Program-made: the position numbers and the translations under genes
Part shown: piece by piece, positions 1 to 64,000 of the stretch
Position numbering within the stretch: position 1 is the first letter of the stretch
How the letters are laid out: the number at the start of each line of letters is the position of its first letter
Notes under the pieces: generated by a model
Databases searched by the model: none
Seen by the model: only the letters and a program-made list of their open reading frames with translations
Told to the model about the DNA's origin: nothing
Source of the DNA: Parcubacteria group bacterium
GTDB lineage: Bacteria > Patescibacteriota > Minisyncoccia > Moranbacterales > UBA2206
Direction: 5' to 3'
Assembly: GCA_041659505.1 (NCBI GenBank)
Contig: JBAZYF010000002.1
Span: forward strand, 115,966-179,965
Length of the DNA: 64,000 bases

Positions 1-1517
1 CGCGTGGCAAAATTTTCCGAGAAAAACAATTGATTTTTTTCGTTTCCGCTCGGCTCGCCACCCTGTGCGTCAGCATAGTCCTTAATTTTTTTCCAAAAGT
101 CCCTCCGTGTTTCAATCTCGTTGATCTTAGGACGATAGCTGGAAAAACTCGCCCACATAGAATCGCTCGGATTCCACAGCGTCCGAAAAGATCCGGTTTG
201 CAAGAAAGTATAGTCACGAATTTTCACCTCATCGCCAGCCATTTTTTGTGGAGTGAAGATCGTAAACATCTCGCCGGTCAAGATCGGTCTTACATTCAAG
301 AGAAAAACAAGGCTTGCTCCGAAAAAGACAAAATATTTCAGGAATTTTTTTTGAGCAAAATTTTCAAAAAGATAACTGACAAAAGCGCCGATCAAAATCG
401 CATAGGCCAGGGCGATGGCGAAATAGAACTTGCTCGCTTCGCGAAAGGCATTGAAACCGGGAAAATGCTGATGCAACCAAACATAGGCGCTTTTTAGTGG
501 CAAGGCGTCTTGTTTAGAAAGAAACACAGCCACCAACGCGACAAAAAACCAAAAAACAATTTTCTTGTTTTTGCGTTGCCAATACGCTCCGAGCAATGCC
601 ATTAGCGGAATCAGCCAAAAATAAATTGGGATTTTTTGCGTATCAAACCATTTCGGCTCTCCGCCATTCCAAAAAGGATGAAACAGCGTCAACGCTTCTC
701 CCAGATCCAGCGAGTAATTATTCCCCACCAGACCACGCGCCAAAATATCATTACCTGCCAATGATCCCGTCACTGCCGTGGGCATGAGCCAGAAAAGGTT
801 AAGGAGCAAAATCAAGCTAAAAAAGAGTGCCAGCGCCAAAAAATTTTGGCGGAAAAACAGCTTCTTTCTTTCTCTCCCTTTTTGCATAAATAAAAACCAA
901 AACGGCACCGCCAGAATGATAAAAAACAAAATATAAAAAACCCGAAAATCATGCCCGCCAACCACGACACAAACCAACGCTGACGCGATCAGATTTTTCC
1001 ATCTTCCTGTATCAAAATAACGCCAAAAGAAAAACATCGCCAATGGCGCAAACGTTCCGGCGAGCGTCAAGGAAAAATGCCCCTGGGTGTTTATTGCCAG
1101 ATAATAGGTATTGCACGAAAAAACCAGCGCCGCCACAAACGCCCCGAACTTGTTTTGCAAAACCTGCTTGGCAAAGAGATAGCTGCATAGCGGAGTGAGA
1201 AAGGCGAACGGCCAAAAAATCACAAACTTATCTGCCACATTAGAATCAAGACCGAATGCACCAAAAAAGGCCGGAAAAATTTTCCATGCCCACATCCAAA
1301 TAAACAAATTCGACCCGCCCAAACTGATTTGCGAATCCCAAGCCGAGTAATGTAAAAAATCGCGCGAACTTTCCGAAAACCAAAACCAATAATCGGCATG
1401 GGAAAAAATGCCAAACGACAGCCATTGGTGATAGACAACAGCAGAAATCAAAAGCAAGACCCAGATCGGCCAATGTATTCTCCCCCAAGTTTTAATTTTT
1501 TCGAAGTATTTTTGCAT
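1..1517 (-). CDS. Large polytopic membrane protein, 3' end beyond window (GT-C/YfhO-like fold suspected; N-terminal ~12 TM region followed by extracytoplasmic domain)
   Basis: Manual translation of minus strand from ATG at 1517 (MQKYFEKIKTWGRIHWPIWVLLLISAVVYHQW...) stays open >500 codons to position 1 with repeated hydrophobic helices; not in ORF track because no stop inside window. Short track ORFs 1012..1215, 1220..1438, 1246..1488 are out-of-frame shadows. Confidence 0.6.
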   Translation of the reverse strand, partial: MQKYFEKIKTWGRIHWPIWVLLLISAVVYHQWLSFGIFSHADYWFWFSESSRDFLHYSAWDSQISLGGSNLFIWMWAWKIFPAFFGAFGLDSNVADKFVIFWPFAFLTPLCSYLFAKQVLQNKFGAFVAALVFSCNTYYLAINTQGHFSLTLAGTFAPLAMFFFWRYFDTGRWKNLIASALVCVVVGGHDFRVFYILFFIILAVPFWFLFMQKGRERKKLFFRQNFLALALFFSLILLLNLFWLMPTAVTGSLAGNDILARGLVGNNYSLDLGEALTLFHPFWNGGEPKWFDTQKIPIYFWLIPLMALLGAYWQRKNKKIVFWFFVALVAVFLSKQDALPLKSAYVWLHQHFPGFNAFREASKFYFAIALAYAILIGAFVSYLFENFAQKKFLKYFVFFGASLVFLLNVRPILTGEMFTIFTPQKMAGDEVKIRDYTFLQTGSFRTLWNPSDSMWASFSSYRPKINEIETRRDFWKKIKDYADAQGGEPSGNEKNQLFFSENFAT

Positions 1518-1671
1518 TTTTTGATTTCTACAGTAAGCCTCCCAACTTTCCTATTATACCAAGACATCCCTAAGCTGTCACTTTTTGCGCTAAATGCACA
1601 ATATTGAGATTATAAAAAATAGTTTCGTATTTTTTCTCTTAGTGTCATTATACTGATATAATAACACTAAA

Positions 1672-4323
1672 CTATTTTTGGGTCAAATTTTTTCGCTTTC
1701 GCCAATCATAACCCAGATAAACAATACACCCAAGCAACGTCGACAAAGATATTGCCAGCCCGACATAGAAAAGTCGCTGTGGCCAAAACTCCACTACCAT
1801 TTCAAAGTCGTAGGATCCGTCAGCGTTTTTAATGCATTTAACATTGCCATTGTCACAAATCTGATTCGTATCAATTACCCAAGAATTGGCATAGCCGTTG
1901 GCGGTGAGATGATTGGCATTGTTCTCAATCGGACGCCGAAACCAGGTCTCAAAAATATTACCATCGGGCAGATTATCATTCTGAATTGTCCCCTGAAAAT
2001 TCTTGGACACAAAATCAATATTATATTTTTCAACATAATCCGTCTGCTCTTCGCCGTCCACCCATTTCTTATGCTCAATCGCTTTCTCCCGCATATCCCC
2101 CAATGTAGTCACATAACCCTGATCAATATAACTTTGCATCTCATCAACATTAGCCTGATCATCCCCGTTCCCATCTAGGATTTTATAATTCCCCAGCGTG
2201 TCATTCCCGCGAAGGCGGGAATCTAGTCTTTGTCCTGGCGAAGCCAAATAGCCCTTCCATCCCTCATTAAACGATTCCGAAAACACCAACGGAAAAACTC
2301 CCGACGCACCGTGCACTCGCACTCGATATTTGGTTGGATTGATTTTTTTGAATTCCAATGTTGGCATCATCACCCCACCCTCATCTGCGCAAGGAGCAAC
2401 CGCATTAGCCTCTTGAATTTTTTTCAACAGGTCTTCTTTTCCAGCGTTCTGTCCAGCCAGAAACACGGCTGAACGAGTTTGCCACTCCAGACCAGAAAGA
2501 ATATTAGGAAGACTTTCTAGCGGACGGCCAGAAACGAGAGAATTTCGTGGAGTATAAAGATGCGGAAGAAATTGATCTTTTTTTAACTCATAAATCGACA
2601 GTTTTCCAATTTCAGTTTTATTCGTTAGAAAACTACTCTCATCCGCTCCAGTCAAAATAGCGTCTTGCCCGATAAAATTCACATCCGTTTTTTTCTTTTC
2701 CAGAAAATCGACACCCAGATCACTCCTGGCCACCAAAAACCCCACGCTCCGTGTATTTTCATAATTCAAAAATCGTTTGTCATCCGCAATTAAATAATTT
2801 TGCAACTGCTTGTTTAGTTTATCATTATAACTTTCGTCATAGCTAGCGTTATTAAAAAACATTTCCCGAGGAATAAAATAACTAAGTGGCTCTGGCATAT
2901 CATAATTCTGATTGGACCACTCAAATGTCTGATACCAACTCACAATAGGCATTATCTGTGCTTTACTGTCAATTTTCTTTTTTGAAATATACTCATTGAT
3001 CTGATAATAGTAACCAGGGATCTCGAATGGTCTATACAGAGGAAAAAGAAAAAAATACGGAATAAACTTAGCTAAAACGAGAATTGCAATGAAAGCAGAA
3101 AAAAATATTTTGTATTTTTTTCCCTTCAAAAAATCCAAAATATTTATAGACGAATAAGAAACAAAGACAATAAGAATTGGCAGAATCAAGCGATTGAATT
3201 TAAAATAGTCCCTAAAAAGCTTGAAACCTGGAACATGATTCCAAAAGATGCCAAAAATTCCCATAGGATTGTTTGGCCCCAATGAAAAAGTAAAAAAAAC
3301 AACATACAAAATCCATAAAACAATCAGCTGAATTTTTCTTTTTTGATTCTGGTCATTCTTAATAAAATAAATACTGAAAATTGCAAGCAAAACAAAAATG
3401 AAGGAAGCGCCCCTATCGAAAGAAGTGAATACCGCCGGATAAAACTTACCCGCATGATCACCGGTTGTTGAGAAAATAAAATCCAGAGAAGGTCTATTTA
3501 AATAGGTAGTAACATAGTTCAACACACTATCCGTGCTCGCACTATTTTCTGAATATTTAGCATAGTTAGATTTTTCAGTAAGTGCTGAATAGGCATTATT
3601 AAAAATCCAGTAGCTATTTAGAGCCAAAAATATAGCTGAAACTATTATAATATTTTTTAAAGTTAGCCAAATTTTTATTTTTTCTTTTACCGAAATATTT
3701 TTAATAAAAATCTCCACTAGTGAAAAAGAAAAGATAAAAATAATTGACAATAACATCGAATGAAAATCAATTGGAGCGAACAAGAGCACGGCGAGCAACA
3801 AAAACAAATAAAATTTATTTTTGGGACTATTCTTGAATCTTAAAAAATAATACACAGACATCACTAAAAAGAGTGTCCCCCAAATAATTGTCAGGTTGGA
3901 AATGAGCCAAGTCCTCACCATCTCATTGGCAATTACAAAAAAAGAAATTGTAGCGATGAGCCAACAATAGGAAGTTTTTTGCAAACCAAGAACTTCAATT
4001 ACTATTTTATAAGAAAAATAGATTATAGCGCAGAACGCCAATACTGCAGAAAATATACTTGTCATTGGAAATCCTGATAATTCGAAAATAACCTTTAACA
4101 AATTTGGAAATAATGAGGGAAAGAACACGCCTTGATTATCATTAAAACCTTCACTCCAAGAAAACAGGCTATGATGTAAGCTCTGGAGACTATTTATGCT
4201 AAATTGCGTATCTGAATTGCCAAATATGAAATGGTTTTGATAATTGACAAAAAACAATCCCCCCATGAGGATGATAAAAAATAGCTTTATTTTCAGATCT
4301 TTTCTAAAAAAACTTAACCCCAT
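1672..4323 (-). CDS. Large (883 aa) polytopic membrane protein, YfhO-like/GT-C-like architecture: N-terminal multi-TM block, big extracytoplasmic domain, single C-terminal TM
   Basis: ORF track; many hydrophobic segments in first ~430 aa, soluble domain, final TM (FYVGLAISLSTLLGCIVYLGY) then basic tail. Family assignment by architecture only. Confidence 0.6.
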   Translation of the reverse strand: MGLSFFRKDLKIKLFFIILMGGLFFVNYQNHFIFGNSDTQFSINSLQSLHHSLFSWSEGFNDNQGVFFPSLFPNLLKVIFELSGFPMTSIFSAVLAFCAIIYFSYKIVIEVLGLQKTSYCWLIATISFFVIANEMVRTWLISNLTIIWGTLFLVMSVYYFLRFKNSPKNKFYLFLLLAVLLFAPIDFHSMLLSIIFIFSFSLVEIFIKNISVKEKIKIWLTLKNIIIVSAIFLALNSYWIFNNAYSALTEKSNYAKYSENSASTDSVLNYVTTYLNRPSLDFIFSTTGDHAGKFYPAVFTSFDRGASFIFVLLAIFSIYFIKNDQNQKRKIQLIVLWILYVVFFTFSLGPNNPMGIFGIFWNHVPGFKLFRDYFKFNRLILPILIVFVSYSSINILDFLKGKKYKIFFSAFIAILVLAKFIPYFFLFPLYRPFEIPGYYYQINEYISKKKIDSKAQIMPIVSWYQTFEWSNQNYDMPEPLSYFIPREMFFNNASYDESYNDKLNKQLQNYLIADDKRFLNYENTRSVGFLVARSDLGVDFLEKKKTDVNFIGQDAILTGADESSFLTNKTEIGKLSIYELKKDQFLPHLYTPRNSLVSGRPLESLPNILSGLEWQTRSAVFLAGQNAGKEDLLKKIQEANAVAPCADEGGVMMPTLEFKKINPTKYRVRVHGASGVFPLVFSESFNEGWKGYLASPGQRLDSRLRGNDTLGNYKILDGNGDDQANVDEMQSYIDQGYVTTLGDMREKAIEHKKWVDGEEQTDYVEKYNIDFVSKNFQGTIQNDNLPDGNIFETWFRRPIENNANHLTANGYANSWVIDTNQICDNGNVKCIKNADGSYDFEMVVEFWPQRLFYVGLAISLSTLLGCIVYLGYDWRKRKNLTQK

Positions 4324-4345
4324 AATAGAAAATCAAAGTTTTGAT

Positions 4346-5059
4346 TTATTTTCTTATCTTAAAAGTCATAAAATGACTATGCGTTTTATCTATATTTCCA
4401 AACCAAGCTGGGAAAGGAAAATACCCAGCACCTGCAATATCCTCAACCCTGAAATCGTATGCCTCAAGATACTCCTTCAGCCCACGTATATTATAAATTC
4501 TAATATGCCCCCAATAATCTATCAACTTCATTTCAGCATGTAAAGAAAAAGGATTTCCTATGCCAGATTTTTTTTTCGAAAAATTAGTCAAAGAAAATAT
4601 TTGCCACCCCATCAAACTAGAAAAAACATTGCACCAACTGCTTGCATTTTCAGTACTTATTATCGCATACCCTCCTGGCTTTAAAATTCTATAAATTTCC
4701 GAGAGAAAGTTGTCTGAATTTGTTAAATGCTCAATAACTTGATTCGCATGAACTACATCGAAATAATTCGATTGCAAATCAAAGGCTCCGTTTAAGTCAA
4801 ACTTATATACACAAACTCCCCGCTCCTCAGCTAACTTTGCTTTTTTATCAGCTATTTCAACTCCGGATATATCATTAGTTTTAATTTTTTTGGCAATTAT
4901 TAGAGTTATGTTACCATCATCACAACCAAGATCGACAAACCTAGCTTCACTATTTAATTCGGCTAATTTTATTATATTTTTAAAATTAAAGCTTACAGCT
5001 TTTTCAAACATCTTCTCTGCCGTGCTCTTGAAACGCCCAATTATTTCTTGAAATATCAT
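4346..5059 (-). CDS. Class I SAM-dependent methyltransferase
   Basis: Motif I VDLGCDDG and post-I LKPGGYAIIST typical of Methyltransf_11/12 fold. Confidence 0.75.
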   Translation of the reverse strand: MIFQEIIGRFKSTAEKMFEKAVSFNFKNIIKLAELNSEARFVDLGCDDGNITLIIAKKIKTNDISGVEIADKKAKLAEERGVCVYKFDLNGAFDLQSNYFDVVHANQVIEHLTNSDNFLSEIYRILKPGGYAIISTENASSWCNVFSSLMGWQIFSLTNFSKKKSGIGNPFSLHAEMKLIDYWGHIRIYNIRGLKEYLEAYDFRVEDIAGAGYFPFPAWFGNIDKTHSHFMTFKIRK

Positions 5060-5070
5060 ACAATAATTAC

Positions 5071-5745
5071 TTAATTTAATTTTTTAACATTTATCAACTC
5101 AAATGCCACCCGAGGAAAATAATAAACGAAGATTTGACTGAAACTAGCACCAAAAAACCAAAATGGTTTTGGCCAAAATCTTATTGAAGTCATAAGATCA
5201 TCCCCCATTGTGTCACCCTGGACCTCTTGGCGTAAAAATTTCAAACCCGCCAAACCATGACTGTGATATCCGAGTTTTTTCATCTTATCATAATCCCAAC
5301 CAGATAGATGCATCTGTAATGGATTGTTGTCTACGGCCTTTTGCGCAACAAATCCATTCGGTGAAGAAACTATCACTTTTTTCCTTGCCCATTTTTCAGT
5401 TTTTTTCAAAATTTCCATTCCCACCTTTTCGGGTAAGTGCTCCAACACCTCAATCATAATCACTGCATCAAAGCTGTTTTCTGGGAACTCCAAGTCTTCA
5501 ATTTTTTTATCCAAATACTCACTATGAATATTTTTCTTTTTTGATTTCTCCAGATAAGGAGCAAACGCTTCCACGCCAACACTACGCGTTATGTTTTTGC
5601 AATATTGTAGCGGGGAATCCGGTCCGCAACCAAGATCCAAAACTGTTTCACAATCTTCCAACTCCTTCTGTAAATTATAAACCAGGGTATGCAAGACCCT
5701 AGAAATAATTTTATTATGGTATAATTTTTGAATAATTTTTTTCAT
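5071..5745 (-). CDS. Class I SAM-dependent methyltransferase
   Basis: Motif VLDLGCGPDS, acidic residue downstream, IMIEVLEHL motif. Confidence 0.7.
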   Translation of the reverse strand: MKKIIQKLYHNKIISRVLHTLVYNLQKELEDCETVLDLGCGPDSPLQYCKNITRSVGVEAFAPYLEKSKKKNIHSEYLDKKIEDLEFPENSFDAVIMIEVLEHLPEKVGMEILKKTEKWARKKVIVSSPNGFVAQKAVDNNPLQMHLSGWDYDKMKKLGYHSHGLAGLKFLRQEVQGDTMGDDLMTSIRFWPKPFWFFGASFSQIFVYYFPRVAFELINVKKLN

Positions 5746-5753
5746 GCATCTTT

Positions 5754-6782
5754 CTAATTGTTAAACTGGATACTTTTTAGCTGGTCAGCTATTATATTCA
5801 ATTTATACCAATCAACCAACGGAATCAAAATAAACCTTGGAGTAAGCACTGTCCCCAGCACGAAAAACCAAAATTTCAAATCAAGCACATTTTTTCTTCG
5901 CTCTCTTAATAAGATCTTTATTTCTCGCAAAAGTACGCCGGGCTTAGCATAATTTTTCAATTGAACTAGCCCCATAAAATTGGTCAAAATATGCTCCTCT
6001 CCCCACTTTCTTTGCTTTTCATATTCTTTTCCGGCAAACACCGTTCGATACATTTTGAGCCACGATTCGGTCGGAGAAAGATCATAAATCGAAGAAACCG
6101 ATCTGGTTTGACTGTCCATTATTCCAATTGCAACGGTATACTCCTTGAGAAATACACATTTATGTTTTCGCAGAATTCCCGCAAAAGGATAGATATGCGC
6201 CGGAAAACATTCATCATTAAAAGGTACTTCTAGTAATTCTCTGCGATAAGCCAACCCCGAGAGCTGACCAACTGATTCAAAAATTTTCATAAACTCCTTT
6301 TTGCCATCAAAAATCGAAATGACTTTAGTTTTATTTTCATCATATGGCAAAACCGCTCGCACCGGTTTTTTGATGTCTTTTTCAAACCAAAAATAAGGCC
6401 TCGTTACGACACCAATGTTCTCATCCAGGAGAAAGGCGTCATGCGTTTTTCGTAAAGCATCTTTGGCTAGTATATCATCTTGCGCCATCAAAAACAAGAT
6501 GTCGTTTTGTGCCCGCGAAACAATATTTTGCAGATTAACCGCATAGCCAAGATTCTTTTCGTTTTTATAATATTTAATTCTTGAATCATTGAAAGAATCG
6601 ATTACTTTTTTAGTTTTCTCAATCTCCTTTTTCGGCTCCGGCGGATTATCGTCGCCAATAATAATTTCAAAATTATCAAAATTCTCTTGCTCCAAGACAC
6701 TCCGAAGCATAATCCCAATCAAATGAGAGCTTTTATACACAGGGACACAGATGCTAAAACTGAAAGATTTATTATTCGACAT
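5754..6782 (-). CDS. Glycosyltransferase family 2
   Basis: N-terminal ICVPVYK...IIIGDDNPPE and DXD-like QDDD motifs of GT-A fold. Confidence 0.75.
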   Translation of the reverse strand: MSNNKSFSFSICVPVYKSSHLIGIMLRSVLEQENFDNFEIIIGDDNPPEPKKEIEKTKKVIDSFNDSRIKYYKNEKNLGYAVNLQNIVSRAQNDILFLMAQDDILAKDALRKTHDAFLLDENIGVVTRPYFWFEKDIKKPVRAVLPYDENKTKVISIFDGKKEFMKIFESVGQLSGLAYRRELLEVPFNDECFPAHIYPFAGILRKHKCVFLKEYTVAIGIMDSQTRSVSSIYDLSPTESWLKMYRTVFAGKEYEKQRKWGEEHILTNFMGLVQLKNYAKPGVLLREIKILLRERRKNVLDLKFWFFVLGTVLTPRFILIPLVDWYKLNIIADQLKSIQFNN

Positions 6783-7929
6783 TTTCTTGCAATATTCTCA
6801 AATGATTAAGAGCGATCGCATTCCAATCATATTTTTTCACAAAATTGCTAGCCTCAACAGCAATCTCACTTCGTTTATTCTCATTATCAAGCATTTCAAG
6901 AACTTTTAGAGAAAATAGTTCTACGTCATTTTCTTCCAGTTGTAAAGAAAAATTTTCAAAAATTTCCTGATACACTGACAGATTCCAGGAAATCACAGGC
7001 ACACCACAAGCCATCGCTTCTGCCACTGCGATACCGAAACCTTCTTCATGGCTGGGAAATAGAAAAATGCGACTGCGCTTGATGATAGAAAACGATTCAT
7101 CATTCTCCAGAAAACCCAACAGCTCAATATTTTCCCCCAACCCGGCGTCGGCTATTTTCCGTTTCATCTTTTCATTAATCTCGCTACTCCCACCCCCCAT
7201 AATCGCCAACCGCACCTTTGGTTTTTTTTCGACAACTTTTTTCCAGATATCAACCAAATCAAAAATTCCCTTGCTGGGATTCAATCGAGCCAAAAATGTT
7301 GCGTCATATTTTTTCGTATTTTCGCCAATTTTGAGATTTTGAAAATATTCAACATTGATTCCCGGAGTATTAACCGCAAATTTATCCGCGTTAAGTCCAA
7401 AACGCACCAATCCATCTTTAATTTGATAATTTATATTTATTATTTTATCGGCGCGTCTGCAAAGCATAAAGGAAAATTTCTGACAATACTGGGCGAAAAA
7501 ATTTCGCATCTTATTTCCTGGCCGTTTTCTCCAATCAGGATATATATGAAAAATGCATTGAAACCACACCGTCTTTGGATATAGGAGTTTATACAGAAAA
7601 GCAGGAATAACATCCGGAAAAAAATCCGATCCTACATAGAGTATATCAATGTTTTTTTTAAAAACAATACTGCTGGCATAAATCGTCCTCAATACATAGT
7701 TAAATGGTAGCCAGAGCTTATCAAAAAAATGCAAAGACAGGCCAAATTTTATATTTTTGACATCACTCTCGATGGATTTTTTTCCATCAATATTTGTAAT
7801 ACAATAGACCTGAGCGAATTCTTCTCTAACCCGTTTAAATATCTGAATCATCATTTGATCGCCCCCGCTCATCCCTCGGCCATTATTCCAAAACGCATTT
7901 AAAAGAAGAATGATGTTTTTTTTCTTCAT
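6772..7929 (-). CDS. Glycosyltransferase family 1 (GT4-like, GT-B fold)
   Basis: C-terminal EX7E-type motif FLFPSHEEGFGIAVAEAMACGVPVIS. Confidence 0.8.
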   Translation of the reverse strand: MKKKNIILLLNAFWNNGRGMSGGDQMMIQIFKRVREEFAQVYCITNIDGKKSIESDVKNIKFGLSLHFFDKLWLPFNYVLRTIYASSIVFKKNIDILYVGSDFFPDVIPAFLYKLLYPKTVWFQCIFHIYPDWRKRPGNKMRNFFAQYCQKFSFMLCRRADKIININYQIKDGLVRFGLNADKFAVNTPGINVEYFQNLKIGENTKKYDATFLARLNPSKGIFDLVDIWKKVVEKKPKVRLAIMGGGSSEINEKMKRKIADAGLGENIELLGFLENDESFSIIKRSRIFLFPSHEEGFGIAVAEAMACGVPVISWNLSVYQEIFENFSLQLEENDVELFSLKVLEMLDNENKRSEIAVEASNFVKKYDWNAIALNHLRILQENVE

Positions 7930-7933
7930 CTAA

Positions 7934-8911
7934 TTATTTCTTAGTTAATCTTTCCATATCGGCCTCCATCATCATCTTAACCAATTCCTCAAATTTCACT
8001 TGCGGCTTCCAGCCAAGTTTTTTTCTGGCCTTATCCGATTTCCCTTGCAGAGTGAAAAGCTCCGCCGGTCTTTTGAATCTTGGATCTAGCTTGACATATT
8101 TTTTCCAATCCTTAATTCCTACATGCTCAAAGGCAATATCCAAAAAATCACGGATTGAATGGGTTTCTCCGGTAGAAACAATATAGTTGTCCGGTTTTTC
8201 TTGTTGCAGCATTAGCCACATCGCCTCAACATAATCACCAGCAAAACCCCAGTCCCGTTTACTATCCAAATTTCCCAGTCTGATTTCGTTGGCCAGACCT
8301 AGTTTTATTCGTGCGACACCATCCGTTATTTTCCGAGTCACAAACTCAATCCCTCGGATCGGCGATTCGTGATTGAATAAAATTCCATTAGCGCAAAACA
8401 TCCCGTAACTTTCTTTGAAGTTTATCGCCATCCAATAGGCATATAGTTTCGCAATCGCATAAGGACTGCGCGGATGAAAAGGCGTTTCCTCTGTTTGGAT
8501 TCCCTCTTCGTGACTGTTGCCGAACATCTCACTTGTTGACGCTTGATAAAATTTAGCGTTTGGAGCAAAGTTTTTAATTGCGTTTAGGAGATATAGAACA
8601 CCTAATGCGTTTATTTCCGTAGTCAATCTCGCTTGATCCCAAGAAGCACCCACAAAGGATTGAGCGGCTAAATTATACACTTCGTTGGGATTGACGTTTT
8701 TTATAATATTAGTCAAAGAATTTTCATCAGTCATGTCACCGGAAACATATTCAATTTTTTCAGTGATTCCCAAATAATCTAAATTGGAAAAATTTGGATT
8801 AGTATAGCGTCGAATAAGCCCATAGACTTTATACTCTTTTTCCAAGAGTAACTTTGCCAGATATGGTCCGTCTTGGCCGATGATTCCTGTGATTAGTGCT
8901 GTTTTTTTCAT
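7934..8911 (-). CDS. gmd: GDP-mannose 4,6-dehydratase
   Basis: N-terminus KKTALITGIIGQDGPYLAKLLLEKEYKVYGLIRR matches Gmd signature (ITGxTGQDGSYLAElLLeKGYeVhG); SDR YxxxK present. Confidence 0.85.
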   Translation of the reverse strand: MKKTALITGIIGQDGPYLAKLLLEKEYKVYGLIRRYTNPNFSNLDYLGITEKIEYVSGDMTDENSLTNIIKNVNPNEVYNLAAQSFVGASWDQARLTTEINALGVLYLLNAIKNFAPNAKFYQASTSEMFGNSHEEGIQTEETPFHPRSPYAIAKLYAYWMAINFKESYGMFCANGILFNHESPIRGIEFVTRKITDGVARIKLGLANEIRLGNLDSKRDWGFAGDYVEAMWLMLQQEKPDNYIVSTGETHSIRDFLDIAFEHVGIKDWKKYVKLDPRFKRPAELFTLQGKSDKARKKLGWKPQVKFEELVKMMMEADMERLTKK

Positions 8912-8957
8912 ATTATCATGTATTGTCTATTATTATACCACCCTACTAAAAATTCAC

Positions 8958-9857
8958 CTAAGTCTTCCCGCTAAAAAAATACCTCCACCCATCCCAAAAA
9001 CCTCTCCAATAAATTTTCATCAACTCCGGCCGGCCGGATTTTAGCATCAGGAAAGAATAAGCCAAAGGCCAAAACCAGGAGAAAACCAGCATAAACACCA
9101 GTTTATGATACCAGGCGCCATAGCGCAAAATGATAATGATTCGGTTGCGCATCAGATAATACGCCTTGTCATTATTGAACTGCCCGACCAGCGTCCTTGT
9201 TCCGTGCAGATCTTTTTGGGCAATGTTGTGATAGGTTTTCGCCTCAGGGATCATCCCGCACTTGAAACCGAATTTTCTAGCATTGAACGCAAAGTCCGGT
9301 TCCGTATAATCATTTTTCAGTTTTTCATCAAAATAGCCGGCCGTTTCAAAAACGGTTCTGCGCACCAAAAAAACATTCGGCACACCATCGCTGTCAAAAA
9401 CTTTTTGGGGAGGATTATTTTTTCTGCCAAAAGTCATTCCGGTAAAAAAGTTAATTTCCTGAAAATCCAAATAGTTTTCTTTGTTGTGCCACCAATACAT
9501 CGCCGGCCCCACAATGCCATATTCCGGATTATTTTCCGCAAAATCAAAAAGTGTTTGAAACATTTTCACGTCTAAAATATTATCATCATCGACAAACACG
9601 ACATATTTCCCTTGTGTCGCTCGCGCGCCGATATTTCTTGATTTCACCACCAAACAGTTCTGCGGATTGTGGATGATTTGACTGTTTACAACCGACAAAT
9701 CCTCCGCCACTATTTCTTCCGTCCCGTCACTAGAATTGTCATCCACCACAATCAACTCCCAAGCAATACCCGAAAAATCCGCTTTTTTGATGGAAGCGAC
9801 GCATGCCAAAAGTTGCTCCTTTCTATTGTAAGTTGTAATAATAATTGATACATCCAT
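8958..9857 (-). CDS. Glycosyltransferase family 2
   Basis: IIITTYNR...VVDDNSSDGT...FVDDDN motifs; clear paralog of 18205..19143. Confidence 0.75.
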   Translation of the reverse strand: MDVSIIITTYNRKEQLLACVASIKKADFSGIAWELIVVDDNSSDGTEEIVAEDLSVVNSQIIHNPQNCLVVKSRNIGARATQGKYVVFVDDDNILDVKMFQTLFDFAENNPEYGIVGPAMYWWHNKENYLDFQEINFFTGMTFGRKNNPPQKVFDSDGVPNVFLVRRTVFETAGYFDEKLKNDYTEPDFAFNARKFGFKCGMIPEAKTYHNIAQKDLHGTRTLVGQFNNDKAYYLMRNRIIIILRYGAWYHKLVFMLVFSWFWPLAYSFLMLKSGRPELMKIYWRGFWDGWRYFFSGKT

Positions 9858-9868
9858 AATAGCAAATC

Positions 9869-11281
9869 CTAAATTTTAGCCACCTCCCAATGCCCACCTT
9901 TGTCCGGACCGATGCGACGGATAGCCCCGGATTCTTTCAGTTTGGCGATATTTTTCTCCACTGCGCGAGATGAAATTCCCAGTTTTTCAGCCAGTTCATT
10001 TGCGCTTATCTCGTTTTGTTCTCGAATAATATTCAATATTTTCTCCGAACTTTTCTCCGAACTTTTCTCCGAACTTTTCTCCGAACTTTTCTCCACAATT
10101 TTCTGGGTAGTTTTCTCCAAACTTTTTCGCCTTGTTTCTTCAAATTCCTTACTTAAAATCGTAAAGCAAAAACCTCCAGAAGCCTCTTCGATAAAAGGTT
10201 CTGGCAAGCCATAGTCTTTGATTTGCTCGATAGCACGTTTAACTCCGCTTCCATACCGTTCAATCAGCCCGGCATCGCGAAAAATTTCCGCCACTAGCTT
10301 GTTGCGCGGTTTTGATTTTCGTCTTCCGGTTTTTACATCATCCAAAGTTAAATCAAACGGTAGCCAGCCACTATTCCAAAGTTCGAGCTTGTCGAAATAA
10401 ACTCGGAACTGAGAATGGGTTCCTTCTTGATAGTCTCTGTGAATTATCGCATTGATTACTATCTCTCGAATAGCGTCAATAGGATATTGCCATCGTTCTT
10501 CCCGCTGAGGATTGCCCGTAATAATGAATTCTTTCAGAATGTATGTTTTTATGAATTCCATCACTTCATCCACTTCGCTGATCAGATCCTGTCTGATTAT
10601 CCTGTCTTTCTTGATTGTGATATCGTCCTGAAATAGACCTATCTGGATATCGGTTTGCCGGGAAGGGACTTTCGCAAACAATAGCAAGCTGGCATTGGTC
10701 GGATATTCGTTACTATTTTCTTCCACTATTAAGGAATATTTGCGCAAAAAGCTAAAAGCATCACCCAAGTCAATCCCTAAATTTTTTTCGATCATACTCT
10801 TGATTTTCTCAATTTTTTCGGAGTCCAAATCATCCAGACTTTTTTCTTTGTTAGGATAAAAATCCCAACTGGAATTTTTTGTTCGCAAATACATCTCCGA
10901 TATTTCCTGCAAAGTCAAAAGATGATTGCCATTATTCTTTCGCTGATAGAACCTTCCTTTGAAAGACACGGGTTTCAAGGGAAATTCAGCCACCTCAAAG
11001 ACAACGACTATTTTATTGTCAATTACCTGCTTTTCAATCTCAACGCTCAAAAATGGTTGCGTTTTACTTCTAATTTCGCTAGCCCAACGCCCGATACTCT
11101 CCCGATTCAATTCCGTACCCTTGATTTTTTTATCATCAGACACGCCGACAATCACCACCCCGCCTTTACTATTAGCGAAAGCAACCAAACTGATAATCAC
11201 CTCGTCAGAAAAAGACAACTTTAATTCAACATTGGCATTTTCTCCGCCTGCTATTATCTTTTTTATGCTAATTTCATTCAT
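9869..11281 (-). CDS. ATP-binding regulator with AlbA_2 (Schlafen-like) N-domain, HATPase-like core and C-terminal winged-helix HTH
   Basis: Domain order typical of the 'divergent AAA / putative transcriptional regulator' family; C-terminal NEISANELAEKLGISSRAVEKNIAKLKESGAIRRIG is a wHTH; contains low-complexity (KSSE)n linker. Confidence 0.55.
   Translation of the reverse strand: MNEISIKKIIAGGENANVELKLSFSDEVIISLVAFANSKGGVVIVGVSDDKKIKGTELNRESIGRWASEIRSKTQPFLSVEIEKQVIDNKIVVVFEVAEFPLKPVSFKGRFYQRKNNGNHLLTLQEISEMYLRTKNSSWDFYPNKEKSLDDLDSEKIEKIKSMIEKNLGIDLGDAFSFLRKYSLIVEENSNEYPTNASLLLFAKVPSRQTDIQIGLFQDDITIKKDRIIRQDLISEVDEVMEFIKTYILKEFIITGNPQREERWQYPIDAIREIVINAIIHRDYQEGTHSQFRVYFDKLELWNSGWLPFDLTLDDVKTGRRKSKPRNKLVAEIFRDAGLIERYGSGVKRAIEQIKDYGLPEPFIEEASGGFCFTILSKEFEETRRKSLEKTTQKIVEKSSEKSSEKSSEKSSEKILNIIREQNEISANELAEKLGISSRAVEKNIAKLKESGAIRRIGPDKGGHWEVAKI
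10039..10122. repeat. 12-bp tandem repeat TTTTCTCCGAAC x4 perfect + 3 degenerate units, in-frame within 9869..11281 (encodes KSSE repeats)
   Basis: Directly visible in sequence; unit length multiple of 3 so copy-number change keeps frame. Confidence 0.85.
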
Positions 11282-11306
11282 AAGTTACAATATGACTGTC
11301 CCTAAT

Positions 11307-12332
11307 TTATCGCCGATATCCTTCCGGATACCCCGCATACCATTTGCGCAAACTTTCCACGCTTGCGACAAGACTTTTTTTCGGTTTCCACTTCAAGACT
11401 CGCATCGCTTTTTTGGGGTTAGCATAAATTTTGGCATATTCCCCTTTTCTGGCCGCCGCTTTTTTTCTTTCCAGTTTCAGACCGAAAATCTTTTCCACTT
11501 CACTGACAATTTCTTTCACTGAGTAGCCTTTGCCATTGCCCAAATTGAACACATCGCTTTTTCCGCCTTTTTCCAAATACTTCCAAGCGGAAAAATGCGC
11601 TTGAGCCAGATCTTCCACGTCAATATAATCGCGGATCGGCGTGCCATCTGGCGTTTTTACCTTGGCGCAAGTGAAGGCGAACGGTTCGATGCCCAGCGCT
11701 CCGCGCACGGCGTTTTGCATCAAAAGCTGAGACGGTTTTTTGCTGTCGCCGATCACTCCATCGCTCGAAGCTCCGCAAACATTGAAATAGCGTAAAATTA
11801 CAAAACGAAAAGCATGCACCTTGCTGTACCAAGCAAGCATCTTTTCTGTCATTAATTTTGACTCACCATAAGGATTGGTTGGATTTTGCGGATGTTTTTC
11901 ATCCACTGGAAGATAATTTGTCTCGCCATAAGTCGCGCAAGTGGAAGAAAAGATCAGTTTTTTCACTTTTGCTTTGCGCATTGCTTCAAACAAGTTAAAA
12001 CTACCCAGAACATTATTTTCAAAATACAGTTCGGGTTGCTCCATTGATTCGTTAACCAGACAGAGCGCCGCGAAATGGATAACGGCATCAAGCTTATGCT
12101 GTTTAAACACCTTTTCAATGTCAGCCGGCTGGCGCAAATCACCGCGTACAAAATCCAGCTTACCGATTTTTTTGAGAATTTCCAACGGTTCCCGAAATCC
12201 GCGCCCTAAACTATCAAATACCACCACCTCATAGCCTTGTTCCAAAAAAAATTTCACGGCATGACTACCGATATACCCCGCCCCGCCAGTAATTAATATT
12301 TTTGTCATATTATTAATTTTAGCACATCCCAT
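11307..12332 (-). CDS. galE: UDP-glucose 4-epimerase
   Basis: MTKILITGGAGYIGSHAV... N-terminal Rossmann GxxGxxG, extended SDR; overall GalE-like length and motifs. Confidence 0.8.
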   Translation of the reverse strand: MGCAKINNMTKILITGGAGYIGSHAVKFFLEQGYEVVVFDSLGRGFREPLEILKKIGKLDFVRGDLRQPADIEKVFKQHKLDAVIHFAALCLVNESMEQPELYFENNVLGSFNLFEAMRKAKVKKLIFSSTCATYGETNYLPVDEKHPQNPTNPYGESKLMTEKMLAWYSKVHAFRFVILRYFNVCGASSDGVIGDSKKPSQLLMQNAVRGALGIEPFAFTCAKVKTPDGTPIRDYIDVEDLAQAHFSAWKYLEKGGKSDVFNLGNGKGYSVKEIVSEVEKIFGLKLERKKAAARKGEYAKIYANPKKAMRVLKWKPKKSLVASVESLRKWYAGYPEGYRR

Positions 12333-12336
12333 CCAA

Positions 12337-13182
12337 TTAATGCACCAGATAATACATTTTTAGCATCACACGAAAAAACCAATTGACCTGCTCCGCCACA
12401 AAATCATTCGGCAACGTCAGGATGGCGGTTTGCGTATCCTCCGCCTTTTTGATCGTTTCAATTTCGGCCGGAGAAAACTGAGCCGGAAATTTTAATAGCA
12501 AATTTTTCATGTTATTACTATTATTTTTCACCTCACGCGTCCAATAGGATTTTCCATCTACGCGGTGAAAATACTTCGTGCCTTTTACTATGCTAAATTC
12601 ATACCCAGCTAGAAAAGCTTTGTAACCAAAAGACCAGGATTCAAGAGCGCCAAATTCCGTTTCATAGCCACCAACTTTTTCAAAAACCGCCCGGCGAAAA
12701 AGATAGTTTCCGTCCACGACCGGATGAAAGGAAGTTTTGCGCAGGTCGCCAAAGACCATCTTGTCTTTCAGAAATAACCAGTGTTTATAGATCAGATCCA
12801 GTCCCAAAAAGTCATAGAAAAAACAGATATTTTGAAAAGTGATTAAGTTGTCCTTTTCTGTCACAGCAGATAACAGTTGGTAGAAAGATTTTTTGTCCAA
12901 GTAGTTATCCGAGTCGATGAGAAAAAACCAATCGGCCGTAGCTAATTTGGCACATTCATTGCGCGTAAATCCCCCACCGCGATTTTCCGAATTCTTGCCA
13001 ATCCTGACATTTTGCGGATATTTTTGAGCATACGCTTTTAGAAGATTATAAGTACCGTCTTTCGAACCGTCATCCACCATACAAATTTCAAACTCCGGAA
13101 GTTTCAGATCGATTATTGAATTGACAGTGTCGTCAAGTGTTTTTTCACAGTTATAGCACGGGATAATAAAAGAAATTTTCAT
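12337..13182 (-). CDS. Glycosyltransferase family 2
   Basis: FIIPCYNCEKTL...MVDDGSKDGT...LIDSDN motifs. Confidence 0.75.
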   Translation of the reverse strand: MKISFIIPCYNCEKTLDDTVNSIIDLKLPEFEICMVDDGSKDGTYNLLKAYAQKYPQNVRIGKNSENRGGGFTRNECAKLATADWFFLIDSDNYLDKKSFYQLLSAVTEKDNLITFQNICFFYDFLGLDLIYKHWLFLKDKMVFGDLRKTSFHPVVDGNYLFRRAVFEKVGGYETEFGALESWSFGYKAFLAGYEFSIVKGTKYFHRVDGKSYWTREVKNNSNNMKNLLLKFPAQFSPAEIETIKKAEDTQTAILTLPNDFVAEQVNWFFRVMLKMYYLVH

Positions 13183-14360
13183 TGTTGATTAATAAGTCTA
13201 ATTAAATTTTCCTCAAAAATATCCTCCCAATCAAATTCCTTAGCATATGCGATTGCATTTTTGCGATACTCTTGCAAAGTTTTTTCATCTTTGAGAAGCG
13301 CAATTATTTTCTCCGCGATTTCCTCCTTGTCTTGACTAATCACAAATCCGCAACGCCTTTTCTCAATTTCCCTGGCATTGTGCGCCACGTCAGAGAGCAA
13401 AATTGGTAGCCCGCCCGCCAGATAAGCTTTGACCTTTCCCGGATCAGAAAAATTGGTAAAACTCAAGGCGCCACTTTCGTCATATTTTTCGTACAGCGCC
13501 ACGGCCGCCGCACATTTGGAAAGCATTTTTTCCACCTCGCTATGCTTTTCCACGTAACCCACAAACTCCACGTTCTTTCCTATATCCAATTTTTTAGTTT
13601 GCTTTTTTAATGCTTCCAGATAGCTTCCATCGCCGATTACTAAAAACTGAAAATCGGGCAACTGTCCGATTACGGCAGGCACTGCCCTCAAGGCATACTG
13701 CACTCCCTGCTTTTCCAAAATATGCCCCATAAACACCAGGGTGTGTTTTTCAATTTGAGAAAAATCCAGACGCGGAAAACGGGAAAACCAAATGCCGATC
13801 GGAACGGTGATTTGATTGCCACCGGAAAAGCCGAAATATTCTTTTCGCGCCTGCGCCATCCGCGGAGAGAGATTCCACGTTTCATCAGCATGCCGCACAC
13901 AAAACTGATCCAGTTTATGATAGAAATAATTGAGAATTTTAATATCAAATCTTTTGGGATTATAATCTATCACGTAGTAGATCACTTTTTTGGTTTTGCC
14001 GAAAAAGCGCAAAACTATGCCGGAAAAAGCATTGAGATTATCGCAACCGATAAACAGATCGCTCTTGGGCATTTTTTGCCAGGTCCAAAAAATATTCAGC
14101 GCGATGTCGATTGAATAGACCAACAGGGCGAAATTCTTTTTGATCTTACGATACTTTTCTTCTTTTAACTCCCCCTTTTCATAAACCTCATATCCAGAAC
14201 CGGACAATTTTTCATCCCAAAAAAGCGGATGCCCGATAAACAAAAGCTTGCCGACACTATTATTCAGCAAATATTCCCGCAAATCCTGCGCCGGACCGGT
14301 CGCATAGACATGCGTGGCAATGACAATATTTTTAGCTTTCAGTTCTAGCATTATTTTCAC
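13179..14360 (-). CDS. Glycosyltransferase family 1 (GT4-like)
   Basis: GT-B C-terminal sugar-donor binding region (SFTNFSDPGKVKAYLAGGLPILLSD); GTG start overlaps repeat copy A. Confidence 0.75.
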   Translation of the reverse strand: MKIMLELKAKNIVIATHVYATGPAQDLREYLLNNSVGKLLFIGHPLFWDEKLSGSGYEVYEKGELKEEKYRKIKKNFALLVYSIDIALNIFWTWQKMPKSDLFIGCDNLNAFSGIVLRFFGKTKKVIYYVIDYNPKRFDIKILNYFYHKLDQFCVRHADETWNLSPRMAQARKEYFGFSGGNQITVPIGIWFSRFPRLDFSQIEKHTLVFMGHILEKQGVQYALRAVPAVIGQLPDFQFLVIGDGSYLEALKKQTKKLDIGKNVEFVGYVEKHSEVEKMLSKCAAAVALYEKYDESGALSFTNFSDPGKVKAYLAGGLPILLSDVAHNAREIEKRRCGFVISQDKEEIAEKIIALLKDEKTLQEYRKNAIAYAKEFDWEDIFEENLIRLINQQ

Positions 14361-14386
14361 GACTTACGCATTTGCCCAAGTCAGCC
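14358..14386 (+). repeat. Copy A of dispersed palindromic element (CACGACTTACGCATTTGCCCAAGTCAGCC)
   Basis: Near-identical (34/36) to copy F at 56478; shares core with 46634, 48396, 54243, 55369. Confidence 0.7.
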
Positions 14387-14459
14387 ATATTTTCTCTCTT
14401 ACTATTTTAACATAACATATCGCAACGTGCCAAAAATTTCAAAATTAGCGTTTCGATTA

Positions 14460-15209
14460 TTATTTTTTACTTATCGCAAGCAAAACCGGACGATTTTTTC
14501 GCGGTGTCGCGCCTTGCGAGATAAAAAAAACATACCAAACCAGATCGACCAGCTTAGTGATCAGGGGCAATATGATTTTTTTCAGCAGTTTTCCCATAAA
14601 CCGCTTATCATCAGGCGCATAAGCCACCAATTCCTCAATCGCAATATTTTTCGCCTCAAATCCGGACAAAAGCAAAACTTCCCGCATTGATTCGGGAGTA
14701 TAGAGAATTTCGTGGGTGATGTCCGTATAGCGATCATGCATTCCTCCGATAGCATTATTGCCATTGGGAATATTGACGATCAACTTTCCGCCGGCTTTGA
14801 GCGCATCTTTCAAAATACTCAAGAACGGCACTATCTGTTTTTTTTCAATATGCTCCACCACATGATAGATAGTGATCACATCAAAAAAATCCGCCCTATC
14901 TTTCAGATACTCTTCGGCAGAAATTTTTTCTACCACAAAACCTTGCTTTTCGCAAAAAGCCACGCACTCAGGAGAGATGTCGATCCCCTTGATATTTCGA
15001 TAGCCCAGCTTGGAAAAAGTATGCAGATTTTGCCCCAATCCGCAACCGATGTCCAGAAACCGGCTTTCCTTATTTTCAGGCAAAGCTGCGCCAATATACT
15101 TTTTGTTCCAAAAATAGAGCCGTTCATACTCTTCGTCGATGTTATTTTCCCGCTCCGAAGAAGAATAGATCAGTGACATATAGTTTTCAAATATTTCTTT
15201 TTTCGGCAT
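14460..15209 (-). CDS. Class I SAM-dependent methyltransferase
   Basis: Motif I FLDIGCGLGQN, LKAGGKLIVN. Confidence 0.7.
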   Translation of the reverse strand: MPKKEIFENYMSLIYSSSERENNIDEEYERLYFWNKKYIGAALPENKESRFLDIGCGLGQNLHTFSKLGYRNIKGIDISPECVAFCEKQGFVVEKISAEEYLKDRADFFDVITIYHVVEHIEKKQIVPFLSILKDALKAGGKLIVNIPNGNNAIGGMHDRYTDITHEILYTPESMREVLLLSGFEAKNIAIEELVAYAPDDKRFMGKLLKKIILPLITKLVDLVWYVFFISQGATPRKNRPVLLAISKK

Positions 15210-16356
15210 ATTGTTCCGCGATTAAATTTAGATACTGCCTGGCAATCTTTTTCGGCTCAACGCATCTGCTGAGTTGCTCTCTCTGCTCACCTGTTTTTAT
15301 TTTGGCATTTTCATAGTTTTGCATAATGGATTCTATTTTTTCCATAAACTCATTTTCATTATTCTGTTCGATAACAATATTGTCATAATCCGGAAATGTT
15401 TTCAGATACTGCGACACTCCGCAATTCCTCGTCACGATCGTCGGCACATTCAAAAAAATCGCCTCTACGGCCGTATAGAGGAAGGCTTCAAATTGGGAGG
15501 GTAAGACGACTATTTTTGCGTTTCTGATGATTGCTGAACGCCTCGCCTTCTCTCCAGTGTAGCCAAAAAAAATCACTTGACTATTCCCGCGAAAATAGCT
15601 GGCTAGTTTCTCAAGATCAGCTCCTAAGATAACAAAATACATGTAGGGGTAGGTGGCTAATATTTTTGCTATTATTCTTTTCAAAACCTCACCGCCTTTC
15701 TTTTTCTGCACGCTTCCATAGAAAAGAAAATACTCCTTGCCTCGAAGATTCTCCGGAAAATCCTCATCACCAAGCTCAACATTTTCCAATGCGGCAGGAA
15801 GTGGAGCGATATTCATTTTGGAAAAATCAATGTTCCACAGAAAAAAAGAATAAACACCCATAAGCGAAGAACTGGTTAGAATCACCCGGGCTCTTTTAAC
15901 AATGAACTTCTCAAAAAAATTCAGAACGGAGCGAAAAATGAAATATTTCAGACCGCGCCTTCTTTCCAAGGCATACACTTCATGACTCGTCCCATGCAAC
16001 CGCGCGAGATAGTGATACTTTTTTCCCAAGAGCATTTTAGCTAAGATACAATAACCGCCAAAAACTTCATCTTCAATAACATCGTAATTTTGATAATTTT
16101 TTAAAAGCCAGCGAGAAGTGGCCCAATGAACGCCTAGCAGATTTTTCCGATTAGCTTTCACCCTAATCACTTCCACTCCGTCTTCCATCCCTCTCTTGTT
16201 TTTTTCAAAAGAAACCGCCAACACAGAAACACAGATTGATGGATCGCAACTTTTAATCGCTCTCGCCATCTCGTACACATATGTTCCGATGCCCCCCGCT
16301 CCGGTTTCTGGCGGATATTCAGGGGAGATAAATAATATGCTTTTCATAAAAAACAT
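15187..16356 (-). CDS. Glycosyltransferase family 1 (GT4-like)
   Basis: N-terminal ISPEYPPETGAGGIGTYV typical of GT4 acceptor domain; GT-B fold length. Confidence 0.75.
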   Translation of the reverse strand: MFFMKSILFISPEYPPETGAGGIGTYVYEMARAIKSCDPSICVSVLAVSFEKNKRGMEDGVEVIRVKANRKNLLGVHWATSRWLLKNYQNYDVIEDEVFGGYCILAKMLLGKKYHYLARLHGTSHEVYALERRRGLKYFIFRSVLNFFEKFIVKRARVILTSSSLMGVYSFFLWNIDFSKMNIAPLPAALENVELGDEDFPENLRGKEYFLFYGSVQKKKGGEVLKRIIAKILATYPYMYFVILGADLEKLASYFRGNSQVIFFGYTGEKARRSAIIRNAKIVVLPSQFEAFLYTAVEAIFLNVPTIVTRNCGVSQYLKTFPDYDNIVIEQNNENEFMEKIESIMQNYENAKIKTGEQREQLSRCVEPKKIARQYLNLIAEQYAEKRNI

Positions 16357-16359
16357 AAT

Positions 16360-18204
16360 TTAGCCTAAAAAATACTTCTTATGCCAATAATTAAAATTAA
16401 ACACTCGCAAAAGCTTAAAGCGATGATCGGCTTTGCCGTTCATATGTTCGGTGTGCATCAATTTCACATATTCCAGATCAAAAAATCCGTTATCGTGAAA
16501 TAAATACTCCTGAAATAAATCTTTCAATTCGTTTCGAATCCACTTGTCCAATGGTACACCAAAACCGCTTTTTTTCCTATAGATCAGGTCTTTGTCGAAA
16601 TATTTGCTCGCCAATTTCTTTAAAACATACTTTTGCTCGCCGTTTCTGATTTTCCAATTTCCCGAAAGCGAAAAAGCAAATTCCGCCAAATCCTTATCCA
16701 AAAGTGGATTGCGCATCTCAAGCGCTGTCGCCATTGTCGCCCGATCTCCTTTCACAAGATACCAATCAGGCAATTGAATTTTGCAATCAAGAAATAAGCT
16801 TTTATTGATTGCGTCTTTTTGTCCAAAAGTATTTTCATATTTTCGCGCTTCTGCAAAAATTGACTTCAAGCTTATCGGTTTTTTCAATAATTTTTCCGCT
16901 TCTTCCGGCAGAAAACTGCCACTGCCAAAAATAAACTGCCTTTGGGAAAAATCTAACCCAAAACTGTCAAGTAATTTGTGATAAGGATTATTTTTAGGGG
17001 TTATTTTTTTTCCGATACTCGCCAAAAAACTCAAATAGCGATTATTTTCAATAAACTCTTGCGCTTTGTATTTTGAATACCCCCCAAAAAGCTCATCTCC
17101 GCCGTCGCCACTTAAAACTACTGTGATTTTATCTTTGGCAAATTTGGAAACAAAATAGAGTGGAATAATTGCCGCGTCTGCCATTGGCTCGTCCAAATAA
17201 TCCAAAATTTCCAAAAAATTTTCCCGCACGAGCTGGTCTTCAAAGTAGCAAAGATTATAGTTTATGCCAAGTTTTGACGCCACCCGCTGAGCATACTCCG
17301 ATTCGTCCGCTTCCTTGGAATTTTTGTAGCACACCGTGAAAGAATTCACTTGCGGAGAAAAATCGGAAAGATATTTCGTGATTAGACTGCTATCCACTCC
17401 CCCGCTTAGAAAAACGCCAAGTGGCACATCTGACATTAGTCTTTTTTCGACTGATTTTTTGATCAAATCCTCTGTTTTGGCCAGTACCTCGTTTTCTGAA
17501 TAATTATTATTTATTTTAATTTCTTCCAGCTTCCAAAAATCGTACTTATTAATTATTTTCCATTTTTTCAGATCAAACTGAAAAGTAGTTGCCGGTTCCA
17601 GTTTTTTTATTTTATCTAAAATACTATTAGGCGAAGGAATGTAACCATAAAACAGATATTTTGCCAAAGACAACTCGTCGATCTTTAATTTTTGTTTAAT
17701 TTCGGGATTTTTAATGATGGCCTTTAGCTCAGATGCGAAGCAAAAAATTTCTTCGTCTAAATAGTAATACAACGGTTTTTTGCCGAAATGATCGCGCGCT
17801 AGTGTCAAGAGATTATTTTTCCGATCATAAATAGCAAACGCAAACATCCCCTCAATTTTTTCCACAATTTTTTGCCCAAATTCCTCATAGCCATGAATCA
17901 AAATTTCCGTGTCCGATTTGCTTTTCCATTGGTAACTTGTTCCTAATTCTTTTTTGATAGTTTGGTAATTATAGATTTCGCCATTGAAAATTATAGCGAC
18001 ACTTCCATCTTCATTAAACATCGGTTGTCTTCCTGCCTGCGAAAGATCGATGATGGAAAGCCGTCTTTGCCCTAAGGCAAGATTATTAATAAAAAAATCA
18101 CCCGATTGGTCGGGGCCTCTTTTTTTGAGCGTTTCAAGCATTTCCAAAAACAACTCTCGATTTACCGGAGTGCTTCTATTTAGTTGTCCTAAAATTCCAC
18201 ACAT
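16360..18204 (-). CDS. asnB: Asparagine synthase (glutamine-hydrolysing) family amidotransferase
   Basis: N-terminal MCGILG (Ntn Cys nucleophile), SGGxDSS PP-loop (FLSGGVDSS); 614 aa. Confidence 0.85.
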   Translation of the reverse strand: MCGILGQLNRSTPVNRELFLEMLETLKKRGPDQSGDFFINNLALGQRRLSIIDLSQAGRQPMFNEDGSVAIIFNGEIYNYQTIKKELGTSYQWKSKSDTEILIHGYEEFGQKIVEKIEGMFAFAIYDRKNNLLTLARDHFGKKPLYYYLDEEIFCFASELKAIIKNPEIKQKLKIDELSLAKYLFYGYIPSPNSILDKIKKLEPATTFQFDLKKWKIINKYDFWKLEEIKINNNYSENEVLAKTEDLIKKSVEKRLMSDVPLGVFLSGGVDSSLITKYLSDFSPQVNSFTVCYKNSKEADESEYAQRVASKLGINYNLCYFEDQLVRENFLEILDYLDEPMADAAIIPLYFVSKFAKDKITVVLSGDGGDELFGGYSKYKAQEFIENNRYLSFLASIGKKITPKNNPYHKLLDSFGLDFSQRQFIFGSGSFLPEEAEKLLKKPISLKSIFAEARKYENTFGQKDAINKSLFLDCKIQLPDWYLVKGDRATMATALEMRNPLLDKDLAEFAFSLSGNWKIRNGEQKYVLKKLASKYFDKDLIYRKKSGFGVPLDKWIRNELKDLFQEYLFHDNGFFDLEYVKLMHTEHMNGKADHRFKLLRVFNFNYWHKKYFLG

Positions 18205-19143
18205 CTATTTTTTTAATGAATTCACCAGCCTTCCGGTAAAAAAATACCTTATTCCATCAAAAAAACCGTCCCAGTATAACCCCACCAAATCAAATCGTTT
18301 TTCTCTTAGCATAAACAACGAATAAATCAATGGCCAAACCCAAGAAAAAAATAACAAATAACCGGTTTTTTGAAACAAATTGCCATGTCTAACAATAATC
18401 ACAGTTCTGTTTCTCATGAGACAATACGCTTTTTGCTTGAACTTGCCTCCTAGGGCGCGCGCGGTTTTATTATCTGCCAGAGTAACATTGTGATATATTT
18501 TTGCTTTTTTTAACATTCCGCATTTATAGCCATATCTTCCCGCCCTAAAAGCAAAATCTGACTCGGCAAAGGTTTGAATCAACTCTTCGTCAAAAAGACC
18601 ACAATTCTCAAAGACCTCTCTCTTGATAAGAAAAGCATTTGGAACGCCATCACTCTCACAAACGGCATGATTTGTTTCGTCAATCATACCGGATGTTTTT
18701 CCGGTAAATAGATTAATTTTTTGAAAATCCAAATATTTCTGTTTTGTCTTAAGATAATACATCGTCGGACCCACTATTCCATATACACTATTCGTTAAAG
18801 CAAAATCAAAAAGCACCCGAATCATCTCACGATCCAAAATATTGTCATCATCAATGAACAAGATAAATCTGCCGGATGATTTCTCATACCCCATATTTCT
18901 CGCTCTCGCTGTCATTTGCTGAACACTATTGTGGATAATTTTTCCATTGGCAACTTCCAGATCCGCAAGTTCGAATTTCTCAGTGCCATCATTTGAATTA
19001 TCATCAACTACGATGATTTCCCATGTCCCAATATCATGCTGGGAAGCATTGATCGATTTAATACAGCTCAATAATTCGCTTTTCCTATTTCTAGTTGTTA
19101 TAATGATAGATAAATCCATCTTGTTTATGATTGGCTTAATCAA
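18205..19143 (-). CDS. Glycosyltransferase family 2 (paralog of 8958..9857)
   Basis: IIITTRNRKSELLSCI...VVDDNSNDGT...FIDDDN; collinear similarity to 8958..9857 over full length. Confidence 0.75.
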   Translation of the reverse strand: MIKPIINKMDLSIIITTRNRKSELLSCIKSINASQHDIGTWEIIVVDDNSNDGTEKFELADLEVANGKIIHNSVQQMTARARNMGYEKSSGRFILFIDDDNILDREMIRVLFDFALTNSVYGIVGPTMYYLKTKQKYLDFQKINLFTGKTSGMIDETNHAVCESDGVPNAFLIKREVFENCGLFDEELIQTFAESDFAFRAGRYGYKCGMLKKAKIYHNVTLADNKTARALGGKFKQKAYCLMRNRTVIIVRHGNLFQKTGYLLFFSWVWPLIYSLFMLREKRFDLVGLYWDGFFDGIRYFFTGRLVNSLKK

Positions 19144-19627
19144 ATCTGTTTCTTATAAAGCGTGCCGGCACTCCTGCGACAATTGAGTATGGCTCAACAT
19201 TTTTCGTCACAACTGCGTTAGCACCCACAATCGCACCCGTTCCGATGGTCACGCCAGGCGACACAACCACATTCACGCCTAGCCACACATCATCCTCAAT
19301 TACAACCGACCCTCTCTTTTCTCCTTGAAACATCATAGGAACTTCTTTTTTTTCAAATTTGTGATGGGAAGTTAAGATGCTACAATTCGAAGCAATCATC
19401 ACATTGTTGCCAATTTTCAGCCCCCCCTGACCGGATATCGTGGAATTACGATTAATTGTAACACAATTTCCCAGCTCAATTCCCGCCGGACTCATCAGAT
19501 AGCAACCCTTTGCGATAAAAACTCTTTTCCCGATTTTCTTGCAAAAGAGACCCCAAAAAGCCGCACGCATTCTGGCGACTGAAAATACCGTTTCATTAAA
19601 AATTTTTTGCAAAATAGCAACCAGCAT
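19136..19627 (-). CDS. Hexapeptide-repeat (LbH) acyl/acetyltransferase
   Basis: Repeated [LIV]G.... hexapeptide pattern (IGNNVMIASNCSI..., VWLGVNVVVSPGVTIGTGAIVGANAVV). Confidence 0.7.
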   Translation of the reverse strand: MLVAILQKIFNETVFSVARMRAAFWGLFCKKIGKRVFIAKGCYLMSPAGIELGNCVTINRNSTISGQGGLKIGNNVMIASNCSILTSHHKFEKKEVPMMFQGEKRGSVVIEDDVWLGVNVVVSPGVTIGTGAIVGANAVVTKNVEPYSIVAGVPARFIRNRFD

Positions 19628-19658
19628 TATCTGTTTTTTATTCCGATTTAATCCATAT

Positions 19659-20705
19659 TTATTGCTTCCAATTCTCCCGACTCATCTCCGCCTGATTGAA
19701 TATTCCCACAAATTTGCCCCAAGCATAAACGATGAGTGTCACCCAGCAAGCCGGAAGGTGAAAAAACCAAGCCCTGTCTTTTTTTCTTGAGTAACCAATC
19801 AGCGCTTGCCCAAACAAGGGAAAAATCAAAACCGTATAGAGCAAAAATCGCAAAAGTCCCAGCGATGATTCTCCGCCAATTTCAAATTTGCTCCAATCAA
19901 ACACGCGTGACTTGTTTTTTTTGTGAAAGGTGTAATCCTTAATCCGTCTTTTTTGCTTCCTGATGAATTTGCCAAAATCCGCTTCGCAAAAAGTGTGGAT
20001 GATGCCAACTTTGACTTTGGCAATTTGAATCGCACCGCACTCGGCGATTTCCTTGGCAATCACGTCGATGTCAAACAGATATTTCCCGGTGTTGATTTTT
20101 TGCAAAAAAGCGGTGCGAAAAATTGTGCCGTTCGCGCCGACAGTCGGGATACCAGCCTTGGTTAATTTAATTTTGAGATAATCACCGCAATCAATTTCCT
20201 CGTGTGGCACCGCCGTCCATTTTTGGGTCAGATAGTTCCAACGATCATAATTGCCTAAAAATAGGCAGACGGGGTCGTTCATTCCAATTAGCGCGCAGTA
20301 ACGTTCAATGTAACCGCCTTCACGACGCCAAGTATAGCTGATCGGTTCAGATAGCATAATTTCTTGGTCCGCGAAAGGTGCCACCATTTTTTTCAGCCAC
20401 CCGGTGTCAGGCAAAAAATTATCCGAATCCAACGTCAGTGCCAGTTCATTTTTCGCCTCGCGCAAGGCCACCGCTTTCCCAGACTCGGCAGTTTTCAAAG
20501 GATTAGGAAAAACTTTTCCGCCATACTTTTTAACAATCTCCACTGTTGCGTCAGTCGATCCGCCATCGCCAACCAAAAACTCGAGCCTATCTTTGGGATA
20601 GTCCTGCTCAAATAGGCGACGCAAACATTCATCCAGCGTCAACTGCGCGTTGAGCGTCGCCATATAGACACTAATTGTCGGCAAATTATTTTCCATATCT
20701 AGCAA
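19659..20705 (-). CDS. Glycosyltransferase family 2 with C-terminal membrane segments
   Basis: ISVYMATLN...VGDGGSTD...LDSDN GT-A motifs; hydrophobic C-terminus. Confidence 0.7.
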   Translation of the reverse strand: MLDMENNLPTISVYMATLNAQLTLDECLRRLFEQDYPKDRLEFLVGDGGSTDATVEIVKKYGGKVFPNPLKTAESGKAVALREAKNELALTLDSDNFLPDTGWLKKMVAPFADQEIMLSEPISYTWRREGGYIERYCALIGMNDPVCLFLGNYDRWNYLTQKWTAVPHEEIDCGDYLKIKLTKAGIPTVGANGTIFRTAFLQKINTGKYLFDIDVIAKEIAECGAIQIAKVKVGIIHTFCEADFGKFIRKQKRRIKDYTFHKKNKSRVFDWSKFEIGGESSLGLLRFLLYTVLIFPLFGQALIGYSRKKDRAWFFHLPACWVTLIVYAWGKFVGIFNQAEMSRENWKQ

Positions 20706-22174
20706 TTTTCTTTTTTCGTTTTGGAAAAATCAATCATCTTTCCCAGCCATTTCCAGCCGGCTACAAAGAGAAATTTCAAATCACCCCAATTGCGAATGGA
20801 TATTAATTTCCGCCAGATAAATTGCGGGCTGGCAAATGACTTATACAGCCCCTGCACCAGATCTTTTGCTTCAAGGGAGCTGATCTGCGCTTTCATCACC
20901 ATTTCCCGCTGGTCATAGTGGGCATAGTCTAGCGTGCGCAATAAATCATTTTCGGCGCAATATTTGTGGAGCGGCGTGCCTGGGTAGGGAATGACGATCG
21001 TGCCCTGCAAGGTGTCGACATAACCTTCTTTGAATAATTTTTTGGCGAGTGCAATTGTGCGCTCGGCCATCTCTTTCGTTTCCCAAGGATAACCGATCAT
21101 GGCTGTGATATGCGGTTCTAGTCCGGCCTCTTTGCACAGCCTGAGTCCCGGCTCAATTTCTTCCACTTTGAGATTTTTGTCGATCCGATCCAGCGTTTCT
21201 TGATTGGCCGATTCCAGTCCGAAAAGAATGAAGCGAAAGCCGGCTTTTTTCATCATAGCCCAAATTTTTGGATCGCGAATTCCTGTGATGCGCATATTGC
21301 AACTCATCGTAATTTTTTTATTGTACCCTCGCTCAATCATCCCGTTGCAAAAATCTTCCAGCCATTGCCCGATGGGAAGCGAACCGGAATCTTCCATAAT
21401 TTCCCGCACACCCAGTTTGATCAAATTTTCCACTTCAGCCAGCGCTTTTTGCGCTGACATCGTGCGAAAACTCTTGCCCGGAAAAAGCGTCGTCCAAGAA
21501 CAGAAAGTACAGCGCCCCCACCAACAATCCCGCCCGCTCATGAGGTATGCGCCAGGAGTATACTTGAAATTGCCATTTTTGTAGGCATACAGTTTCCATT
21601 TCGTCAGCTCACGATCGATGAGTGGCAAATCATTGAGGTTGTGCTTGGATAGATCGGCTGGTCCGGAATTAACAATTTTTTGCGCGCCGTCGCGAAACCA
21701 AAATCCCCCTTCTAATATCTCGCCATTTTTTAAATGATTCGCCAGATTCAAAAGCATAAAATCATAATCCCCGCTCACCAGCACAAAATCAACCAGCGAC
21801 TCGCGCAGAGACTCTTCCGGAAAAGCCGTCACATGATCGCCCATCAGGACTATTTTCGCCTTAGGCAATTTGGTTTTGAGCTTGGCAATGATCTCCCAAT
21901 GCATTTTCACCACTGGTGTTTTTGTCTCAAGGGCAATCAGATCCGGCGCCTCAGCAACTATTCTTTTTTCCCAAGCTTCATAATCCAAACCTTCCGCAAT
22001 GCCCTCGTCCCAAAAAACGTCATAGCCGTTCTTTTTGAGAAGAGACGCCGCATAAGCGGGAATGACGGGATAGATAAAGGTTGGGGTGCTAAACCACTGA
22101 AACTGACGATTTTGACCAAGACAAGCAACGCCCTTTCCTGATTTCAAGGGCGGATAAGAAATAGCGATTTTCAT
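20699..22174 (-). CDS. B12-binding radical SAM protein (class B radical SAM, probable methyltransferase-type)
   Basis: N-terminal cobalamin-binding Rossmann-like domain; CxxxCxxC cluster motif CWWGRCTFC. Confidence 0.8.
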   Translation of the reverse strand: MKIAISYPPLKSGKGVACLGQNRQFQWFSTPTFIYPVIPAYAASLLKKNGYDVFWDEGIAEGLDYEAWEKRIVAEAPDLIALETKTPVVKMHWEIIAKLKTKLPKAKIVLMGDHVTAFPEESLRESLVDFVLVSGDYDFMLLNLANHLKNGEILEGGFWFRDGAQKIVNSGPADLSKHNLNDLPLIDRELTKWKLYAYKNGNFKYTPGAYLMSGRDCWWGRCTFCSWTTLFPGKSFRTMSAQKALAEVENLIKLGVREIMEDSGSLPIGQWLEDFCNGMIERGYNKKITMSCNMRITGIRDPKIWAMMKKAGFRFILFGLESANQETLDRIDKNLKVEEIEPGLRLCKEAGLEPHITAMIGYPWETKEMAERTIALAKKLFKEGYVDTLQGTIVIPYPGTPLHKYCAENDLLRTLDYAHYDQREMVMKAQISSLEAKDLVQGLYKSFASPQFIWRKLISIRNWGDLKFLFVAGWKWLGKMIDFSKTKKENC

Positions 22175-22366
22175 GAGGTCTCTACGAAATACGAGTCCGT
22201 ACCTACCTGCCGGTGGCTCACCGCCAAAAACTATGGCCGACGGAGCGCAGACAGGCGAATATACGAATCCGCTTTGATCAAGTTATAAATTAAAAAAACG
22301 ACTTCTAGGTTTCATTTTCTATAATAAACCAAAATGCTATTTTCTCCAAGGCTCTAAAAACACTTA
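22175..22366 (-). promoter_or_regulatory. GC-rich structured 5' leader / candidate cis-regulatory RNA upstream of the B12-radical SAM gene
   Basis: 192-nt intergenic gap inside otherwise tightly packed operon; locally GC-rich with several short stems (e.g. GGCGGTGAGCCACCGGC); identity not established. Confidence 0.3.
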
Positions 22367-23380
22367 CTAACGCATCTTGCTTTTAAGCTCTCGCGTGAAA
22401 AGAAAACCTTGCAAAAATCTTGCTCCGTAGACTAGATGTGTAAGAAAAACATACATCAGAGCATAGAGCGCTATCGGTAAATTTTTTTGACGACGCGTGA
22501 TATCAAAAAGGACAATGAGCATCGCCAGGCTATACATGATCCAGCCCAAAAGATAGAGAATTTCAAAAAAAACAAAAAAATGGCCAAGAATCAGTCCGAT
22601 AAAAACAAACAGAAAAAAAGCACTGGGGATGAAATAGCGGAATTTGAAGGAAGTTTTGGGATATTTTTTGGCAAAAAATCCGCGATGAATCCCATATCCT
22701 CCTATCTGTTTCAAGTGTCGCAAGAGCCCCTCGCGCCGATGATGCCAAACGATCACCGCTGGATCATAAAGAATCTTGTTATTTTCCTTGAGTTTATCAA
22801 TCACATCCAGACAAAATTTTGTGTCTTCCCCTGGCCAAAAATTACAATCAAAACCGCCTGCCTTGAGAAAGGCGCTCTTACGCACGGTCAGATTGACAGT
22901 CGGCCAGTCAGAAACTAGATGTTTTTCTCCCACTGGAACATAGCGCTCAGGAAAGCCGCCAGAAAGTTGACTGAGAAAGACCGCTCCGGAAACTTTTTGC
23001 AAAAAACTGTCCGATCCGGGAGTGATCGCCGGACCGCCGACAGCAGCGATACTTTCATCGGAAAAATCTTGATCTAAGATATTCAAAATGTCTTTACGCG
23101 GATAAGCATCATCGTCGATAAAAACTAAAAATTCACCCTGCGCATCGCGCACGGCCAAATTTCTTTTCACGGCCGGACCGCGACCACTGCCAATCTGCCT
23201 GGTTTTTGGCCAAGCTTCTGCCGTTTCCAGACCTTCGTCCGGATAAATAATAATTTCGTAGTCATCTCGCGAAATCTCCAGAATCTTCGGCACTGATTCG
23301 CGAATATAGTCGTTGACAACTTTAACCGGAATGATGAAACTGTATTTTATCAAATTAGCCATTTTTTGAGGTTTACGCAC
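22367..23380 (-). CDS. Glycosyltransferase family 2 with C-terminal TM helices
   Basis: FIIPVK...IDDDAYP DXD region; hydrophobic C-terminal third. Confidence 0.7.
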   Translation of the reverse strand: MRKPQKMANLIKYSFIIPVKVVNDYIRESVPKILEISRDDYEIIIYPDEGLETAEAWPKTRQIGSGRGPAVKRNLAVRDAQGEFLVFIDDDAYPRKDILNILDQDFSDESIAAVGGPAITPGSDSFLQKVSGAVFLSQLSGGFPERYVPVGEKHLVSDWPTVNLTVRKSAFLKAGGFDCNFWPGEDTKFCLDVIDKLKENNKILYDPAVIVWHHRREGLLRHLKQIGGYGIHRGFFAKKYPKTSFKFRYFIPSAFFLFVFIGLILGHFFVFFEILYLLGWIMYSLAMLIVLFDITRRQKNLPIALYALMYVFLTHLVYGARFLQGFLFTRELKSKMR

Positions 23381-23439
23381 TCACCCTGCTTACTTCCATA
23401 TTATACACCCACCAAACAAAATTGCGAAACTCTCCGTGC

Positions 23440-25342
23440 TTATTTTTTCAAATACGCGAGATTCGCCAAAAGCAACTCCTTCCCTTCCGGAGTGACTATT
23501 TTGGCAGTGGCAGTTTCGAGGTGCTTTTCCAAAAGCGCGATCTCCAAACTGATTTGTCTCTCCAGTCCCGAAATCAGTGCTAAACGCAGTTTACTATTGA
23601 GCGCATAAGCGCAGTTTTCAATCCCCAAAAGGAGCTCTTGGGAAATCTTGAGACTCAGGAGATGGGCGGAAAGAAACTTTTTCTCTGTTTGAGTTTTGAT
23701 CAGTTTTTGCGCAAAATAGTAATCAATATTTTTTAGTATCGCTCCCGCATCGGTCACAACTTCCACCGAACGTTCCGCTGTTCCGACGTTCCCCGCGTCA
23801 TCTTTCGCCACGATTTTCAAACCGTGCGTTCCTGGTTTTTGCAAACGCAGATCAATTTCGTTTTTTGCCAAAATTGCATTATCCCAAAAAATTTCCGCCG
23901 TAATTTTGTCCGCTTGAGATTGATTATCGCTAAGTGAGTACTCAATTTTAAGCACCCGATCGTTGGGATATTTTTTATTTTCTTTTGGATTCTGAATTTC
24001 AACTGTCGGCGCTTCCCTGTCACTATTTTCATCAATCAGTTTTCCCTCTTTAATTTCAACTGTTTTTTCCTCCGTCTCCCCTGCCACAGCCGTGCCAAAA
24101 ATTTTTGCAGTTGATTCTTCCGCCACCCCGTCGCTACGCTCCGAAATCTTGGCTACCTCCACGCGGTAATCACCGCCATTTCCCGTCCCTTCGGTGATGA
24201 TTTGATATTCTCCGGTTGACACCGGATCAGGAATAGTGATAAATTCATTTTCAATTCCATTGTAGCCCGTATAATATGCTCCTTTGATCTGATTTATGTC
24301 TTCAAGCGGTCGGATCTTTTTCCCTGCCCAATGCAACCCATCTGGCGCGATGATTTGAACGTCGATGGGAGAATACACAGAAACAATTAAAAGATTTTTA
24401 ATTAATGAATCATCATTTTCTCCAGTTGGCCTAACTCCGGTAAGCAATTCGAGTATGTCTTTTTGCGCTTTTGTTGGAAGATCAACATGCGCAGCATTAA
24501 TTTCGACATATTCATCACTAGGTATATTTTCACTTTTGGCTGATTCGAGTGGAACGGTTCCGTCTCCAATGCCCTTTGTTAATCCTCTATCTCCAATAAG
24601 TGGAATCTCAAAACCAAGAGGGTAACCATGATCCCAATACTTGCCCATTTCTGGAGCGTCAATAACTTTGAATCCAACTATTGTGCCCTCATCACTTCCA
24701 GCTTTTCCAACTATTTTATCAAATTCGATATAATTTAATTTGCCTTTTTTCTCTGCACTGTTCAAGTTTTCTAAAAAAATATTCTCAGGATAGTCTAATG
24801 GGTAAATTTTATAGACGTCGTCATTCTCAACATCTTGCAAATAATTATACACTGGTAACAATTCTTGCAGTGAAGCGATTGGTCTTTGATGGATATAGTC
24901 AAAAAGATCGGCATACTCAGGATTTCTTGCTTCCTGCGCTTCTTGTGTCAATATATGTTTCGTATACATATCCGACAAATCCCAAAACCAGCCATCTCCA
25001 TCCCATTTCAAATATGCCCCCGGCGCCCCGTTCTGTGGTGTTCCAAGCGTAACTAGTTGATCAATATCATCAGCATAATAATCTGATTCTACATATTCGC
25101 GAGCCAGTAGTCCTCCCATTGAATGCGCCACGATGTCCACTTTTGGCCAATTATTTTGCGTTGTAATGTCTTGGATTTTTTGCGCCAGAAGTTTTGCATT
25201 TTCAATATTGCTATCGCGCCACTCATAAGGCAACTCAAATAAATCCCTATCTGGGACATACCCATTATCCACAAACTCCTTGTAGAGATTATCATAAGTA
25301 TGCAAAATCAGATCCATTCGCCATTCGCCATCTTTTTTTTTG
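23440..25342 (-). CDS. C-terminal part of secreted beta-helix/lipase fusion protein: alpha/beta-hydrolase (PGAP1/lipase-like, GHSMGG elbow) + Ig-like and helical C-terminal domains; frame-shifted relative to 25292..26191
   Basis: AHSMGG nucleophile elbow; sequence continuity with upstream ORF across A-homopolymer (…PVLLIPGILGSQKK | KDGEWRMDLILHTYDN…). Confidence 0.65.
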
Positions 25343-26191
25343 TGAACCCAAAATTCCAGGAATAAGCAGCACTGGATCTTGATATTTTTCCTCCGTGAGA
25401 TGATAGGAGCAGTCAATATTTTCATTGATTGCCTGGAATTCACCATCGCCAAGGTCAAGCACTTTTTCCGGACCAGTACTTTTTCCCCACCAATTGTAGC
25501 GAAAATCTGCCATTACTCCATCTTCACCCTTGGAACAAAACACGTCTCCGGTGGCATTGTAAGAAAAAAATGTTCGATTAACTTTCACATCTTCTCCTTT
25601 TTCCAGACTAGCCATTATACCCAGATTGTTATCATGGATACGACTTCCGGAAATTCTTAACCTTGAGCCATACCAAGCCATAATTGCCCCAGTTGGACTG
25701 TCGGCATAAACAGTACTAACAAATGGATTAAAAAACATCTGTGGCGTATAGCTTCCTCCACCACTAATATCAGCATTCATAATACTCGCTTCTCCGCCAT
25801 CTTCGATATTTATTGAATAAGCGAATCTAGGATTAGTCTCTTCCGTTTTCTGAAAGATAACAGGGTTTTTTTGTGTTCCCTTCACGAATAATTTTCCCGC
25901 CACGTTTAAAGAAGATCTTCTGTCAAATGTCACTTTCACGCCACCTTTAATCACAAGCGTTGCCCCAGCCTCAACAGACACTGTTCCTTCGATGAATTTG
26001 TCCGATGTCCATTCCACATAACCCTTGATATCATCCGGACTCTCCTCCTCTCCTCTAACAAAGTCTCTAACGTCATATTTTTTCAATCCGATATTTTCTT
26101 TCCCAAAAAACGCTACCTGAAATGGCGAAATTGGTGCTAAGCTTAAAATTAAAGTCAATAAAAAAATACTTATTACTCGTACCCTCTTCAT
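25292..26191 (-). CDS. N-terminal part of same protein: signal peptide + right-handed parallel beta-helix domain, ending in start of lipase domain (PVLLIPGILGS)
   Basis: Signal peptide MKRVRVISIFLLTLILSLA; beta-helix repeats; terminates 3 codons after homopolymer in wrong frame. Confidence 0.65.
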   Translation of the reverse strand: MKRVRVISIFLLTLILSLAPISPFQVAFFGKENIGLKKYDVRDFVRGEEESPDDIKGYVEWTSDKFIEGTVSVEAGATLVIKGGVKVTFDRRSSLNVAGKLFVKGTQKNPVIFQKTEETNPRFAYSINIEDGGEASIMNADISGGGSYTPQMFFNPFVSTVYADSPTGAIMAWYGSRLRISGSRIHDNNLGIMASLEKGEDVKVNRTFFSYNATGDVFCSKGEDGVMADFRYNWWGKSTGPEKVLDLGDGEFQAINENIDCSYHLTEEKYQDPVLLIPGILGSQKKRWRMANGSDFAYL

Positions 26192-26454
26192 TTTTGTGAG
26201 AAATATTTAATTATTAAATATATATTGATTATTGGCCAAATTAAAAGAGCAAAATATCCCAACCATTTCACATCATAAAAATCAAACATCATTGAACCAA
26301 TGTTCAACAAGAAGCTCAAATTTCCTAAAACTGAAAAAACGACCAACGCTAAAAATTTCTTTTTAGTCGTCGCCAAAATTATCAGCGCAACAAGCACAGA
26401 CAAACCCAAAAGGCCTAGGCTCAACTTCAAGTCAAATGTTGGATCAGAAAACAT
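26188..26454 (-). CDS. Small membrane protein (88 aa, 2-3 TM), start overlaps downstream gene by 4 nt
   Basis: ORF track; hydrophobic helices; translational coupling overlap. Confidence 0.45.
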   Translation of the reverse strand: MFSDPTFDLKLSLGLLGLSVLVALIILATTKKKFLALVVFSVLGNLSFLLNIGSMMFDFYDVKWLGYFALLIWPIINIYLIIKYFSQK

Positions 26455-26545
26455 ACTTTTTTTTGCAAAACTTCCTCCGTCAAAACATTTGCCGGGGAGT
26501 TTTTCATTTTAATTTTTATTACGCACTTTATATTAAAAACTTTTT

Positions 26546-27487
26546 CTACAATTCAATACTCTTGAAATATTCAATCGTTTTTTGCAGACCGGCTTCCAAT
26601 TGCACCGTCGGCTCCCAATCTAGTTCTTTTTTGGCAAGAGAAATGTCCGGTTTTCGCTGGCGCGGATCATCTTGGGGTAAAGGTTTGAAAATAATCTTGC
26701 TTTTGCTTTCCGGAATCATCGCAATCACTTTTTCCGCCAATTCCTTAATGGTAAACTCGATCGGATTGCCAATATTCACCGGGCCGACAAAACCCTGCTC
26801 GTTGTTCATCATTTTCACCATGCCGGAAATCAAATCATCGACATATTGAAAACTGCGCGTCTGTGAGCCGTCGCCATAAATCGTGATGTCTTCATTTTTC
26901 AAAGCTTGGACGATGAAATTGGAAACCACCCGGCCATCGTGCGGGTGCATATTCGGTCCATAGGTGTTGAAAATGCGAATGACGCGGATCGGCAAATTGT
27001 GCTGGCGGTAATAGTCGAAAAAGAGAGTCTCAGCGCAACGCTTGCCTTCATCATAGCAAGAACGGATCCCGATCGGATTGACCCGCCCCCAATAACTTTC
27101 CACTTGCGGATGCACCTCTGGGTCGCCATAGACTTCGGAAGTGGACGCTTGCAAAATCCGCGCTTTTGTCCGCTTGGCGAGGCCTAGCATATTGATTGCG
27201 CCGTGGACAGATGTTTTGGTCGTCTGCACCGGATCAAACTGATAGTGAATTGGCGAGGCCGGACAAGCGAGGTTATAGATCTGATCAACTTCGACGTAGA
27301 GCGGAAAAGTCACATCGTGGCGCAGAAACTCGAATTTTTTGTTTTCCAAAAGATCCAAAATATTATTTTTATTGCCGGTGAAAAAGTTGTCCACGCACAA
27401 GACTTCATTTCCTTCCGCCAACAGTTTGCGACAAAGATGCGAACCAATAAATCCGGCTCCGCCGGTTACGAGAATTTTTTTGGACAT
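26546..27487 (-). CDS. UDP-glucuronate decarboxylase (UDP-xylose synthase)
   Basis: [43 protein letters not shown] matches UXS/ArnA-decarboxylase family N-terminus; 313 aa. Confidence 0.85.
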
Positions 27488-27512
27488 AAAAAATTTTAAA
27501 TATTTATAATTT

Positions 27513-28967
27513 CTAGTTTACCGCCAAACCGGAAGGTCCGGCTGGCGCAATCTCATCACCAAGCTCTGTGGAGAAAGGACTTTCATCCGCTCCAATATCC
27601 CAAGGAACGGTGCGCGTATCGCCGTCAATATCAACTGAAAAACTCAAATGAGCATCACTAGCCAAATTCGATCCGGCATCAATCGCTGCGGTGTCAGTGT
27701 CATCCAGATGAAAGTCTTCTGCATCCGTGGTCAAATCTGTGAAAGTTAATGTTTGTGAATCAATATTATGGCTGCCCGGAGTATCATCCAAATCGCTTAT
27801 ATTATACTCCGACGCTAAATCAAACGATCCGGTACCACCATAACCGATGCCACAGTTTTGCGCAATATTATTTTTAGCCACAATAGTGCCCAAATCGACT
27901 TGAAAACAAACATCCTCGCCACCCAGAGTTGCAAAGGCGCCATAAACGGTGTTGTTGTAGGCATAGAGCGTATTGGACTCACCAATCAGATAAATTCCGC
28001 CTTCACTGAAGCCGGAAATAATATTATTCCAAACCTTATACGTTCCCGTCTCAGTTCCCGTAGCCATGATGCCATAGCTGGTCCAGCCTTCCGCTGGTGC
28101 TTTTATGATGCAATTACTTATCCTGGTCAGTCCGGAAATGTTGGCCAGGGAAACACCAATCGTATTCCCAGTTCCCATATTATCATCCAAAATTTGCAAA
28201 CCATCCAGCCAGACATTTGGACCGCCAATATTGATCGGCGGGTCACTCTGATTATCCCCATCAACAGAATGAACTGCTAGCGTATATTTACCCGTCTCAC
28301 CCCAGACTCCTGCGTGCCGCTGACTTGTGCCTACTTGCGTCGTCAGGTTAGGTGTAAATATTTTAATGAAACGAGTATCATCTGTCGTCCAACCACCAAC
28401 CATCACGACTCCAGCGCTAACATCATCTTCTGCGTCACCATAACAAGCAATGTTCCATTGCAGATCGCCCGCCACCAAATCATTACCCAGATCATTGGCA
28501 GTAGCATCACCTCCAGCCGTCCAGTCATCAAAGTTAGCCACCGTCGAATCAAAAGCTAAACTTTCAATTCCTGCTTCAGCATCAACAAGTGATGTATAGG
28601 CACGATAAACACTAACAACCTGCGTAGCGCTGGCGCTATGCGGAGCCCCGCCAGTCGAAGACTGAACGGAAAAAACGGAGCTGGAAGTTCGACCAGTGAT
28701 AAAAGCCAAATAGACTGTTCCGGAAATATCATATTGCAAAACATCACCTACTCCAACATTATTCGGCATCGCATCAGAAAAAGTTGCCGTTGTGCCGGAA
28801 ATTGTCACTGTTTCGTGCGTTGTGTTTAGATTGGTAGTATTGGCTGGTCCGACCGAACGATAAATTTGCGTCGCTGCGCTTGCCGAAAAAGAAAAAGACA
28901 GACCGCCTAAAAGTAGAAAAGAAAAAAAACATAATTCTAGTACTTTTTTTTGTGTTTCTTTTTTCAT
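27513..28967 (-). CDS. Secreted right-handed beta-helix (pectate-lyase-like fold) protein
   Basis: Internal start [31 protein letters not shown] (signal peptide) preferred over track's upstream start; beta-helix repeats; C-terminal WDIGADE…PSGLAVN tail shared with 40282..41799. Confidence 0.7.
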
Positions 28968-29103
28968 CTTTTTTATAATTAAAAAGCTTAACTTATTTGA
29001 AGTAATTATACTCCATATTAGACCAAAATGGCAAGTAAAAATACAAAAGGGACTTTTCCGTTTCAGAAAAATCCCTTTTATCGTGTTGCAAAACAAACCA
29101 TCT

Positions 29104-29973
29104 TCATGGACAAGACGATGTGCCCACGTTAGACGCAAAGATTATCTTTTTTATCCTTAAGGATTCAAACAGCGGCAATCTTGACACATTTTTATATGAA
29201 TATGCATTGGCGCTGACAAATCCGATTACACTGCAATCAGGACTAAAATCAGCGCTAACGAGATCGATAACCAAATCTCGATTAAACGTGTGCCACTGAC
29301 CATCATTGAATAACCCCAACCCGAACGTTGCTATGGTCGCCGTGTGAGAATTAAGCTCGGGATCGATATATTTGTACTGCATCGTAGCGTTTACCGTGGA
29401 ATTATCAGGAAGTAAAACGGAAAGTATAATCGAGATATAGGGGAGATAGCTTCCCGTCCCTGCCGCTAAAACTTCCACGTACATCTGGGTATTTTTCAGG
29501 TCGAGTCCAGTCAAGCTAGTCTTATTTTGACTGGCTGAGGTGGCGGTACCGCTAGTGCCAAAAAGTACTTCTTCGACACCATCGAGTCCATCAATAAGAG
29601 CACTACCCCTGACTTTTGTCCAGTTGTCATGGGCACCATTGCCCTCGACAACATTAACAACCAATTCGGTAGAAAAAGCCGACTCAATATTATCACCATA
29701 AGCCGTAACGGCGAAATATTGGTTAATGCCCTCCTCAAATTCCATCCCGATATCCGCCAAGTCAATCATTGTGACATTCCCAACATCCACCGGTGGACCA
29801 TAGACGCCAGACTCCGTTCCGCGATAGAGCTTATAGCCCAATACGGCCGGATCATTGTTTGGACACCACGCCAATTTGACACTAGTCAAAATTGTGGCGC
29901 TAGCATTCACCGTCAGTATTGACAAAACTAAAAAAACGACCAAAGATCCAAAAAACCGATTTCTTTTCCTCAT
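29104..29973 (-). CDS. Secreted protein with N-terminal signal/anchor and fibronectin type III-like domain
   Basis: Signal peptide; FN3 pattern LAWCPNNDPAVLGYKLYRGTESGVYG…YFAVTAYGDNIESAFS. Confidence 0.6.
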   Translation of the reverse strand: MRKRNRFFGSLVVFLVLSILTVNASATILTSVKLAWCPNNDPAVLGYKLYRGTESGVYGPPVDVGNVTMIDLADIGMEFEEGINQYFAVTAYGDNIESAFSTELVVNVVEGNGAHDNWTKVRGSALIDGLDGVEEVLFGTSGTATSASQNKTSLTGLDLKNTQMYVEVLAAGTGSYLPYISIILSVLLPDNSTVNATMQYKYIDPELNSHTATIATFGLGLFNDGQWHTFNRDLVIDLVSADFSPDCSVIGFVSANAYSYKNVSRLPLFESLRIKKIIFASNVGTSSCP

Positions 29974-30156
29974 GGCTATTTCCTCCCTCTATTTTGAAGT
30001 TTTTTGTTTTTTTATGAAAATAAAAAAAGCAGACCTAAAAACACAAGCCTCCTTCTTGTTTTTTTGTTTTTTTATCTTGTTTAGTAAAGAGCCATTTCTT
30101 TGTTCAATGATAGTATATTTCCCGCTATAAATCAAGGGGATTCCCCCGTACCAAAA

Positions 30157-30654
30157 TTATTCAAATTTCACCCGCAATTTTTTTCCCAGATACCGCTCAT
30201 AGTTATCCGGGCTATTGATGTATTGAATGTCAAAATGATGGCTGATGCGGTAGCTGATGAAATAGGATTTCACTGGTGTATCGTCAATAATCACATCCGC
30301 CACCAGATGGAAAAATACCCCCAAAGCCAAGGCCAAAAATACAGTTTTGGCTAATTTACTCTTGAGCAAATAGACCAAGAGCAAGAAAATAAGCACATAT
30401 TCCCAACCATGAAAAAACACATAAATCTTGCCTGATTTCAGAAATTGGTAACCATTTTGGAAATATTCCCATTGCCAATTCCAGCCAAAAGCCAGGAAAT
30501 AGTCAATGAAATGATCCAGGTCAATCAGAAATCCACCCAAAAAACCGAATGAAAATGCCCAAAACGGCTTTTTCCAAATGCGCCACGCGATAAGACCAGC
30601 CAAGAGGCTAAAAAACAAATGGATCGAAAGATGCACCGGTAAAGATAAATTCAT
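30157..30654 (-). CDS. Integral membrane protein, possible membrane-bound metal-dependent hydrolase (DUF457/YdjM-like)
   Basis: 4-5 TM helices, conserved His/Asp in loops (DLDHFIDY, HGWEY); family call tentative. Confidence 0.45.
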   Translation of the reverse strand: MNLSLPVHLSIHLFFSLLAGLIAWRIWKKPFWAFSFGFLGGFLIDLDHFIDYFLAFGWNWQWEYFQNGYQFLKSGKIYVFFHGWEYVLIFLLLVYLLKSKLAKTVFLALALGVFFHLVADVIIDDTPVKSYFISYRISHHFDIQYINSPDNYERYLGKKLRVKFE

Positions 30655-30709
30655 AAAAAATATAGCTTAATTTACTTCTTAAGCATAATATATTAGAATT
30701 AAAAACACA

Positions 30710-32452
30710 ATGGCACTTAATTCCGACCAGAAAAAATTTATTAAAAAAAATTGGGAAACGCTTTCCTTGGAAGAAATGGCGGCCGATTTGAGTTTGCCGA
30801 AAAAAACTATCTTGAAATATCTCAAAAATCATCTGCCAGAAAAAAAATTCCGGAATTTATTCAGTAATAATCCAACTACCAAAGATACGCCTCTTTCAAA
30901 AACAAATGACGGCTTTGAACTGAAAACATTCCTTTTGGAAAATATCAACTATTTCATCCTGTTTTTTGTTCTGATTTTTATCAGCTATCTTAATTCTTTC
31001 GATAATGCCTTTGTTTCTGATGACATTCTTGGAACACAAAAAAATGCCGCTTTGTCCGACTGGAGCTATCTGCGCTATCTTGCCTCCTGGAGCTTCTTGC
31101 CACACTTCATCTTGGTTAAATTCGGACTAATTGCTCCTTTTTATTTTCGCGCCGTAAATATTTTTTTTCACCTTGGATCAACTTGCCTCATTTTTATCAT
31201 TCTCACTCTTCTGGCTAAAAACAAGCCACTCGCTCTTTTTACCGCCCTGCTGTTCGCCGTCCACCCGATTCTAACCGAATCAATTTCTTGGATCTCCGCT
31301 CGTCCCTATGGCCAATATGCCTTTTTCTTTCTCGCCTCATTTCTCCTATACTTGCTCTCTTTTCAATCGATAAAAAATTCAAAAAAACTGCTAGTCTATT
31401 CTGGCACACTTTTTTTCTTTGCGCTCGTTTCTTCGGAAAAAGCGGTCGCTCTTTTTGCCATTTTTCCGCTCTATGAATTGGCCTTTGGCAATCTGAAAAA
31501 AAATTGGAAAAAATTTTTACCCTTCCTTATTGCTTCTGTCATTTTTACTTCAATCTATCTAACCAGAACGAGTCAAAGATTCTCTGATTTGAACACGCAA
31601 TATTATGCAGATGCCAGCGGACTGTATAACCCACTGGTGCAAATCCCCGTGGCTATCAGTTCCTACCTTGGCCTCATTTTTTGGCCACAAGGTCTCACGC
31701 TCTATCACACAGAATTGACTTTTAACACAATCGGCTATCTCGCTTGCCTTTCTGTCTTTCTTCTTTTTTCCGGCCTCGCTTACTATGGTTGGAAAAAAAA
31801 TCGCTTTGTCTTTTTTTGGCTTTCATTTTTCTTCATCTCTCTCACTCCAACACTCACTCCGCTCAAAGTTTCTTGGATCGTCGCTGAACGCTACGCCTAC
31901 ATCGGAACACTGGGCATCCTCGCCACTTTCGCTTACTTTTTTACATGGCTCTGGGAAAAATTTCCCCAAAAAAAAGTTTGGCTCTCTGCAATTTTTGCGC
32001 TGATAATTTTGGCGCTCTCCATCCGCACGATCGTGCGCAATATTGACTGGGACAATGAGGATAATCTTTGGATTTCCACGGGAAAAACCTCTCCATCCGG
32101 ACACGTCATCTACAACAACCTCGGCGATGTTTATGCCCGCCGGAAAGATTATGACCGAGCAATTTTAGAATTTAAACGAGCCACCGAAATTAACCCCCGC
32201 TACGCCGATGCTTATCATAATCTAGCCAACACCTACCAAGCGATGGGAAAAATAGATGAGGCCATTGCCGGCTACCAAAAAGCGCTGGAACTAAATCCGG
32301 CACTTTGGCAATCAGCTCAAAATCTCGCTTCGATTTACTTCACGCGAGGTGAGTTTGGAAAAGCGCATGAAGCAATCAAAAAAGCGGTCGAAATTAGTCC
32401 GACCGACCAGAACTTGCAAGCAAATTTAAAGTTGATTGAAAGCAAGTTATGA
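30710..32452 (+). CDS. TMTC/PMT-like GT-C membrane glycosyltransferase with C-terminal TPR repeats (putative protein O-mannosyltransferase-like)
   Basis: Multi-TM N-region (~430 aa) followed by 3-4 TPR repeats (AYHNLANTYQAMGKIDEAIAGYQKALELNP). Confidence 0.65.
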   Translation: MALNSDQKKFIKKNWETLSLEEMAADLSLPKKTILKYLKNHLPEKKFRNLFSNNPTTKDTPLSKTNDGFELKTFLLENINYFILFFVLIFISYLNSFDNAFVSDDILGTQKNAALSDWSYLRYLASWSFLPHFILVKFGLIAPFYFRAVNIFFHLGSTCLIFIILTLLAKNKPLALFTALLFAVHPILTESISWISARPYGQYAFFFLASFLLYLLSFQSIKNSKKLLVYSGTLFFFALVSSEKAVALFAIFPLYELAFGNLKKNWKKFLPFLIASVIFTSIYLTRTSQRFSDLNTQYYADASGLYNPLVQIPVAISSYLGLIFWPQGLTLYHTELTFNTIGYLACLSVFLLFSGLAYYGWKKNRFVFFWLSFFFISLTPTLTPLKVSWIVAERYAYIGTLGILATFAYFFTWLWEKFPQKKVWLSAIFALIILALSIRTIVRNIDWDNEDNLWISTGKTSPSGHVIYNNLGDVYARRKDYDRAILEFKRATEINPRYADAYHNLANTYQAMGKIDEAIAGYQKALELNPALWQSAQNLASIYFTRGEFGKAHEAIKKAVEISPTDQNLQANLKLIESKL

Positions 32453-32481
32453 CAGACGTAAATCAAGGATCTTCTCGAAAA

Positions 32482-33417
32482 TTATTTCCGCTTCCTCACG
32501 ATATACATCGGCCGATTAGTCACTTCAGCGTGGATGTTGGCGATGTAGAGCGCAATAAGCCCAAGACAAACAAGTACGATGCCAATCAAAAACAGAATTA
32601 CGACCGCTAAAATTGCCGGGCCGGAGAAATAAAGATTATTGGTTATATAGCGGTTAATCATGATGAAAATTCCCAGAAGCCCGGAAAAAAATGTGATAAT
32701 AATCCCCAGATAGCCAGCCAGCTTCAGAGGAAACAAGCTGAAGGAAATCATGCTATTAAACGCTAGCCGGACCAATTTCCAAAAATTATAGGCCGGAACA
32801 CCATGGATCCGCTCGTTGGCTTCGAAATAGATATATTCACGCCGAAAACCGAGCCAATCGATCAGCGCGCGCGTCATGCGATTTTTTTCCGTGAGCCGAT
32901 TGAACTCATCAATCACGATGCGATCCAACAAGCGAAAATCAGTTGCGCGCGTCACAATTTCCATGTCTGATATGCGATTGATCATTTTATAAAACAGATA
33001 GGAACCCATTCTTTTTATTAATTTTTCCTTCTTACTTTTCTCTCGCACGCCAACGACAACCTCCGCGCCTTTTTCCCATTTCGCGATAAATTCAGGAATT
33101 TTTTCGATCGGATGCTGGAGATCTGCATCTAAAATTATACAAGCTTCTCCGCGACAGCTGTTGATTCCAGCTGTCACTGCGATTTCCTTGCCAAAATTGC
33201 GGGAAAAATCCAAAACATTTATCCGAGCATCTTTCTCGGCAATTTTTTCTAATTCCAAAATACTCTTGTCACAACTGCCGTCATTTACAAAAATAAGCTC
33301 CCAAATATAAGGAAGTCTGTCGAGTACCGTTTGAATTTTGGCATAAAAAAGCGGAACGTTTTTTTCTTCGTTATAAAGCGGAACAACAATAGAAATCATT
33401 TTTTTTCCTGGTTCCAT
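32482..33417 (-). CDS. Polyprenol-phosphate glycosyltransferase (GtrB/ArnC/DPM1-like GT2) with two C-terminal TM helices
   Basis: ISIVVPLYNEE…FVNDGSCD…ILDADLQHP motifs; start at MEPGKKM (33417) chosen to avoid overlap with upstream stop. Confidence 0.8.
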   Translation of the reverse strand: MEPGKKMISIVVPLYNEEKNVPLFYAKIQTVLDRLPYIWELIFVNDGSCDKSILELEKIAEKDARINVLDFSRNFGKEIAVTAGINSCRGEACIILDADLQHPIEKIPEFIAKWEKGAEVVVGVREKSKKEKLIKRMGSYLFYKMINRISDMEIVTRATDFRLLDRIVIDEFNRLTEKNRMTRALIDWLGFRREYIYFEANERIHGVPAYNFWKLVRLAFNSMISFSLFPLKLAGYLGIIITFFSGLLGIFIMINRYITNNLYFSGPAILAVVILFLIGIVLVCLGLIALYIANIHAEVTNRPMYIVRKRK

Positions 33418-33421
33418 ATAT

Positions 33422-34687
33422 TTATGCGGGCTCTTTAGTAAACGAGTTAAAGACAAAAGGCAGCGCGCTGAGCAACGCGACTGTTTGAGCAATAATGCCT
33501 ATGGCCAGTATAGCAGAAATCGTATGACCGAAAAAGAGCATCGCGCTGGCCGCCGAAACAGCCACAAAGAGCATTCCGTAAACCACCTTCACTCGTTGCA
33601 AGGAAAGCAAATATTGCAAAGTCAAGTTCACTAGAGAAAACAGCACCACCATAATCGCAAACCAGCCTAAATAAGCCGAAACCGCGTTATATTTCGCGCC
33701 AAAAAGCAAAGACAGAATCAATTTTGGCGCCATAAAATAGACTGCGATAGAAATGACAGACACGATAGTCATCAGAGTGAAGGCCTGCAGGAAAAGTTTT
33801 TTTGTGTTGCCATTCTTATGATTATGTTCCGCCGACATGGAAAAAAGCACGGAAGCAATCACGCCGGTCGCAAAAAAAATAATTTTGGAAACAATCGTGA
33901 GCGCTCCATATTGCCCCGCAGAAATATCGTCAAGATTATGTTTGGCCAGAACCATATCCAAATTACCCAAAGCATTGATCGCCAGATTACCGAGAAAAAA
34001 AGTCATCACCGTAGTTTTCATCGCTCCCAAATTGAGCTCACTGATTTCGTGCTCATCATTTTTTCCGGCCACAAAAATGAATTTAAGACAAATGAGCGCG
34101 ATAACATAGGTCGCGACAGCAGACAAGAAAAAACTGAACATCAATCCGTTAATTTTAAGTCCGATAGCGATAAAAATCAAAGCGGAAAAGAGCTTCAGAG
34201 CACCACCGGCAATCGCGGCCCAGCTTGATTCCTTGAATTTTTGCCAACCGGAAAGCATCCCGGAAGCCCCGGCAGAAAAAAGCGAAAGGAGCATCGAAGT
34301 CCAAACAATGATCAGTGGTAGTGTGCTTTCAATATTAAGGAATCGGCTGATAAGCGGAGTAAGGAGAATTGTCACGAGAAAAATCGGTACGCCATATTGC
34401 ACGACTTTTTTGTTGAAATAACGCAAAAGTTCATAACTCCTTTTTTTGTCATTTTGCGCTTTACACTGCGCGGCATATTTCGTCATCACCATGACAAGCG
34501 TCGCCGCGGGAACGGAGATGATCATCATCAGCGAAATGAGCGACTCCGTCTCGCCATAAACCGCCACGCTCACCATTCTTCCCACTACCAAGTGGAAAAT
34601 GTAATTGAGCACGTTATTCACCATACTGCCGGAAAACAGCACGAAGCTGTTCCAGGCAAAAGCGTTGTTACGAAATTTTTTGAGCAT
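33422..34687 (-). CDS. wzx: Oligosaccharide flippase (Wzx/MOP superfamily)
   Basis: ~12 predicted TM helices, 421 aa, typical polysaccharide-biosynthesis-protein pattern, adjacent to GtrB-like gene. Confidence 0.7.
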   Translation of the reverse strand: MLKKFRNNAFAWNSFVLFSGSMVNNVLNYIFHLVVGRMVSVAVYGETESLISLMMIISVPAATLVMVMTKYAAQCKAQNDKKRSYELLRYFNKKVVQYGVPIFLVTILLTPLISRFLNIESTLPLIIVWTSMLLSLFSAGASGMLSGWQKFKESSWAAIAGGALKLFSALIFIAIGLKINGLMFSFFLSAVATYVIALICLKFIFVAGKNDEHEISELNLGAMKTTVMTFFLGNLAINALGNLDMVLAKHNLDDISAGQYGALTIVSKIIFFATGVIASVLFSMSAEHNHKNGNTKKLFLQAFTLMTIVSVISIAVYFMAPKLILSLLFGAKYNAVSAYLGWFAIMVVLFSLVNLTLQYLLSLQRVKVVYGMLFVAVSAASAMLFFGHTISAILAIGIIAQTVALLSALPFVFNSFTKEPA

Positions 34688-34707
34688 AATTGTTTAACTG
34701 CAGTGTC

Positions 34708-34730
34708 GGTTCAAGTCTCTGACTTGAACC
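34708..34730 (+). promoter_or_regulatory. Perfect 10-bp stem hairpin GGTTCAAGTC-TCT-GACTTGAACC followed by T-rich tract, in intergenic gap
   Basis: Seen in sequence; U-tail only on + strand although flanking genes are on - strand. Confidence 0.35.
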
Positions 34731-34771
34731 ATTTATTTCTTACTCAACTAAGCATCTACAAAAAGTCGCAT

Positions 34772-35725
34772 TTATTTCACCTTGTAGTACTGTTTGTACC
34801 ACTCCACAAAATTAGCGATCCCCTTCTCAATTCTGGTCGTCGGCTTCCAACCCAGCTTTCGCAGTTTTTTAATATCGGCCACCGTTGAAGGTACATCGCC
34901 CGGTTGGATCGGCATCAAATTTTTCTTCGCAATCTTCCTCACATTTTTTTCAATCACTTCAATAAAACGCAAAAGGGTTTCTTCCTTGTCGCCACCAATA
35001 TTCATCACGCCGTAACCCGTACATTTGTCGAGCACAGTGAGCGTGCCGGACACAATGTCATCAACATAGGTAAAATTGCGACTCATTTTGCCATAATTAT
35101 ACACTTTAATCGGTTCGCCTTTGGTGATCGCATCTGTAAACAGGAACAATGCCATATCCGGCCGACCCCACGGGCCATAGACGGTAAAAAATCGGAGCGC
35201 CGTGATGTTAAGTCCGTAGATGTGGCTGTAGGTATGCGCAATGAGTTCGTCCGCTTTCTTGGAAGCGGCATAAGGAGAGATTGGCGTGTCCACCGGATCA
35301 GATTCGGAAAAAGGCACTTTTTTGTTGTTGCCATAAACCGAAGAGGATGAGGCAAAAACAAAATTTTTAATTTTATATTTAACCGCGGCTTCCAAAAGAT
35401 TAAGACTGCCCATAATATTCACATCCGCATATAGTTTTGGATTGAGCAGTGAATTGCGCACGCCGGCCATTGCCGCCAAATGAATCACTTTGTCCAATTT
35501 TTCTTTTTTGAATATCTTGTCGATCAATTTTTCATCTCGAATATCTCCACGATAAAGTTTAAATTTATACCCCTTAAGAAATTTTTTAATGCGCGCTTCT
35601 TTCAGCGATGGGTCATAATAATCATTGAAATTATCAATAATCACAACTTCATCGCCCCGATCGATCAGCGCCTTCGTGCATGCCGACCCAATAAACCCCG
35701 CCCCTCCGGTAATCAGTACCTTCAT
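34772..35725 (-). CDS. UDP-glucuronate 4-epimerase-like NAD-dependent epimerase (CapI/WbpP family)
   Basis: [14 protein letters not shown]…IDNFNDYYDPSLKEARI resembles UDP-GlcA 4-epimerase signature (NDYYDxxLK). Confidence 0.65.
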   Translation of the reverse strand: MKVLITGGAGFIGSACTKALIDRGDEVVIIDNFNDYYDPSLKEARIKKFLKGYKFKLYRGDIRDEKLIDKIFKKEKLDKVIHLAAMAGVRNSLLNPKLYADVNIMGSLNLLEAAVKYKIKNFVFASSSSVYGNNKKVPFSESDPVDTPISPYAASKKADELIAHTYSHIYGLNITALRFFTVYGPWGRPDMALFLFTDAITKGEPIKVYNYGKMSRNFTYVDDIVSGTLTVLDKCTGYGVMNIGGDKEETLLRFIEVIEKNVRKIAKKNLMPIQPGDVPSTVADIKKLRKLGWKPTTRIEKGIANFVEWYKQYYKVK

Positions 35726-35753
35726 AGTTTTAATTTATGCTTAAGAAATTAAA

Positions 35754-36827
35754 TTACACATCTTCCATTTTTTTATACCACTCGGGCATCAGGTTAAATA
35801 TCTCTGCTTGACGCCTGACACCTTCTCGATAATCCATTTGCGGCTCATACCCTAATTGGGTTCTTGCCTTGGTAATGTCTGCACTAGTTGCCACATCCCC
35901 AGGATCCGCATCAACAATTTCATACTTTACCGATTCGCCAAGGGCGTCTCCAACTGCATCAAACCAGCTTTTTAGTGGAATTACGTCCGACGTCCCAATA
36001 TTATAGGCATTGTATCCAATATTTTTATCTAAACACAACAGAAGTCCATCCACCTCGTCATCAATATAAGTAAAATCCTTGGCTGTCTCCAATCCTTTGA
36101 TTCCATATACAGTCAGCGTTTTACTATTGTGTACATAATTAATAAGCCGTTGGATAAGCATGCCGAAAGGACGCTGTAAAGGGCCATAGATAGGGCCAAA
36201 AATTCGAGCAATAGCAATGTTCAGTCCAAAAAGCTTGAAAAACGCATGGCTCAGTACCTCAACCGCAGATTTTGTGGCTCCGTAAACTGACCATGGATAG
36301 GACACGCCTTCTTCTTCCTTGACCTTATGATCTTTTTGCCCATAGGCCGAAGCAGTAGAGGCAAACACAAATTGTTTGATTCCAAATTCTTTTGACAATT
36401 CCAACAAATTAACTGAACCATCAACATTCACCTGCGTATAGAGTCGGGGTTGTTTTGCTGAAAGTGGGACACCAGCCATAGCCGCCAGATGAATAATCGC
36501 GTCTGGCTTGTGCGTTTCGAATAGATTTCTAAGCTTGTCAAAATCAACAATATCCACTTCTTCAAAAACAAACTTTCCTGGCGTGGCATCTGTCTTGGGA
36601 TAATAGGTAGAAAGTTTTTCGTGCACAGGATTTATTTCTTCAACTTTTGTAAACTCAATAGGCTTATTGGCGGTGAGATTAATCAAGTCCAAATTAAACT
36701 CCTTGCAAACGCGAGGATAATATTCTTGAAAATTATCAATTGCAACGACATCATCGCCCCGACGAATAAGCGCCCGCGAGACATAGCTGCCAATAAACCC
36801 AGCCCCGCCTGTTACAAGTACTTTCAT
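35754..36827 (-). CDS. NAD-dependent epimerase/dehydratase (extended SDR), second paralogous nucleotide-sugar epimerase
   Basis: [15 protein letters not shown]…, YxxxK region (SVYGATKSA), 357 aa. Confidence 0.7.
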   Translation of the reverse strand: MKVLVTGGAGFIGSYVSRALIRRGDDVVAIDNFQEYYPRVCKEFNLDLINLTANKPIEFTKVEEINPVHEKLSTYYPKTDATPGKFVFEEVDIVDFDKLRNLFETHKPDAIIHLAAMAGVPLSAKQPRLYTQVNVDGSVNLLELSKEFGIKQFVFASTASAYGQKDHKVKEEEGVSYPWSVYGATKSAVEVLSHAFFKLFGLNIAIARIFGPIYGPLQRPFGMLIQRLINYVHNSKTLTVYGIKGLETAKDFTYIDDEVDGLLLCLDKNIGYNAYNIGTSDVIPLKSWFDAVGDALGESVKYEIVDADPGDVATSADITKARTQLGYEPQMDYREGVRRQAEIFNLMPEWYKKMEDV

Positions 36828-37022
36828 GATTTTTTGCTGATTTTATTAGTTAAAATTATCATCAAACACTCACCTCCTAATATTAGCCTACTTGAGAAAA
36901 TATTGGAAGATTGACGAATCCAGTAATCTGTGCTAGGTTATAAAATCAAAACTGTATGGATTGAATATTGCCGACCGGAGAGAAGCCGGTTCTTTGTAAA
37001 CAACTATAAAGGAGGAAAGTGT

Positions 37023-37403
37023 ATGTCTGTTACCATAATCGAAAATGAATGGATTAAAAACGATGCCCTATTGGAGACAGCTCTCAATAAAATCGTCAAG
37101 AGAGTGACACAAACAATGCCACCAACCATCATCGCACTGAAAAAAAATGGCATAACCAACACTAATGATTACAGAATAGTCCGCGAGGATAGAGAATGGC
37201 TAATTTCGCTGTTTGGCAGGAAGTTTCTACCTGTCACAGTGATAAAAGAAGTTCTTCTTGTTGTAAGTCGCAACGAGAGTTACCGTGGCTTCGAATGTCA
37301 CGTAAATCATCCTGACATTTTTGCAATCGTACTCGAGGAAATAGAAAGATTTTATGAGTTAAGCGGGAAAGATGTGGTCGTAATGAAGCAATATCTGAAA
37401 TAA
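37023..37403 (+). CDS. Hypothetical protein (126 aa)
   Basis: ATG preceded by strong SD AAGGAGGA 7 nt upstream; track ORF 36930..37403 starts further upstream. Confidence 0.5.
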   Translation: MSVTIIENEWIKNDALLETALNKIVKRVTQTMPPTIIALKKNGITNTNDYRIVREDREWLISLFGRKFLPVTVIKEVLLVVSRNESYRGFECHVNHPDIFAIVLEEIERFYELSGKDVVVMKQYLK

Positions 37404-37446
37404 CCCCCTTCGACACTTCCCGCACCATTCTTTTCATTCTCCGGCC

Positions 37447-37490
37447 GAAGCTACATTTCCTATCCATGGATGTGTAGCTTCTTTATTTTA
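37447..37490 (+). terminator. Rho-independent terminator: 9-bp stem GAAGCTACA…TGTAGCTTC followed by TTTATTTTA
   Basis: Perfect inverted repeat plus U-tract directly after + strand gene. Confidence 0.6.
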
Positions 37491-37501
37491 AAAAGAACTT
37501 T

Positions 37502-38680
37502 TTACAATTTTGACTTTAGATATTTATAATACTCCCAGCTATGGCTATTTTTATTCGTATAATCTTTGAGGGTTTTTTCTCTTGCCCGCTCGCCCATTGC
37601 ATGACGTAAATTTTTGGCTTCAATCAAACGCCCCAATTTCTCCGTCCATTCTAGCTCATTTCCAGCCAAAAATCCAGTCACGCCGTCTTCGATTGCGCCG
37701 CGGTATGTCTGCGTTGCCGCCGCGATTGTGGGCACTTTCATGATGGCAGCTTCAAAAAATTTCAACTCCGAGCGAGCTTCGCAAAATGGATTGCCAATTT
37801 CCAGTGGGACAATGTTAATGTCAACACTGGCAATATTGGCAAAATGTTTTTCACGCGGGACAAATGAAAATTGTTTTATTCTATCGCTAAATTTATTAAG
37901 TGAGCTCTCGACATCCAATGGGCCCACTAAAAATAATTCTACGTGGCTATATTTTTCCATGACCTGCATAAGCGCTCCTGTTATTGTTGCGAAATCTCGA
38001 TTGTGGGAATGAGTGCCAGAAAAATAGCCTATTCTGACGGTCCCCTTTCCACCTGAAAATGAAGTTTCGAGAATCTTATCAGCATTTGATAAGTCTTTCT
38101 CGGAAAGTTTATTGGAAACAATGAAAACTTGCTTGCCAAGTTCGCGCATTTTTTCTGCCAAAAATGAAGTTGAGACAGTGCAAACTTTCACATATGCATC
38201 ATTCACAAGCTCCACTCCCAAACCTTTTTCATAGAATTTTTTCATTCCGGCATTGCTGTTTGAGAAAAAATCCTGTGTTTTAATATATTTAGGGTCAAAA
38301 ACAAGATCATCGGTTTCAAAAATAATTTCCTTTTTTTGTGCTTTTATCCTTTCAACCAATTTGGCTATCTGCGGGATGTTAGTGGTTTTATGAAAAATAA
38401 ATATTTTGAACCGATCCGCACACTTGGAAAGCGCCGGGTGTTCTTGAACGGTAAAACTGCATCTGAAGCCATGCATTTTGAGTTCCTCCGCGATATGCCG
38501 AACTCGATAACGCGAACTATCCCCTACCGCTCCGCTTGAAATGAAAAGAATATCCCCCGATCCAACCGGACGCAACACGAAAAAAAATCCTGTTAAAATC
38601 TTTTTCAAGCCACCAAAAAAACCATCCTGCTGAAGCACAGAAAAAATCTTTCCCGTATAGCGGCTAACTACATCATTCAT
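37502..38680 (-). CDS. Glycosyltransferase family 1 (GT4-like)
   Basis: C-terminal GNPFCEARSELKFFEAAIMKVPTIA…EDGVTGFL EX7E-type region. Confidence 0.75.
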   Translation of the reverse strand: MNDVVSRYTGKIFSVLQQDGFFGGLKKILTGFFFVLRPVGSGDILFISSGAVGDSSRYRVRHIAEELKMHGFRCSFTVQEHPALSKCADRFKIFIFHKTTNIPQIAKLVERIKAQKKEIIFETDDLVFDPKYIKTQDFFSNSNAGMKKFYEKGLGVELVNDAYVKVCTVSTSFLAEKMRELGKQVFIVSNKLSEKDLSNADKILETSFSGGKGTVRIGYFSGTHSHNRDFATITGALMQVMEKYSHVELFLVGPLDVESSLNKFSDRIKQFSFVPREKHFANIASVDINIVPLEIGNPFCEARSELKFFEAAIMKVPTIAAATQTYRGAIEDGVTGFLAGNELEWTEKLGRLIEAKNLRHAMGERAREKTLKDYTNKNSHSWEYYKYLKSKL

Positions 38681-40140
38681 TGTTTTGTTTCTTCTTTAAC
38701 TTCAAAATTCAAATCGCTATTCATTATCTGTTCTTGATTGAACTCGCCGTCTTTTGTTTTTACGTGGACCTTAACTGGAATATCTGAAACACCGGATTGT
38801 TTTTGAATGAGCAGCTTGTAATTATCACGCGGAAATTCAGCCGGCAATTCATATTTGATTTTCACATCAGTCTGTCCGCCAATCAGCACGTGCCCCATGA
38901 AACCAATCCAGGATTTGCCAAAATCTTCGCCGGCGCTGATATTGTTCATCATTACCCGCTCCAAAAGCGTGGCGCCTTTGGGCAGATAGAGTCGCATATA
39001 GGTGTGATAGTCGCTGGTGCGCCAATCGCCATATGGCGCGGTGTTTTTGTAGAGAATCTCTAGATTGACCGTCGGTTTTTCCGTCGTGAGATCAATGTCG
39101 TAGGTGATTTCCCTCTTTATGTAGTAATCGGTTTTCAACGCGCCCATATTAGCATCCACCATCATCAGGTAATCGCCACTCCAATCCTGCGCCATCTCTC
39201 CGGTCCAAAAAACACTGGAGGAAAGCGACTGCAAACTTTGATCCTTGAAATTAACCATCACGTTTTTGGATTGAAATTCTTGATGCGCCAGATCGGTCAG
39301 CTTGGAAATATTACCTAAAGTGAAAAGTTTGTTAATAATGATCGGCAATAATTGTTTCATGATTGCTTTGCGGTTTTGCGTATCAATATCCGGGTTCATG
39401 ATATATTGCTTTTCGACCACTTCTTCCAATTTGAGAAAACCGTTATCTGAATTGAGCTCTACGTTGTAACCAGGCACGCTGATTGGTCCGGTCAATTTCA
39501 AAATATCATTGAGCACGGTGGCATTGACCGCAATCACGCCATCAAAATCTCCAGTTCCCCGGCCACTCAAGCGATAAAAATATTCGGCCTTAGCAACATT
39601 AGTGGGAAAATCCGGTGAGAAATTAGAATCGCGGAATTTCCAATTTTTGAGTTGCATCATCCGTTCGAAGGGATAGGGAGTCGGGATTTTCGCCTTGATC
39701 CGTTGATCTAAAAGATTGGCATCTTCGAAATAGGACGAAACGACTTCGCCATCTTTTATTTTAATGATGGCATATTGCCCCAAAAAGCCTCCACCAGGAC
39801 GCAATTCCATATTGTTTTGCAAAAGAAGCATAAAAGTTTTTGTCGTTCCGTCTTTTTTAGTGAAATTCTCCACTAGCGTATTTAAAACGGACAACTCTTT
39901 TTGCTCATCCTTAGTGATCGGCAAAAGACCGGAAATTTTATTCAATGCCGACAAGGTTTTCACGCCAATAATCTGTTTATTGCTTTTCACAAAAGAAAAG
40001 ATAAAAAAGCAGACTAAGATGAAAACGACAAAAAAACTCAACCGGATCACGTTTTTTTTACGCAGAAATCTTTTTAGGGCTAAAAAGAACCGCACGCGAA
40101 AACCTCTGGATCGCCCAGGCTCAAAACTTATTTTTGACAT
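38677..40140 (-). CDS. DUF4012-domain membrane-anchored protein
   Basis: N-terminal TM then ELRPGGGFLGQYAIIKIKDGEV motif characteristic of DUF4012; common beside polysaccharide loci in monoderms. Confidence 0.65.
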   Translation of the reverse strand: MSKISFEPGRSRGFRVRFFLALKRFLRKKNVIRLSFFVVFILVCFFIFSFVKSNKQIIGVKTLSALNKISGLLPITKDEQKELSVLNTLVENFTKKDGTTKTFMLLLQNNMELRPGGGFLGQYAIIKIKDGEVVSSYFEDANLLDQRIKAKIPTPYPFERMMQLKNWKFRDSNFSPDFPTNVAKAEYFYRLSGRGTGDFDGVIAVNATVLNDILKLTGPISVPGYNVELNSDNGFLKLEEVVEKQYIMNPDIDTQNRKAIMKQLLPIIINKLFTLGNISKLTDLAHQEFQSKNVMVNFKDQSLQSLSSSVFWTGEMAQDWSGDYLMMVDANMGALKTDYYIKREITYDIDLTTEKPTVNLEILYKNTAPYGDWRTSDYHTYMRLYLPKGATLLERVMMNNISAGEDFGKSWIGFMGHVLIGGQTDVKIKYELPAEFPRDNYKLLIQKQSGVSDIPVKVHVKTKDGEFNQEQIMNSDLNFEVKEETKQ

Positions 40141-40281
40141 AAAGTAATAATTTTCTTTTTATGATAAAGAGAAAACTTGTTTTAAATCTTAAAAAATACA
40201 TCCAAAACTCCTGCTAAATATTAGCACTTTTAGTCTAAACTGTCCAACCATGCCAACCAATAATACTTACCTAGAGAATCA

Positions 40282-41799
40282 TCAGTCCACGAAAAGTCCA
40301 CTTGGTGATGCTGGCGGAGTGGCATCGCTTTCGTTAGAAACATATTCATAGGCGCCGATATCCCAATTAGCGCCTTGCGGACGGGAGACGCCAGCCTTAT
40401 CGACGATAAAATAGCCCGCCAGACTGACACCATGATCGATGGCGGGAGATCCGCCTTGCGGCTTGAAATTTCCATCAAGTAATGGGCTTCCTGTTCTACT
40501 ATTCAATTCGAATGTCTCATGCGCTACTTTCCAGGTTGGCAAATCCAACTGAGACCAACTTCCGTTAAGAAACGTCTCTCCCGAAGAGAATAAATTATAG
40601 TCAGATTCAGTGACACTACTAGCGCTGGAAAAGGGACCGATGGCTAGTCCGCCATTGTTAAATAAATTATTTTCAACAACCGCGTCGGTGACACCTCCCA
40701 ATTCTATGGCCGTCACTCCGTCAGCAGAAATGAAGGTATTATTGACAATCAACGCGCCGTCATCCTGCTTCAGATAAATCATGCCATTTGAACAGATTCC
40801 GGGGTTAACATCCATGACAAACAAGTTATTATAATATTTGGGACCAATAATGGGCCCTTCGCCAAATAAGGCTGTGGTTGTATTTGTGCCACATGCGCCG
40901 TGATAGTAATTATTGTAAATTTTAAGTCCGGTGACTTGAGTGTTTGTGTGTGCAGCAAAGACGTGGGTCAAATCAGTATGGATAGTTGGTGCGCCGCTCC
41001 ACTTTAGCCCCCGACTCAAGTCATTGTTATATATTTGAACATTTTCAATCGATGAATCCACATAGCCAGACCCGACGGTGATAGCTACCGCGCTGTCGGA
41101 AATAGCATTATTATAGACACTAACATTGGCAGAAACTCCGCCATACCAGGAAAAATATACCACTTTATTTCCGTCATGAACCACATTATCATGAAATGAG
41201 ATGTCATTAAGTACTCCGCTAAATTCAGCTGCCGTTCCATAGGCATTCTCCTCCGTTCCCTCTTCTCGGACATACATATTGGAAAATGTCATATTTTTAA
41301 CTTCCCAATGAGACGGATTACCGGAAACATTAAGAAAAGTAGAATTGACCGAATTGCCAAGACCAGTTCCATTATCCGTATTTTCAATAGTCCCATTTTC
41401 TCCACCATCAATAACTATGTAATTTTTCCCATCGGCATAAATGGACGACAACTCCGCCGTTCCCCAGGCGGCCTGGGACAATTTCGCTCCTGGATCGAAA
41501 AAGATAGTTATCACATTACCATCCGATCCACTAGCTTCCACTACCAGAGTTGATGAGATCGTTCCGCACAAATGTACTGTGTCCCCAGGACCGATTTTGC
41601 TTTCAGCTTTGGGATTAGACCAATTGCCAGATGTATTAAACCAACTGATCGCATGCGCATTAACACAATCTGCGCCAGTATCAAAGCCGGATGTATTTTG
41701 GGTGATATAAAAATCCGCCGCGTGAGAATTTTTCGCCCAGCCGAAAAAGCCGTAGAATATTATTATGACGAAAAAGATTTTTAGTTTGTGTTTATGCAT
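40282..41799 (-). CDS. Secreted right-handed beta-helix protein (paralog of 27513..28967)
   Basis: Signal peptide MHKHKLKIFFVIIIFYGFFGWAKNSHA; beta-helix repeats (NNTFISADGV…NNLFNNGG); tail WDIGAYEYV…PSGLFVD. Confidence 0.7.
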   Translation of the reverse strand: MHKHKLKIFFVIIIFYGFFGWAKNSHAADFYITQNTSGFDTGADCVNAHAISWFNTSGNWSNPKAESKIGPGDTVHLCGTISSTLVVEASGSDGNVITIFFDPGAKLSQAAWGTAELSSIYADGKNYIVIDGGENGTIENTDNGTGLGNSVNSTFLNVSGNPSHWEVKNMTFSNMYVREEGTEENAYGTAAEFSGVLNDISFHDNVVHDGNKVVYFSWYGGVSANVSVYNNAISDSAVAITVGSGYVDSSIENVQIYNNDLSRGLKWSGAPTIHTDLTHVFAAHTNTQVTGLKIYNNYYHGACGTNTTTALFGEGPIIGPKYYNNLFVMDVNPGICSNGMIYLKQDDGALIVNNTFISADGVTAIELGGVTDAVVENNLFNNGGLAIGPFSSASSVTESDYNLFSSGETFLNGSWSQLDLPTWKVAHETFELNSRTGSPLLDGNFKPQGGSPAIDHGVSLAGYFIVDKAGVSRPQGANWDIGAYEYVSNESDATPPASPSGLFVD

Positions 41800-41955
41800 T
41801 TTTTGTTTCTATGGCTTCAAGTGAAATAACCTGGATTTTTACTGCAAAAAATCCAGCTTTTTGGCTGACTTAATTATACCACAAATTCAGGAAAAATTCC
41901 GGCTGATATTTTTCACGACGCTGATGTTTTAATAAATTTGTTTTGATATAAAATA

Positions 41956-43227
41956 CTAGCGCTCTAACAGCCACCTCCAAAGTGGAATGAATTGAATTTT
42001 TCTATCTTTATACACCTCCTCACCATCTTCATCCCAAGTTACGACAACGAGTTTGTTGCAATTAAGCTCCTTGCTTGATTTGACCAAAGCCGACAATTCT
42101 CTTTCTTTGGTTTCAATATTTTTCAAGTCGTAGCAAACCTGGATAAGCTCAGTTACTTTATTGTTTTTTCTGATCAGAAAATCCACTTCACCGCCATTTT
42201 CATTTATATAAAAATACGTCTCCTTATTTTTCATTTTCAAATCCAAAAAAACCAAATTTTCCAGCATCCGGCCTGAATTGGGAGAATTTTGAAAAGAAAT
42301 CGCATTTATCATGCCATTGTCGATGCAATAGATTTTTCTCGCACTGTTTAGCTGTTGTTTTAATTTGAAAGAAAAGGGCAAAAGTTCAAAGATTAAATAG
42401 GCTTCCTCTAAATAATTGACATAATTTTTCACCGTGTGTGAACTTTTTATTTCAAAAACTTTTTGCAACTTGCGATAGGTAAAGCGAGAACCAAAATTGG
42501 AAAAAAGATAAACGGCCAGTTCTTTCAATTCTTTCCCAAATCTGACTTTATGGCGAGGCATGATATCGCGACTGATTATTTTATCATACAGATCTCGCAA
42601 ATATTGCTTTTTATTTTCAACAGAAAACAGCTCTGGGAAACCGCCTTGTTGCAGATATTCTTCCAGCGTTTTTTTGACAGTGGCTCGATTTTTCGTCAAA
42701 AACAAGTCTGTCCCTGAAAATTGTAGGCCTTTTCTTTTCAGAAATTCCCCAAATGAAAACGGAAATAGTTCAAGAGAAACATGCCTGCCAGTTAAATGTG
42801 TTGCCAATTCTTGACTGAGCAGTTTGGCATTGCTACCAGTGATCACTAAATTATATCCGGAACGCTTCAGGCGATTGGCAAACAATTCCCAACCTTCGAT
42901 ATTTTGCACTTCATCCAAAAGCAGATATTTCACGTTCGGAGTTATTTCATTTAGCACTTCCAAGAAATCGTTTAAATCTTCCGTCTTGGCTCCGATAAAT
43001 CTTTCATCATCAAAATTAACATACCCATATTCCTTGCCCCTAAGAATTTGATGTGCTAAAAAAGACTTCCCGCACCTACGGACTCCAATGAGCACCTTGA
43101 CTAAATTGTTTTTTAGCGCCTTTCTGACTTCGACCTCCTGATCTCGCTGGATGGTTTTAGTTTCTAGCAATTCGGCTATTTCCATCTTTTGCTCCAAAAG
43201 GACACTTTTAAGCTGTTGCTTTTCCAT
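41956..43227 (-). CDS. AAA+ ATPase (AAA_14 + DUF4143, COG1373 family)
   Basis: Walker A GVRRCGKS, Walker B LLLDEVQ, C-terminal DUF4143-like region. Confidence 0.75.
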   Translation of the reverse strand: MEKQQLKSVLLEQKMEIAELLETKTIQRDQEVEVRKALKNNLVKVLIGVRRCGKSFLAHQILRGKEYGYVNFDDERFIGAKTEDLNDFLEVLNEITPNVKYLLLDEVQNIEGWELFANRLKRSGYNLVITGSNAKLLSQELATHLTGRHVSLELFPFSFGEFLKRKGLQFSGTDLFLTKNRATVKKTLEEYLQQGGFPELFSVENKKQYLRDLYDKIISRDIMPRHKVRFGKELKELAVYLFSNFGSRFTYRKLQKVFEIKSSHTVKNYVNYLEEAYLIFELLPFSFKLKQQLNSARKIYCIDNGMINAISFQNSPNSGRMLENLVFLDLKMKNKETYFYINENGGEVDFLIRKNNKVTELIQVCYDLKNIETKERELSALVKSSKELNCNKLVVVTWDEDGEEVYKDRKIQFIPLWRWLLER

Positions 43228-43275
43228 AGTTCCTCAAACTAACTGCTAATTATATTGCTCAAATAATATCTTTTT

Positions 43276-43293
43276 TGTGCAATATATTGCACA
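43276..43293. promoter_or_regulatory. 18-bp perfect palindrome TGTGCAATATATTGCACA (operator-like) in divergent promoter region
   Basis: Seen in sequence; half-sites resemble CRP/FNR-family TGTGA-N6-TCACA. Confidence 0.4.
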
Positions 43294-43416
43294 TAATTAC
43301 TTTACCCTATCCGCTTTCAACTGTCAAATTTCATCATTATCTTGCCACCAATTAACCACCCATTAGTCTTTCAGCTTTAAGTAACTGCGCTTTAATTTTA
43401 GCCCAACCTTATTTGT

Positions 43417-45222
43417 TTGGCAAAAAGTAAATTTCCCGATATAATAGAGGTGATGAAAAAACTGCAAAATCTCAATGGATATGAGCTTTTTTCCGCCTTC
43501 GGAATTTTTGTTTTGGGGTGGGATTTTTTGGCGATTGTCCTTGCAATGCTGCGAATTTTTTATTGGCCGATCTTATTAGCCTATCTTCTCGCCGGCGCCA
43601 GCTTTCTTTTTTGGCTCATGGTCAAAAATTACAGGCGCATAATCTCACGTCGATCGATCCCATCACTAATCGCGCTGATAATTATCACCCTATCAATTGT
43701 CACCCTAACTTTCTTCACCACGCCCTCTGTTTTTTCCGGACGCGATCAGGGATCATTCAGCGAAGCGGCTATCCGTCTAGCGCAAAACCATCAATTGGAG
43801 TTTGACTCGACTGCCTCGCAGGAATTTTTCAAAATCTATGGCCCGGGCACAGCGCTCAATTTTCCCGGCTTCAACTATACTCCCGGCGGAAAATTGGTGA
43901 CTCATTTTTCTCTAGGCTACATTGCATGGCTCGCCGGTTTCTATGCTATTTTTGGTCTCAGCGGATTTTCTGTCGCTAATGGCGTTTTGTTTTTTCTTTT
44001 TTTATTGTCCTTTTTCCTCCTACTTAAACTCCAAGCAAATACAAGATCGGCTTGGATTGGACTACTTATTGCCCTCAGTACGTTCATTTTTTCCTGGCTG
44101 TTCAAATTCACCTTGAGTGAAAATTTAGCCTTGGGGTTCATCTGGTTTGGTGTTTTAGAGCTCTCTCTGTTTTTGAAATTTCGCAACCAGCTTTATTTCC
44201 TCTCCGCGCTGGGCGCATTTCTTCTGCTTGCATTCACCAGGATCGAAGCTTGGGCACTGCTACTGATGCTCGGCGGTATTATTTTTATTTTTCAAAAAAA
44301 CGAGAAAAAACTTTTTTCCAAACATGATCAGAAAAATATTTTTTGGCTGTTGGGTATTTTTGTTCTCACTTTCACCAGCAACCTCATCGTCAACAGCCAG
44401 TTCTACCGCTCCTCGCTCAAGGGACTCCTGCATTCTTTCTCCCCCGCCGAAAGTGGTCTTGGCACGCTCAGTGTCCTGACATATTTATTTAAGATTTTCT
44501 ATTATTACAACCTGCTGATTTTTCTCCTCATCGCCGCGCTCGCTGTCATCTACTTTCTCGCCAAGAAAAACTATCTGATTCTGATGCCTTTTTTTCTGCT
44601 TTTGCCATTACTCATCTATCTTGTCCATCCGGGAATCTCCCTTGATCACCCCTGGATGCTTCGGCGCTTTGCTTTTGCCATCATCCCGCTGAGTATCTAT
44701 TATACCGTTCTAATTATTAACCGATTATTCACCAAGAAAAATTATCTTTTTTTTCTGATGGCCGCTTTTCTTCTATTGGCAAATTTAGCTTTTTCAGCTC
44801 CCTTGTTCACTTTTTCAGAAAACGAAACACTCCTTATGCAAACGAAGACACTCAGCGAAAATTTCTCCGCTACCGACCTCGTGCTGGTTGATCGCTTGGC
44901 TTCGGGCGATGGTTGGTCAATACCGAGCGGTCCGCTGAGTTTTCTTGGTGGCTTACAGGCAGTCTACTTTTTCAATCCGGATGATCTCGTCAAAATTGAC
45001 ACAAAAAAATTCACTAATGTCTATTTGATCATCCCTAATGCAAGCCTAAGTCTCTACGATAAATCCGGCCTACTGGAAAAACTAATTCCTCAAAAACCCT
45101 ATAGCCTGAGCAGAAATCACCTGATTGTTCCTGATTTTACAAAGACCGGCGGACTTTCCGAAGAAAGACCAATCGACTACAGCAGTACAATAAATGGAGA
45201 AATTTATTTATTGAAACAATAA
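43417..45222 (+). CDS. GT-C fold membrane glycosyltransferase, ArnT/PMT (GT39/83)-like
   Basis: ~13 TM helices; first extracytoplasmic loop SGRDQGSFSEAAIRLAQN resembles ArnT/PMT acidic loop; TTG start per track, possible ATG at 43453. Confidence 0.55.
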   Translation: MAKSKFPDIIEVMKKLQNLNGYELFSAFGIFVLGWDFLAIVLAMLRIFYWPILLAYLLAGASFLFWLMVKNYRRIISRRSIPSLIALIIITLSIVTLTFFTTPSVFSGRDQGSFSEAAIRLAQNHQLEFDSTASQEFFKIYGPGTALNFPGFNYTPGGKLVTHFSLGYIAWLAGFYAIFGLSGFSVANGVLFFLFLLSFFLLLKLQANTRSAWIGLLIALSTFIFSWLFKFTLSENLALGFIWFGVLELSLFLKFRNQLYFLSALGAFLLLAFTRIEAWALLLMLGGIIFIFQKNEKKLFSKHDQKNIFWLLGIFVLTFTSNLIVNSQFYRSSLKGLLHSFSPAESGLGTLSVLTYLFKIFYYYNLLIFLLIAALAVIYFLAKKNYLILMPFFLLLPLLIYLVHPGISLDHPWMLRRFAFAIIPLSIYYTVLIINRLFTKKNYLFFLMAAFLLLANLAFSAPLFTFSENETLLMQTKTLSENFSATDLVLVDRLASGDGWSIPSGPLSFLGGLQAVYFFNPDDLVKIDTKKFTNVYLIIPNASLSLYDKSGLLEKLIPQKPYSLSRNHLIVPDFTKTGGLSEERPIDYSSTINGEIYLLKQ

Positions 45223-45271
45223 TCCGCACAATTATTCATACATTCGTATAAATTCTTAATTCGTAGAGAAT

Positions 45272-46609
45272 ATGCTCGATCTGACCAGGGAAATCAAGCT
45301 AGATGAAAAAAATACTTTGCGCTACCGACGCTGGCAGGCTTTTTTCTATGCCTTTTGTTTTGCCAGTGCGCTCTATGTCGCTTATTTCATCTTTTTTCCC
45401 ACCCAAGAATTTAACTTTTCCTTCACAATGTTAACGTCCAACAAGGGCAATGCGGTCAACCCAAGAACTACTGATGGAACATTAATCACTGACGGAAAAT
45501 TCTCCGCCGGACAAAAAAGTTTTTTCGACACCTCGCTGGTCGGCAGTTTTTCTAAGATTAAGCTGAGCTTCACGCCAAATAGACTATCCACAAGCCCAGA
45601 AAATTCTCACATCGATTTGCGCAAATCCTATCGCGCGTTTCTTTTTCCCGAGGGTAGTCCAGTTGGTTTTAAAAATGGCACATTAGTTAAGCATGAAAAC
45701 GCTTTCTATCTTATCTCTGCGGGAAAACTGAGAAAATTCAAAGATCGGTCGACACTTTTTGCGCTTGGTTTTTCGGAAAGTGCCTTTATCGATACTGACG
45801 AGCAAGATTTGAGCTACACTCCACTGGATGAAGAAATCACAGATACAAAAATTTACCCAGCAGATTCACTCTTCAAAATCGACGACGTTTATTATCGTTC
45901 AAGTACTGACGGAAGCTTGGAAAAATTCAGCAGCGCAGGGGCTTTTCACAGTCAGTATGAGGAAAATTTTGCCATCCCCAAAAATGCCGATTTTCTTAAT
46001 GCTTACGCTGTCGCTAAAAATCCGATCGGTTTTGCTGATAGCTCCCTAATTTCCTATGGCACATCCGCTTTTATCGTCAGTAGGGATAAAATTTATCCGA
46101 TCGGCGACCCAGATATCTTTCTGAATCAGGGCTATGATTGGAATGATATCATAATAGCAAGCAGTGATGAGCTTTCGCTCTATACTAAAGAAAAATTATT
46201 TACGCTCACTAGTGTGCATCCTGATGGAACAATCTTTTTCGCAACAGACACCCAAAAATGGTACCAAATAGAAAATGGGCAAAAGCATGAACTGCCTTCG
46301 GAAAAAATTGCCAATTCCTGGCTCAAAAAACATCCGATCTCTGTCCTGGCAAAAAGTCTCGAGGTTTTGGGCGGTTGTGATTTGCAAAAAGAAACTTTCG
46401 GTGGCTACGCCTGCCTAATTCCCCTGAACGACACGGAAGATACGGCGGGAAAATACTATGAATTCACTTTTGTGGCAAAAAATGACCTGAAAATTGACAA
46501 CCTCAATCTGCTCTATGAAAAAAATATGACCATGCAAAATCTCAAACTCGCCCTGCGCAATATGATTTTACGGATAAAGGCTCGTTATGGAATTCAAAGC
46601 GCACCATAG
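45272..46609 (+). CDS. Hypothetical N-terminally anchored extracytoplasmic protein
   Basis: Single N-terminal TM (WQAFFYAFCFASALYVAYFIFF) then ~400-aa soluble domain; downstream of ArnT-like gene. Confidence 0.55.
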   Translation: MLDLTREIKLDEKNTLRYRRWQAFFYAFCFASALYVAYFIFFPTQEFNFSFTMLTSNKGNAVNPRTTDGTLITDGKFSAGQKSFFDTSLVGSFSKIKLSFTPNRLSTSPENSHIDLRKSYRAFLFPEGSPVGFKNGTLVKHENAFYLISAGKLRKFKDRSTLFALGFSESAFIDTDEQDLSYTPLDEEITDTKIYPADSLFKIDDVYYRSSTDGSLEKFSSAGAFHSQYEENFAIPKNADFLNAYAVAKNPIGFADSSLISYGTSAFIVSRDKIYPIGDPDIFLNQGYDWNDIIIASSDELSLYTKEKLFTLTSVHPDGTIFFATDTQKWYQIENGQKHELPSEKIANSWLKKHPISVLAKSLEVLGGCDLQKETFGGYACLIPLNDTEDTAGKYYEFTFVAKNDLKIDNLNLLYEKNMTMQNLKLALRNMILRIKARYGIQSAP

Positions 46610-46633
46610 CAATGCCACAAAATTAATAATTTT

Positions 46634-46663
46634 AGGACTTACGCGATTGCCCGAGTCAGCCGG
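46634..46663 (+). repeat. Copy B of dispersed palindromic element (AGGACTTACGCGATTGCCCGAGTCAGCCGG)
   Basis: Shared core with other five copies. Confidence 0.65.
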
Positions 46664-46817
46664 TTTTTCTAAAAAAATCTTGTCTGAGAACGCCTTTTTT
46701 CTTCAAAATTTTCCATTGGTTGCCTTTGATAGAGGGAAAATTTTGAAAAGAAAAAAGAGCGTTCGAGTTATTTTTTTAGAAAATCCGACTACGAGGTGAA
46801 ATGCGTAACTCCTAAAT

Positions 46818-47243
46818 ATGCAACATTCTATGCAAATATCCTTGAAACAATTCGACAAAAATACCATTGCAATTTTCTACAAACTCTTGCACGACAGCCT
46901 ATTCGTGTTGATTATTTTTTTCAGCCTCACACTTATTGCTGAAGCGGTTCTGCCAGGCATCATTATTTCTCACATCGGCTTTTCTAAGATTGTTATTGTA
47001 CTCCTGCTCAATATTTTTCTGATAAAGTTCTTGGCAGAAAAAATCAGTAATGAAAATATAGCCAAAAAAAATGACGCAAAAAATAAAAGCCTGGCAAAAT
47101 TTGCCAGCCCTTTCATCATCCTTGGCGCGCTACTACTCTTTAATGATCAACTGGGAATGAACCTATTTCTCAATCTTTTCATCATCCTAATTTGCGGAAT
47201 CATCGGATATTTGAGTTATCAAATTTTGTTCAACGAGGAATAA
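46818..47243 (+). CDS. Small hypothetical membrane protein (141 aa, ~4 TM)
   Basis: ORF track; hydrophobic helices. Confidence 0.5.
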   Translation: MQHSMQISLKQFDKNTIAIFYKLLHDSLFVLIIFFSLTLIAEAVLPGIIISHIGFSKIVIVLLLNIFLIKFLAEKISNENIAKKNDAKNKSLAKFASPFIILGALLLFNDQLGMNLFLNLFIILICGIIGYLSYQILFNEE

Positions 47244-47272
47244 TCAGGGCTTACTCGTTTGCCGAGATAAGC

Positions 47273-48388
47273 TTAACTTTTCAAATATTCCAAAGTTTCA
47301 CGTGCGCATTTTTCCCAAGAAAACTTTTTGATCTGCTCAGCGCCTTTTGCAATCATCTCACTGCGCAGACTCTCATTCCCCAATACCTGCTCGATTTTCT
47401 CCGCCAAGTCAGCGGGATTTTTTTCGTCAAAATATAGCGGCGCATCGCCCCCCACTTCTCCTAGGCTCGAATTTAGGGCACAAAGGAGTGGTACACGTGA
47501 AGCCAAAATCTCAAGCACGGGAATACCAAAACCTTCGTAGAGTGAAGGATAAACATAGACGCTCGCGCCACGGACCAATGTTCCCATATCGGCAAAAGTC
47601 AGTCGACCAGGTGTGATAATATCTTTTCGAAATGGGCTACTCGTAATTTTTTCAAATACACCATCAGACAGCCAAGCCCTTTCGCCGGCGATAACCAATT
47701 TAATCTCCGATTTAGTTTTTTTCTTGAACAGATCATATGCCTCTACCAGCACACCCAAATTTTTCCGTGGCTGGATTGCTCCGGCATATAAAAGATATTC
47801 CCCTGCGATTCCCATCCGCTCCTTGGTTTTGTTTTCGATTTCCAAATTGCGCAGCACAGCAAACACTTCCGCGTCAAAGCCATGATAGATCACTTTGATT
47901 TTTTTCTCGGAAACGTCCGGATAAAACCGTAAAATATCTTTTTTGGTCGACTCGGAAATGGCAATGATTTTATCCGCTTTCCTAAACGCCCAATTCCCCA
48001 AAAGATTAAGTTTGAATAAATCTTTTTTGGGGAAATACTCGGGAAAATATTTATAGGCCAAATCATGCGCCGTCACCACAATTTTCATCTTTCCAATGCA
48101 ACGAAGCGGAATATTGTGCATTGGCATCCAAAGCACTTCTGGCTTGTCACGGCACAGCTCTCCTGCCAACCAACCTTGCGTCCAAAAAACCGGACGATTT
48201 TTTTGTTTGATCCTGTAATTGGAAAAATTCGGCGACTTAAGCTCAGGGTTAAATTCATTCTTATGATATAGCAAAAATTCACTGGTCGGATCCAACGCCC
48301 CAAAAAATTTCAACATATTATGGATATACACACGCGTCCCATCGATCCGCTCTGCGTCGAGATCCGCTACTTGAATGCCAATTTTCAT
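47273..48388 (-). CDS. Glycosyltransferase family 1 (GT4-like)
   Basis: YVYPSLYEGFGIPVLEILASRVPLLCA EX7E region. Confidence 0.75.
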   Translation of the reverse strand: MKIGIQVADLDAERIDGTRVYIHNMLKFFGALDPTSEFLLYHKNEFNPELKSPNFSNYRIKQKNRPVFWTQGWLAGELCRDKPEVLWMPMHNIPLRCIGKMKIVVTAHDLAYKYFPEYFPKKDLFKLNLLGNWAFRKADKIIAISESTKKDILRFYPDVSEKKIKVIYHGFDAEVFAVLRNLEIENKTKERMGIAGEYLLYAGAIQPRKNLGVLVEAYDLFKKKTKSEIKLVIAGERAWLSDGVFEKITSSPFRKDIITPGRLTFADMGTLVRGASVYVYPSLYEGFGIPVLEILASRVPLLCALNSSLGEVGGDAPLYFDEKNPADLAEKIEQVLGNESLRSEMIAKGAEQIKKFSWEKCARETLEYLKS

Positions 48389-48395
48389 TTTTTTT

Positions 48396-48534
48396 AGGAC
48401 TTACGCGTTTGCCAAAGAGTTGTTCGCACAAGCATTTCTCTTTACACAAAAGGCTAATAGTAAACCAAAATCAAACTGACCGAAATGAGGAAACGTCGCT
48501 TTTAGAATAATTCCTTGGTAAATGCATAAGTCCT
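48396..48534 (+). repeat. Copy C: ~139-nt hairpin element with imperfect 21-nt terminal inverted repeats (AGGACTTACGCGTTTGCCAAAGAG … CCTTGGTAAATGCATAAGTCCT); homologous to 54243..54380
   Basis: Ends pair with G-U-compatible substitutions; internal blocks (GTTGTTCGCAC, GGTAAACCA, CTTTTAGAATAATT) shared with copy D. Confidence 0.65.
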
Positions 48535-48547
48535 GATTTAATTCAAA

Positions 48548-50032
48548 TTAAATTAATTCACCTTTTTTAATTTTCCTGGCAAAATCCTTAAAGCCTTCTT
48601 GTTTGTCTTGTTCAAACATCGCCTTCACCGCGATTGGCGTTGTGGCCGGTGATTTCCAGTTGTAGATAGATTTCAGGTTTTTGCGCATCACGTAGGCGGT
48701 TTTGACCAGAAAATTCGTGTCCCCTTGCACTGGACAAGCGTAGATGTATTCACAAGGATCGCCGCTTTGATTGTAGGTACTTTTGATTTCAAAAGAGATC
48801 GGTAGACCCTTCTCCTTCATCACGCGATAAGATTTAACCGGGTTGGGATAGTGGTTGAAATTTTTGTTCAAGTGCTTGATCTCTTCATTTTTGATATTTT
48901 TAAGCTGGTTGCTTTCAATCATCACCACCCGCCCTAGTTTTTTGTCATAGAAACTCGCTCCACCCTTTTGGGGCTTGATCGGATTTTGCGCCACGATCTC
49001 CATCACCATCGAATAACCCTTCTTTCCTAGATCAAGAGCAAGCGTCAAACTAGGCAGGTCGATCGAGCACGTCAAATAACCCAAGTCTTCGACATTATAG
49101 GATAAAAGGTCATCGTGCTTGGCCAGCAGTTTTTCAAAATCTTTATTGGAAATCGATTCGCGTTTACTGGTATTTTTTTTATCCACGCGAAAAACCACAT
49201 TGTCGTGGATTTTTTGCATGATCAACTGTCCATGATTGTGCAGTCGCTTATTCTTCTCTGTTGTCCGGTCATAATAGAGACAACCTTCTTTGATATAGAT
49301 ACCATGAAAACTGCGTTGGATCATAAAATAAACTTTTTTTGGATCAAGTCCGAAAAAATTGAACCGTTTGAATTCTTCCAAAATTTCCTCGGCTGTCTGT
49401 TCATTGAGGATTATGATCGTGCTCTGCTTGGCCAGCACTTTTTTGGGATTCTTGTGATTCCGTTTAGCAATTTGCACCACGTCATAAGCCATCTGAAGCA
49501 TGTGCCTGTTGCCAAGAGAAATATTCATCAGACTCTTGGGATCCTTGCCAGTCACTTCCAACACTTTTTCTTCTGTGATATTCTCATTGATCTTTTTCGT
49601 TTCCTCGTCCAAACGCTTCCCTTCCAATCCCGCTTTCTTAGCTTCACGGATCGCTTCTTGGCGCATATGAAAGACGACTTCCGTCAAGGAAAACTGACTG
49701 AGATTTAGGAGGTATTTTGTTCCCAGTCCCAAGCGCGTCGCTTCGCCGGCCGCTGTATGTTCCCAGAGGAATTTTCCGGCTAAAATCGCTTTTTCCGCCG
49801 GAAGTGTTTTAATCTTATCATCATCCAGGGTGATAATCTTACTTTGATCGATCGGTTCAAGCTCGTCAAAATTTTCATAGCAGTTGATTGCCTTTTCATC
49901 CCGTTTAATATCCTTCAACGTAATTTTTTTCAGATCGGCGTAATAGTTCCTGAGCATCCATTCGATATAGCGGAGAACAGAGATACGATACTCTTCAAAG
50001 GAGTCCAGGTGAATCTTGGGTTTTGTGTTCAT
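48548..50032 (-). CDS. UDP-sugar pyrophosphorylase, UDPGP (eukaryotic-type UGPase/UAP) family
   Basis: Nucleotide-binding loop LAGKFLWEHTAAGEATRLGLGTKY resembling L(A)GGxGTRLG of UDPGP family; 494 aa. Confidence 0.55.
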   Translation of the reverse strand: MNTKPKIHLDSFEEYRISVLRYIEWMLRNYYADLKKITLKDIKRDEKAINCYENFDELEPIDQSKIITLDDDKIKTLPAEKAILAGKFLWEHTAAGEATRLGLGTKYLLNLSQFSLTEVVFHMRQEAIREAKKAGLEGKRLDEETKKINENITEEKVLEVTGKDPKSLMNISLGNRHMLQMAYDVVQIAKRNHKNPKKVLAKQSTIIILNEQTAEEILEEFKRFNFFGLDPKKVYFMIQRSFHGIYIKEGCLYYDRTTEKNKRLHNHGQLIMQKIHDNVVFRVDKKNTSKRESISNKDFEKLLAKHDDLLSYNVEDLGYLTCSIDLPSLTLALDLGKKGYSMVMEIVAQNPIKPQKGGASFYDKKLGRVVMIESNQLKNIKNEEIKHLNKNFNHYPNPVKSYRVMKEKGLPISFEIKSTYNQSGDPCEYIYACPVQGDTNFLVKTAYVMRKNLKSIYNWKSPATTPIAVKAMFEQDKQEGFKDFARKIKKGELI

Positions 50033-50126
50033 TAGTTTTATGCTTTTGGGCCTTAAAGGTTAAACGCAGGTTTTTGGCCTGCGTTTGAATTATACAATAT
50101 TTTTTACTCCGAGTGCAATACAAGCG

Positions 50127-50531
50127 CTAACAGATATCGCAAACAGGATATTTCGTGCCTCTTTTGACAAAATTCGTTTCCACGTCTTTAAGATCAAACA
50201 TTTTTTTAAAATAGTTCACTACAAAAGCAGTATCCATCCCATTTTTGCAAGTATAAGCGTCAATGCTGACAAAACCGCGCGCTGGAAAGGTGTGGACGCT
50301 AATGTGACTCTCCATAATCACCACAAATCCGCTCCAACCACCCGGGTCTTTAATCTTATTCGATTTGGCAAAATAAATTTCTGGTTCGCTCAAGCGATGC
50401 ATCCCTAAAAGTTCAGGGAGTTCAGTGAGACTTCGCAAAACCAACTCTTTATCATTCAGCTTTTCAGGATCTCCCTGATATCCGTCGAGCATCAGGTGCT
50501 CTCCGAAATTGCACGTGTTTTTCTCTTCCAT
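50127..50531 (-). CDS. speH: S-adenosylmethionine decarboxylase proenzyme (pyruvoyl-dependent, SpeH/SpeD class 1)
   Basis: Self-cleavage motif IMESHISVHTFP (ES↓S) characteristic of AdoMetDC. Confidence 0.75.
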   Translation of the reverse strand: MEEKNTCNFGEHLMLDGYQGDPEKLNDKELVLRSLTELPELLGMHRLSEPEIYFAKSNKIKDPGGWSGFVVIMESHISVHTFPARGFVSIDAYTCKNGMDTAFVVNYFKKMFDLKDVETNFVKRGTKYPVCDIC

Positions 50532-50592
50532 TTTTACTTAAAATAATTAAACTATTTATAAAATGCTCACGCAGAATACATTAAATTTTAGC

Positions 50593-51534
50593 TTATGTCA
50601 ATATTTGCAAATCCCAAAGCTTGGTACTGAGATATTTCTCACCGCGATCAGGAAAAATGACGCACATCCGGCCAGAGATATCGCGCTTGGAAAGTTCCAC
50701 AGCCGCCTGCATCGCTGCGCCAGATGACATTCCTACAAAAATCCCCTCTTCATTGGCAATCCGTCGCGCCATTACAAACGCTTTTTCACTTTCAATCGTC
50801 ACAAATTCATCAATCTGACTCTTGTCATAAATCGCCGGCACAATCGCTTCTTCCATATTTTTCAGTCCTTGGATATAGTGGCCTTTTTCCGGATAAGCGC
50901 ACACGATTTTAATTTGGGGGTTATATTCTTTCAAATATTTTCCCACGCCCATGATCGTACCGGAAGTGCCAAGCGAGGAGACGAAATAATCGATTTTGCC
51001 TGTCATATCTTCCCAAATTTCTTTGGCTGTCGTTTCATAGTGCGCGATCTTATTATACTCGTTGGAAAATTGATCCGGCATAAAATATTTTTCCGGATTG
51101 TTTTTGACAAGCTCGCGTGCTTTCACAATGGCGCCGTCCGTGCCTTTGTTCTCATCAGTCAATATTATTTTTGCCCCGAAGGCCTCGAGCATTTTTCTTC
51201 GTTCCATCGAAACAGCCGCGCTCATTACAATTTCGACTGAATAGCCAAGCACCGCGCCAATCATTGCGATGCCGATTCCGGTATTGCCTGACGTCGGCTC
51301 AATGATTGTTTTCTTTTTAGTCAACTCGCCATTTTCAATCGCCACCTCAAGCATTTTGAGCGCCACGCGATCCTTGATACTTCCACCTGGATTTTGCCCT
51401 TCCAGCTTGGCAAAGATTTCCAAGTTCTTATTTGGATTAATTTTGTTAATTTTCACCAGTGGAGTATTGCCGATTGTTTCTAGTATATTTTGATATAACA
51501 TAATTTTAGTGTATAAAAATAAAATCCCGAACAA
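50593..51534 (-). CDS. cysK: Cysteine synthase (O-acetylserine sulfhydrylase)
   Basis: PLP-binding lysine region GGSIKDRVALKMLE, TSGNTGIGIAM glycine loop. Confidence 0.85.
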   Translation of the reverse strand: MFGILFLYTKIMLYQNILETIGNTPLVKINKINPNKNLEIFAKLEGQNPGGSIKDRVALKMLEVAIENGELTKKKTIIEPTSGNTGIGIAMIGAVLGYSVEIVMSAAVSMERRKMLEAFGAKIILTDENKGTDGAIVKARELVKNNPEKYFMPDQFSNEYNKIAHYETTAKEIWEDMTGKIDYFVSSLGTSGTIMGVGKYLKEYNPQIKIVCAYPEKGHYIQGLKNMEEAIVPAIYDKSQIDEFVTIESEKAFVMARRIANEEGIFVGMSSGAAMQAAVELSKRDISGRMCVIFPDRGEKYLSTKLWDLQILT

Positions 51535-51779
51535 TTTCGGGAGCCAGTGTTAATTCTTTTTTCTTTAATGCGTCAACAGAAAAAAGCCGCTCCCGAAACA
51601 ATCAAGTGATTCGAGCAACAGCAAAAAGAAACATTGCGAAAAATTTGAGCTTCAAGCTTTTGGGGATTCATTTTTTTGTCTCAAATTAATTACGTAATTA
51701 ATTACTTACATGAAATGCGTAGCAAAATTGGCTATCAATAGTTTTAATCTACCACAGATCAACGTTTATTACAACAAGA

Positions 51780-51808
51780 TTGCTATTTGTTCAATTTGAC
51801 GCTATAAT
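51780..51808 (+). promoter_or_regulatory. Sigma70-type promoter: -35 TTGCTA, 17-bp spacer, -10 TATAAT upstream of prfA
   Basis: Hexamers and spacing read directly; ~24 nt upstream of prfA ATG. Confidence 0.5.
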
Positions 51809-51831
51809 ACAAAGAGTATCAATCCAGCCCT

Positions 51832-52896
51832 ATGCGCGAACAAATCGAACAGATCAAAGCCGAATATGCCCAAATTGCCCAAGAACTCAGTAATCCTGAG
51901 GTGGTTTTTGATACGCAAAAAATGACGCAACTCTCCAAAAAACAGGCCGAACTGAATGAAGTGATGCGCAAAATCGAAGAATTGGAGCTCTTGGAGAAAA
52001 ATATGCGCGAAAATGCGGAAATTGTCAACAGCGAAGAAGATGGTGAGATGAAACAGATGGCCATGGATGAGAACGTCTCCTTGGCTGGAAAAAAGGTTAT
52101 CCTGGAAAAAGAATTGGAAACTCTGCTTTTGCCCAAGGATCCACATGACTCCAAGAATGTCATCGTGGAGATCCGTGCCGGAGCCGGCGGTGATGAATCG
52201 GCTCTGTTTGCCGCGAGCCTTTTTCGGATGTATTCACATTACGCGGAAAAAAACCGTTGGCAAGTAAACTTGCTCAACTCCCACCAGAACGGCGTAGGCG
52301 GATTCAAAGAAGTCGTCTTTGAAATCAATGGCGCAGGGGTTTATGGCAAGATGAAATATGAATCAGGCGTCCATCGTGTCCAACGTATCCCGGAAACAGA
52401 AAAAAATGGCCGTATCCACACTTCCACGGCAACGGTCGCCGTTCTCCCGGAAGCTGAAGAATTTGATTTTAAGATTGAAGAAAAAGATATCCGCATCGAC
52501 ACTTTCTGCTCTTCCGGACCAGGCGGGCAATCCGTCAACACTACCAAGTCCGCAGTGCGCATCACTCACATTCCGACCGGCGTGATTGTTTCTTGCCAAG
52601 ACGAAAAATCGCAACTGAAAAATAAGGACAAGGCGATGAAGGTGCTCCGCTCGCGTCTTTTGCAGGCAGAAGAAGAAAAACGCGCAAAAGAACTGGGAGA
52701 TCAAAGGAAGTCTCAAATCGGCACCGGTGACCGCTCGGAAAAAATACGCACCTACAACTTTCCCCAAGATCGCATCACTGACCACCGCATCAAGCAAAAC
52801 TGGAGCAATATCAGTGGAATTCTAGAAGGCAACATCGAACCAATAATTACTGCCCTCCAAGAAGAGGACACTAAGATGAGGTTAGGCAATCTTTAA
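51832..52896 (+). CDS. prfA: Peptide chain release factor 1
   Basis: GGQ motif ([11 protein letters not shown]), PxT-type recognition region, 354 aa. Confidence 0.95.
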
Positions 52897-52900
52897 TTTT

Positions 52901-53773
52901 GTGGCTACGATCCAAACCATCTTCGATGAATATCGGTCAAAAATAGATAGTCTTGACCTGGAACTTCTCATCGCTCACGAACTCAAGCAGTCTCGTGAGT
53001 TTGTTTTAACCTATCCGGAAAAAACAGTAACCAGCAAACAGGAAACAGCGATCAGTAAACTACTTGCGAGAAGATTGAGACATGAACCCATTGCGTATAT
53101 ACTAGGACACAAGGAATTTTATGGCCTAGACTTCAAAGTTACAAAAGACACACTCATCCCCCGCCCAGAAACAGAACTGCTGGTCGAAAAAGCGCTGCAA
53201 GAAATATCAAACGCCAAAAATGCCCCGTTAAATATCATCGATGTCGGAACAGGATCGGGAAATATTATAATTTCTGTCGCCAAAAATTTAAAAAATAAAC
53301 AAATAAACTATTTCGGTATCGATATTTCTGAAAAAGCCTTAGCAATCGCAAAGTACAATGCTAAAAAAAATAATTTAACAAAAATTAAATTTATCGAATC
53401 AAATTTGCTCGACTGTTTTTTAAAAAACAATGAAACAATAAAACAATTTAACAATTTAATTATTCTCGCTAATCTCCCCTATCTCTCAAAAGAAATCTAT
53501 TCCGCCACTGAAGCGAACGTAAAAAACTTTGAACCAAAATCCGCATTATTTAGTCCGAAGGCTGGACTGGCACATTATGAAAAACTGCTAAAGCAGATTA
53601 GGCTTCTTGCTATTCACTGTTCACTGTTCACTGTTCACTGCCTCCTAGAAATCAGTCCCGAACAAAAAAAATCCCTAGGCATTTTGATTAAAGAAATCCT
53701 GCCTTCAGCTAAAATTAAATTCGAGAAAGATCTGGCTGGAAAATGGCGTGTTTGCCTAATCAGTTTGGATTAA
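52901..53773 (+). CDS. prmC: Release factor glutamine N5-methyltransferase
   Basis: Immediately downstream of prfA; SAM motif IDVGTGSGNI, catalytic NPPY-variant (LANLPY). Confidence 0.85.
   Translation: MATIQTIFDEYRSKIDSLDLELLIAHELKQSREFVLTYPEKTVTSKQETAISKLLARRLRHEPIAYILGHKEFYGLDFKVTKDTLIPRPETELLVEKALQEISNAKNAPLNIIDVGTGSGNIIISVAKNLKNKQINYFGIDISEKALAIAKYNAKKNNLTKIKFIESNLLDCFLKNNETIKQFNNLIILANLPYLSKEIYSATEANVKNFEPKSALFSPKAGLAHYEKLLKQIRLLAIHCSLFTVHCLLEISPEQKKSLGILIKEILPSAKIKFEKDLAGKWRVCLISLD
53613..53640. repeat. Heptanucleotide tandem repeat (TTCACTG)x4 inside prmC coding sequence
   Basis: Seen in sequence; encodes HCSLFTVHC. Confidence 0.85.
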
Positions 53774-53794
53774 AAAATCCTTCCTAATAAACAA

Positions 53795-53822
53795 AAAACC
53801 GCGTGTTAGCGGTTTTTTGTTT
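53795..53822 (+). terminator. Rho-independent terminator after prfA-prmC (AACCGC-GTGTTA-GCGGTT + TTTTGTTTT)
   Basis: GC stem + U-tract just after prmC stop. Confidence 0.65.
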
Positions 53823-53912
53823 TATATCCAACGTTGATATAAGTCCTATGTTGACAACTTGCCAAACACAGAACGTTCCCCGAACGAATCGGGAAATCAC
53901 ACTATAAAAAGA

Positions 53913-54005
53913 CTATTTTTTCTTCTTCTTTGTAGCTTTTTTCTTTGTAACTTTTTTAACAGTCTTCTTTACAGCTTTTTTTGCTGCTTTTTTCTTTGCT
54001 GCCAT
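53913..54005 (-). CDS. Small (30 aa) Lys/Ala-rich basic protein (histone H1-tail-like), candidate
   Basis: Manual: ATG preceded by SD AAAGGATGGTG; translation MAAKKKAAKKAVKKTVKKVTKKKATKKKKK; below ORF-track size cutoff. Confidence 0.35.
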   Translation of the reverse strand: MAAKKKAAKKAVKKTVKKVTKKKATKKKKK

Positions 54006-54242
54006 GTTAGTTCACCATCCTTTCTATTTTTATTTTTTTCCAAAGTTTCTTATTTGAAACTCTCTGAAATATTTTTTAATGATTTTGTTTCGACCTTTGT
54101 TTTTATGAAAAATATTTTTTAAATTTAAAAAATATTTTTCATAAATAAATTATATACCACCACTAAAAATTATGCAAGAGTAAAAAGTTATCCACAGGCA
54201 AATATTTTTTTATTTTTAAAAATAAAAAAAACAAATTACAAC

Positions 54243-54380
54243 AGGACTTACGCATGCGCCAAAAAGTTGTTCGCACGTTCATCTCTTTTAGCATCTCAGC
54301 CCTCTGGTAAACCAGCAAGGGAAAACCAAAATGAAAAAACCGTGCTTTTGAGAATAATTTTTTGGCGCATGCGTAAGTCT
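54243..54380 (+). repeat. Copy D: ~138-nt hairpin element with perfect 21-bp terminal inverted repeats (GGACTTACGCATGCGCCAAAAA … TTTTTGGCGCATGCGTAAGTC)
   Basis: Seen in sequence; homologous internally to copy C. Confidence 0.7.
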
Positions 54381-54597
54381 AACCCAAAAAAGATTCGTCA
54401 TAAAAAAATATTTATCTGATCTTTAAAAAAAATAAATACTCCAAAATTTATCCGCACATTTTTGTCATTTATACCAGAACCTAAATAGCCAAAATTGTCT
54501 AGTTGACGCCCTTCCCAGCTTTGCTAAAATTTAGTATTAGAAACCCGCTTCAACGAAAGCACATTAAAAACTTAAACTAGAAAGGAAGGTGAAAACT

Positions 54598-55233
54598 ATG
54601 GAATCCAACCAAGAATCGAACGACAACCCGAACAAGGAAGAAGAAATGGCTGATGAATTTGGAGACTCCCCGACTACGGCAAAGCAATGGTTTCAGGATA
54701 ATTTGAGGATCATTGTCAGTATTCTTGTTGTTGTTATCATCGCCGCCGGAATCTATTCTTACTCTAACCGCGCCCAAAATGTCGATCAGACAGAACAGAC
54801 TCAACAGAGTGACATTCTCAAGGATTTGGCAAACAATGCCGGTACGGAAGAAAAGACAACGCCAAGTGACAATACTGCGACTTCTAATGCGGATAAGACA
54901 ACTAAGACGTCTTCGGTAACAACCAGCCAGGAAACTGACCAATCTTTTGTCGAAACAGCCGGTAAGGGAGATGGAACGACCAAGCTTGCCAGAAAAGCAT
55001 TGGCAGATTATTTGGAAAAAAATCCTGATTCCTCACTCACCCCAGAACACAAGATCTATATTGAAGATTATCTGAGAAAAAATGTAGGTCATAAGGGAGG
55101 AGTAAAAATAGGAACATCAGTAGAATTTTCCAAAAGCCTAATTTCCGACGCAATCACGAAATCCAAAACTCTAACTGCCGGGCAACTCAAAAACTTGCAC
55201 AAATATGCCGTCAGAGTGCCATCGTTATCCTAG
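54598..55233 (+). CDS. Single-pass membrane protein with acidic N-terminus, Ser/Thr-rich linker and ~80-aa C-terminal globular domain
   Basis: ATG at 54598 with SD AAGGAAGGTG (track starts at GTG 54589); TM LRIIVSILVVVIIAAGIYSY. Confidence 0.6.
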   Translation: MESNQESNDNPNKEEEMADEFGDSPTTAKQWFQDNLRIIVSILVVVIIAAGIYSYSNRAQNVDQTEQTQQSDILKDLANNAGTEEKTTPSDNTATSNADKTTKTSSVTTSQETDQSFVETAGKGDGTTKLARKALADYLEKNPDSSLTPEHKIYIEDYLRKNVGHKGGVKIGTSVEFSKSLISDAITKSKTLTAGQLKNLHKYAVRVPSLS

Positions 55234-55320
55234 ATTTAAAAAAACCGATTTTATTATGAAATAAAATTCTACTGTTCTTTCCTTATAAGTCGAGTATATC
55301 ATTACTCCCTTTTATAAAAA

Positions 55321-55368
55321 CATAAAATCCCTCGTGGCCTCAGCGCCAAAAGGGATTTTATGTTTTTT
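55321..55368 (+). terminator. Rho-independent terminator (ATAAAATCCCT…AGGGATTTTAT + TTTTTT)
   Basis: 11-bp stem and U-run after + strand gene. Confidence 0.6.
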
Positions 55369-55393
55369 AGGAGTTACGTATTTACCCGAGTCC
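55369..55393 (+). repeat. Copy E (degenerate) of dispersed palindromic element (AGGAGTTACGTATTTACCCGAGTCC)
   Basis: Shares TTTTAGGA lead-in and CCCGAGTC core. Confidence 0.5.
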
Positions 55394-55412
55394 AAAAATA
55401 AGCTTTTTTATT

Positions 55413-56438
55413 TCAATCCTTTCTTGCGTCAGCTAATCGCCTATTTATCAAAAAAGAAATCGCTAGCATGATAGAAACTGCCAGGACAAGCGTGATGCTT
55501 TTGCCAAAAGTTCTTGTGTTCAGTGCGACAATGGCGATTAGCAGGGTCGCTAGATAATAATAACTTGCAATTTTTCTCTGCGACCAGCCAATCTCTAAGA
55601 GCTTATGATGTAAATGATTGTTATCCGCCCTAAAAATCGACTCACCTCTTCTCAGGCGCTCACCAATAACCCAAACAAAATCCACCAGCGGAATAGTTAG
55701 AACTAAAATAGCGGTGGCAATTTTTGTTCCGGAAAAAATTGCCAAGACAGCCAAAGAAAGCCCCATAAACATCGCTCCGGATGTGCCAGCAATGATCCGC
55801 GCCGGATTAAAATTAAACACCAAAAAACCCAAAAGCGTTCCCAAGAGGATACTAGAAATGATCGCTACCGGTGGCTGATTAACCTCAGGTTTGAAACTAA
55901 GGATAAAAATTGTCCCGACTGAAATCAGGCTGATTCCGCCCGACAATCCATCCACCCCATCTATCCAATTCACAGCATTAATCACAAAAACGATCCAGAA
56001 AACGACCAGCAACAGTGAGAAAAAAACCGTGCTACCCAGATTCAGATTGATCGTCCCGCCTACAAAAGGATTAGTCACATAGTAGATCCGCACCCCAAGA
56101 ACAAAAACTAAGACGGAAATCGCCATCTGAAAAAACAACTGCGTTTTCCAGTAAATTTCTTTGATGTCGTCTCGCACACCCACCAGCATGAGGACGATTG
56201 AAGCAAACATAAAACCGAACAGTTCCGGACTGATGACCAAATCGCGATTGAAAATGATAGCTAGATTGAAAGCCAGTACCATCGCGATTCCTCCGATGCG
56301 ATAGACACCTTTTTTGTGAATGTGTCGCTTGGCCAGACGTTTGCCCCAAGGAATTTTTTTGGCCAGCGGTAAAATAACTACAATAAGAAGAATAGTGAAA
56401 AAAAACGCTTCCAGGAATGGTACAAGATATTTTGGCAT
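55413..56438 (-). CDS. Polyprenyl-phosphate N-acetylhexosamine-1-phosphate transferase (GT4 family, WecA/TagO-like rather than MraY)
   Basis: NAVNWIDGVDGLSGG motif; N-terminal VYRIGGIAMV matches WecA/TagO (not MraY TPTMGG); 10-11 TM. Confidence 0.75.
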   Translation of the reverse strand: MPKYLVPFLEAFFFTILLIVVILPLAKKIPWGKRLAKRHIHKKGVYRIGGIAMVLAFNLAIIFNRDLVISPELFGFMFASIVLMLVGVRDDIKEIYWKTQLFFQMAISVLVFVLGVRIYYVTNPFVGGTINLNLGSTVFFSLLLVVFWIVFVINAVNWIDGVDGLSGGISLISVGTIFILSFKPEVNQPPVAIISSILLGTLLGFLVFNFNPARIIAGTSGAMFMGLSLAVLAIFSGTKIATAILVLTIPLVDFVWVIGERLRRGESIFRADNNHLHHKLLEIGWSQRKIASYYYLATLLIAIVALNTRTFGKSITLVLAVSIMLAISFLINRRLADARKD

Positions 56439-56477
56439 AGACCAGCATTACTGATTAACTTTCTGATTTTTTATTTT

Positions 56478-56510
56478 CACGACTTGCGCATTTGCCCGAG
56501 TCAGCCGTAC
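56478..56510 (+). repeat. Copy F of dispersed palindromic element (CACGACTTGCGCATTTGCCCGAGTCAGCCGTAC)
   Basis: 34/36 identical to copy A including TTATTTTCAC lead-in. Confidence 0.7.
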
Positions 56511-56558
56511 TTTTTTTAGAAAATACAGTTGTGAGGTTAAATGTGCAACTTCTAAATT

Positions 56559-58253
56559 TTATTTTTTGCGCATTTTTTCCGTCACCCAAAATTCACCGAA
56601 ATATTTTCCCAGAAGAATCCGAGTTTGCGAATCAATTGCCGGAAAAGATCCGAGAAATGGAGCAATGACTGGAACCAGTACCCACTGTAAAAGCATATAG
56701 ATATTTCTCCAACGCGAATATTTTGCCGGGCGTGGCGGAAGCAAGAGAAAGCTCAAAGACATCGAAACCGCCAGACCAAGCATAGCCAGAGTCATTAGAT
56801 AACGGGTATAGATCGGTAAATTATGCGCCAGCACCTGCTGATTAAAATCGTCTCCGCCTAAAATCAGCGGGAGCCAACCAAGAATTGCCAAAATTAAAGC
56901 CGAAGTCGCCCAGGAATGATGCCCCTCCAGCATCTCAAAAGCAGTTCTAAATTTTTGGCGAAAACTGATTTTTTTATTCGGTCCGATCGCCCGCATAATG
57001 ACCGGGAAGTTCTCGATACCATAAGCCCAGCGTCTTTTTTGTTTATACTGATTGACGATCGTTTTCCAATAAGTTTCCGCCAGAACCGCATCCAAGGAAA
57101 TCGGCAGATAGACCGGCTTGACCCGGTAGTCCCCGTTATAATAAGTAAAGCATTTCCAATAGATGATCGAGTCCTCACTGATCATATTCACCGGCCAAAA
57201 GTTAACTTTGTGGAGCGTATCGAAAGGTTCACTGTGGGAAGAAAAAGTGACCATGCCGTCTGACCGGGTACTTTGAAAAATGTGCCAAAAACTCGAGCCG
57301 GTCACAATCACCCGCACAAAAGCGTTCGTATCCCAAAGATTGTTGTGGTACATCGGGAGCGGTTGATAACTGCGTTGCAAGCGCTTTGGGTCAGTGATAT
57401 ATTCATAAGTCAGCGCGGCAAAATATTCTTTGTGCGCCACGCTATCACAATCAAAATTGGAAAAAATCACCCGCTTGAAATCAACCTTTTTTTCCTTCAA
57501 ATAATCCGCCAGCTTGCGAGCGGCATAAGTCGCATTAGACCCCTTAGCTTTCATCTCATCATCGCGCACCTGATGAGTCGTGACAATGAAGTCTCGAAAA
57601 ACTCCGGCGAATTTTTTCGTGAGATAGTCCACTTTTTCTTTGCGCCGCTCGGCATTTTCCCGTTCCTCGGTTGCCAAAAGAATAATGATCTGCTCGTTGG
57701 GAAAATTCGCCTCCTCGATGGCTTGAATTGACGGCTCAATCACATCGGCCGGCTCGGTCGCCGTCGGCAACATCACCACGTGCACAATTTCACGCCAATC
57801 CCAAATCTGATCGTTGATCTTTTCCAGCGATTCAACTTCTTTCAAATAGGTTTTTTGCTGTTTCAGTTCTCGTTTCAAAATTTTCACATCCCGCCTTGTC
57901 ATTCCATTGCGTTCACGCAAACTGTCTTTCATCCGCAAGATCCGTGCGTTGATCAGCTCGCGATAATTTGCAGGATTACTGATGTTTTGACAGCGTTCCC
58001 ACCAATCAATTCTGATTCCCGCCTTCAATTTTTGATAACCCTCGACAGAATAATAAGCGATAAAAATTGTCCGCAGAATCCAATAGATGTCAAACGTGAT
58101 GATGAAATAAGCCACCCAATCCGGCACGATAAAAGAAAAGGCAAACATACCAATAATAGTCACCCAAGTCAAAGTACCGGGAATTACCTCAAGCATCCGC
58201 TGTTTTTTCCGCTCACGCGGGTCTTGAGTTTTGGGATCAGGAAATACAAACAT
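56559..58253 (-). CDS. Membrane-embedded processive GT2 (cellulose/chitin-synthase-like)
   Basis: N- and C-terminal TM helices; Q(Q/R)xRW motif QYKQKRRWAYG; DxD regions. Confidence 0.75.
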   Translation of the reverse strand: MFVFPDPKTQDPRERKKQRMLEVIPGTLTWVTIIGMFAFSFIVPDWVAYFIITFDIYWILRTIFIAYYSVEGYQKLKAGIRIDWWERCQNISNPANYRELINARILRMKDSLRERNGMTRRDVKILKRELKQQKTYLKEVESLEKINDQIWDWREIVHVVMLPTATEPADVIEPSIQAIEEANFPNEQIIILLATEERENAERRKEKVDYLTKKFAGVFRDFIVTTHQVRDDEMKAKGSNATYAARKLADYLKEKKVDFKRVIFSNFDCDSVAHKEYFAALTYEYITDPKRLQRSYQPLPMYHNNLWDTNAFVRVIVTGSSFWHIFQSTRSDGMVTFSSHSEPFDTLHKVNFWPVNMISEDSIIYWKCFTYYNGDYRVKPVYLPISLDAVLAETYWKTIVNQYKQKRRWAYGIENFPVIMRAIGPNKKISFRQKFRTAFEMLEGHHSWATSALILAILGWLPLILGGDDFNQQVLAHNLPIYTRYLMTLAMLGLAVSMSLSFLLLPPRPAKYSRWRNIYMLLQWVLVPVIAPFLGSFPAIDSQTRILLGKYFGEFWVTEKMRKK

Positions 58254-58267
58254 AGGACAAATTGACT

Positions 58268-58678
58268 TTAATAGTTAATAATAATGACACTAATTGCGGA
58301 AATAAGCAAGCTCAGCTGTACCATCAAAGCCGCCAAAAGCAAAACGTAGCTAGCAATCCGCTCTTTTTTGACATAGAAATAGAAAGATAATAAAACATTG
58401 ATCAAAAGAACAATAAAGCCGATGGAAGGTAAGAGGAAGACTTCCCGGGAAGCACCGATCGAATCAACGCCGAAATAAACATTATAATGCAAAATGATCG
58501 AACTGCCCGCCGGGTGAGAATAAAATTTCAAGACTGACCAAATGACAAGATTAAAAAAAACTCCGAGGAAGAGCAACCACAGAACAATCCGGCTGCGGAA
58601 AAATTCTTGGCCAAAAAAAAACTTGATTTTTCCATTCAAGCTTTTTCCCTCAAAAAATTTTAGTTTATTTTCAGACAT
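58268..58678 (-). CDS. Small membrane protein (136 aa, ~4 TM)
   Basis: ORF track; hydrophobic profile. Confidence 0.5.
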   Translation of the reverse strand: MSENKLKFFEGKSLNGKIKFFFGQEFFRSRIVLWLLFLGVFFNLVIWSVLKFYSHPAGSSIILHYNVYFGVDSIGASREVFLLPSIGFIVLLINVLLSFYFYVKKERIASYVLLLAALMVQLSLLISAISVIIINY

Positions 58679-58694
58679 TGTTTGTTTTCAAGAT

Positions 58695-59297
58695 CTATAA
58701 TTTTCTTTTCGCGATAAATTGTTTCAGTCCGGTGATTTTATTAATTACCTCCTCATTCGGCCCTTCGAGAAATTCTAGGATAAATTTATCGAGCATATTC
58801 AAGCGATACTTAAATTCTTCCATCGTCATGAGCACAAAACTGATCTCTTTACCAATTTCCGCCTCAAGCGCGCCCATCAAATTTTTCAACTTCGCCTTGC
58901 CAATGTCATCACCGACAATAATCATGTCAGCTTTGCTTTTGTGGTAGTTGATGAAAATACCACTAATCACCGCCAACTTTACATTGCCAATTTTTGAAAT
59001 CTTTTCCAAACTTTTGCACTGGGGAGAAGTATTGGATTTGGCAATCAGATTTTTCAGTTCCGGATAAAAATCAAAATTCTGGTTCAAGCGATAATAGAAT
59101 TTGCCTTTTTGGGTGTTTTTGATGACAAATTTCACCCGCACAAACATTTCCAATTCTCGCCTGATTTTTGCCCCTTTGAGCATGTTTCTCCTGGCAATTT
59201 CCGGCGAATCAAACGGCACATCGGGATTTTGCAAAAAAAACCGAAGCAACCGCGCCCTTTCTTTGGAACCGAAAAGACTCTCTAAGATTTCAGACAT
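58695..59297 (-). CDS. Hypothetical protein with N-terminal winged-helix-like segment (ERARLLRFFLQNPD)
   Basis: ORF track; weak ArsR/MarR-like HTH resemblance only. Confidence 0.45.
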   Translation of the reverse strand: MSEILESLFGSKERARLLRFFLQNPDVPFDSPEIARRNMLKGAKIRRELEMFVRVKFVIKNTQKGKFYYRLNQNFDFYPELKNLIAKSNTSPQCKSLEKISKIGNVKLAVISGIFINYHKSKADMIIVGDDIGKAKLKNLMGALEAEIGKEISFVLMTMEEFKYRLNMLDKFILEFLEGPNEEVINKITGLKQFIAKRKL

Positions 59298-59359
59298 TTT
59301 AGTAGGATTATTTAAAGATTAAGTTAGCTACTAATCTAATTATAGCTTTTGGAAAGAAA

Positions 59360-59400
59360 AAAGCAACCCCGAAAAATTCTTTCGCAATTTCGGGGCAGGC
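59360..59400 (-). terminator. Rho-independent terminator downstream of murF (CCCCGAAA…TTTCGGGG then U-rich on - strand)
   Basis: 8-bp GC-rich stem followed by TTGCTTTTTTCTTTCC on minus strand. Confidence 0.55.
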
Positions 59401-59435
59401 CACTACCTGAAGTTGCTTATTGGTGGTGTAAAATC

Positions 59436-60821
59436 CTAAACCTCCTTCCACAGCTTATTCCTCCATTCTAAATTCTGCCGGCACAAAAGCTCCTCGGCGC
59501 GCTCCGGTTCCGCCATCACTTCTTCCACAATTTTCTCCATCCGCATGCCTTGCGAACCTTTAACAAGAACAACATCACCCGGACGCAAAATTTCTTGCAA
59601 CTTCTTACCCGCTGACATTGGATCGGAAAAAGCGTAAATTTCTCCGGCAAATTCATGTTTATTTAGCTCGTCCACGGCAAATTGCATCCTTTTGCCCACC
59701 GCCAAAAAGATATCCCCGCCAACCTCCAAGAATTTTTTCGCCAACATCCGATGATCCTCTTCCGTACTTTTTCCCAATTCCAACATATCCCCTAACGCAA
59801 CAATCTTTCGCGCTTGGCACATCTCTCGCAAAACTTCCAGCGCCCCTTCAGCAGAAGCGAGCGAAGAATTATATGTATCATCAATGATGAAAGAATCTTT
59901 GATGCCTCGGATCAGATTCATCCGGCCAGACGGCAGGGAAAAATTCTCCAAGCTCTTTCCGATTTCTACCAGATTGAGACCTAATTCGATTCCGACGGAA
60001 ACTCCAGCCAGCGCCGCATAAATATTATGCTTGGCTAAAATATTATTCAGACGCAGTGGCATTGTTGTGCCCTTGTAATTCAGCTTGAAACTTAATCCGC
60101 TGATTGAAGACGCCCCGCCCTGGCGGGGTGTCTCTACAGCAGACATATCGTCATTTTGATTCAAAAAAACATCCAGCGCCCGCGCATCGGCATTCTCCTC
60201 AAATCCGAAGGAAAAAATCCGCGCGACTACGCCTGATTGGCGCGGATTCTCTTTCAGTTTTGCCAAATATTGATTGTCACTGTTTATGATTGCCACGTCC
60301 TTTTCTGAAAGTGCCTTTGCCAGCGTCGCCTTTTCTTTGAAAATGGCTTCGATGTTTTTGAAGTACTCCAAATGACTGGAGGAAATTTCGGTTATGACGG
60401 AGATATCCGGTTTGGCAAAATCAGTCAGATATTCCAGATCTCCCGGCCGATCCGCCCCCATCTCTAGGATTAAAATTTCCGGATACTTGGAAGGAAAAAT
60501 CCAAAGAAATAGCCAGCGCAAAATTACACCTAGCCATTTGAAAAATGATCGCTTCCCGCTTTCCACGCCGATAATCGTCAGCGGAACTCCGATTTCATTG
60601 TTGTAGTTTTTTTCACTTTTTCGCACACGAAAGTGATTAGAGATCACAGAAAATATCGCATCTTTGGCGGAAGTTTTTCCAATCGAACCAGTCACCGCAA
60701 TTATCCGCGGCTGATATTTTTTGAGGATTGCACTCGCCATAAACCGCAACAACTTTTCCAATTGCGTCTTTTTTCTGGTATCTTTTTCGCTGGAATTATT
60801 TTTTTTTGGTTTTTTGTCCAT
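59436..60821 (-). CDS. murF: UDP-N-acetylmuramoyl-tripeptide--D-alanyl-D-alanine ligase
   Basis: Mur ligase P-loop VTGSIGKTS; MurF-specific YNNEIGVPLT. Confidence 0.85.
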   Translation of the reverse strand: MDKKPKKNNSSEKDTRKKTQLEKLLRFMASAILKKYQPRIIAVTGSIGKTSAKDAIFSVISNHFRVRKSEKNYNNEIGVPLTIIGVESGKRSFFKWLGVILRWLFLWIFPSKYPEILILEMGADRPGDLEYLTDFAKPDISVITEISSSHLEYFKNIEAIFKEKATLAKALSEKDVAIINSDNQYLAKLKENPRQSGVVARIFSFGFEENADARALDVFLNQNDDMSAVETPRQGGASSISGLSFKLNYKGTTMPLRLNNILAKHNIYAALAGVSVGIELGLNLVEIGKSLENFSLPSGRMNLIRGIKDSFIIDDTYNSSLASAEGALEVLREMCQARKIVALGDMLELGKSTEEDHRMLAKKFLEVGGDIFLAVGKRMQFAVDELNKHEFAGEIYAFSDPMSAGKKLQEILRPGDVVLVKGSQGMRMEKIVEEVMAEPERAEELLCRQNLEWRNKLWKEV

Positions 60822-62730
60822 CTTGTTTATTATTTCCAGAAGTTAAAGTAACTGCAGGTACTGGTGCTGAAGGCTCAGCTTCTTCCAACTTTTGGTCTTG
60901 CTCATTTTTGATGAAAGAATTTTCCAAAGTATGCGTCTGATTAAACTTGTCCATATCTTTTTGCGAATATTCCTGGGTCGGCTCGATATGGTAATACTCA
61001 AGCAAAAATTTCATCAATTCTCCAAAAGTCGGCGCCGCGCTAGATTCCGCCCACTCCACCGCTTTCGGATCATCCAAACGGACCAGCATGGTAAATTTCG
61101 GATTATCCGTCGGAGCAAACCCCGCAAAAGACCCGATATTCATCCCGTCTTCATATCCTCCGCTTGGTCCGACCACCTGAGCTGTTCCGGTTTTTCCTCC
61201 CACCAGATAACCCGGAACATCCGCCTGTTTTCCATGTCCGTCCGTCACCACGCTGCGAAGCATCTGAGTAGTTTCATAGGCGCTCTGCTGAGAAATGACC
61301 CGACGGACTTCTTCAGGCGCTATTTGCGTCACACTGCCATCATCATGCATCACCTTATCAATAATCTGCGGTTTCAATAGTATCCCGTTGTTAGCAATCG
61401 CATTGTAAGCTGAAATTAATTGCAACGGGGTCACCGTAATGCCTTGTCCGAACGAAGCAGTGAAAAACTCGATGCTTCTTTTGGGATTTTTCAGATTAGT
61501 TAGATTGCCGGATACTTCGGCATAAATATCCGTTCCGGTCAGCGAACCAAAGCCGAATTTTTTGATATAATCGGCAAAAACCTGATTGCCCATCTGCTTT
61601 TGTGCAAAAATCACTCCAGTATTTAGAGATTTTTCCAATACTTGCGTCATCGTCTGCTTACCATTAGCTTTGAGATCGGAATTCTTGATCGCATACCCCG
61701 CTTCCGTGACAGTTCCCGTATCGACATAAGTCGTGTCAGGACTGATTTTTCCGTCATCAATAGCGGAGGCCAATGTAAAAGATTTGAATACACTGCCACA
61801 TTCGTATGGGTCACTCACCGCCAAATTTCGGAATGCTTCCATATCTTCCACCTTGGCATATTCGTTGGGATTGAATGTTGGAAAACTGGCCATGGAAATA
61901 ATCTTTCCCGTTTTTGATTCCATCACGATAATTGCTCCTCTTTTTGCCTCAAATTTTTTTACTGCCGCTGCTAACATTTTTTCTGTTTCGTACTGAACGC
62001 TATGATCGATCGTCAAGACCAGATCATTACCGTTCTTAGCATAAGCAATGTCCCGATCTCCTGTCGTGATCCACCGCCCAGAAGCATCCTTATTCTGGAA
62101 CAACTTTCCGCCTTCGCCTTTGAGTTCCGATTCGAAATATAGTTCACTGCCATATCTTCCTCCAAATTCATCATCCCTCCAGCCGACAAAACCTAAGACG
62201 TGCGAGGCCAATTCTCCGGCCGGATAATAGCGAAATTCTTCACTGGACAGATGGACACCCTTCAATCTTAAATCATTTAGAGCTTGGATCTCTTCATCGC
62301 TCAGTCGATGCTTCAAAACTTCATACATATCATCCTTGTCACTGAATTTACCAATCAATTCGTTCCGGTCAAGACCCAAAACGGCTGCCACCTTTTCACT
62401 GGCAGTGTCCACATCTTCAATTTCTTTCGGCACGGCATAGGCCATCTTAGTTTCTTTGTTGACCGCCACAGGATATAGCGCGTCTCGATCTTTGAGAAAA
62501 ATCTCTCCCCGCTCCGGAACCAATTTTCGAAAAAGAGAATGTTGATTGTCCGCCAAGGCAGTATAGTAACCGTAACTTTCGACCTGTAAGGAGTAGGCCC
62601 GGGAAATTACCAGGATTGTAATAATAACTATTAAAAAACCCAGAGCGTTTATTCTTGGATTTTTTAAATCTTTCCCAAGAGAGCACCGGGCACCGATTCC
62701 ATACTTCCTTTTCCTTTGCACATTGGCCAT
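60796..62730 (-). CDS. ftsI: Penicillin-binding protein 2 / FtsI-type transpeptidase
   Basis: N-terminal TM, SxxK (SVFK), SxN, KTG (GGKTGTAQ) motifs. Confidence 0.9.
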   Translation of the reverse strand: MANVQRKRKYGIGARCSLGKDLKNPRINALGFLIVIITILVISRAYSLQVESYGYYTALADNQHSLFRKLVPERGEIFLKDRDALYPVAVNKETKMAYAVPKEIEDVDTASEKVAAVLGLDRNELIGKFSDKDDMYEVLKHRLSDEEIQALNDLRLKGVHLSSEEFRYYPAGELASHVLGFVGWRDDEFGGRYGSELYFESELKGEGGKLFQNKDASGRWITTGDRDIAYAKNGNDLVLTIDHSVQYETEKMLAAAVKKFEAKRGAIIVMESKTGKIISMASFPTFNPNEYAKVEDMEAFRNLAVSDPYECGSVFKSFTLASAIDDGKISPDTTYVDTGTVTEAGYAIKNSDLKANGKQTMTQVLEKSLNTGVIFAQKQMGNQVFADYIKKFGFGSLTGTDIYAEVSGNLTNLKNPKRSIEFFTASFGQGITVTPLQLISAYNAIANNGILLKPQIIDKVMHDDGSVTQIAPEEVRRVISQQSAYETTQMLRSVVTDGHGKQADVPGYLVGGKTGTAQVVGPSGGYEDGMNIGSFAGFAPTDNPKFTMLVRLDDPKAVEWAESSAAPTFGELMKFLLEYYHIEPTQEYSQKDMDKFNQTHTLENSFIKNEQDQKLEEAEPSAPVPAVTLTSGNNKQDGQKTKKK

Positions 62731-62737
62731 CTTTATT

Positions 62738-63142
62738 TCATCTTAGTGCGACAGTATTATTGACTTCTAGATAACTGACATTAGCCGGACTAACCAGATT
62801 GAAATCAGCCGCGGATTTTTCAATCACATACATCGATCGCAGTTCCATCTCGCGGATCTGCATCTGCTTGTTCTCTTTTTCCAGCTCAGCAATCCTGTTT
62901 TCCAAATCGCGGATGTCATAGCCCTTGACTGCCAAATCATTGACCTGGAACAAATAATAGGCGCACGACAGAATCACGAAAAAAGCGACCATAAACCCAG
63001 CACTAGCCAGTCCGATCCGGATACTGCCCTTTTGCGCCGCAAAAGACGATGTCCGCGCAGACCTTTCTTCAAGCGGTTTTCCCAAGACTTTCTCGCGAGA
63101 AATTCTACTATTATGTTTATTGATAATAAGAATTTTTGCCAT
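62738..63142 (-). CDS. ftsL: Cell division protein FtsL/DivIC-like (TM + coiled coil)
   Basis: Position between rsmH and ftsI; single TM (IGLASAGFMVAFFVILSCAYYLF) then coiled coil; start at ATG 63142 preferred over track start 63223. Confidence 0.6.
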   Translation of the reverse strand: MAKILIINKHNSRISREKVLGKPLEERSARTSSFAAQKGSIRIGLASAGFMVAFFVILSCAYYLFQVNDLAVKGYDIRDLENRIAELEKENKQMQIREMELRSMYVIEKSAADFNLVSPANVSYLEVNNTVALR

Positions 63143-63154
63143 TTTTGTTTTTTT

Positions 63155-63278
63155 ATCCCCCACCACTTTTTTGCTTCTGGATCTATCTAGCCCAGAAATT
63201 GTTTTCCAGTTGTCCAAAAGCACGTACTACCATTTACTTTTTTACGCATGAAGTGCGAGCAAAAAAGTGGTGGGGGAT
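63155..63278 (-). promoter_or_regulatory. 21-bp perfect inverted repeat (arms 63155..63175 and 63258..63278) with 82-nt loop; 3' arm contains putative ftsL SD GGTGGGGGA
   Basis: Arms ATCCCCCACCACTTTTTTGCT / AGCAAAAAAGTGGTGGGGGAT are exact reverse complements. Confidence 0.45.
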
Positions 63279-63290
63279 GAATTTTTGATT

Positions 63291-64000
63291 TTATTTTCCA
63301 ATCTTCTCACAAACCCGCAGTTTCGCGCTCCGCGAACGTGGATTATTTTCCACCTCTTCCGGACCGGCCACAATTGGCTTTTTGGTGAGTATCTTTAAAT
63401 TTGCCAAATTGTCACAAAGACAGACGGGAAAATCTTGTGGACAAATGCATCCCCTAGCATTTTTCCGCAGATGTTCTTTCACGATTCTGTCTTCTAGCGA
63501 ATGGAAGGAAATTACCGCCAACCTTCCGTGGGGAGCGAGAGCTCCGATTGCCGAGTCCAAAAACTGATCAAGGCTATCCAATTCTTGATTAACTGCGATT
63601 CGGAGCGCCTGAAACGTTTTGGTCGCCGGACTGATCCGGCCATGTCGATATTTGTCTGACACGTGACTACCGATGATTGAAACCAACTCCCCGGTTTTTT
63701 CTATTTTTTGCTTTGCCCGATATTCAATAATTCCTTTTGCGATGCTTTTATAAAATTTTTCCTCTCCGTAGTCGCGAATGATTCTTTCCAAATCTTCCGG
63801 CGCATATTCGTTCAGTATTTTCTCCGCTGTCAGTTCCTGAGTCTGATCAAAGCGCATATCCAGTGGCGCGTCTAATTGCTGAAAACTAATCCCCCGCTTC
63901 GCGTCCTCCAATTGATCAGAAGAATAACCGATGTCCGCCAAAATCGCATCCGCTTTTTCAATTCCTATTGCCTGTAAAATATCTTTCAACCCAGAAAAAT
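63291..64000 (-). CDS. rsmH: 16S rRNA (cytosine1402-N4)-methyltransferase, N-terminus beyond window
   Basis: ISFHSLEDRIVK and DIGYSSDQLED motifs of RsmH/MraW; ~90 N-terminal residues missing. Confidence 0.9.
   Translation of the reverse strand, partial: FSGLKDILQAIGIEKADAILADIGYSSDQLEDAKRGISFQQLDAPLDMRFDQTQELTAEKILNEYAPEDLERIIRDYGEEKFYKSIAKGIIEYRAKQKIEKTGELVSIIGSHVSDKYRHGRISPATKTFQALRIAVNQELDSLDQFLDSAIGALAPHGRLAVISFHSLEDRIVKEHLRKNARGCICPQDFPVCLCDNLANLKILTKKPIVAGPEEVENNPRSRSAKLRVCEKIGK

Follow-up and report, generated by a model that had tools for sequence, protein, structure and literature searches.

A conserved glycosyltransferase and B12-domain radical SAM gene pair in a cell-envelope glycan island of a Parcubacteria group bacterium

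Introduction

The large majority of characterised class-B radical SAM enzymes are methylases, and C-methylation of sugars by such enzymes is established for MoeK5, GenK and GenD1. In moenomycin biosynthesis, MoeK5 is reportedly paired with the AsnB-like MoeF5, acting on a lipid-linked uronic acid. AprD4 has a B12-like domain and is reported to bind no cobalamin. The known non-methylating cobalamin-dependent enzymes all perform ring formation or rearrangement (bioRxiv 10.64898/2026.04.29.721654), and HpnJ and Cds are both described in reviews as ring-contracting enzymes acting on lipid-linked sugars (PMC13459092). Published similarity networks with stringent thresholds place HpnJ in one cluster with the C-methylases Fom3 and MoeK5. 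OxsB is the single structurally known class-B enzyme with a CX4CX2C motif (PMC9204698). Here we describe a glycan gene island in which a radical SAM gene (rSAM) of an uncharacterised family follows a glycosyltransferase gene, GT2f.

Results

The analysed window is a stretch of 64,000 nucleotides. Positions 4346-23380 hold 18 co-directional open reading frames of 163-614 aa, all on the minus strand, with intergenic gaps of -23 to +192 bp that exceed 40 bp only three times (46, 99 and 192 bp). This agrees with the single-strand, near-gapless glycan run described in the first-pass annotation, which had counted about 19 genes and had not mentioned the gene at 9869-11281, whose product is no sugar enzyme. 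Domains were assigned by Pfam and NCBIfam profile searches (in the 5' to 3' order of the coding strand; Pfam unless indicated):

22367..23380, minus strand, GT2f, membrane-anchored family-2 glycosyltransferase, conserved partner of the rSAM (Glycos_transf_2)
20699..22174, minus strand, rSAM, B12-domain radical SAM protein of an uncharacterised, highly conserved family (B12-binding and Radical_SAM)
19659..20705, minus strand, GT2e, membrane-anchored GT2
19136..19627, minus strand, hexapeptide-repeat (LbH) acyl/acetyltransferase, WcaF-like (Hexapep)
18205..19143, minus strand, GT2d, paralogue of GT2b
16360..18204, minus strand, AsnB-type glutamine amidotransferase (Asn_synthase and GATase_7)
15187..16356, minus strand, GT4c glycosyltransferase (Glycos_transf_1)
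14460..15209, minus strand, MT3, class-I SAM methyltransferase (Methyltransf_23/11)
13179..14360, minus strand, GT4b glycosyltransferase
12337..13182, minus strand, GT2c glycosyltransferase
11307..12332, minus strand, GalE, UDP-glucose 4-epimerase (TIGR01179, 369 bits, cut-off 262)
9869..11281, minus strand, AlbA_2/HATPase_c_4/winged-HTH protein, putative regulator
8958..9857, minus strand, GT2b glycosyltransferase
7934..8911, minus strand, Gmd, GDP-mannose 4,6-dehydratase (GDP_Man_Dehyd, 418 bits)
6772..7929, minus strand, GT4a glycosyltransferase
5754..6782, minus strand, GT2a
5071..5745, minus strand, MT2, class-I SAM methyltransferase
4346..5059, minus strand, MT1, class-I SAM methyltransferase

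Nine glycosyltransferases (six GT2 and three GT4; at least nine had been proposed), three class-I methyltransferases, Gmd, GalE, AsnB, an LbH acetyltransferase and a B12-domain, class-B rSAM are thus present as previously annotated, and this domain content supports a glycan-assembly locus with candidates for methyl, acetyl and amido transfer. The sugar-polymer cluster is real and mostly ordinary in content.

The run, called an operon in the first-pass annotation, is not a complete, self-contained one. On the same strand, the gene order continues 3' of the run after a gap of 22 bp with a gene for an 883-aa membrane protein, and 5' with further glycan genes up to approximately 50 kb; the boundaries 4346 and 23380 are arbitrary. 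The following genes lie outside the run:

33422..34687, minus strand, Wzx-like (Polysacc_synt) flippase (Pfam)
32482..33417, minus strand, PgfS/ArnC/GtrB-like polyprenyl-phosphate glycosyltransferase with a DADLQHP motif and two C-terminal TM segments
30710..32452, plus strand, 580-aa protein with at least 7 TM segments and C-terminal TPRs (Pfam TPR matches)
30157..30654, minus strand, m165, small membrane protein, divergent YdjM-family member (PF04307 matches among members)
26546..27487, minus strand, UXS-like UDP-glucuronate decarboxylase of the SDR type (NCBIfam)
23440..26191, minus strand, beta-helix and LCAT/PGAP1-like hydrolase gene, frameshifted (Pfam)
1672..4323, minus strand, 883-aa polytopic membrane protein with at least 10 TM segments and a large extracytoplasmic domain (TM count)

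With high confidence, the 19-kb run makes up the 3' portion of an island of cell-envelope glycan genes, approximately 48 kb long, in a CPR bacterium of the Parcubacteria/Moranbacteria type, and the island is just as confidently a mosaic of variable GT2/GT4, methyl-, acetyl- and amidotransferase genes around a conserved core. No gene for an initiating phosphoglycosyltransferase turned up within the island, the sole candidate being a Glycos_transf_4 gene at 55413-56438 beside dcw genes. The hydrolase gene is split by a frameshift near 25317-25337; a single 870-aa homologue from another locus (L003) aligns to it in two frames.

The rSAM matches PF04055 with 57.9 bits and PF02310 with 35.3 bits, the latter marginal against a cut-off of 32.1. 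At E<=1e-10 it matches 6869 proteins, which bear only generic names, and no paper on members of this family was found among the literature searched. The motif CWWG[RK]C[TS]FC (CX4CX2C) is universal across the family and not present in HpnJ, BchE and 13 other B12-rSAMs, paralogues from the same loci included; 113 of 491 positions are conserved at >=97%. Among 600 pattern hits in GTDB species genomes, 583 encoded a relative, and the best 80 of these (54-88% identity) define the related loci referred to below. Their hosts are Patescibacteria, Desulfovibrionales, Elusimicrobia, Nitrospirota, Dehalococcoidia, Brocadiaceae and archaeal MAGs. Rather than being a local decoration gene, the rSAM forms the core of a module with a wide distribution.

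GT2f (331 aa with the NCBI-called start at about 23362) neighbours the rSAM in most related loci, with approximately 51% identity. Of 76-80 loci, it lay directly 5' of the rSAM in 47 by gene order (position -1 in 47/76), in 56 by open reading frames and in 69 by tblastn (69/80); it accompanied the rSAM in 29 of the 34 loci with >=5 kb on both flanks. The closest rSAM relative (L001, 88% identity) had no GT2f within 10 kb upstream. The divergence matrices of GT2f and rSAM were correlated (Mantel r 0.65, a value reached in 0 of 999 permutations). GT2f and rSAM probably form one functional unit, co-inherited and co-transferred across many anaerobic lineages, as their conservation suggests. The best NCBIfam match of GT2f is MftF (84 bits, below cut-off). 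Its AF2 model (pLDDT 92.9) shows a GT-A domain followed by three long C-terminal helices, and the top PDB matches of this model are hyaluronan synthase (7sp8, E 1.7e-10) and BcsA, both GT2 synthases integrated in the membrane. Residues DDD83-85, GED178-180 and HHRR207-210 are invariant. From the model, GT2f is predicted to be a membrane-interface GT2.

In the usual cassette, the order is Wzx, PgfS/ArnC-like polyprenyl-phosphate GT2, GT2f, rSAM and YdjM-like membrane protein, with UXS/Ugd, another GT2 and the divergent multi-TM and TPR protein as frequent neighbours; in the present window, the cassette lies in two parts approximately 9 kb apart. At -2 or -3 from the rSAM, 36 loci carry Wzx and 34 a PgfS-like or Dpm1-like GT2. 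Orthologues of the PgfS-type GT2 (NCBIfam PgfS 221 bits and ArnC 150 bits, both under cut-off) occur in 24 loci with 55% identity, mostly just 5' of GT2f. Homologues of m165 were found in 17-22 loci (median offset +1632) and at +1 after the rSAM in 13, directly after the rSAM being the normal place of this gene elsewhere. Its family shares invariant residues H12, D45, D47, H48, D51, H82, E85, H116 and D120, and 10 of 23 members match PF04307 (best E 3.4e-8). The 580-aa protein, a candidate GT-C-type transferase, has homologues in 13 loci (47% identity), encoded divergently on the opposite strand beside the rSAM, with invariant N..N.FVSDD after TM1 and AVHP..TE. UXS orthologues adjoin the module in 18-25 loci (44-94% identity). 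For the 883-aa protein, a candidate for an outward transferase or a polymerase, 5-6 loci have a homologue near the rSAM; it had no match in Pfam, NCBIfam or PDB sequences.

Within the run, the start of GT2e overlaps the stop of the rSAM by 7 bp, and GT2e has orthologues 3' of the rSAM in 16-21 related loci. GT2a and MT2 form a conserved sub-module, found together 3' of the rSAM in 11-14 loci with 47-57% identity. GT2d and GT2b are 51% identical. The AlbA_2/HATPase_c_4/winged-HTH protein bears an (EKSS)n repeat, and its orthologue in L001 (78% identity) has the same gene context. AsnB scored 461 bits with TIGR01536 (cut-off 267) and 474 bits with the XrtA/PEP-CTERM amidotransferase model TIGR03108, below the cut-off of 817; a putative role in uronamide formation is plausible. 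The LbH protein reached 92.5 bits with the WcaF-family model, below the cut-off of 192, and Gmd 412.3 bits with TIGR01472, just under 415; within the run, Gmd has neither a reductase nor an aminotransferase as a partner. The three methyltransferases best matched generic UbiG/MetW/Methyltransf_23-type models, each below cut-off, and none of them showed affinity to Pfam or NCBIfam families of methyltransferases that act on rRNA or proteins.

Among NCBIfam models, the rSAM ranked HpnJ (159 bits) and BchE (118) highest, all others scoring at most 73, including the methylases HpnR (68), PhpK (67.5), MgmA (58) and KedN5 (40). Every score was far under its cut-off (HpnJ: 577.6; AprD4: 39 bits against 500). 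The alignment with HpnJ covers 440 aa at 29% identity (E 5e-35), and pairwise identities were 27-29% to HpnJ and, barely lower, 21-27% to other B12-rSAMs. The best fold matches were AprD4 (E 5.6e-20, TM 0.73/0.79) and OxsB; the TM-score edge of AprD4 may reflect similar protein length only. By sequence, only two PDB matches were obtained, AprD4 among them, and the closest solved structure was the methylase MgmA (E 1e-9 and 4.6e-9). TsrM, TokK, CysS and OxsB went undetected by sequence, even with a profile of the rSAM family.

Discussion

We propose, with about even confidence in the model as a whole, that GT2f and the rSAM together modify a sugar that is lipid-linked and membrane-bound, prior to its export. 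On the cytoplasmic side, GT2f would attach a sugar to a membrane-bound acceptor linked to polyprenyl-(di)phosphate. The donor might come from the Ugd/UXS branch, as GlcA or Xyl; it is a guess, because UXS or Ugd accompanies the pair in only ~10 of 34 complete loci. The rSAM would then abstract a hydrogen from the added sugar by a 5'-deoxyadenosyl radical and remodel it. The product may be elaborated by the variable glycosyltransferases and decorating enzymes, flipped by Wzx and delivered outside by a polytopic transferase.

As to the reaction, we lean, at slightly under even confidence, towards a radical reaction of the HpnJ/OxsB/AprD4 type that transforms the sugar skeleton without methylating it, with ring contraction, rearrangement or dehydration as candidates. 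C-methylation (or unusual methylation), as previously annotated, is not favoured because the named proteins closest to the rSAM, HpnJ and BchE in profile searches and AprD4 and OxsB in fold comparison, are non-methylating. It stays a live rival, to which the non-methylating reading is slightly preferred, because all scores lie far under cut-offs and HpnJ co-clusters with Fom3 and MoeK5. Any other chemistry seems unlikely. The first-pass annotation had itself named two outcomes that would speak against it: a non-methylating affinity of the rSAM, which we observed, and methyltransferases of rRNA or protein type, which we did not. Its overall interpretation is supported in part: it holds for the glycan locus with its candidate decorating enzymes and not for the operon as a unit, and methylation by the rSAM is the less favoured reading.

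In one specific version of methylation, the rSAM would be a cobalamin-dependent C-methyltransferase acting on an unactivated sugar carbon in the growing lipid-linked glycan, and AsnB would amidate a uronic acid of the same polymer, on the model of MoeK5 on the moenomycin uronamide unit and of GenK/GenD1 on aminoglycosides. We regard this as a real possibility, though clearly short of an even chance. It is consistent with the predominance of methylases among characterised class-B enzymes, the grouping of HpnJ with Fom3 and MoeK5, the match to MgmA, the frequent presence of Ugd and UXS (the UDP-GlcA branch) beside the module, and the position of AsnB, 2.5 kb 3' of the rSAM both here and in L038. 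However, L038 is the only other locus among the best 80 with AsnB near the rSAM, the methylase models reach 40-68 bits, compared with 159 (HpnJ) and 118 (BchE), TsrM, TokK, CysS and OxsB escape even the family profile, the top fold matches are non-methylases, and the CX4CX2C motif is common with OxsB and not with TsrM or TokK.

Alternatively, the pair could act on a membrane lipid head group instead of an exported polymer, GT2f glycosylating a lipid alcohol and the rSAM contracting the hexose to an ether-linked cyclitol, as modelled on the proposed roles of HpnI/HpnJ (bacteriohopanetetrol cyclitol ether) and Cds (calditol). The top HMM match to HpnJ, the hpnI-hpnJ-like gene order, the putative YdjM-like membrane hydrolase where HpnK stands after HpnJ, and the small, membrane-interface GT2f with too few helices for a channel all fit, as do the ring contractions on lipid-linked sugars described for HpnJ and Cds (PMC13459092). 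It is nevertheless improbable: in most related loci the module lies amid Wzx flippases, polyprenyl-phosphate GT2s, many glycosyltransferases and ABC or Wzx exporters, as would be expected for an exported glycan; at the sequence level GT2f has no relation to HpnI; and the window contains no squalene-hopene cyclase or lipid-synthesis gene. CPR bacteria are not known to synthesise hopanoids. Nor are they known to make cobalamin, which, with the marginal B12-binding score, would suit a cobalamin-independent radical SAM dehydratase like AprD4, taking a hydroxyl off a sugar and working with a neighbouring SDR reductase as AprD3 does with AprD4 to yield a deoxy sugar in the glycan. AprD4 is the top fold match, sequence searches of PDB gave just one match besides it, and SDR genes lie <=3 kb 3' of the rSAM in ~20 loci. 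Yet the AprD4 model scores only 39 bits, its TM-score advantage is possibly a length effect, SDRs occur commonly in glycan loci of every kind and none of their families is consistently adjacent, making this the least probable of the three.

GT2f-rSAM is an unstudied, very conserved gene pair present in many anaerobes. Compared with known systems, GT2f shows no detectable relation to HpnI (E 0.72; hhalign probability 1.8%), the order of a GT2 gene followed by the rSAM gene is the same as in hpnI-hpnJ-hpnK, and the family has in common with OxsB the CX4CX2C motif that TsrM and TokK lack.

The rSAM locus: a conserved pair within a mosaic glycan island

As judged by comparative sequence analysis, our main result is a conserved core, consisting of a family-2 glycosyltransferase (GT2f; 22367-23380, minus strand) and a B12-domain radical SAM protein (rSAM; 20699-22174, minus strand), inside an ordinary mosaic glycan island. 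Both genes belong to a run at 4346-23380 in which ORF calling found 18 ORFs of 163-614 aa, all on the minus strand, with intergenic gaps of -23 to +192 bp that exceed 40 bp in three cases only. Domain HMMs (Pfam, NCBIfam) bore out the gene inventory of the first-pass annotation, three corrections aside. They identified nine glycosyltransferases (six GT2, three GT4), three class-I SAM methyltransferases, a WcaF-like hexapeptide (LbH) acyltransferase, GalE (369 bits; curated cut-off 262) and an AsnB-type amidotransferase (TIGR01536, 461 bits; cut-off 267), the last two above their equivalog thresholds. Gmd was marginal (Pfam 418 bits; TIGR01472 412.3 versus a cut-off of 415), and rSAM matched the B12-binding domain PF02310 (35.3 bits; cut-off 32.1) and Radical_SAM PF04055 (57.9 bits). 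The corrections concern gene number, sugar supply and extent. The gene at 9869-11281 encodes an AlbA_2/HATPase_c_4/winged-HTH protein, and the run therefore holds 18 rather than about 19 genes; GDP-6-deoxyhexose had been expected from Gmd, yet the run contains no reductase or aminotransferase to finish that sugar; and what had been read as an operon has arbitrary boundaries, with glycan genes extending well beyond it.

The AlbA_2/HATPase_c_4/winged-HTH gene (minus strand) lies amid the sugar genes, bears an (EKSS)n low-complexity repeat and has a 78%-identical counterpart in the same context in a related locus (L001); it may be a regulator. Two GT2 paralogues (8958-9857 and 18205-19143, both minus strand) are 51% identical (E 6e-117), which indicates internal duplication within the locus. 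Promoter scanning returned consensus-level candidates only, for example -35/-10 pairs at 23428-23400 (upstream of GT2f) and 14433-14404. No clear internal terminator was found by terminator scanning, and the window contains no tRNA or Rfam-recognised RNA genes.

Features flanking the gene run (coordinates, strand, description)
1672-4323, minus: 883-aa polytopic membrane protein, 22 bp downstream of the last methyltransferase of the run
23440-26191, minus: frameshifted beta-helix/LCAT-like hydrolase (Pfam and two-frame alignment)
26546-27487, minus: UXS-like UDP-glucuronate decarboxylase
30157-30654, minus: 165-aa membrane protein
30710-32452, plus: 580-aa multi-TM and TPR protein, divergently transcribed
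32482-33417, minus: PgfS/ArnC-like polyprenyl-phosphate GT2 (221 and 150 bits)
33422-34687, minus: Wzx-like flippase (Pfam)

Two secreted beta-helix proteins and two further SDRs are also encoded upstream of the run, and further GT4s and unknown polytopic proteins continue to about 50 kb. At the right end of the window lies a dcw cell-wall cluster (55413-63989: MraW, PBP transpeptidase, Mur ligase, Glycos_transf_4). The MraY/WecA-family Glycos_transf_4 gene of this cluster (55413-56438) is the sole candidate initiating transferase in the window; family searches recognised neither a Wzy polymerase nor an initiating phosphoglycosyltransferase within the island. GC content is patchy, as is typical of mosaic glycan loci: it is 0.44-0.47 near rSAM and 0.37 near AsnB, and the downstream end has 0.32-0.34. 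The locus overall is an ordinary, though large, mosaic glycan island, and its glycosyltransferases, methyltransferases, Gmd, GalE, AsnB and LbH protein are ordinary glycan-cluster material.

Several genes of the island stand apart. The beta-helix ORF (25292-26191) and the LCAT/PGAP1-like ORF (23440-25458) are halves of one gene: a single 870-aa homologue from the Parcubacteria locus L003 aligns to 23440-26191 in frame -1 and then -2, with the junction near 25317-25337. The frameshift is either a pseudogene lesion or a sequencing error. Three polytopic proteins (at least 505, 883 and 601 aa; 1-1517, 1672-4323 and 43417-45222) had no Pfam, NCBIfam or PDB sequence match, and likewise two proteins of about 500 aa devoid of predicted TM segments (40282-41799 and 48548-50032). 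An AAA_14/DUF4143 ATPase gene, of a type often tied to mobile or defence regions, is found inside the island (41956-43227, minus strand).

Distribution of the rSAM family and conservation of its neighbourhood

The NCBI name of the window copy is the generic "radical SAM protein". Among at least 600 peptide-pattern matches on GTDB contigs (one genome per species) we identified 583 relatives, the best 80 of which are 54-88% identical to the window copy. These 80 originate from Patescibacteria, Desulfovibrionales (with the cultured carriers Fundidesulfovibrio agrisoli and Desulfovibrio sp. DV), Elusimicrobia, Nitrospirota, Dehalococcoidia, Brocadiaceae, Spirochaetota and a few archaeal MAGs, and the nearest related loci are from Moranbacteria/Parcubacteria MAGs. 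A protein database yielded 6869 relatives at E<=1e-10, with names either generic or over-annotated as BchE/YgiQ. We found no paper on this family, or on B12-domain radical SAM enzymes in glycan or CPR loci, in the literature searched.

GT2f accompanied rSAM in 69 of the 80 loci (tblastn), and in 29 of 34 when counting was restricted to loci flanked by 5 kb or more on each side; it was the gene directly upstream of rSAM in 47/76. The divergence matrices of the two proteins correlated (Mantel r 0.65), a value reached by 0 of 999 permutations. The usual order elsewhere begins with Wzx, followed by a PgfS-like or Dpm1-like polyprenyl-phosphate GT2, GT2f and rSAM, and continues with the 165-aa protein or an oppositely oriented 580-aa TPR protein and then more GT2s. 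A minority of loci also have UXS and/or Ugd close by. Pfam matched none of the ORFs beside the cassette in the high-GC Fundidesulfovibrio locus, where the frames chosen were probably wrong. In the Parcubacteria loci L003 and L004 this cassette, UXS included, is contiguous; the window holds the same cassette genes in rearranged order, split by about 9 kb (23440-32452). Among the remaining genes of the run, a sub-module of the glycosyltransferase GT2a and the methyltransferase MT2 (5071-6782) recurs in 11-14 loci and the glycosyltransferase GT2e (19659-20705) in 16-21, while AsnB (outside the conserved module), the methyltransferases MT1 and MT3, and the glycosyltransferases GT4c and GT2c are essentially private to the lineage of the window. 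What had been described as a decoration-rich operon thus consists of a conserved GT2-rSAM core with variable genes surrounding it.

Conservation reaches 97% or more at 113 of 491 positions across 81 family sequences. All 81 share the Fe-S motif CWWG[RK]C[TS]FC, that is CX4CX2C. This three-cysteine [4Fe-4S] motif is a variant, also found in OxsB, of the canonical class-B motif CX3CX2C, which occurs instead in HpnJ, BchE, ten B12-domain radical SAM paralogues from the same loci and three plasmid-borne B12-domain radical SAM proteins.

In some members an intein is inserted precisely at the third cysteine of the cluster motif (CWWGKCTF/C...intein...N/CSW), among them the homologues P0242 (972 aa), whose intein has a LAGLIDADG-like endonuclease block, and P0248 (665 aa); the window copy has none. 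Many related glycan loci encode one or two extra B12-domain radical SAM paralogues with CX3CX2C that are only 21-27% identical (L038, at 14534-15958 and 20015-21455; L009, L036, L042, L043, L065, L071, L073, L076 and L078). The glycan loci of anaerobes seem to recruit this enzyme class repeatedly. A 27-kb plasmid of Lawsonia intracellularis (L082) bears a glycan-like cluster with two radical SAM genes, one of them B12-type and 34% identical to HpnJ, together with six class-I methyltransferases, GT2s and heptose-pathway genes (SIS, GHMP kinase, HAD).

Relationship of rSAM to characterised radical SAM enzymes

rSAM was placed by NCBIfam score ranking (18,950 models) and PDB comparisons. It has the class-B architecture, with an N-terminal Rossmann-type B12-binding domain, indicated by PF02310 above its cut-off and by fold matches, and a radical SAM core with a three-cysteine [4Fe-4S] motif. 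HpnJ ranked first (159 bits), followed by BchE (118), ApyD (73), HpnR (68), PhpK (67.5), the ladderane enzyme (66), MgmA (58), KedN5 (40) and AprD4 (39), all far below cut-offs. rSAM thus belongs to none of the curated HpnJ (TIGR03471, cut-off 577.6), methylase (HpnR 68/650, PhpK 67.5/600, MgmA 57.8/360, KedN5 40/700, RiPP C-methyltransferase 52.8/282 bits), AprD4 diol-dehydratase (NF033070, cut-off 500) or BchE families. The name BchE, given by JGI to homologues, was rejected as over-annotation (118 bits versus 481 for TIGR02026; a glycan rather than a photosynthesis context). The Mycetohabitans HpnJ, encoded in the order hpnI(GT2)-hpnJ-hpnK, aligns with rSAM over 440 residues (29% identity, E 5e-35). 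None of the window ORFs that were scanned proved to be a hopanoid gene. With the family profile, MgmA and AprD4 were the only solved structures detectable by sequence; TsrM and TokK were absent at E<=1. The AF2 model of rSAM (pLDDT 83.6) matched the fold of AprD4 best (E 5.6e-20, TM 0.73/0.79), followed over the full rSAM length by OxsB, MgmA, TsrM, CysS and TokK. AprD4 has a B12-like domain yet is reported to lack bound cobalamin.

The first-pass interpretation is borne out in part. It had proposed C- or other unusual methylation by rSAM and had named, as findings that would speak against its reading, grouping of rSAM with non-methylating B12-radical SAM enzymes together with homology of the methyltransferases to protein or rRNA methyltransferases. 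Half of this is seen: HpnJ and BchE score highest, both below their cut-offs. Methylation is not favoured, in that these two lead the HMM ranking and AprD4 and OxsB the fold matches. OxsB, a ring-contracting non-methylase, has CX4CX2C rather than CX3CX2C, which is not the case for TsrM and TokK (PMC9204698). For HpnJ, as for the analogous calditol synthase, the proposed reaction is contraction of a lipid-linked hexose to a cyclitol, with genetics as the only evidence (PMC13459092), and the known non-methylase cobalamin-type enzymes all catalyse ring formation or rearrangement (bioRxiv 10.64898/2026.04.29.721654). These pointers lean away from simple C-methylation. Against them stand that methylases dominate class B, that the identity of rSAM to HpnJ is only marginally above its identity to other B12-domain radical SAM enzymes, and that HpnJ itself falls together with the C-methylases Fom3 and MoeK5 when network thresholds are stringent (PMC9204698). 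Because these three counterweights offset the non-methylase pointers, we favour a putative non-methylating chemistry only tentatively and with less than even confidence; putative C-methylation is rated nearly as high, and some other putative chemistry appears improbable.

Partner proteins of rSAM

In the AF2 model of GT2f (pLDDT 92.9), three long helices come after a GT-A domain, too few for a channel to form. Its best PDB matches are membrane-integrated GT2 synthases, namely Chlorella virus hyaluronan synthase (E 1.7e-10, TM about 0.6) and BcsA. Invariant DDD, GED and HHRR motifs are placed where the synthases have DxD, (T/G)ED and Q/RxxRW. GT2f most likely acts at the cytoplasmic face, transferring a sugar to a membrane-bound acceptor. 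A candidate relationship to HpnI was rejected (BLASTP E 0.72, hhalign probability 1.8%).

The 165-aa protein has nine invariant His/Asp/Glu residues; YdjM, the family matched by 10 of 23 orthologues (best E 3.4e-8), is considered a membrane metal-dependent hydrolase. The 580-aa protein shows an invariant N..N.FVSDD loop after TM1 and AVHP..TE before the TPRs, motifs that we presume to resemble those of TMTC-type GT-C transferases and treat as a lead only. PDB sequence searches with the 883-aa, 580-aa (TM part) and 165-aa proteins gave TPR matches or noise only, and lenient Pfam searches with the three returned nothing beyond the weak YdjM matches. The putative polyprenyl-phosphate GT2 at 32482-33417 matches PgfS (221 bits versus 500) and ArnC (150 versus 529) over its full length, below the equivalog cut-offs, and displays a DADLQHP motif and two C-terminal TM segments.

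Proposed pathway and significance

Nucleotide sugars would be supplied by Gmd, GalE, UXS and other SDRs, the genes for which are present. At the cytoplasmic face the PgfS-like GT2 and/or an initiating transferase may build a polyprenyl-phosphate-linked intermediate, to which GT2f would add a sugar, possibly GlcA or Xyl where Ugd/UXS adjoin. rSAM, as its fold and motif suggest, would hold a [4Fe-4S] cluster via CX4CX2C, cleave SAM and abstract a hydrogen from the sugar added by GT2f, and would then rearrange or dehydrate this sugar or methylate it via methylcobalamin. Hydrolysis of a protecting or activating group may fall to the YdjM-like protein. Judging by their families, AsnB, the LbH acyltransferase, the three candidate O-methyltransferases and the variable GT2/GT4s might elaborate the unit. 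Wzx would then flip it, and its transfer or polymerisation outside would be the task of a polytopic protein (580 aa, 883 aa or others). That GT2f and rSAM install a sugar and radically rebuild its carbon skeleton on the lipid carrier, giving a new glycan residue by a new enzyme class, we consider possible but rather unlikely; such rebuilding could contract the ring, yielding a carbocyclic cyclitol, or rearrange C-C bonds in another way. If true, surface glycans of CPR bacteria and many anaerobes would contain a previously unrecognised acid-stable or C-branched residue, and the rSAM family would form a functional class new among B12-domain radical SAM enzymes, with CX4CX2C as its defining feature.

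Few cobalamin-type radical SAM enzymes are non-methylating, and these are poorly understood: OxsB, HpnJ, BchE, PbsB and the ladderane enzyme are the only ones named in recent papers, and neither HpnJ nor the analogous calditol synthase has ever been reconstituted. The rSAM family is a good target, with hundreds of species, thousands of sequences, unusual conservation, a fixed glycosyltransferase partner that should supply the substrate, and a presence in at least two cultured Desulfovibrionaceae. B12-radical SAM action on a cell-surface glycan sugar is therefore directly testable, and would give a first handle on the envelope glycan chemistry of CPR/Patescibacteria, whose surfaces mediate their episymbiotic lifestyle.

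Comparison with known systems

HpnI/HpnJ/HpnK, which convert bacteriohopanetetrol glucosamine to the cyclitol ether, resemble the present module in that a membrane GT2 gene lies directly upstream of a B12-domain radical SAM gene with a hydrolase gene next, and HpnJ is the best-scoring curated family for rSAM. However, that score is far under the HpnJ cut-off, GT2f is not HpnI-like, HpnK is YdjC-type while the gene after rSAM encodes a YdjM-like membrane protein, and HpnJ has CX3CX2C rather than CX4CX2C. In place of a hopanoid context, the module is found among Wzx, a putative polyprenyl-phosphate GT2 and many other glycosyltransferases.

Compared by description, MoeK5 (with MoeF5; moenomycin) and GenK/GenD1/Fms7 (aminoglycosides) are likewise class-B radical SAM enzymes acting on sugars; in moenomycin the sugar is lipid-linked and the pathway includes an AsnB-like amidotransferase, as does the window. 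Unlike rSAM, they belong to actinomycete secondary-metabolite pathways, and AsnB lies outside the conserved module here. OxsB (oxetanocin ring contraction) and AprD4 (paromamine 1,2-diol dehydratase), the top structural matches, act on sugar rings without methyl transfer, and OxsB shares the cysteine motif; the similarity is at fold level only (14-16% identity), and OxsB is a 730-aa protein with extra domains.

The Gtr/Pgf/Arn three-component glycosylation systems (polyprenyl-phosphate GT2, flippase, GT-C) are paralleled by the PgfS/ArnC-like GT2, the flippase and polytopic candidate transferases, and the ArnA decarboxylase step by UXS. Here, however, the flippase is Wzx-type rather than GtrA or ArnE/F, the 580-aa and 883-aa proteins are putative GT-C enzymes, and the module includes a radical SAM protein and a second membrane GT2 that those systems lack. 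With Wzx/Wzy O-antigen or capsule loci the island shares co-directional GT2/GT4 arrays, nucleotide-sugar genes (Gmd, GalE, UXS), O-methyl- and acetyltransferases, Wzx and a patchy low-GC mosaic, but it differs in having no recognisable Wzy, chain-length regulator or initiating phosphoglycosyltransferase and in its CPR host. By analogy, the arrangement could be likened either to an HpnI/HpnJ pair moved into a Wzx-type or three-component pathway, or to the MoeK5/MoeF5 steps.

Follow-up and report, generated by a model that had tools for sequence, protein, structure and literature searches.

Intergenic palindromes of a Parcubacteria/Moranbacteria-like genome as probable ends of small non-coding MITEs

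Introduction

What are the similar palindromes that lie scattered between the genes of a Patescibacteria (Parcubacteria/Moranbacteria-like) genome, within tiny intergenic gaps? CPR/Patescibacteria have small, densely packed genomes, and writing on their mobile DNA is sparse. An earlier note on the window (the whole stretch of DNA analyzed here, 64,000 nucleotides) described a family of six intergenic sites. The sites are real, as is the similarity of their cores, but only half of each element had been recognized. [quoted passage not shown] The kind of element is already known and the finding is no new kind of system, while the family itself appears to be undescribed. In the literature we found no MITEs reported for CPR/Patescibacteria, and no publication containing the end sequence of this family.

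Results

The window copies have two ends

The core GGACTTACGCRWTTGCCMRAGTC recurs with 0–3 mismatches at 14360, 46635, 48397, 55370 and 56480. These five matches (at most 3 mismatches) compare with 0.01 expected, and none of 100 dinucleotide shuffles reached five. At the sixth site, 54243, only the first ~12 nt of the core are present, but it is clearly picked up by a six-copy profile, in which the individual sites score E-values between 6e-13 and 6e-9. The reported identity of copies A and F (34/36, including TTATTTTCAC) is confirmed. It is not the case, however, that all copies lie on the + strand, as had been claimed. The same profile gives − strand arms at 46816–46799, 48537–48516 and 54379–54361, and copy F has a degenerate partner arm at 56538–56554. 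Copies B, C and D thus carry an inverted partner arm 120–165 nt downstream. The inventory of the window then reads as complete copies B, C and D, the short copy F, and the decayed, truncated remnants A, E and 47245.

Copy B (46633–46814, 182 bp) is an imperfect palindrome over its whole length, with a left TIR TAGGACTTACGCGATTG at 46633–46649 and a right TIR ending in AAATGCGTAACTCCTA at 46798–46814. Its flanking 5-mers, AATTT and AATAT, match at 4/5 positions, and the right-hand 5-mer runs into the start codon (ATG, 46818) of the 137/141-aa gene that follows. The copy folds with an MFE of −72 kcal/mol (z −8 to −10, both strands). Copies C (48395–48535, 141 bp) and D (54242–54381, 140 bp) form the C/D subfamily. 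The left TIR of C, TAGGACTTACGCGTTTG, matches the consensus at 17/17 positions and its right TIR is TAAATGCATAAGTCCTG; the copy is inserted with the stop codon (48548) of a 494-aa gene on one side and a GT4 start codon (ATG, 48388), 6 nt away, on the other. It folds with z of −5.8 and −3.1 and has homologues on 8 other contigs. Copy D, with left TIR CAGGACTTACGCATGCG and right TIR GCGCATGCGTAAGTC-TA (a 1-nt deletion), occupies a long AT-rich spacer downstream of prfA-prmC. Its 31-nt arms are 90% complementary (fold z −9.7 and −8.2), and it aligns with C, with the copy of contig L009 and with further copies. Copy F (56478–56554, 77 bp) is a short B-type element that aligns to both ends of B, the left end reading CACGACTTGCGCATTTG and the degenerate right end TAAATGTGCAACTTCTA. 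Its flanking 5-mers, ATTTT and AATTT, match at 4/5 positions and are of low complexity. An MraY/WecA-like gene has its ATG (56438) 39 nt downstream of the copy, which folds with z of −3.0 and −3.4.

The remnants are simpler. Copy A (14358–14402) is truncated or degenerate, a left end CACGACTTACGCATTTG followed by the B/F-type subterminal CCCAAGTCAGCCATATTTTCTCTC, and an inverted-repeat search of the window found no recognizable right arm for it. A minus-strand GT4 glycosyltransferase gene starts (ATG, 14351) 6 nt from copy A, with the copy on the upstream side, and the copy's fold (z −1.2 and −1.9) is not better than shuffles. The same is true of the fold of copy E (55368–55393; TAGGAGTTACGTATTTAC, then CCGAGTCCAA), for which no distant partner arm was found and which is flanked by a terminator-like hairpin belonging to a + strand 211-aa gene and by the MraY/WecA-like stop codon (55413). 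The seventh arm, at 47245–47275 (CAGGGCTTACTCGTTTGCCGAGATAAGCTTA), had been overlooked. It agrees with the TIR in 14 of 17 positions, folds into a mini-hairpin and gives a weak profile match at 47244–47265; the 137-aa gene and a GT4 gene converge on it, their stop codons on either side. Because their TIRs and TSDs are degenerate, the window copies are mostly old insertions. None has coding capacity; at 77–182 bp the copies are too short for a transposase.

Identical ends enclose unrelated interiors

A metagenome scan with the pattern GACTTACGCRT-N(95-125)-AYGCGTAAGTC, both arms required, returned at least 117 loci. The ends have the consensus TAGGACTTACGCGTTTG…CAAACGCGTAAGTCCTA, and each of them carries a 17-bp TIR, 5'-YAGGACTTACGCRTTTG. 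Positions that the pattern leaves free are still conserved among the matches listed: T, A and G at −3, −2 and −1 in 77–92% of 204 arms, and TTG at +12 to +14 in 80–92% of arms. Further out than these TIR positions, the arms of the matches listed have no conservation. The conserved unit of the wider family is this 17-bp terminus, not the 22-bp palindrome GACTT..AAGTC that had been taken as the minimal unit; the palindrome is present in the A, B, E and F variants, but is missing from C, D and the wider family. The exact 22-mer of A, B and F gives only 3 single, chance-level matches among 185,579 species genomes. The earlier note would have dropped the family if its motif were absent elsewhere; that objection does not apply, as metagenomes contain abundant members once the family is traced by its true ends.

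Behind these ends, the interiors of the matches listed sort into about 47 clusters without sequence relationship to one another. Lengths between cores are 117–147 bp, a range imposed by the scan; other TIR pairs span 59–154 bp, and elements of the family as a whole about 60–185 bp. The metagenomic copies, like those of the window, leave no room for a transposase gene. The family is widespread in groundwater-type metagenomes and spans Patescibacteria hosts of 31–55% GC. Most copies (63/68) are intergenic, at a median of 34 nt from neighboring ORFs, and both orientations relative to the flanking genes are about equally frequent in every interior cluster. Among the matches listed, folding is stronger than in shuffles for 64% of interiors, and 35% are unstructured. 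In the C/D subfamily, covariation of the arms extends far past the 17-bp TIR (double changes at 11/27 stem pairs, 10 copies), and the asymmetric interior of ~70 nt keeps the invariant blocks CGCA, GTA-AC, AACC and GCT-TT on at least 10 contigs.

The elements duplicate an AT-rich 5-bp target

Element ends were set at YAGG...CCTR, and the 5 nt on each side were compared. Among the matches listed, the flanking direct repeat is perfect in 49/107 copies, whereas 200 permutations of the flanks gave a mean of 0.9 perfect repeats and a maximum of 6. Mean flank identity is 0.71, versus 0.33 for permuted flanks. The matches listed have 45 different TSD sequences, all AT-rich; the target is thus 5 bp, AT-rich and without a sequence consensus. 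In the window, the flanks match at 4/5 positions for B and F, 3/5 for C and 2/5 for D, and these copies alone would not prove a TSD. A TA duplication of the IS630/Tc1-mariner type was also considered. TA does abut GG at both ends but belongs to the repeat: in 6/8 of a near-identical group, one fixed end has CAGG. What is duplicated is the 5 nt outside the repeat.

Copies move, and relatives have empty sites

Eight copies that are at least 93% identical have eight unrelated flanks (L037 and L064 share one contig). Such near-identical copies at different sites show that some subfamilies moved recently. Several loci hold two copies within 1–4 kb. The comparison with related genomes that the earlier note had proposed was carried out, and B and C are missing from the orthologous tight junctions of four Moranbacteria-like contigs (L009, L011, L129 and L131). 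In these relatives the GT4 gene is 80–87% identical, and the gene pairs that flank B and C in the window are 1–28 nt apart or overlap; the pair around C is 1–13 nt apart in L011 and L131. Contigs L009 and L011 have family members at other locations. The copies are dispersed and their presence is polymorphic between related genomes. With TIRs, TSDs, insertion polymorphism and multi-copy dispersal, the MITE-like option of the earlier note is upheld.

A transposase acting in trans

No transposase was found in the window or at the at least 117 metagenomic loci, and across those loci no protein recurs near the elements. The window ORFs of 300–600 aa that were tested encode glycosyltransferases, epimerases and a TPR protein. 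No TIR pairs 0.5–5 kb apart were seen in the window and metagenomic loci; the collection scans covered pairs up to 600 bp. We infer that the conserved termini are recognized by a DDE-type transposase, its gene lying elsewhere in the genome or in the community, which would bind them and cut and paste, or copy, the element in trans. The interior would be free to vary, which would leave many unrelated interiors behind identical ends. Many DDE elements have canonical TG...CA termini, whereas the ends here are 5'-YAGG. We know of no IS family whose ends match these (5'-YAGG/CACG, 17 bp, 5-bp TSD). The covariation of the C/D arms and the structured interiors count against a plain MITE reading, as neither is required by simple end-recognition by a transposase. 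The invariant interior blocks and covarying arms make C/D a possible carrier of a functional RNA or host-factor site. We regard it as rather unlikely that the transposase is of a type not previously recognized in Patescibacteria or, alternatively, that some subfamilies, C/D for instance, have been exapted.

Hairpins, operators and chance

The elements might instead be selected RNA (or single-strand DNA) hairpins that affect host transcripts running through them, serving as mRNA stabilizers, processing sites, attenuators or terminators, their mobility being secondary, as has been argued for some REP, ERIC and Correia copies. Copies B, C and D are indeed very stable on both strands (z −3 to −10), and several of the covarying C/D pairs are G-U on one strand. 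B and C lie within operons whose genes nearly abut in relatives, and well over half of the family interiors are structured beyond shuffles. We nevertheless consider this reading improbable. In every subfamily the elements point either way at random with respect to genes, a third of the interiors are unstructured and the interior clusters are unrelated, while the part that is conserved, the 17-bp end with its TSD, is a DNA-level signature. Close relatives keep the genes and manage without elements at the same junctions. The copies have no T-run terminator signature, and the Rfam check suggested in the earlier note gave 0 matches at the gathering threshold across the whole window (at E ≤ 5 only miRNA-precursor noise, on B and D). 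The "base-pair-preserving" U-A versus U-G variation, which had been read as a hint of a selected hairpin or a dyad-symmetric protein-binding site, is a single position changed on one side only.

A dyad-symmetric operator, bound by a transcription factor that co-regulates the envelope and glycosyltransferase genes beside A, C and F, is less probable still. The minus-strand start codons do lie 6 (A), 6 (C) and 39 (F) nt from the copies, with the copies upstream of GT4 and MraY/WecA-like genes, which confirms the upstream placement first described for A and F, and the unrelated contig L044 has a GACTTACGCGTAAGTC palindrome array resembling a protein-binding array. But B, D and E do not precede genes of this kind, orientation is random, and the metagenomic ends in the matches listed are always paired, 100–150 nt apart, with a TSD and beside unrelated housekeeping genes. 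Relatives retain the same genes with the motif missing from their orthologous promoter or junction regions, which brings the operator close to refuted. Promoter-like sites on the copies are at chance level only. We attribute the start-codon proximity of the window copies to the AT-rich targets of a compact genome, not to promoter function. A replication-oriented motif, a further suggestion of the earlier note, is not supported, as the motif is present on both strands of each element.

Chance or low-complexity similarity of AT-rich intergenic regions, or ordinary intrinsic terminators, for which one could cite the AT-rich flanks and the TTTTT after the mini-hairpin of B, is already refuted by the core match statistics, by more than 117 metagenomic copies that share end positions outside the scan pattern, and by the 24 terminator-like sites predicted in 46000–57000, of which 0 overlap the randomly oriented copies.

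Discussion

The MITE reading places the family beside several known systems. Correia elements (NEMIS) of Neisseria are about 100–160 bp, multi-copy, intergenic and TIR-bounded, form long hairpins and are often co-transcribed; to our knowledge no cognate transposase has been identified. The present elements resemble them in being small, multi-copy, intergenic and hairpin-folding, with TIRs and no transposase found. Correia elements, however, have 26-bp TIRs and a TA duplication, whereas the TIR here (TAGGACTTACGCGTTTG) is 17 bp and of unrelated sequence, the TSD is 5 bp and AT-rich, and the hosts are Patescibacteria. RUP of pneumococcus, Nezha and other IS630-derived MITEs are likewise short, non-autonomous and TIR-bounded, and are thought to be mobilized in trans by a resident transposase; they duplicate TA, unlike the elements here, in which TA is inside the inverted repeat and the true duplication is 5 bp.

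A non-coding, TIR-bounded element with a 5-bp target duplication also recalls TIMEs and IS-family MITEs. Families with 4–6 bp duplications in that comparison set include Tn3, the IS2 group of IS3, IS701, IS1380, ISH3 and IS1634. The ISAjo2 group of IS1202 belongs to the same set (PMC10132070). For a Tn3-derived inverted-repeat miniature element (TIME) the 5-bp TSD fits, but the 17-bp TIR with its YAGG start does not. Tn3-type ends, which share the 5-bp TSD, are about 38 bp and begin GGGG. The ends of IS3, IS21 and Tn7 begin TG or TGT. So do IS1202-type ends (PMC10132070). The YAGG ends here differ from the Tn3, IS3, IS21, Tn7 and IS1202 types, and we could place the family in no IS family.

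The likeness to REP/BIME and REPINs, the other label first proposed, is that of dispersed intergenic bacterial palindromes. Those are 20–40 nt, with a GTAG-type 5' tetranucleotide, no TSD and an IS200-like RAYT gene alongside; the elements here are 77–182 bp with a TIR and a 5-bp TSD, and the matches listed have no recurrent neighboring protein. A REP-like origin is therefore not supported. A parallel for the many interior clusters behind identical ends in the matches listed comes from the plant MITE superfamilies Stowaway and Tourist, which are defined by shared TIR and TSD only and have many unrelated interiors. These are eukaryotic, however, with other TIR sequences and TSDs of TA and TAA.

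Identical 17-bp ends in hosts of such different GC content, with some copies near-identical, show transposition that is ongoing or recent, and lineages have probably exchanged the elements. For finding the transposase responsible, the 17-bp end gives a concrete starting point. The elements also matter for the annotation and assembly of MAGs, because repeated palindromes break contigs, and for the interpretation of gene expression, because several copies separate genes whose counterparts in relatives touch or almost touch.

A two-armed palindromic repeat in the window

The earlier note described a palindromic repeat dispersed between genes at six sites of the window, copies A to F (14358, 46634, 48396, 54243, 55369 and 56478), all placed on the plus strand. 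The repeat is real. In a degenerate search of the window, controlled with dinucleotide shuffles, five of the six sites match the proposed core at 0–3 mismatches compared with 0.01 expected, and the sixth (54243, copy D), which has the first ~12 nt of the core in common, is recovered by a profile derived from all six. The identity of A and F at 34 of 36 positions was reproduced. The single orientation is wrong, as the same profile gives weak minus-strand matches for B, C and D, 120–165 nt further downstream in each case. An inverted-repeat search confirmed these partner arms (43 nt and 72% complementary in C, 31 nt and 90% complementary in D), and found B to be palindromic over its whole length. 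The earlier note therefore saw, correctly, one half of the structure: its motif forms the left arm of longer elements. Two arms are present in B (46633–46814, 182 bp), C (48395–48535, 141 bp) and D (54242–54381). Copy F (56478–56554) aligns with both ends of B, the center of which is absent from F. Copies A (from 14358) and E (from 55368) have no partner arm, and a seventh remnant lies at 47245–47275. Whichever strand is folded, B, C and D form hairpins along their entire length (z of -3 to -10 against shuffles); A and E show no advantage over shuffles.

Of the seven window copies, six fall in a stretch of 10 kb (46633–56554), and the metagenomic loci L012, L023, L066, L083 and L092 are among those with two copies 0.6–5.5 kb apart; such clustering may come from local hopping or from permissive regions. 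Directly left of E, and downstream of a plus-strand gene of 211 aa, a hairpin with 23-nt arms (55316–55367, 91% complementary) stands before a T run and resembles an ordinary terminator; it does not belong to the family.

Distribution of the family in metagenomes

A two-arm scan (GACTTACGCRT, 95–125 nt, AYGCGTAAGTC) finds at least 117 loci in metagenomes, with many of the matches listed coming from groundwater or aquifer samples, the Hainich wells included. These listed matches are not due to chance: positions that the pattern leaves free are conserved among them (T, A and G at -3, -2 and -1 in 77–92%; T, T and G at +12 to +14 in 80–92%). Conservation is absent beyond -3 and +14. The consensus end of the family is TAGGACTTACGCGTTTG, inverted at the opposite end. 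Among the matches listed, the interiors of 107 unique copies can be grouped into 47 clusters, one of which has 10 members and holds C and D of the window and a copy from contig L009. The interiors fold better than shuffles in 64% of the listed cases and do not in 35%. The listed copies are intergenic in 63 of 68 cases, with a median distance to the neighboring ORFs of 34 nt, and stand in either orientation to the flanking genes within each interior cluster. Their host contigs have 30.5–56.7% GC and, where named, belong to Moranbacteria or to "Patescibacteria group". The 17-mer has 0 matches in viral contigs. A genome-wide motif search, proposed in the earlier note and run on species-representative genomes with a 22-mer specific to A, B and F, gave three single matches only, all in phyla unrelated to the host (Opitutales, Anaerolineae and Pirellulaceae). 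This is chance level, so that the window's genome, or the A/B/F variant, is absent from the species representatives.

Three loci were rejected as members. L091 and L121 are long perfect palindromes without TAG ends. L044, on a contig of 51% GC, was picked up falsely by the scan: at 1920–2150 it holds perfect palindromes of 12–16 bp (GACTTACGCGTAAGTC / GCTTACGCGTAAGC) about every 41 nt, with a 9-nt core in common with the end of the family, and this array looks iteron- or operator-like. Among the members, A (14358–14367) and F (56478–56487) have the variant end CACGACTTACGC in place of TAGGACTTACGC, as do two copies of the C/D type elsewhere (L009, 9556–9566; L065, 7611–7620); these copies may form a sub-lineage set apart by its terminal trinucleotide. 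Nine members (L013, L059, L060, L063, L077, L086, L090, L095 and L100) hold a second palindromic repeat nested in the interior, GTCATTCC-N-GGAATCC ... GGATTCC-N-GGAATGAC, which suggests chimeric or nested small repeats. In L063 (7970–8155) two members stand end to end at a CCTA/TAGG junction with no spacer, the second being only 55 bp.

Ends and target-site duplications of a MITE

The flanks tag-GACTT...AAGTC-cta were first read as those of a TA-duplicating element of the IS630/mariner type. This reading was rejected by a flank-register test and by the CAG/CTA asymmetry. Eight copies at 93% identity or more all have different flanks, and one fixed end is CAGG in six of the eight; YA is thus part of the repeat. 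When every register was tried, with permuted flanks as the control, a 5-bp direct repeat was found immediately outside YAGG...CCTR. Among the matches listed, 49 of 107 copies have it without a mismatch (mean 0.9 and maximum 6 for permuted flanks), and mean flank identity is 0.71 versus 0.33. Between them, the 49 perfect duplications show 45 distinct sequences, all of them AT-rich. The ends and the length of the duplication exclude the TA-duplicating IS630/mariner type.

The elements are non-autonomous miniature inverted-repeat transposable elements (MITEs), as seen from the 17-bp terminal inverted repeat, the 5-bp target-site duplication, the small non-coding size, the many dispersed copies, the near-identical copies in different places, and the filled and empty orthologous sites described below. 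This part of the interpretation in the earlier note was right, and the remainder of it was not. A short ORF in the C/D interior (MRKPCF and stop) was rejected, as its ATG is not conserved. The elements would be driven by a mobilizing enzyme. When 776 ORFs from the loci were clustered all against all, only housekeeping clusters resulted, with no protein recurring near the elements among the matches listed; no pair of terminal repeats enclosing a gene-sized interval was found, and there was no transposase among the 20 window ORFs tested with Pfam and NCBIfam.

In the window itself the terminal repeats are mismatched, the flanks match at 4/5 positions for B and F, 3/5 for C and 2/5 for D, and three copies are truncated; by these features the window copies look like old insertions. 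At B the duplicated 5-mer shares bases with the start codon of the next gene downstream. An AT-preferring element that lands in intergenic gaps of 1–30 nt would be expected to lie this close to start codons.

Tn3-type ends begin with GGGG and those of several other families with TG or TGT, and the ends described here match neither. Ends of the TG/TGT type are also those of the IS1202 family (PMC10132070). The closest analogues in mode of working are Correia/NEMIS and RUP, from which the present family differs in terminal repeat sequence, target-site duplication and host. Full-text searches turned up no paper with the end sequence in it, nor any that connects MITEs to Patescibacteria or CPR. 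We file the family as new and its kind, the MITE, as known.

Hairpin and promoter explanations

A minor alternative is that the elements serve as functional RNAs or structural hairpins. Arm pairing in the C/D subfamily is preserved by compensatory changes that lie far inward of the 17-bp end (double changes in 11 of 27 stem pairs, 10 copies), and the asymmetric interior keeps invariant blocks. Both features speak for this reading, and the covariation could have arisen by selection for a hairpin, be it of DNA or of RNA, by arm-to-arm correction or by common descent. Against RNA as the primary role stand the random orientation to flanking genes, the unstructured members and the lack of a terminator or promoter signal. 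A search of Rfam gave no match, and no known RNA family, tRNA or tmRNA was found in the window. Minus-strand promoters of the sigma-54, sigma-70 or Bacteroidetes type upstream of A, C and F were rejected on inspection for their unfit spacing; promoter-like sites occur at chance level (22 versus 23.5 expected), one 9/12 match using the outward TTGGCA of C. Integron attC sites or CRISPR were dismissed, as neither core sites nor arrays nor cassette structure were seen and the neighbors are syntenic housekeeping genes.

Filled and empty junctions in related contigs

Contigs from the assemblies of three samples match the window identically, one of them a 247-kb ENA contig (ERZ27247358 k141_1494080), and among named proteins the closest are those of MAGs from the Parcubacteria group and Moranbacteria. 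Genes around the copies encode GT4/GT2 glycosyltransferases, sugar epimerases, prfA-prmC and a MraY/WecA-like protein beside the dcw cluster. Positions 1–45000 are mostly one long minus-strand polysaccharide/cell-envelope cluster, with several GT2/GT4 genes, at least four NAD-dependent sugar epimerases/dehydratases, a TPR protein and many ORFs without a family match; the single copy there is the decayed A.

We compared the window with contigs carrying an orthologue, at 73–87% identity, of the GT4 gene beside C. Where the window holds the 141-bp C, the distance from the 494/498-aa gene to GT4 is 1 and 13 nt in L011 and L131. Where it holds the 182-bp B, a gap of 14–28 nt separates the 445/448-aa gene from the small gene downstream of it in L009, L129 and L131, and the two overlap as called in L011. 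Family members occur in L009 and L011 at other, non-orthologous sites, and none was found in the 13–21 kb of L007, L129, L130 and L131. Presence at orthologous sites, raised in the earlier note, is thus insertion polymorphism between relatives and not conservation. In L007, a Moranbacteria relative, unrelated palindromic repeats (11100–11380 and 11820–11990; GTCATCCTGAGCGAAGC...GCTCAGGATGAC and CCCTCCTCGCC...AGGGAGAGGATGTC) occupy the intergenic spaces that surround the small gene neighboring GT4, one of them at the site orthologous to B. It seems that small repeats of different kinds have landed in these same junctions.

Follow-up and report, generated by a model that had tools for sequence, protein, structure and literature searches.

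Two overlapping reading frames on the minus strand of the window (the whole 64-kb stretch of DNA that was analysed, from a Moranbacteria-type genome of the candidate phyla radiation) raise the question of whether they are two genes or one gene broken at a homopolymer and, in the latter case, what the break does. GenBank lists them as two hypothetical proteins, MFA5961777.1 and MFA5961776.1 (WC848_03795/03800), the downstream one annotated as 625 aa from an internal Met. An earlier note on this DNA described a single secreted multidomain hydrolase gene split at a poly-A run, a proposal strongly supported by the homologues, the frame arithmetic, tblastn and the structure model described below.

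Reading frames at the junction

Both ORFs reported in that note are real: 25292..26191 (-) encodes 299 aa and 23440..25458 (-) encodes 672 aa, and the two overlap out of frame. The poly-A run at the junction is likewise present on the minus strand; its extent is exactly nine A at 25333..25341, not the approximate 25333..25342 given before. It is the longest homopolymer of the whole gene and is made up of part of the Gln284 codon, the codons of Lys285 and Lys286, and one supernumerary A. The upstream half in its homologous frame (25334..26191, -) encodes residues 1-286, the last of which read ...PVLLIPGILGSQKK, and matches the N-terminal 286 residues of intact homologues. The upstream ORF then continues out of frame (25292..25333, -) with 13 residues without homology, RWRMANGSDFAYL, and a TGA stop, so that the truncated product has MANGSDFAYL at its C-terminus; in the structure model of the 299-aa product, residues 275-299 have a pLDDT below 50. 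The downstream half (23440..25332, -) encodes residues 287-916, DGEWRMDL...LAYLKK, followed by a stop. Past the tract, this second frame runs on as DGEWRMDLILHTY...AHSMGG; its product includes the peptide MDLILHTYDNLYK, and its 630 codons contain zero additional stops or frameshifts.

The downstream frame is +1 with respect to the upstream one, meaning that the DNA has one base in excess and is not one base short. As calculated from the frames, a tract of eight A (A8) gives a product of 916 aa, A9 one of 299 aa, A10 one of 294 aa and A11 one of 917 aa; repair of the A8 type would read (K)DGEWR past the tract, and of the A11 type (K)KDGEWR. It was previously stated that one extra A would fuse the halves, and that reads with one more A would signify an assembly error; both statements point in the wrong direction, since it is A8 or A11 that restores the frame. 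A -1 ribosomal frameshift or a single-A insertion was considered as a repair route and rejected, as the resulting frame reads KKKMANGEWI* and stops after 10 codons.

Homologues and the ancestral tract length

The fused protein matched several hundred proteins, more than 100 of them at E < 1e-150 and many colinear across 93-100% of its length, which places the split far beyond chance. The annotated downstream protein was itself recovered in this search (P0001, 100% identity). More than 100 homologues, of about 880-920 aa and for the most part from Moranbacteria, are intact and carry GILGSQKKDGxW at the spacing of the A8 version; in the 31 aligned homologues, GILGS-x-K-K-x-G-x-W is spaced as in the A8 reading, and homology picks up again at the residue adjoining the tract. 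In the fetched loci, all tblastn matches that reach the junction stay in one frame across it. Aligned with the window codons, the closest relatives (loci L086 and L087) have CAAAAAAAAGAT (A8, in frame), L083-L085 have CAAAAAAAGGA (A7 plus G, in frame) and L088 has CAGAAAAAAGAT (A6, in frame), while more distant homologues are without any A tract at the site. The comparison of orthologues proposed in the earlier note thus returned relatives with A8, A7 or A6, all of them in frame and so not split. Single-chain homologues align colinearly with each of the two halves, and a change in tract length alone restores the frame; MFA5961776.1 and MFA5961777.1 are halves of one frameshifted gene. Judged from the aligned codons, A8 is the ancestral state and the event was a +1 insertion.

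The closest known proteins are the Moranbacteria/Parcubacteria entries named 'PGAP1 family protein / alpha/beta hydrolase', about 880-920 aa long (for example P0004 from Candidatus Moranbacteria RIFOXYA12_FULL_35_19 and P0107 from GW2011_GWC1_45_18), which have the same architecture and are colinear over 93-100% at 37-60% identity. They have GILGSxKKxGxW, AHSMGG, and the invariant Asp and His in common with the window copy, and the nearest among them also have the upstream small membrane protein gene described below. In contrast to them, the window copy alone is interrupted, by one extra A, and its neighbours are glycan-synthesis genes and not, as in L086-L088, type IV pilus genes. Three homologues have two extra residues at the junction turn, and an extra Lys from an A11 mRNA should therefore be tolerated.

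A second strain of the species was sought by a metagenome scan, a genome scan and exact searches with each half and with the protein on either side; none was found, and the nearest relative is just 60% identical, too distant for a dN/dS test. A search of the 64-kb window turned up no paralogue.

Domain organization and gene neighbourhood

AlphaFold models the fused protein with a pLDDT of 84 and a pTM of 0.71. The protein begins with a probable Sec signal peptide, MKRVRVISIFLLTLILSLAPIS (26126..26191, -), predicted from a basic N-region followed by a hydrophobic helix; in the model this region is a helix at residues 2-18, with a low-confidence linker at 20-51. Residues about 55-260 (25412..26029, -) are modelled as a beta-solenoid of stacked short strands with a pLDDT of about 90, probably a short right-handed beta-helix. 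The right-handed beta-helix named in the earlier note is weakly supported. In Foldseek, beta-helix proteins take all the top places (PL6 or pectate lyases, tailspikes, Rhombotarget A) and nearly all of the better matches are beta-helix or beta-solenoid proteins, but the best E is 0.014 and TM is about 0.3, and the Pfam Beta_helix (PF13229) score of 20.6-23.3 bits lies below the cut-off of 25.9. Some homologues do match PF13229/PF05048.

The frameshift lies inside the next domain, a lipase-like alpha/beta-hydrolase domain of residues about 270-590 (24421..25384, -) recognised by Pfam and Foldseek. Its first strand and oxyanion-loop motif, PVLLIPGILGS, are encoded upstream of the break, and the three putative catalytic residues downstream of it: the nucleophile Ser357 in AHSMGG (25120..25122, -), Asp543 in GDGTVP (24562..24564, -) and His568 in AAHVD (24487..24489, -), each invariant in 31 sequences. 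Asp543 and His568 are assigned to the triad by conservation and order, not by superposition. The fused protein exceeds the curated Pfam thresholds for LCAT (52.1 bits, cut-off 21, 7.8e-14) and PGAP1 (39.7 bits, cut-off 24.3, 5.9e-10), the latter match covering residues 273-391 and spanning the junction; Palm_thioest (28.9 bits, cut-off 26.8) and Lipase_2 (20.3 bits, cut-off 20.3) are also matched. PDB sequence matches of the hydrolase are Bacillus LipA-type lipases and LCAT, and Foldseek of the fused model returned BlEst2 (6wpx, 9.1e-10), lysosomal phospholipase A2 (LPLA2; 4x90, 9.0e-9) and many family I lipases at ~1e-5 to 1e-6. With profile, GxSxG elbow, Ser-Asp-His order and fold all in agreement, the domain is a predicted LCAT/PGAP1/class-2-lipase-like alpha/beta hydrolase. 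The alpha/beta-hydrolase fold, the AHSMGG nucleophile elbow, the N-terminal strand-plus-glycine-loop motif and the Ser-Asp-His order are common to it and to LCAT/LPLA2 (PF02450; 4x90) and the class-2 lipases (B. subtilis LipA, 1i6w; BlEst2, 6wpx); unlike these, the window protein adds beta-solenoid, Ig-like and helical domains, its identity to them is only 12-27%, and its activity is predicted. The junction itself falls in the turn of a beta hairpin (283-286/289-292), within the confident hydrolase core of the model.

Two beta-sandwich (Ig/Fn3-like) domains follow at residues about 599-812 (23755..24396, -), defined by model secondary structure and a Foldseek match to CbhA Fn3-like modules (1.5e-4); some homologues have Big_7/Big_13 Pfam matches. 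The protein ends in a C-terminal helical bundle, residues about 815-916 (23443..23748, -), with model helices at 815-827, 834-859, 866-893 and 901-915 and a pLDDT of about 90.

Directly upstream lies a gene for a small membrane protein of 88 aa (26188..26454, -), whose stop overlaps the hydrolase gene start (ATGA). The protein matches no Pfam family; in L086, L087 and L088 the orthologue is immediately preceded by a homologous ORF of 92-100 aa, making it a syntenic partner. The 100-aa ORFs that overlap the orthologue starts in L086/L087 were considered as a second split and discarded, being this conserved small membrane protein gene. The hydrolase gene sits in a surface-glycan biosynthesis cluster (GT1, four GT2, AsnB, acetyltransferase, UXS, flippase), and the orthologues in L086-L088 adjoin type IV pilus genes instead. 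No Rfam family was matched in 22000..28000.

Origin and consequences of the nine-A run

The frameshift itself is an ordinary homopolymer event. The earlier list of its possible causes (indel error, phase variation, recent pseudogene) was apt but omitted rescue by transcriptional or +1 ribosomal slippage; sequence alone separates the three listed causes incompletely. The explanation that we favour, and consider somewhat probable, is that of a young A8-to-A9 insertion allele, null or leaky, of one conserved gene for a 916-residue secreted lipase-like protein. The gene would have gained a single A within the Gln-Lys-Lys codons, at a point 14 residues past the start of the hydrolase domain. The DNA as written would yield a 299-residue secreted fragment, composed of the beta-solenoid, an orphan first hydrolase strand and 13 nonsense residues, and would leave the catalytic Ser-Asp-His part without a signal peptide and without the first strand. 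As the catalytic part is separated from both, the enzyme should be off and the A9 product inactive. The absence of a second lesion from the 630 downstream codons, together with the intactness of all family-invariant residues, suggests that the allele is young.

Some full-length protein might nevertheless be made, either by RNA polymerase slipping on the nine-A run to produce mRNA with 8 or 11 A or, alternatively, by tRNA-Lys slipping +1 on AAA-A. In Citrobacter rodentium, tssM1 is likewise interrupted at a poly-A tract (A11) and requires one nucleotide fewer or two more to regain its frame; its mRNAs carry 10-15 A, and full-length protein is made at about 20% (PMC4256274). Runs of nine A/T give rise to mRNAs carrying up to 6 extra nucleotides (PMC5009743), and endosymbiont genes with poly-A frameshifts rescued by transcriptional slippage are cited in that source. 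The window tract differs from tssM1 and the endosymbiont genes in being shorter (A9), and relatives do not share its arrangement. Most transcription errors at A/T runs are single-nucleotide insertions (PMC5574713), which would give the wrong frame here, so that rescue by transcriptional slippage is expected to be inefficient. The tract is followed by AGA, a codon used 7.8 times per 1000 and not rare; a pause that might drive a +1 ribosomal slip is not obvious. By analogy with the above systems, a leaky slippage rescue of the window gene is no more than a possibility.

Homopolymers are classic indel-error sites, and a less likely but still credible alternative to a genomic insertion is that the organism carries A8 and an intact gene, the extra A having entered both assemblies through library PCR stutter, sequencing error or low local coverage. 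The 630 flawless downstream codons and the retention of all invariant family residues are as an intact gene would show. The Logan assembly of run SRR18595301 is 100% identical across 5693 bp, A9 included; the two assemblies were probably built from one read set, and A9 is confirmed by no other sample. Against an artefact, two different assemblers agree on every base over 5.7 kb, and a majority-rule short-read consensus is seldom wrong at a nine-base run. Furthermore, only one of the 42 A/T runs of at least 8 in the window breaks a gene, even though 35 of them fall within ORFs of at least 150 aa; three of the other 41 also have a length of 9 (4568..4576, 58613..58621 and 60799..60807) and are gene-neutral. 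The last of these, a T9, was flagged as a repairable break in the homopolymer scan and then dropped, as it falls within the 26 nt that a penicillin-binding protein (ftsI-like) gene, at its end, naturally shares with the beginning of a murF-like gene. The identical independent assembly and the 41 harmless runs make an error of one assembler, or data generally prone to homopolymer errors, unlikely; A9 is probably present in the genome, a consensus error confined to this tract being the less likely case.

Homopolymer phase variation of surface-structure genes is known from the contingency loci of Campylobacter, Haemophilus, Helicobacter and Mycoplasma. Applied to the window gene, which resembles them in its 5'-third homopolymer, its predicted secreted or surface product, its glycan locus and its out-of-frame state, it would mean reversible slipped-strand mispairing at replication between A8 (ON) and A9 (OFF), with an assembled population that is mostly OFF. 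Phase-variable tracts are common in surface-glycan loci of host-associated bacteria; an uninterrupted A8 is kept at the site in the nearest relatives, and the putative OFF allele is free of secondary decay. In contrast to the known contingency loci, the window tract is short (A8/A9 being at the short end of known switching tracts), it has a single length, A9, in both assemblies, and an uninterrupted tract is not maintained across relatives, some of which break it up in the DNA (A7 plus G, or CAG AAA AAA) and all of which, among the tblastn matches that reach the site in fetched loci, are in frame. Nor are long A/T tracts commoner in the window than its dinucleotide composition predicts (42 observed, 37 +/- 4 expected). 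With no positive sign of a maintained contingency tract, phase variation is a possible but rather unlikely explanation.

Quite improbable, in our view, is programmed recoding, in which A9 would be the normal state and the gene would produce a 299-aa beta-solenoid protein together with a minor full-length enzyme, by transcriptional slippage or a +1 ribosomal frameshift at AAA-AAA-AGA. The geometry is that of C. rodentium tssM1, both products of which are needed (PMC4256274), the sequence permits perfect +1 re-pairing of tRNA-Lys on the run, and bacterial RNA polymerase is known to slip on runs of nine A (PMC5009743). However, the arrangement is found in no relative, the orthologues examined all being single ORFs across the site; the break falls within a domain, not at a boundary, and results in a disordered tail; and the -1 slip or single-A insertion terminates as described above. 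Stimulatory elements were not found either: no rare codon follows the tract, the RNA downstream folds only marginally better than shuffled sequence (z = -1.96; 8 of 200 shuffles did equally well) and Rfam matches are absent. Transcriptional slippage needs no such element, so their absence leaves that route possible.

The GenBank annotation of two hypothetical proteins, and the modular N-terminal domain combination of the family, might suggest two genuinely separate genes, a reading effectively refuted by the frame arithmetic and the homologues: the cut, 14-20 residues into the hydrolase domain, leaves the PVLLIPGILGS strand on one side and the catalytic Ser, Asp and His on the other, no signal peptide would be present on the 625-aa product, the last 13 residues of the upstream product are non-homologous, and all homologues are a single chain across the junction.

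Implications for annotation and function

Counts of protein families should not enter MFA5961776.1 and MFA5961777.1 separately. Once repaired, the sequence is a new member of a large uncharacterised family of secreted proteins, abundant in Moranbacteria, that combine a beta-solenoid with a lipase-like domain. Searches of the literature for homopolymer frameshifts in Patescibacteria, or for PGAP1 in the candidate phyla radiation, returned nothing. Candidate-phyla-radiation bacteria are thought to depend on host lipids, and the LCAT/phospholipase-like core could make the protein a candidate for lipid acquisition or host-surface attack in small-genome bacteria. The frameshift as such would be of interest only if tract-length switching in reads or efficient RNA slippage were true. 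We consider it doubtful that expression of the predicted secreted LCAT/phospholipase-like enzyme is actually switched by the nine-A run, whether by A8/A9 phase variation or by constitutive polymerase slippage, the latter of which would supply a low dose of full-length enzyme alongside the truncated beta-solenoid protein; were it so, a secreted lipase-like protein under such a switch would be a candidate for regulating the interaction with the host.

Variation within the family also affects its domain content. Some members swap the beta-solenoid for other N-terminal domains, which points to modular combination. P0115 (532 aa, 67% identity over 35% of the query) was considered as a fragment of a broken orthologue and ruled out by tblastn, which showed one continuous frame; it is a shorter in-frame orthologue that covers residues 6-493 and 724-893, with the middle segment missing.

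Identification of a split gene

Two overlapping minus-strand ORFs in different frames, an upstream one of 299 aa (25292..26191) and a downstream one of 672 aa (23440..25458), share the sequence ...GGT TCA CAA AAA AAA A|GA TGG...; its A run is exactly nine long (25333..25341; A9) and is the longest homopolymer in the hydrolase gene. The earlier note had described both ORFs with their sequences and junction, and the ORF calls and the overlap sequence bear this description out. The gene was rebuilt in silico with varied tract lengths and the products were compared. As found (A9), it encodes 299 aa, of which the last residues are a non-homologous tail, RWRMANGSDFAYL, before the stop; A10 yielded 294 aa, A8 yielded 916 aa (...GILGSQKKDGEWRMDL...), and A11 yielded 917 aa (one additional Lys). 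The claim that one extra A would fuse the ORFs must therefore be corrected, as fusion needs A8 or A11: measured against the upstream frame, the downstream frame is shifted by +1, and for an open frame the tract is one A too long.

A protein search with the A8-fused protein returned several hundred relatives (more than 100 at E < 1e-150), the majority of them from Candidatus Moranbacteria/Moraniibacteriota and other Parcubacteria MAGs. Many of these relatives measure 870-920 aa and align colinearly with 93-100% of the query. The sole 100%-identical entry was the downstream half (P0001, MFA5961776.1, WC848_03795, 'Parcubacteria group bacterium'), which NCBI annotates, like the upstream half (MFA5961777.1, locus tag WC848_03800), as a separate hypothetical protein. 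In an alignment of 31 sequences the junction consensus is DPVIIIPGILGS-x-K-K-x-G-x-W-Q-x-D, to which the A8 reading GSQKKDGEWRMD aligns gap-free, and SQKKDG is identical in five homologues. At the same codons, the DNA of the nearest relatives (loci L083-L088) reads TCG CAA AAA AAA GAT (A8, in frame) in L086 and L087, CAA AAA AAG GA (A7) in L083-L085 and CAG AAA AAA GAT (A6) in L088, and every tblastn match reaching the site in the fetched loci crosses it in a single frame; the ancestral tract is therefore A8. Judged from these comparisons, the window carries a +1 insertion relative to the ancestral A8, and the two halves are one gene, not two.

The encoded protein

Pfam matches to the fused protein were LCAT (7.8e-14) and PGAP1 (5.9e-10), and Palm_thioest and Lipase_2 also reached or exceeded their thresholds. 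Residues 273-391 are covered by the PGAP1 match, which bridges the junction (286/287); for the downstream half alone, only the later part of the profile was matched. In a PDB sequence search, LCAT/LPLA2 were retrieved, as were Bacillus LipA-type lipases, the latter matching around the AHSMGG elbow. The AlphaFold model, for which the 31-sequence alignment served as input (mean pLDDT 84, pTM 0.71), consists of an N-terminal helix (residues 2-18) followed by a disordered linker, stacked short strands (58-220), an alpha/beta domain (~270-590), two beta-sandwich domains (~599-812) and a helical bundle (815-915). For the central domain, a Foldseek search of the PDB gave BlEst2 (9e-10), lysosomal phospholipase A2 (9e-9) and numerous lipases of bacteria; for one sandwich domain it gave Fn3-like modules. 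A short right-handed beta-helix is the probable fold of the N-terminal domain; nearly all of its Foldseek matches are beta-helix/beta-solenoid proteins, but the best E is 0.014, and the Pfam Beta_helix match is below threshold.

S357, D543 and H568 show no variation across the 31 sequences and are present in the window copy. As the junction lies, in the model, at a beta-hairpin turn (283-286/289-292) right after the first core strand, PVLLIPG, the frameshift parts this strand and the following glycine-rich loop (which we take to be the oxyanion region, by analogy with LipA-type lipases) from the catalytic residues. When the 299-aa product was modelled, residues 275-299 came out as disordered. 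As encoded, A9 would yield a truncated beta-solenoid as the secreted product and would leave the catalytic part without signal peptide and first strand, so that the enzyme should be off. No further lesion was found across the 630 codons downstream: either the insertion happened recently, or it is not real, or the frame remains in use.

Origin of the frameshift

The site is an ordinary homopolymer frameshift in the gene of a conserved but uncharacterised secreted lipase-like protein, in a Moranbacteria-type genome, and most likely represents a young A8-to-A9 loss-of-function allele; the useful outcomes are a corrected gene model and an identified ancestral state. An unlikely alternative is a local consensus error at A9. 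The Logan contig, an independent assembly of run SRR18595301, is identical to window positions 21163..26855 at all 5693 bases, A9 included, and an error of one particular assembler is thus improbable; the same reads, however, probably lie behind both assemblies, and no second strain was found in any collection searched. Also arguing against such an error, a single one of the 42 A/T runs of at least 8 in the window (35 of them inside ORFs of at least 150 aa) breaks a gene, whereas data prone to homopolymer errors would not show this pattern. The count of 42 agrees with a first-order Markov expectation of 37 +/- 4.

Every A/T run of at least 7 and G/C run of at least 5 was also scanned for one-base changes that would extend an ORF by over 100 codons. 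The scan flagged two sites, 25333..25341 and 60799..60807, and the latter was rejected as a frameshift, being a natural gene overlap. There the final 26 nt (60796..60821) of a penicillin-binding-protein (ftsI-like) gene of 644 aa double as the start of a 461-aa murF-like gene; the nine-A run within this overlap is in frame for both, and a one-base deletion would falsely merge the two genes into 1101 codons, which can mislead automated frameshift detectors. At the other nine-base A/T runs (4568..4576 and 58613..58621) a one-base change lengthens no ORF, and they are useful as internal controls for read-level stutter at runs of this length.

Phase variation of the tract, suggested by the type of gene and of locus only, is improbable, as the relatives do not maintain the tract. 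Some full-length protein could nevertheless arise by known slippage mechanisms. At runs of nine A/T, bacterial RNA polymerase slips, adding as many as six bases to the transcript (PMC5009743), and the A11 run of C. rodentium tssM1, identical in frame geometry to the A9 gene examined here, gives mRNAs with 10-15 A and ~20% full-length protein (PMC4256274). Several points argue against efficient rescue. Most transcription errors at runs of this kind insert a single base (PMC5574713), and in this gene that produces a stop; the codon right after the tract (AGA) is common; the RNA fold downstream is unremarkable (z = -1.96); no Rfam element lies in the region searched around the gene (22000..28000); and in the tblastn results no orthologue in the fetched loci shared the split. 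Programmed recoding at A9 is therefore very doubtful.

Genomic neighbourhood

The hydrolase gene and a small membrane protein gene (26188..26454, minus strand; 88 aa, no Pfam family) are embedded in a long minus-strand surface-glycan biosynthesis cluster (window about 13000..35000) containing GT1/GT4, an AsnB-type amidotransferase, four GT2, a hexapeptide acyltransferase, a B12-binding radical SAM enzyme, a UDP-glucuronate-decarboxylase-like (UXS-like) epimerase, a second beta-helix-like protein and a Wzx-like flippase. The end of the 88-aa gene overlaps the hydrolase start codon as ATGA. A small membrane protein gene (88-100 aa) lies directly upstream of the hydrolase every time in the window and in L086-L088 (5718..6020 in L086 and L087, 4343..4621 in L088), where it also overlaps the hydrolase start, and its product is likely a functional partner of the hydrolase. 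The other neighbours of the pair in L086-L088 are type IV pilus genes, in contrast to the glycan genes of the window. Just upstream of the pair, L086 (2007..5648) and L087 (1938..5648) carry a gene for a 1213-1236-aa fused restriction-modification protein (N6_Mtase + Eco57I + Methylase_S), missing at the corresponding place in the window. The L088 orthologue (4626..6599; Candidatus Moranbacteria DMXN01000032) is in frame and lacks the segment matching residues 494-723 of the window protein, the end of the hydrolase region and the first beta-sandwich; its annotated start at 5001 probably omits ~125 N-terminal codons. A second protein with a sub-threshold Beta_helix match is encoded in the window at 27513..29138 (minus strand), as a 541-aa ORF from TTG. 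This ORF probably extends too far at its 5' end, since the true start, with a signal peptide, seems to lie at an internal MKKETQKK... that precedes a hydrophobic stretch.
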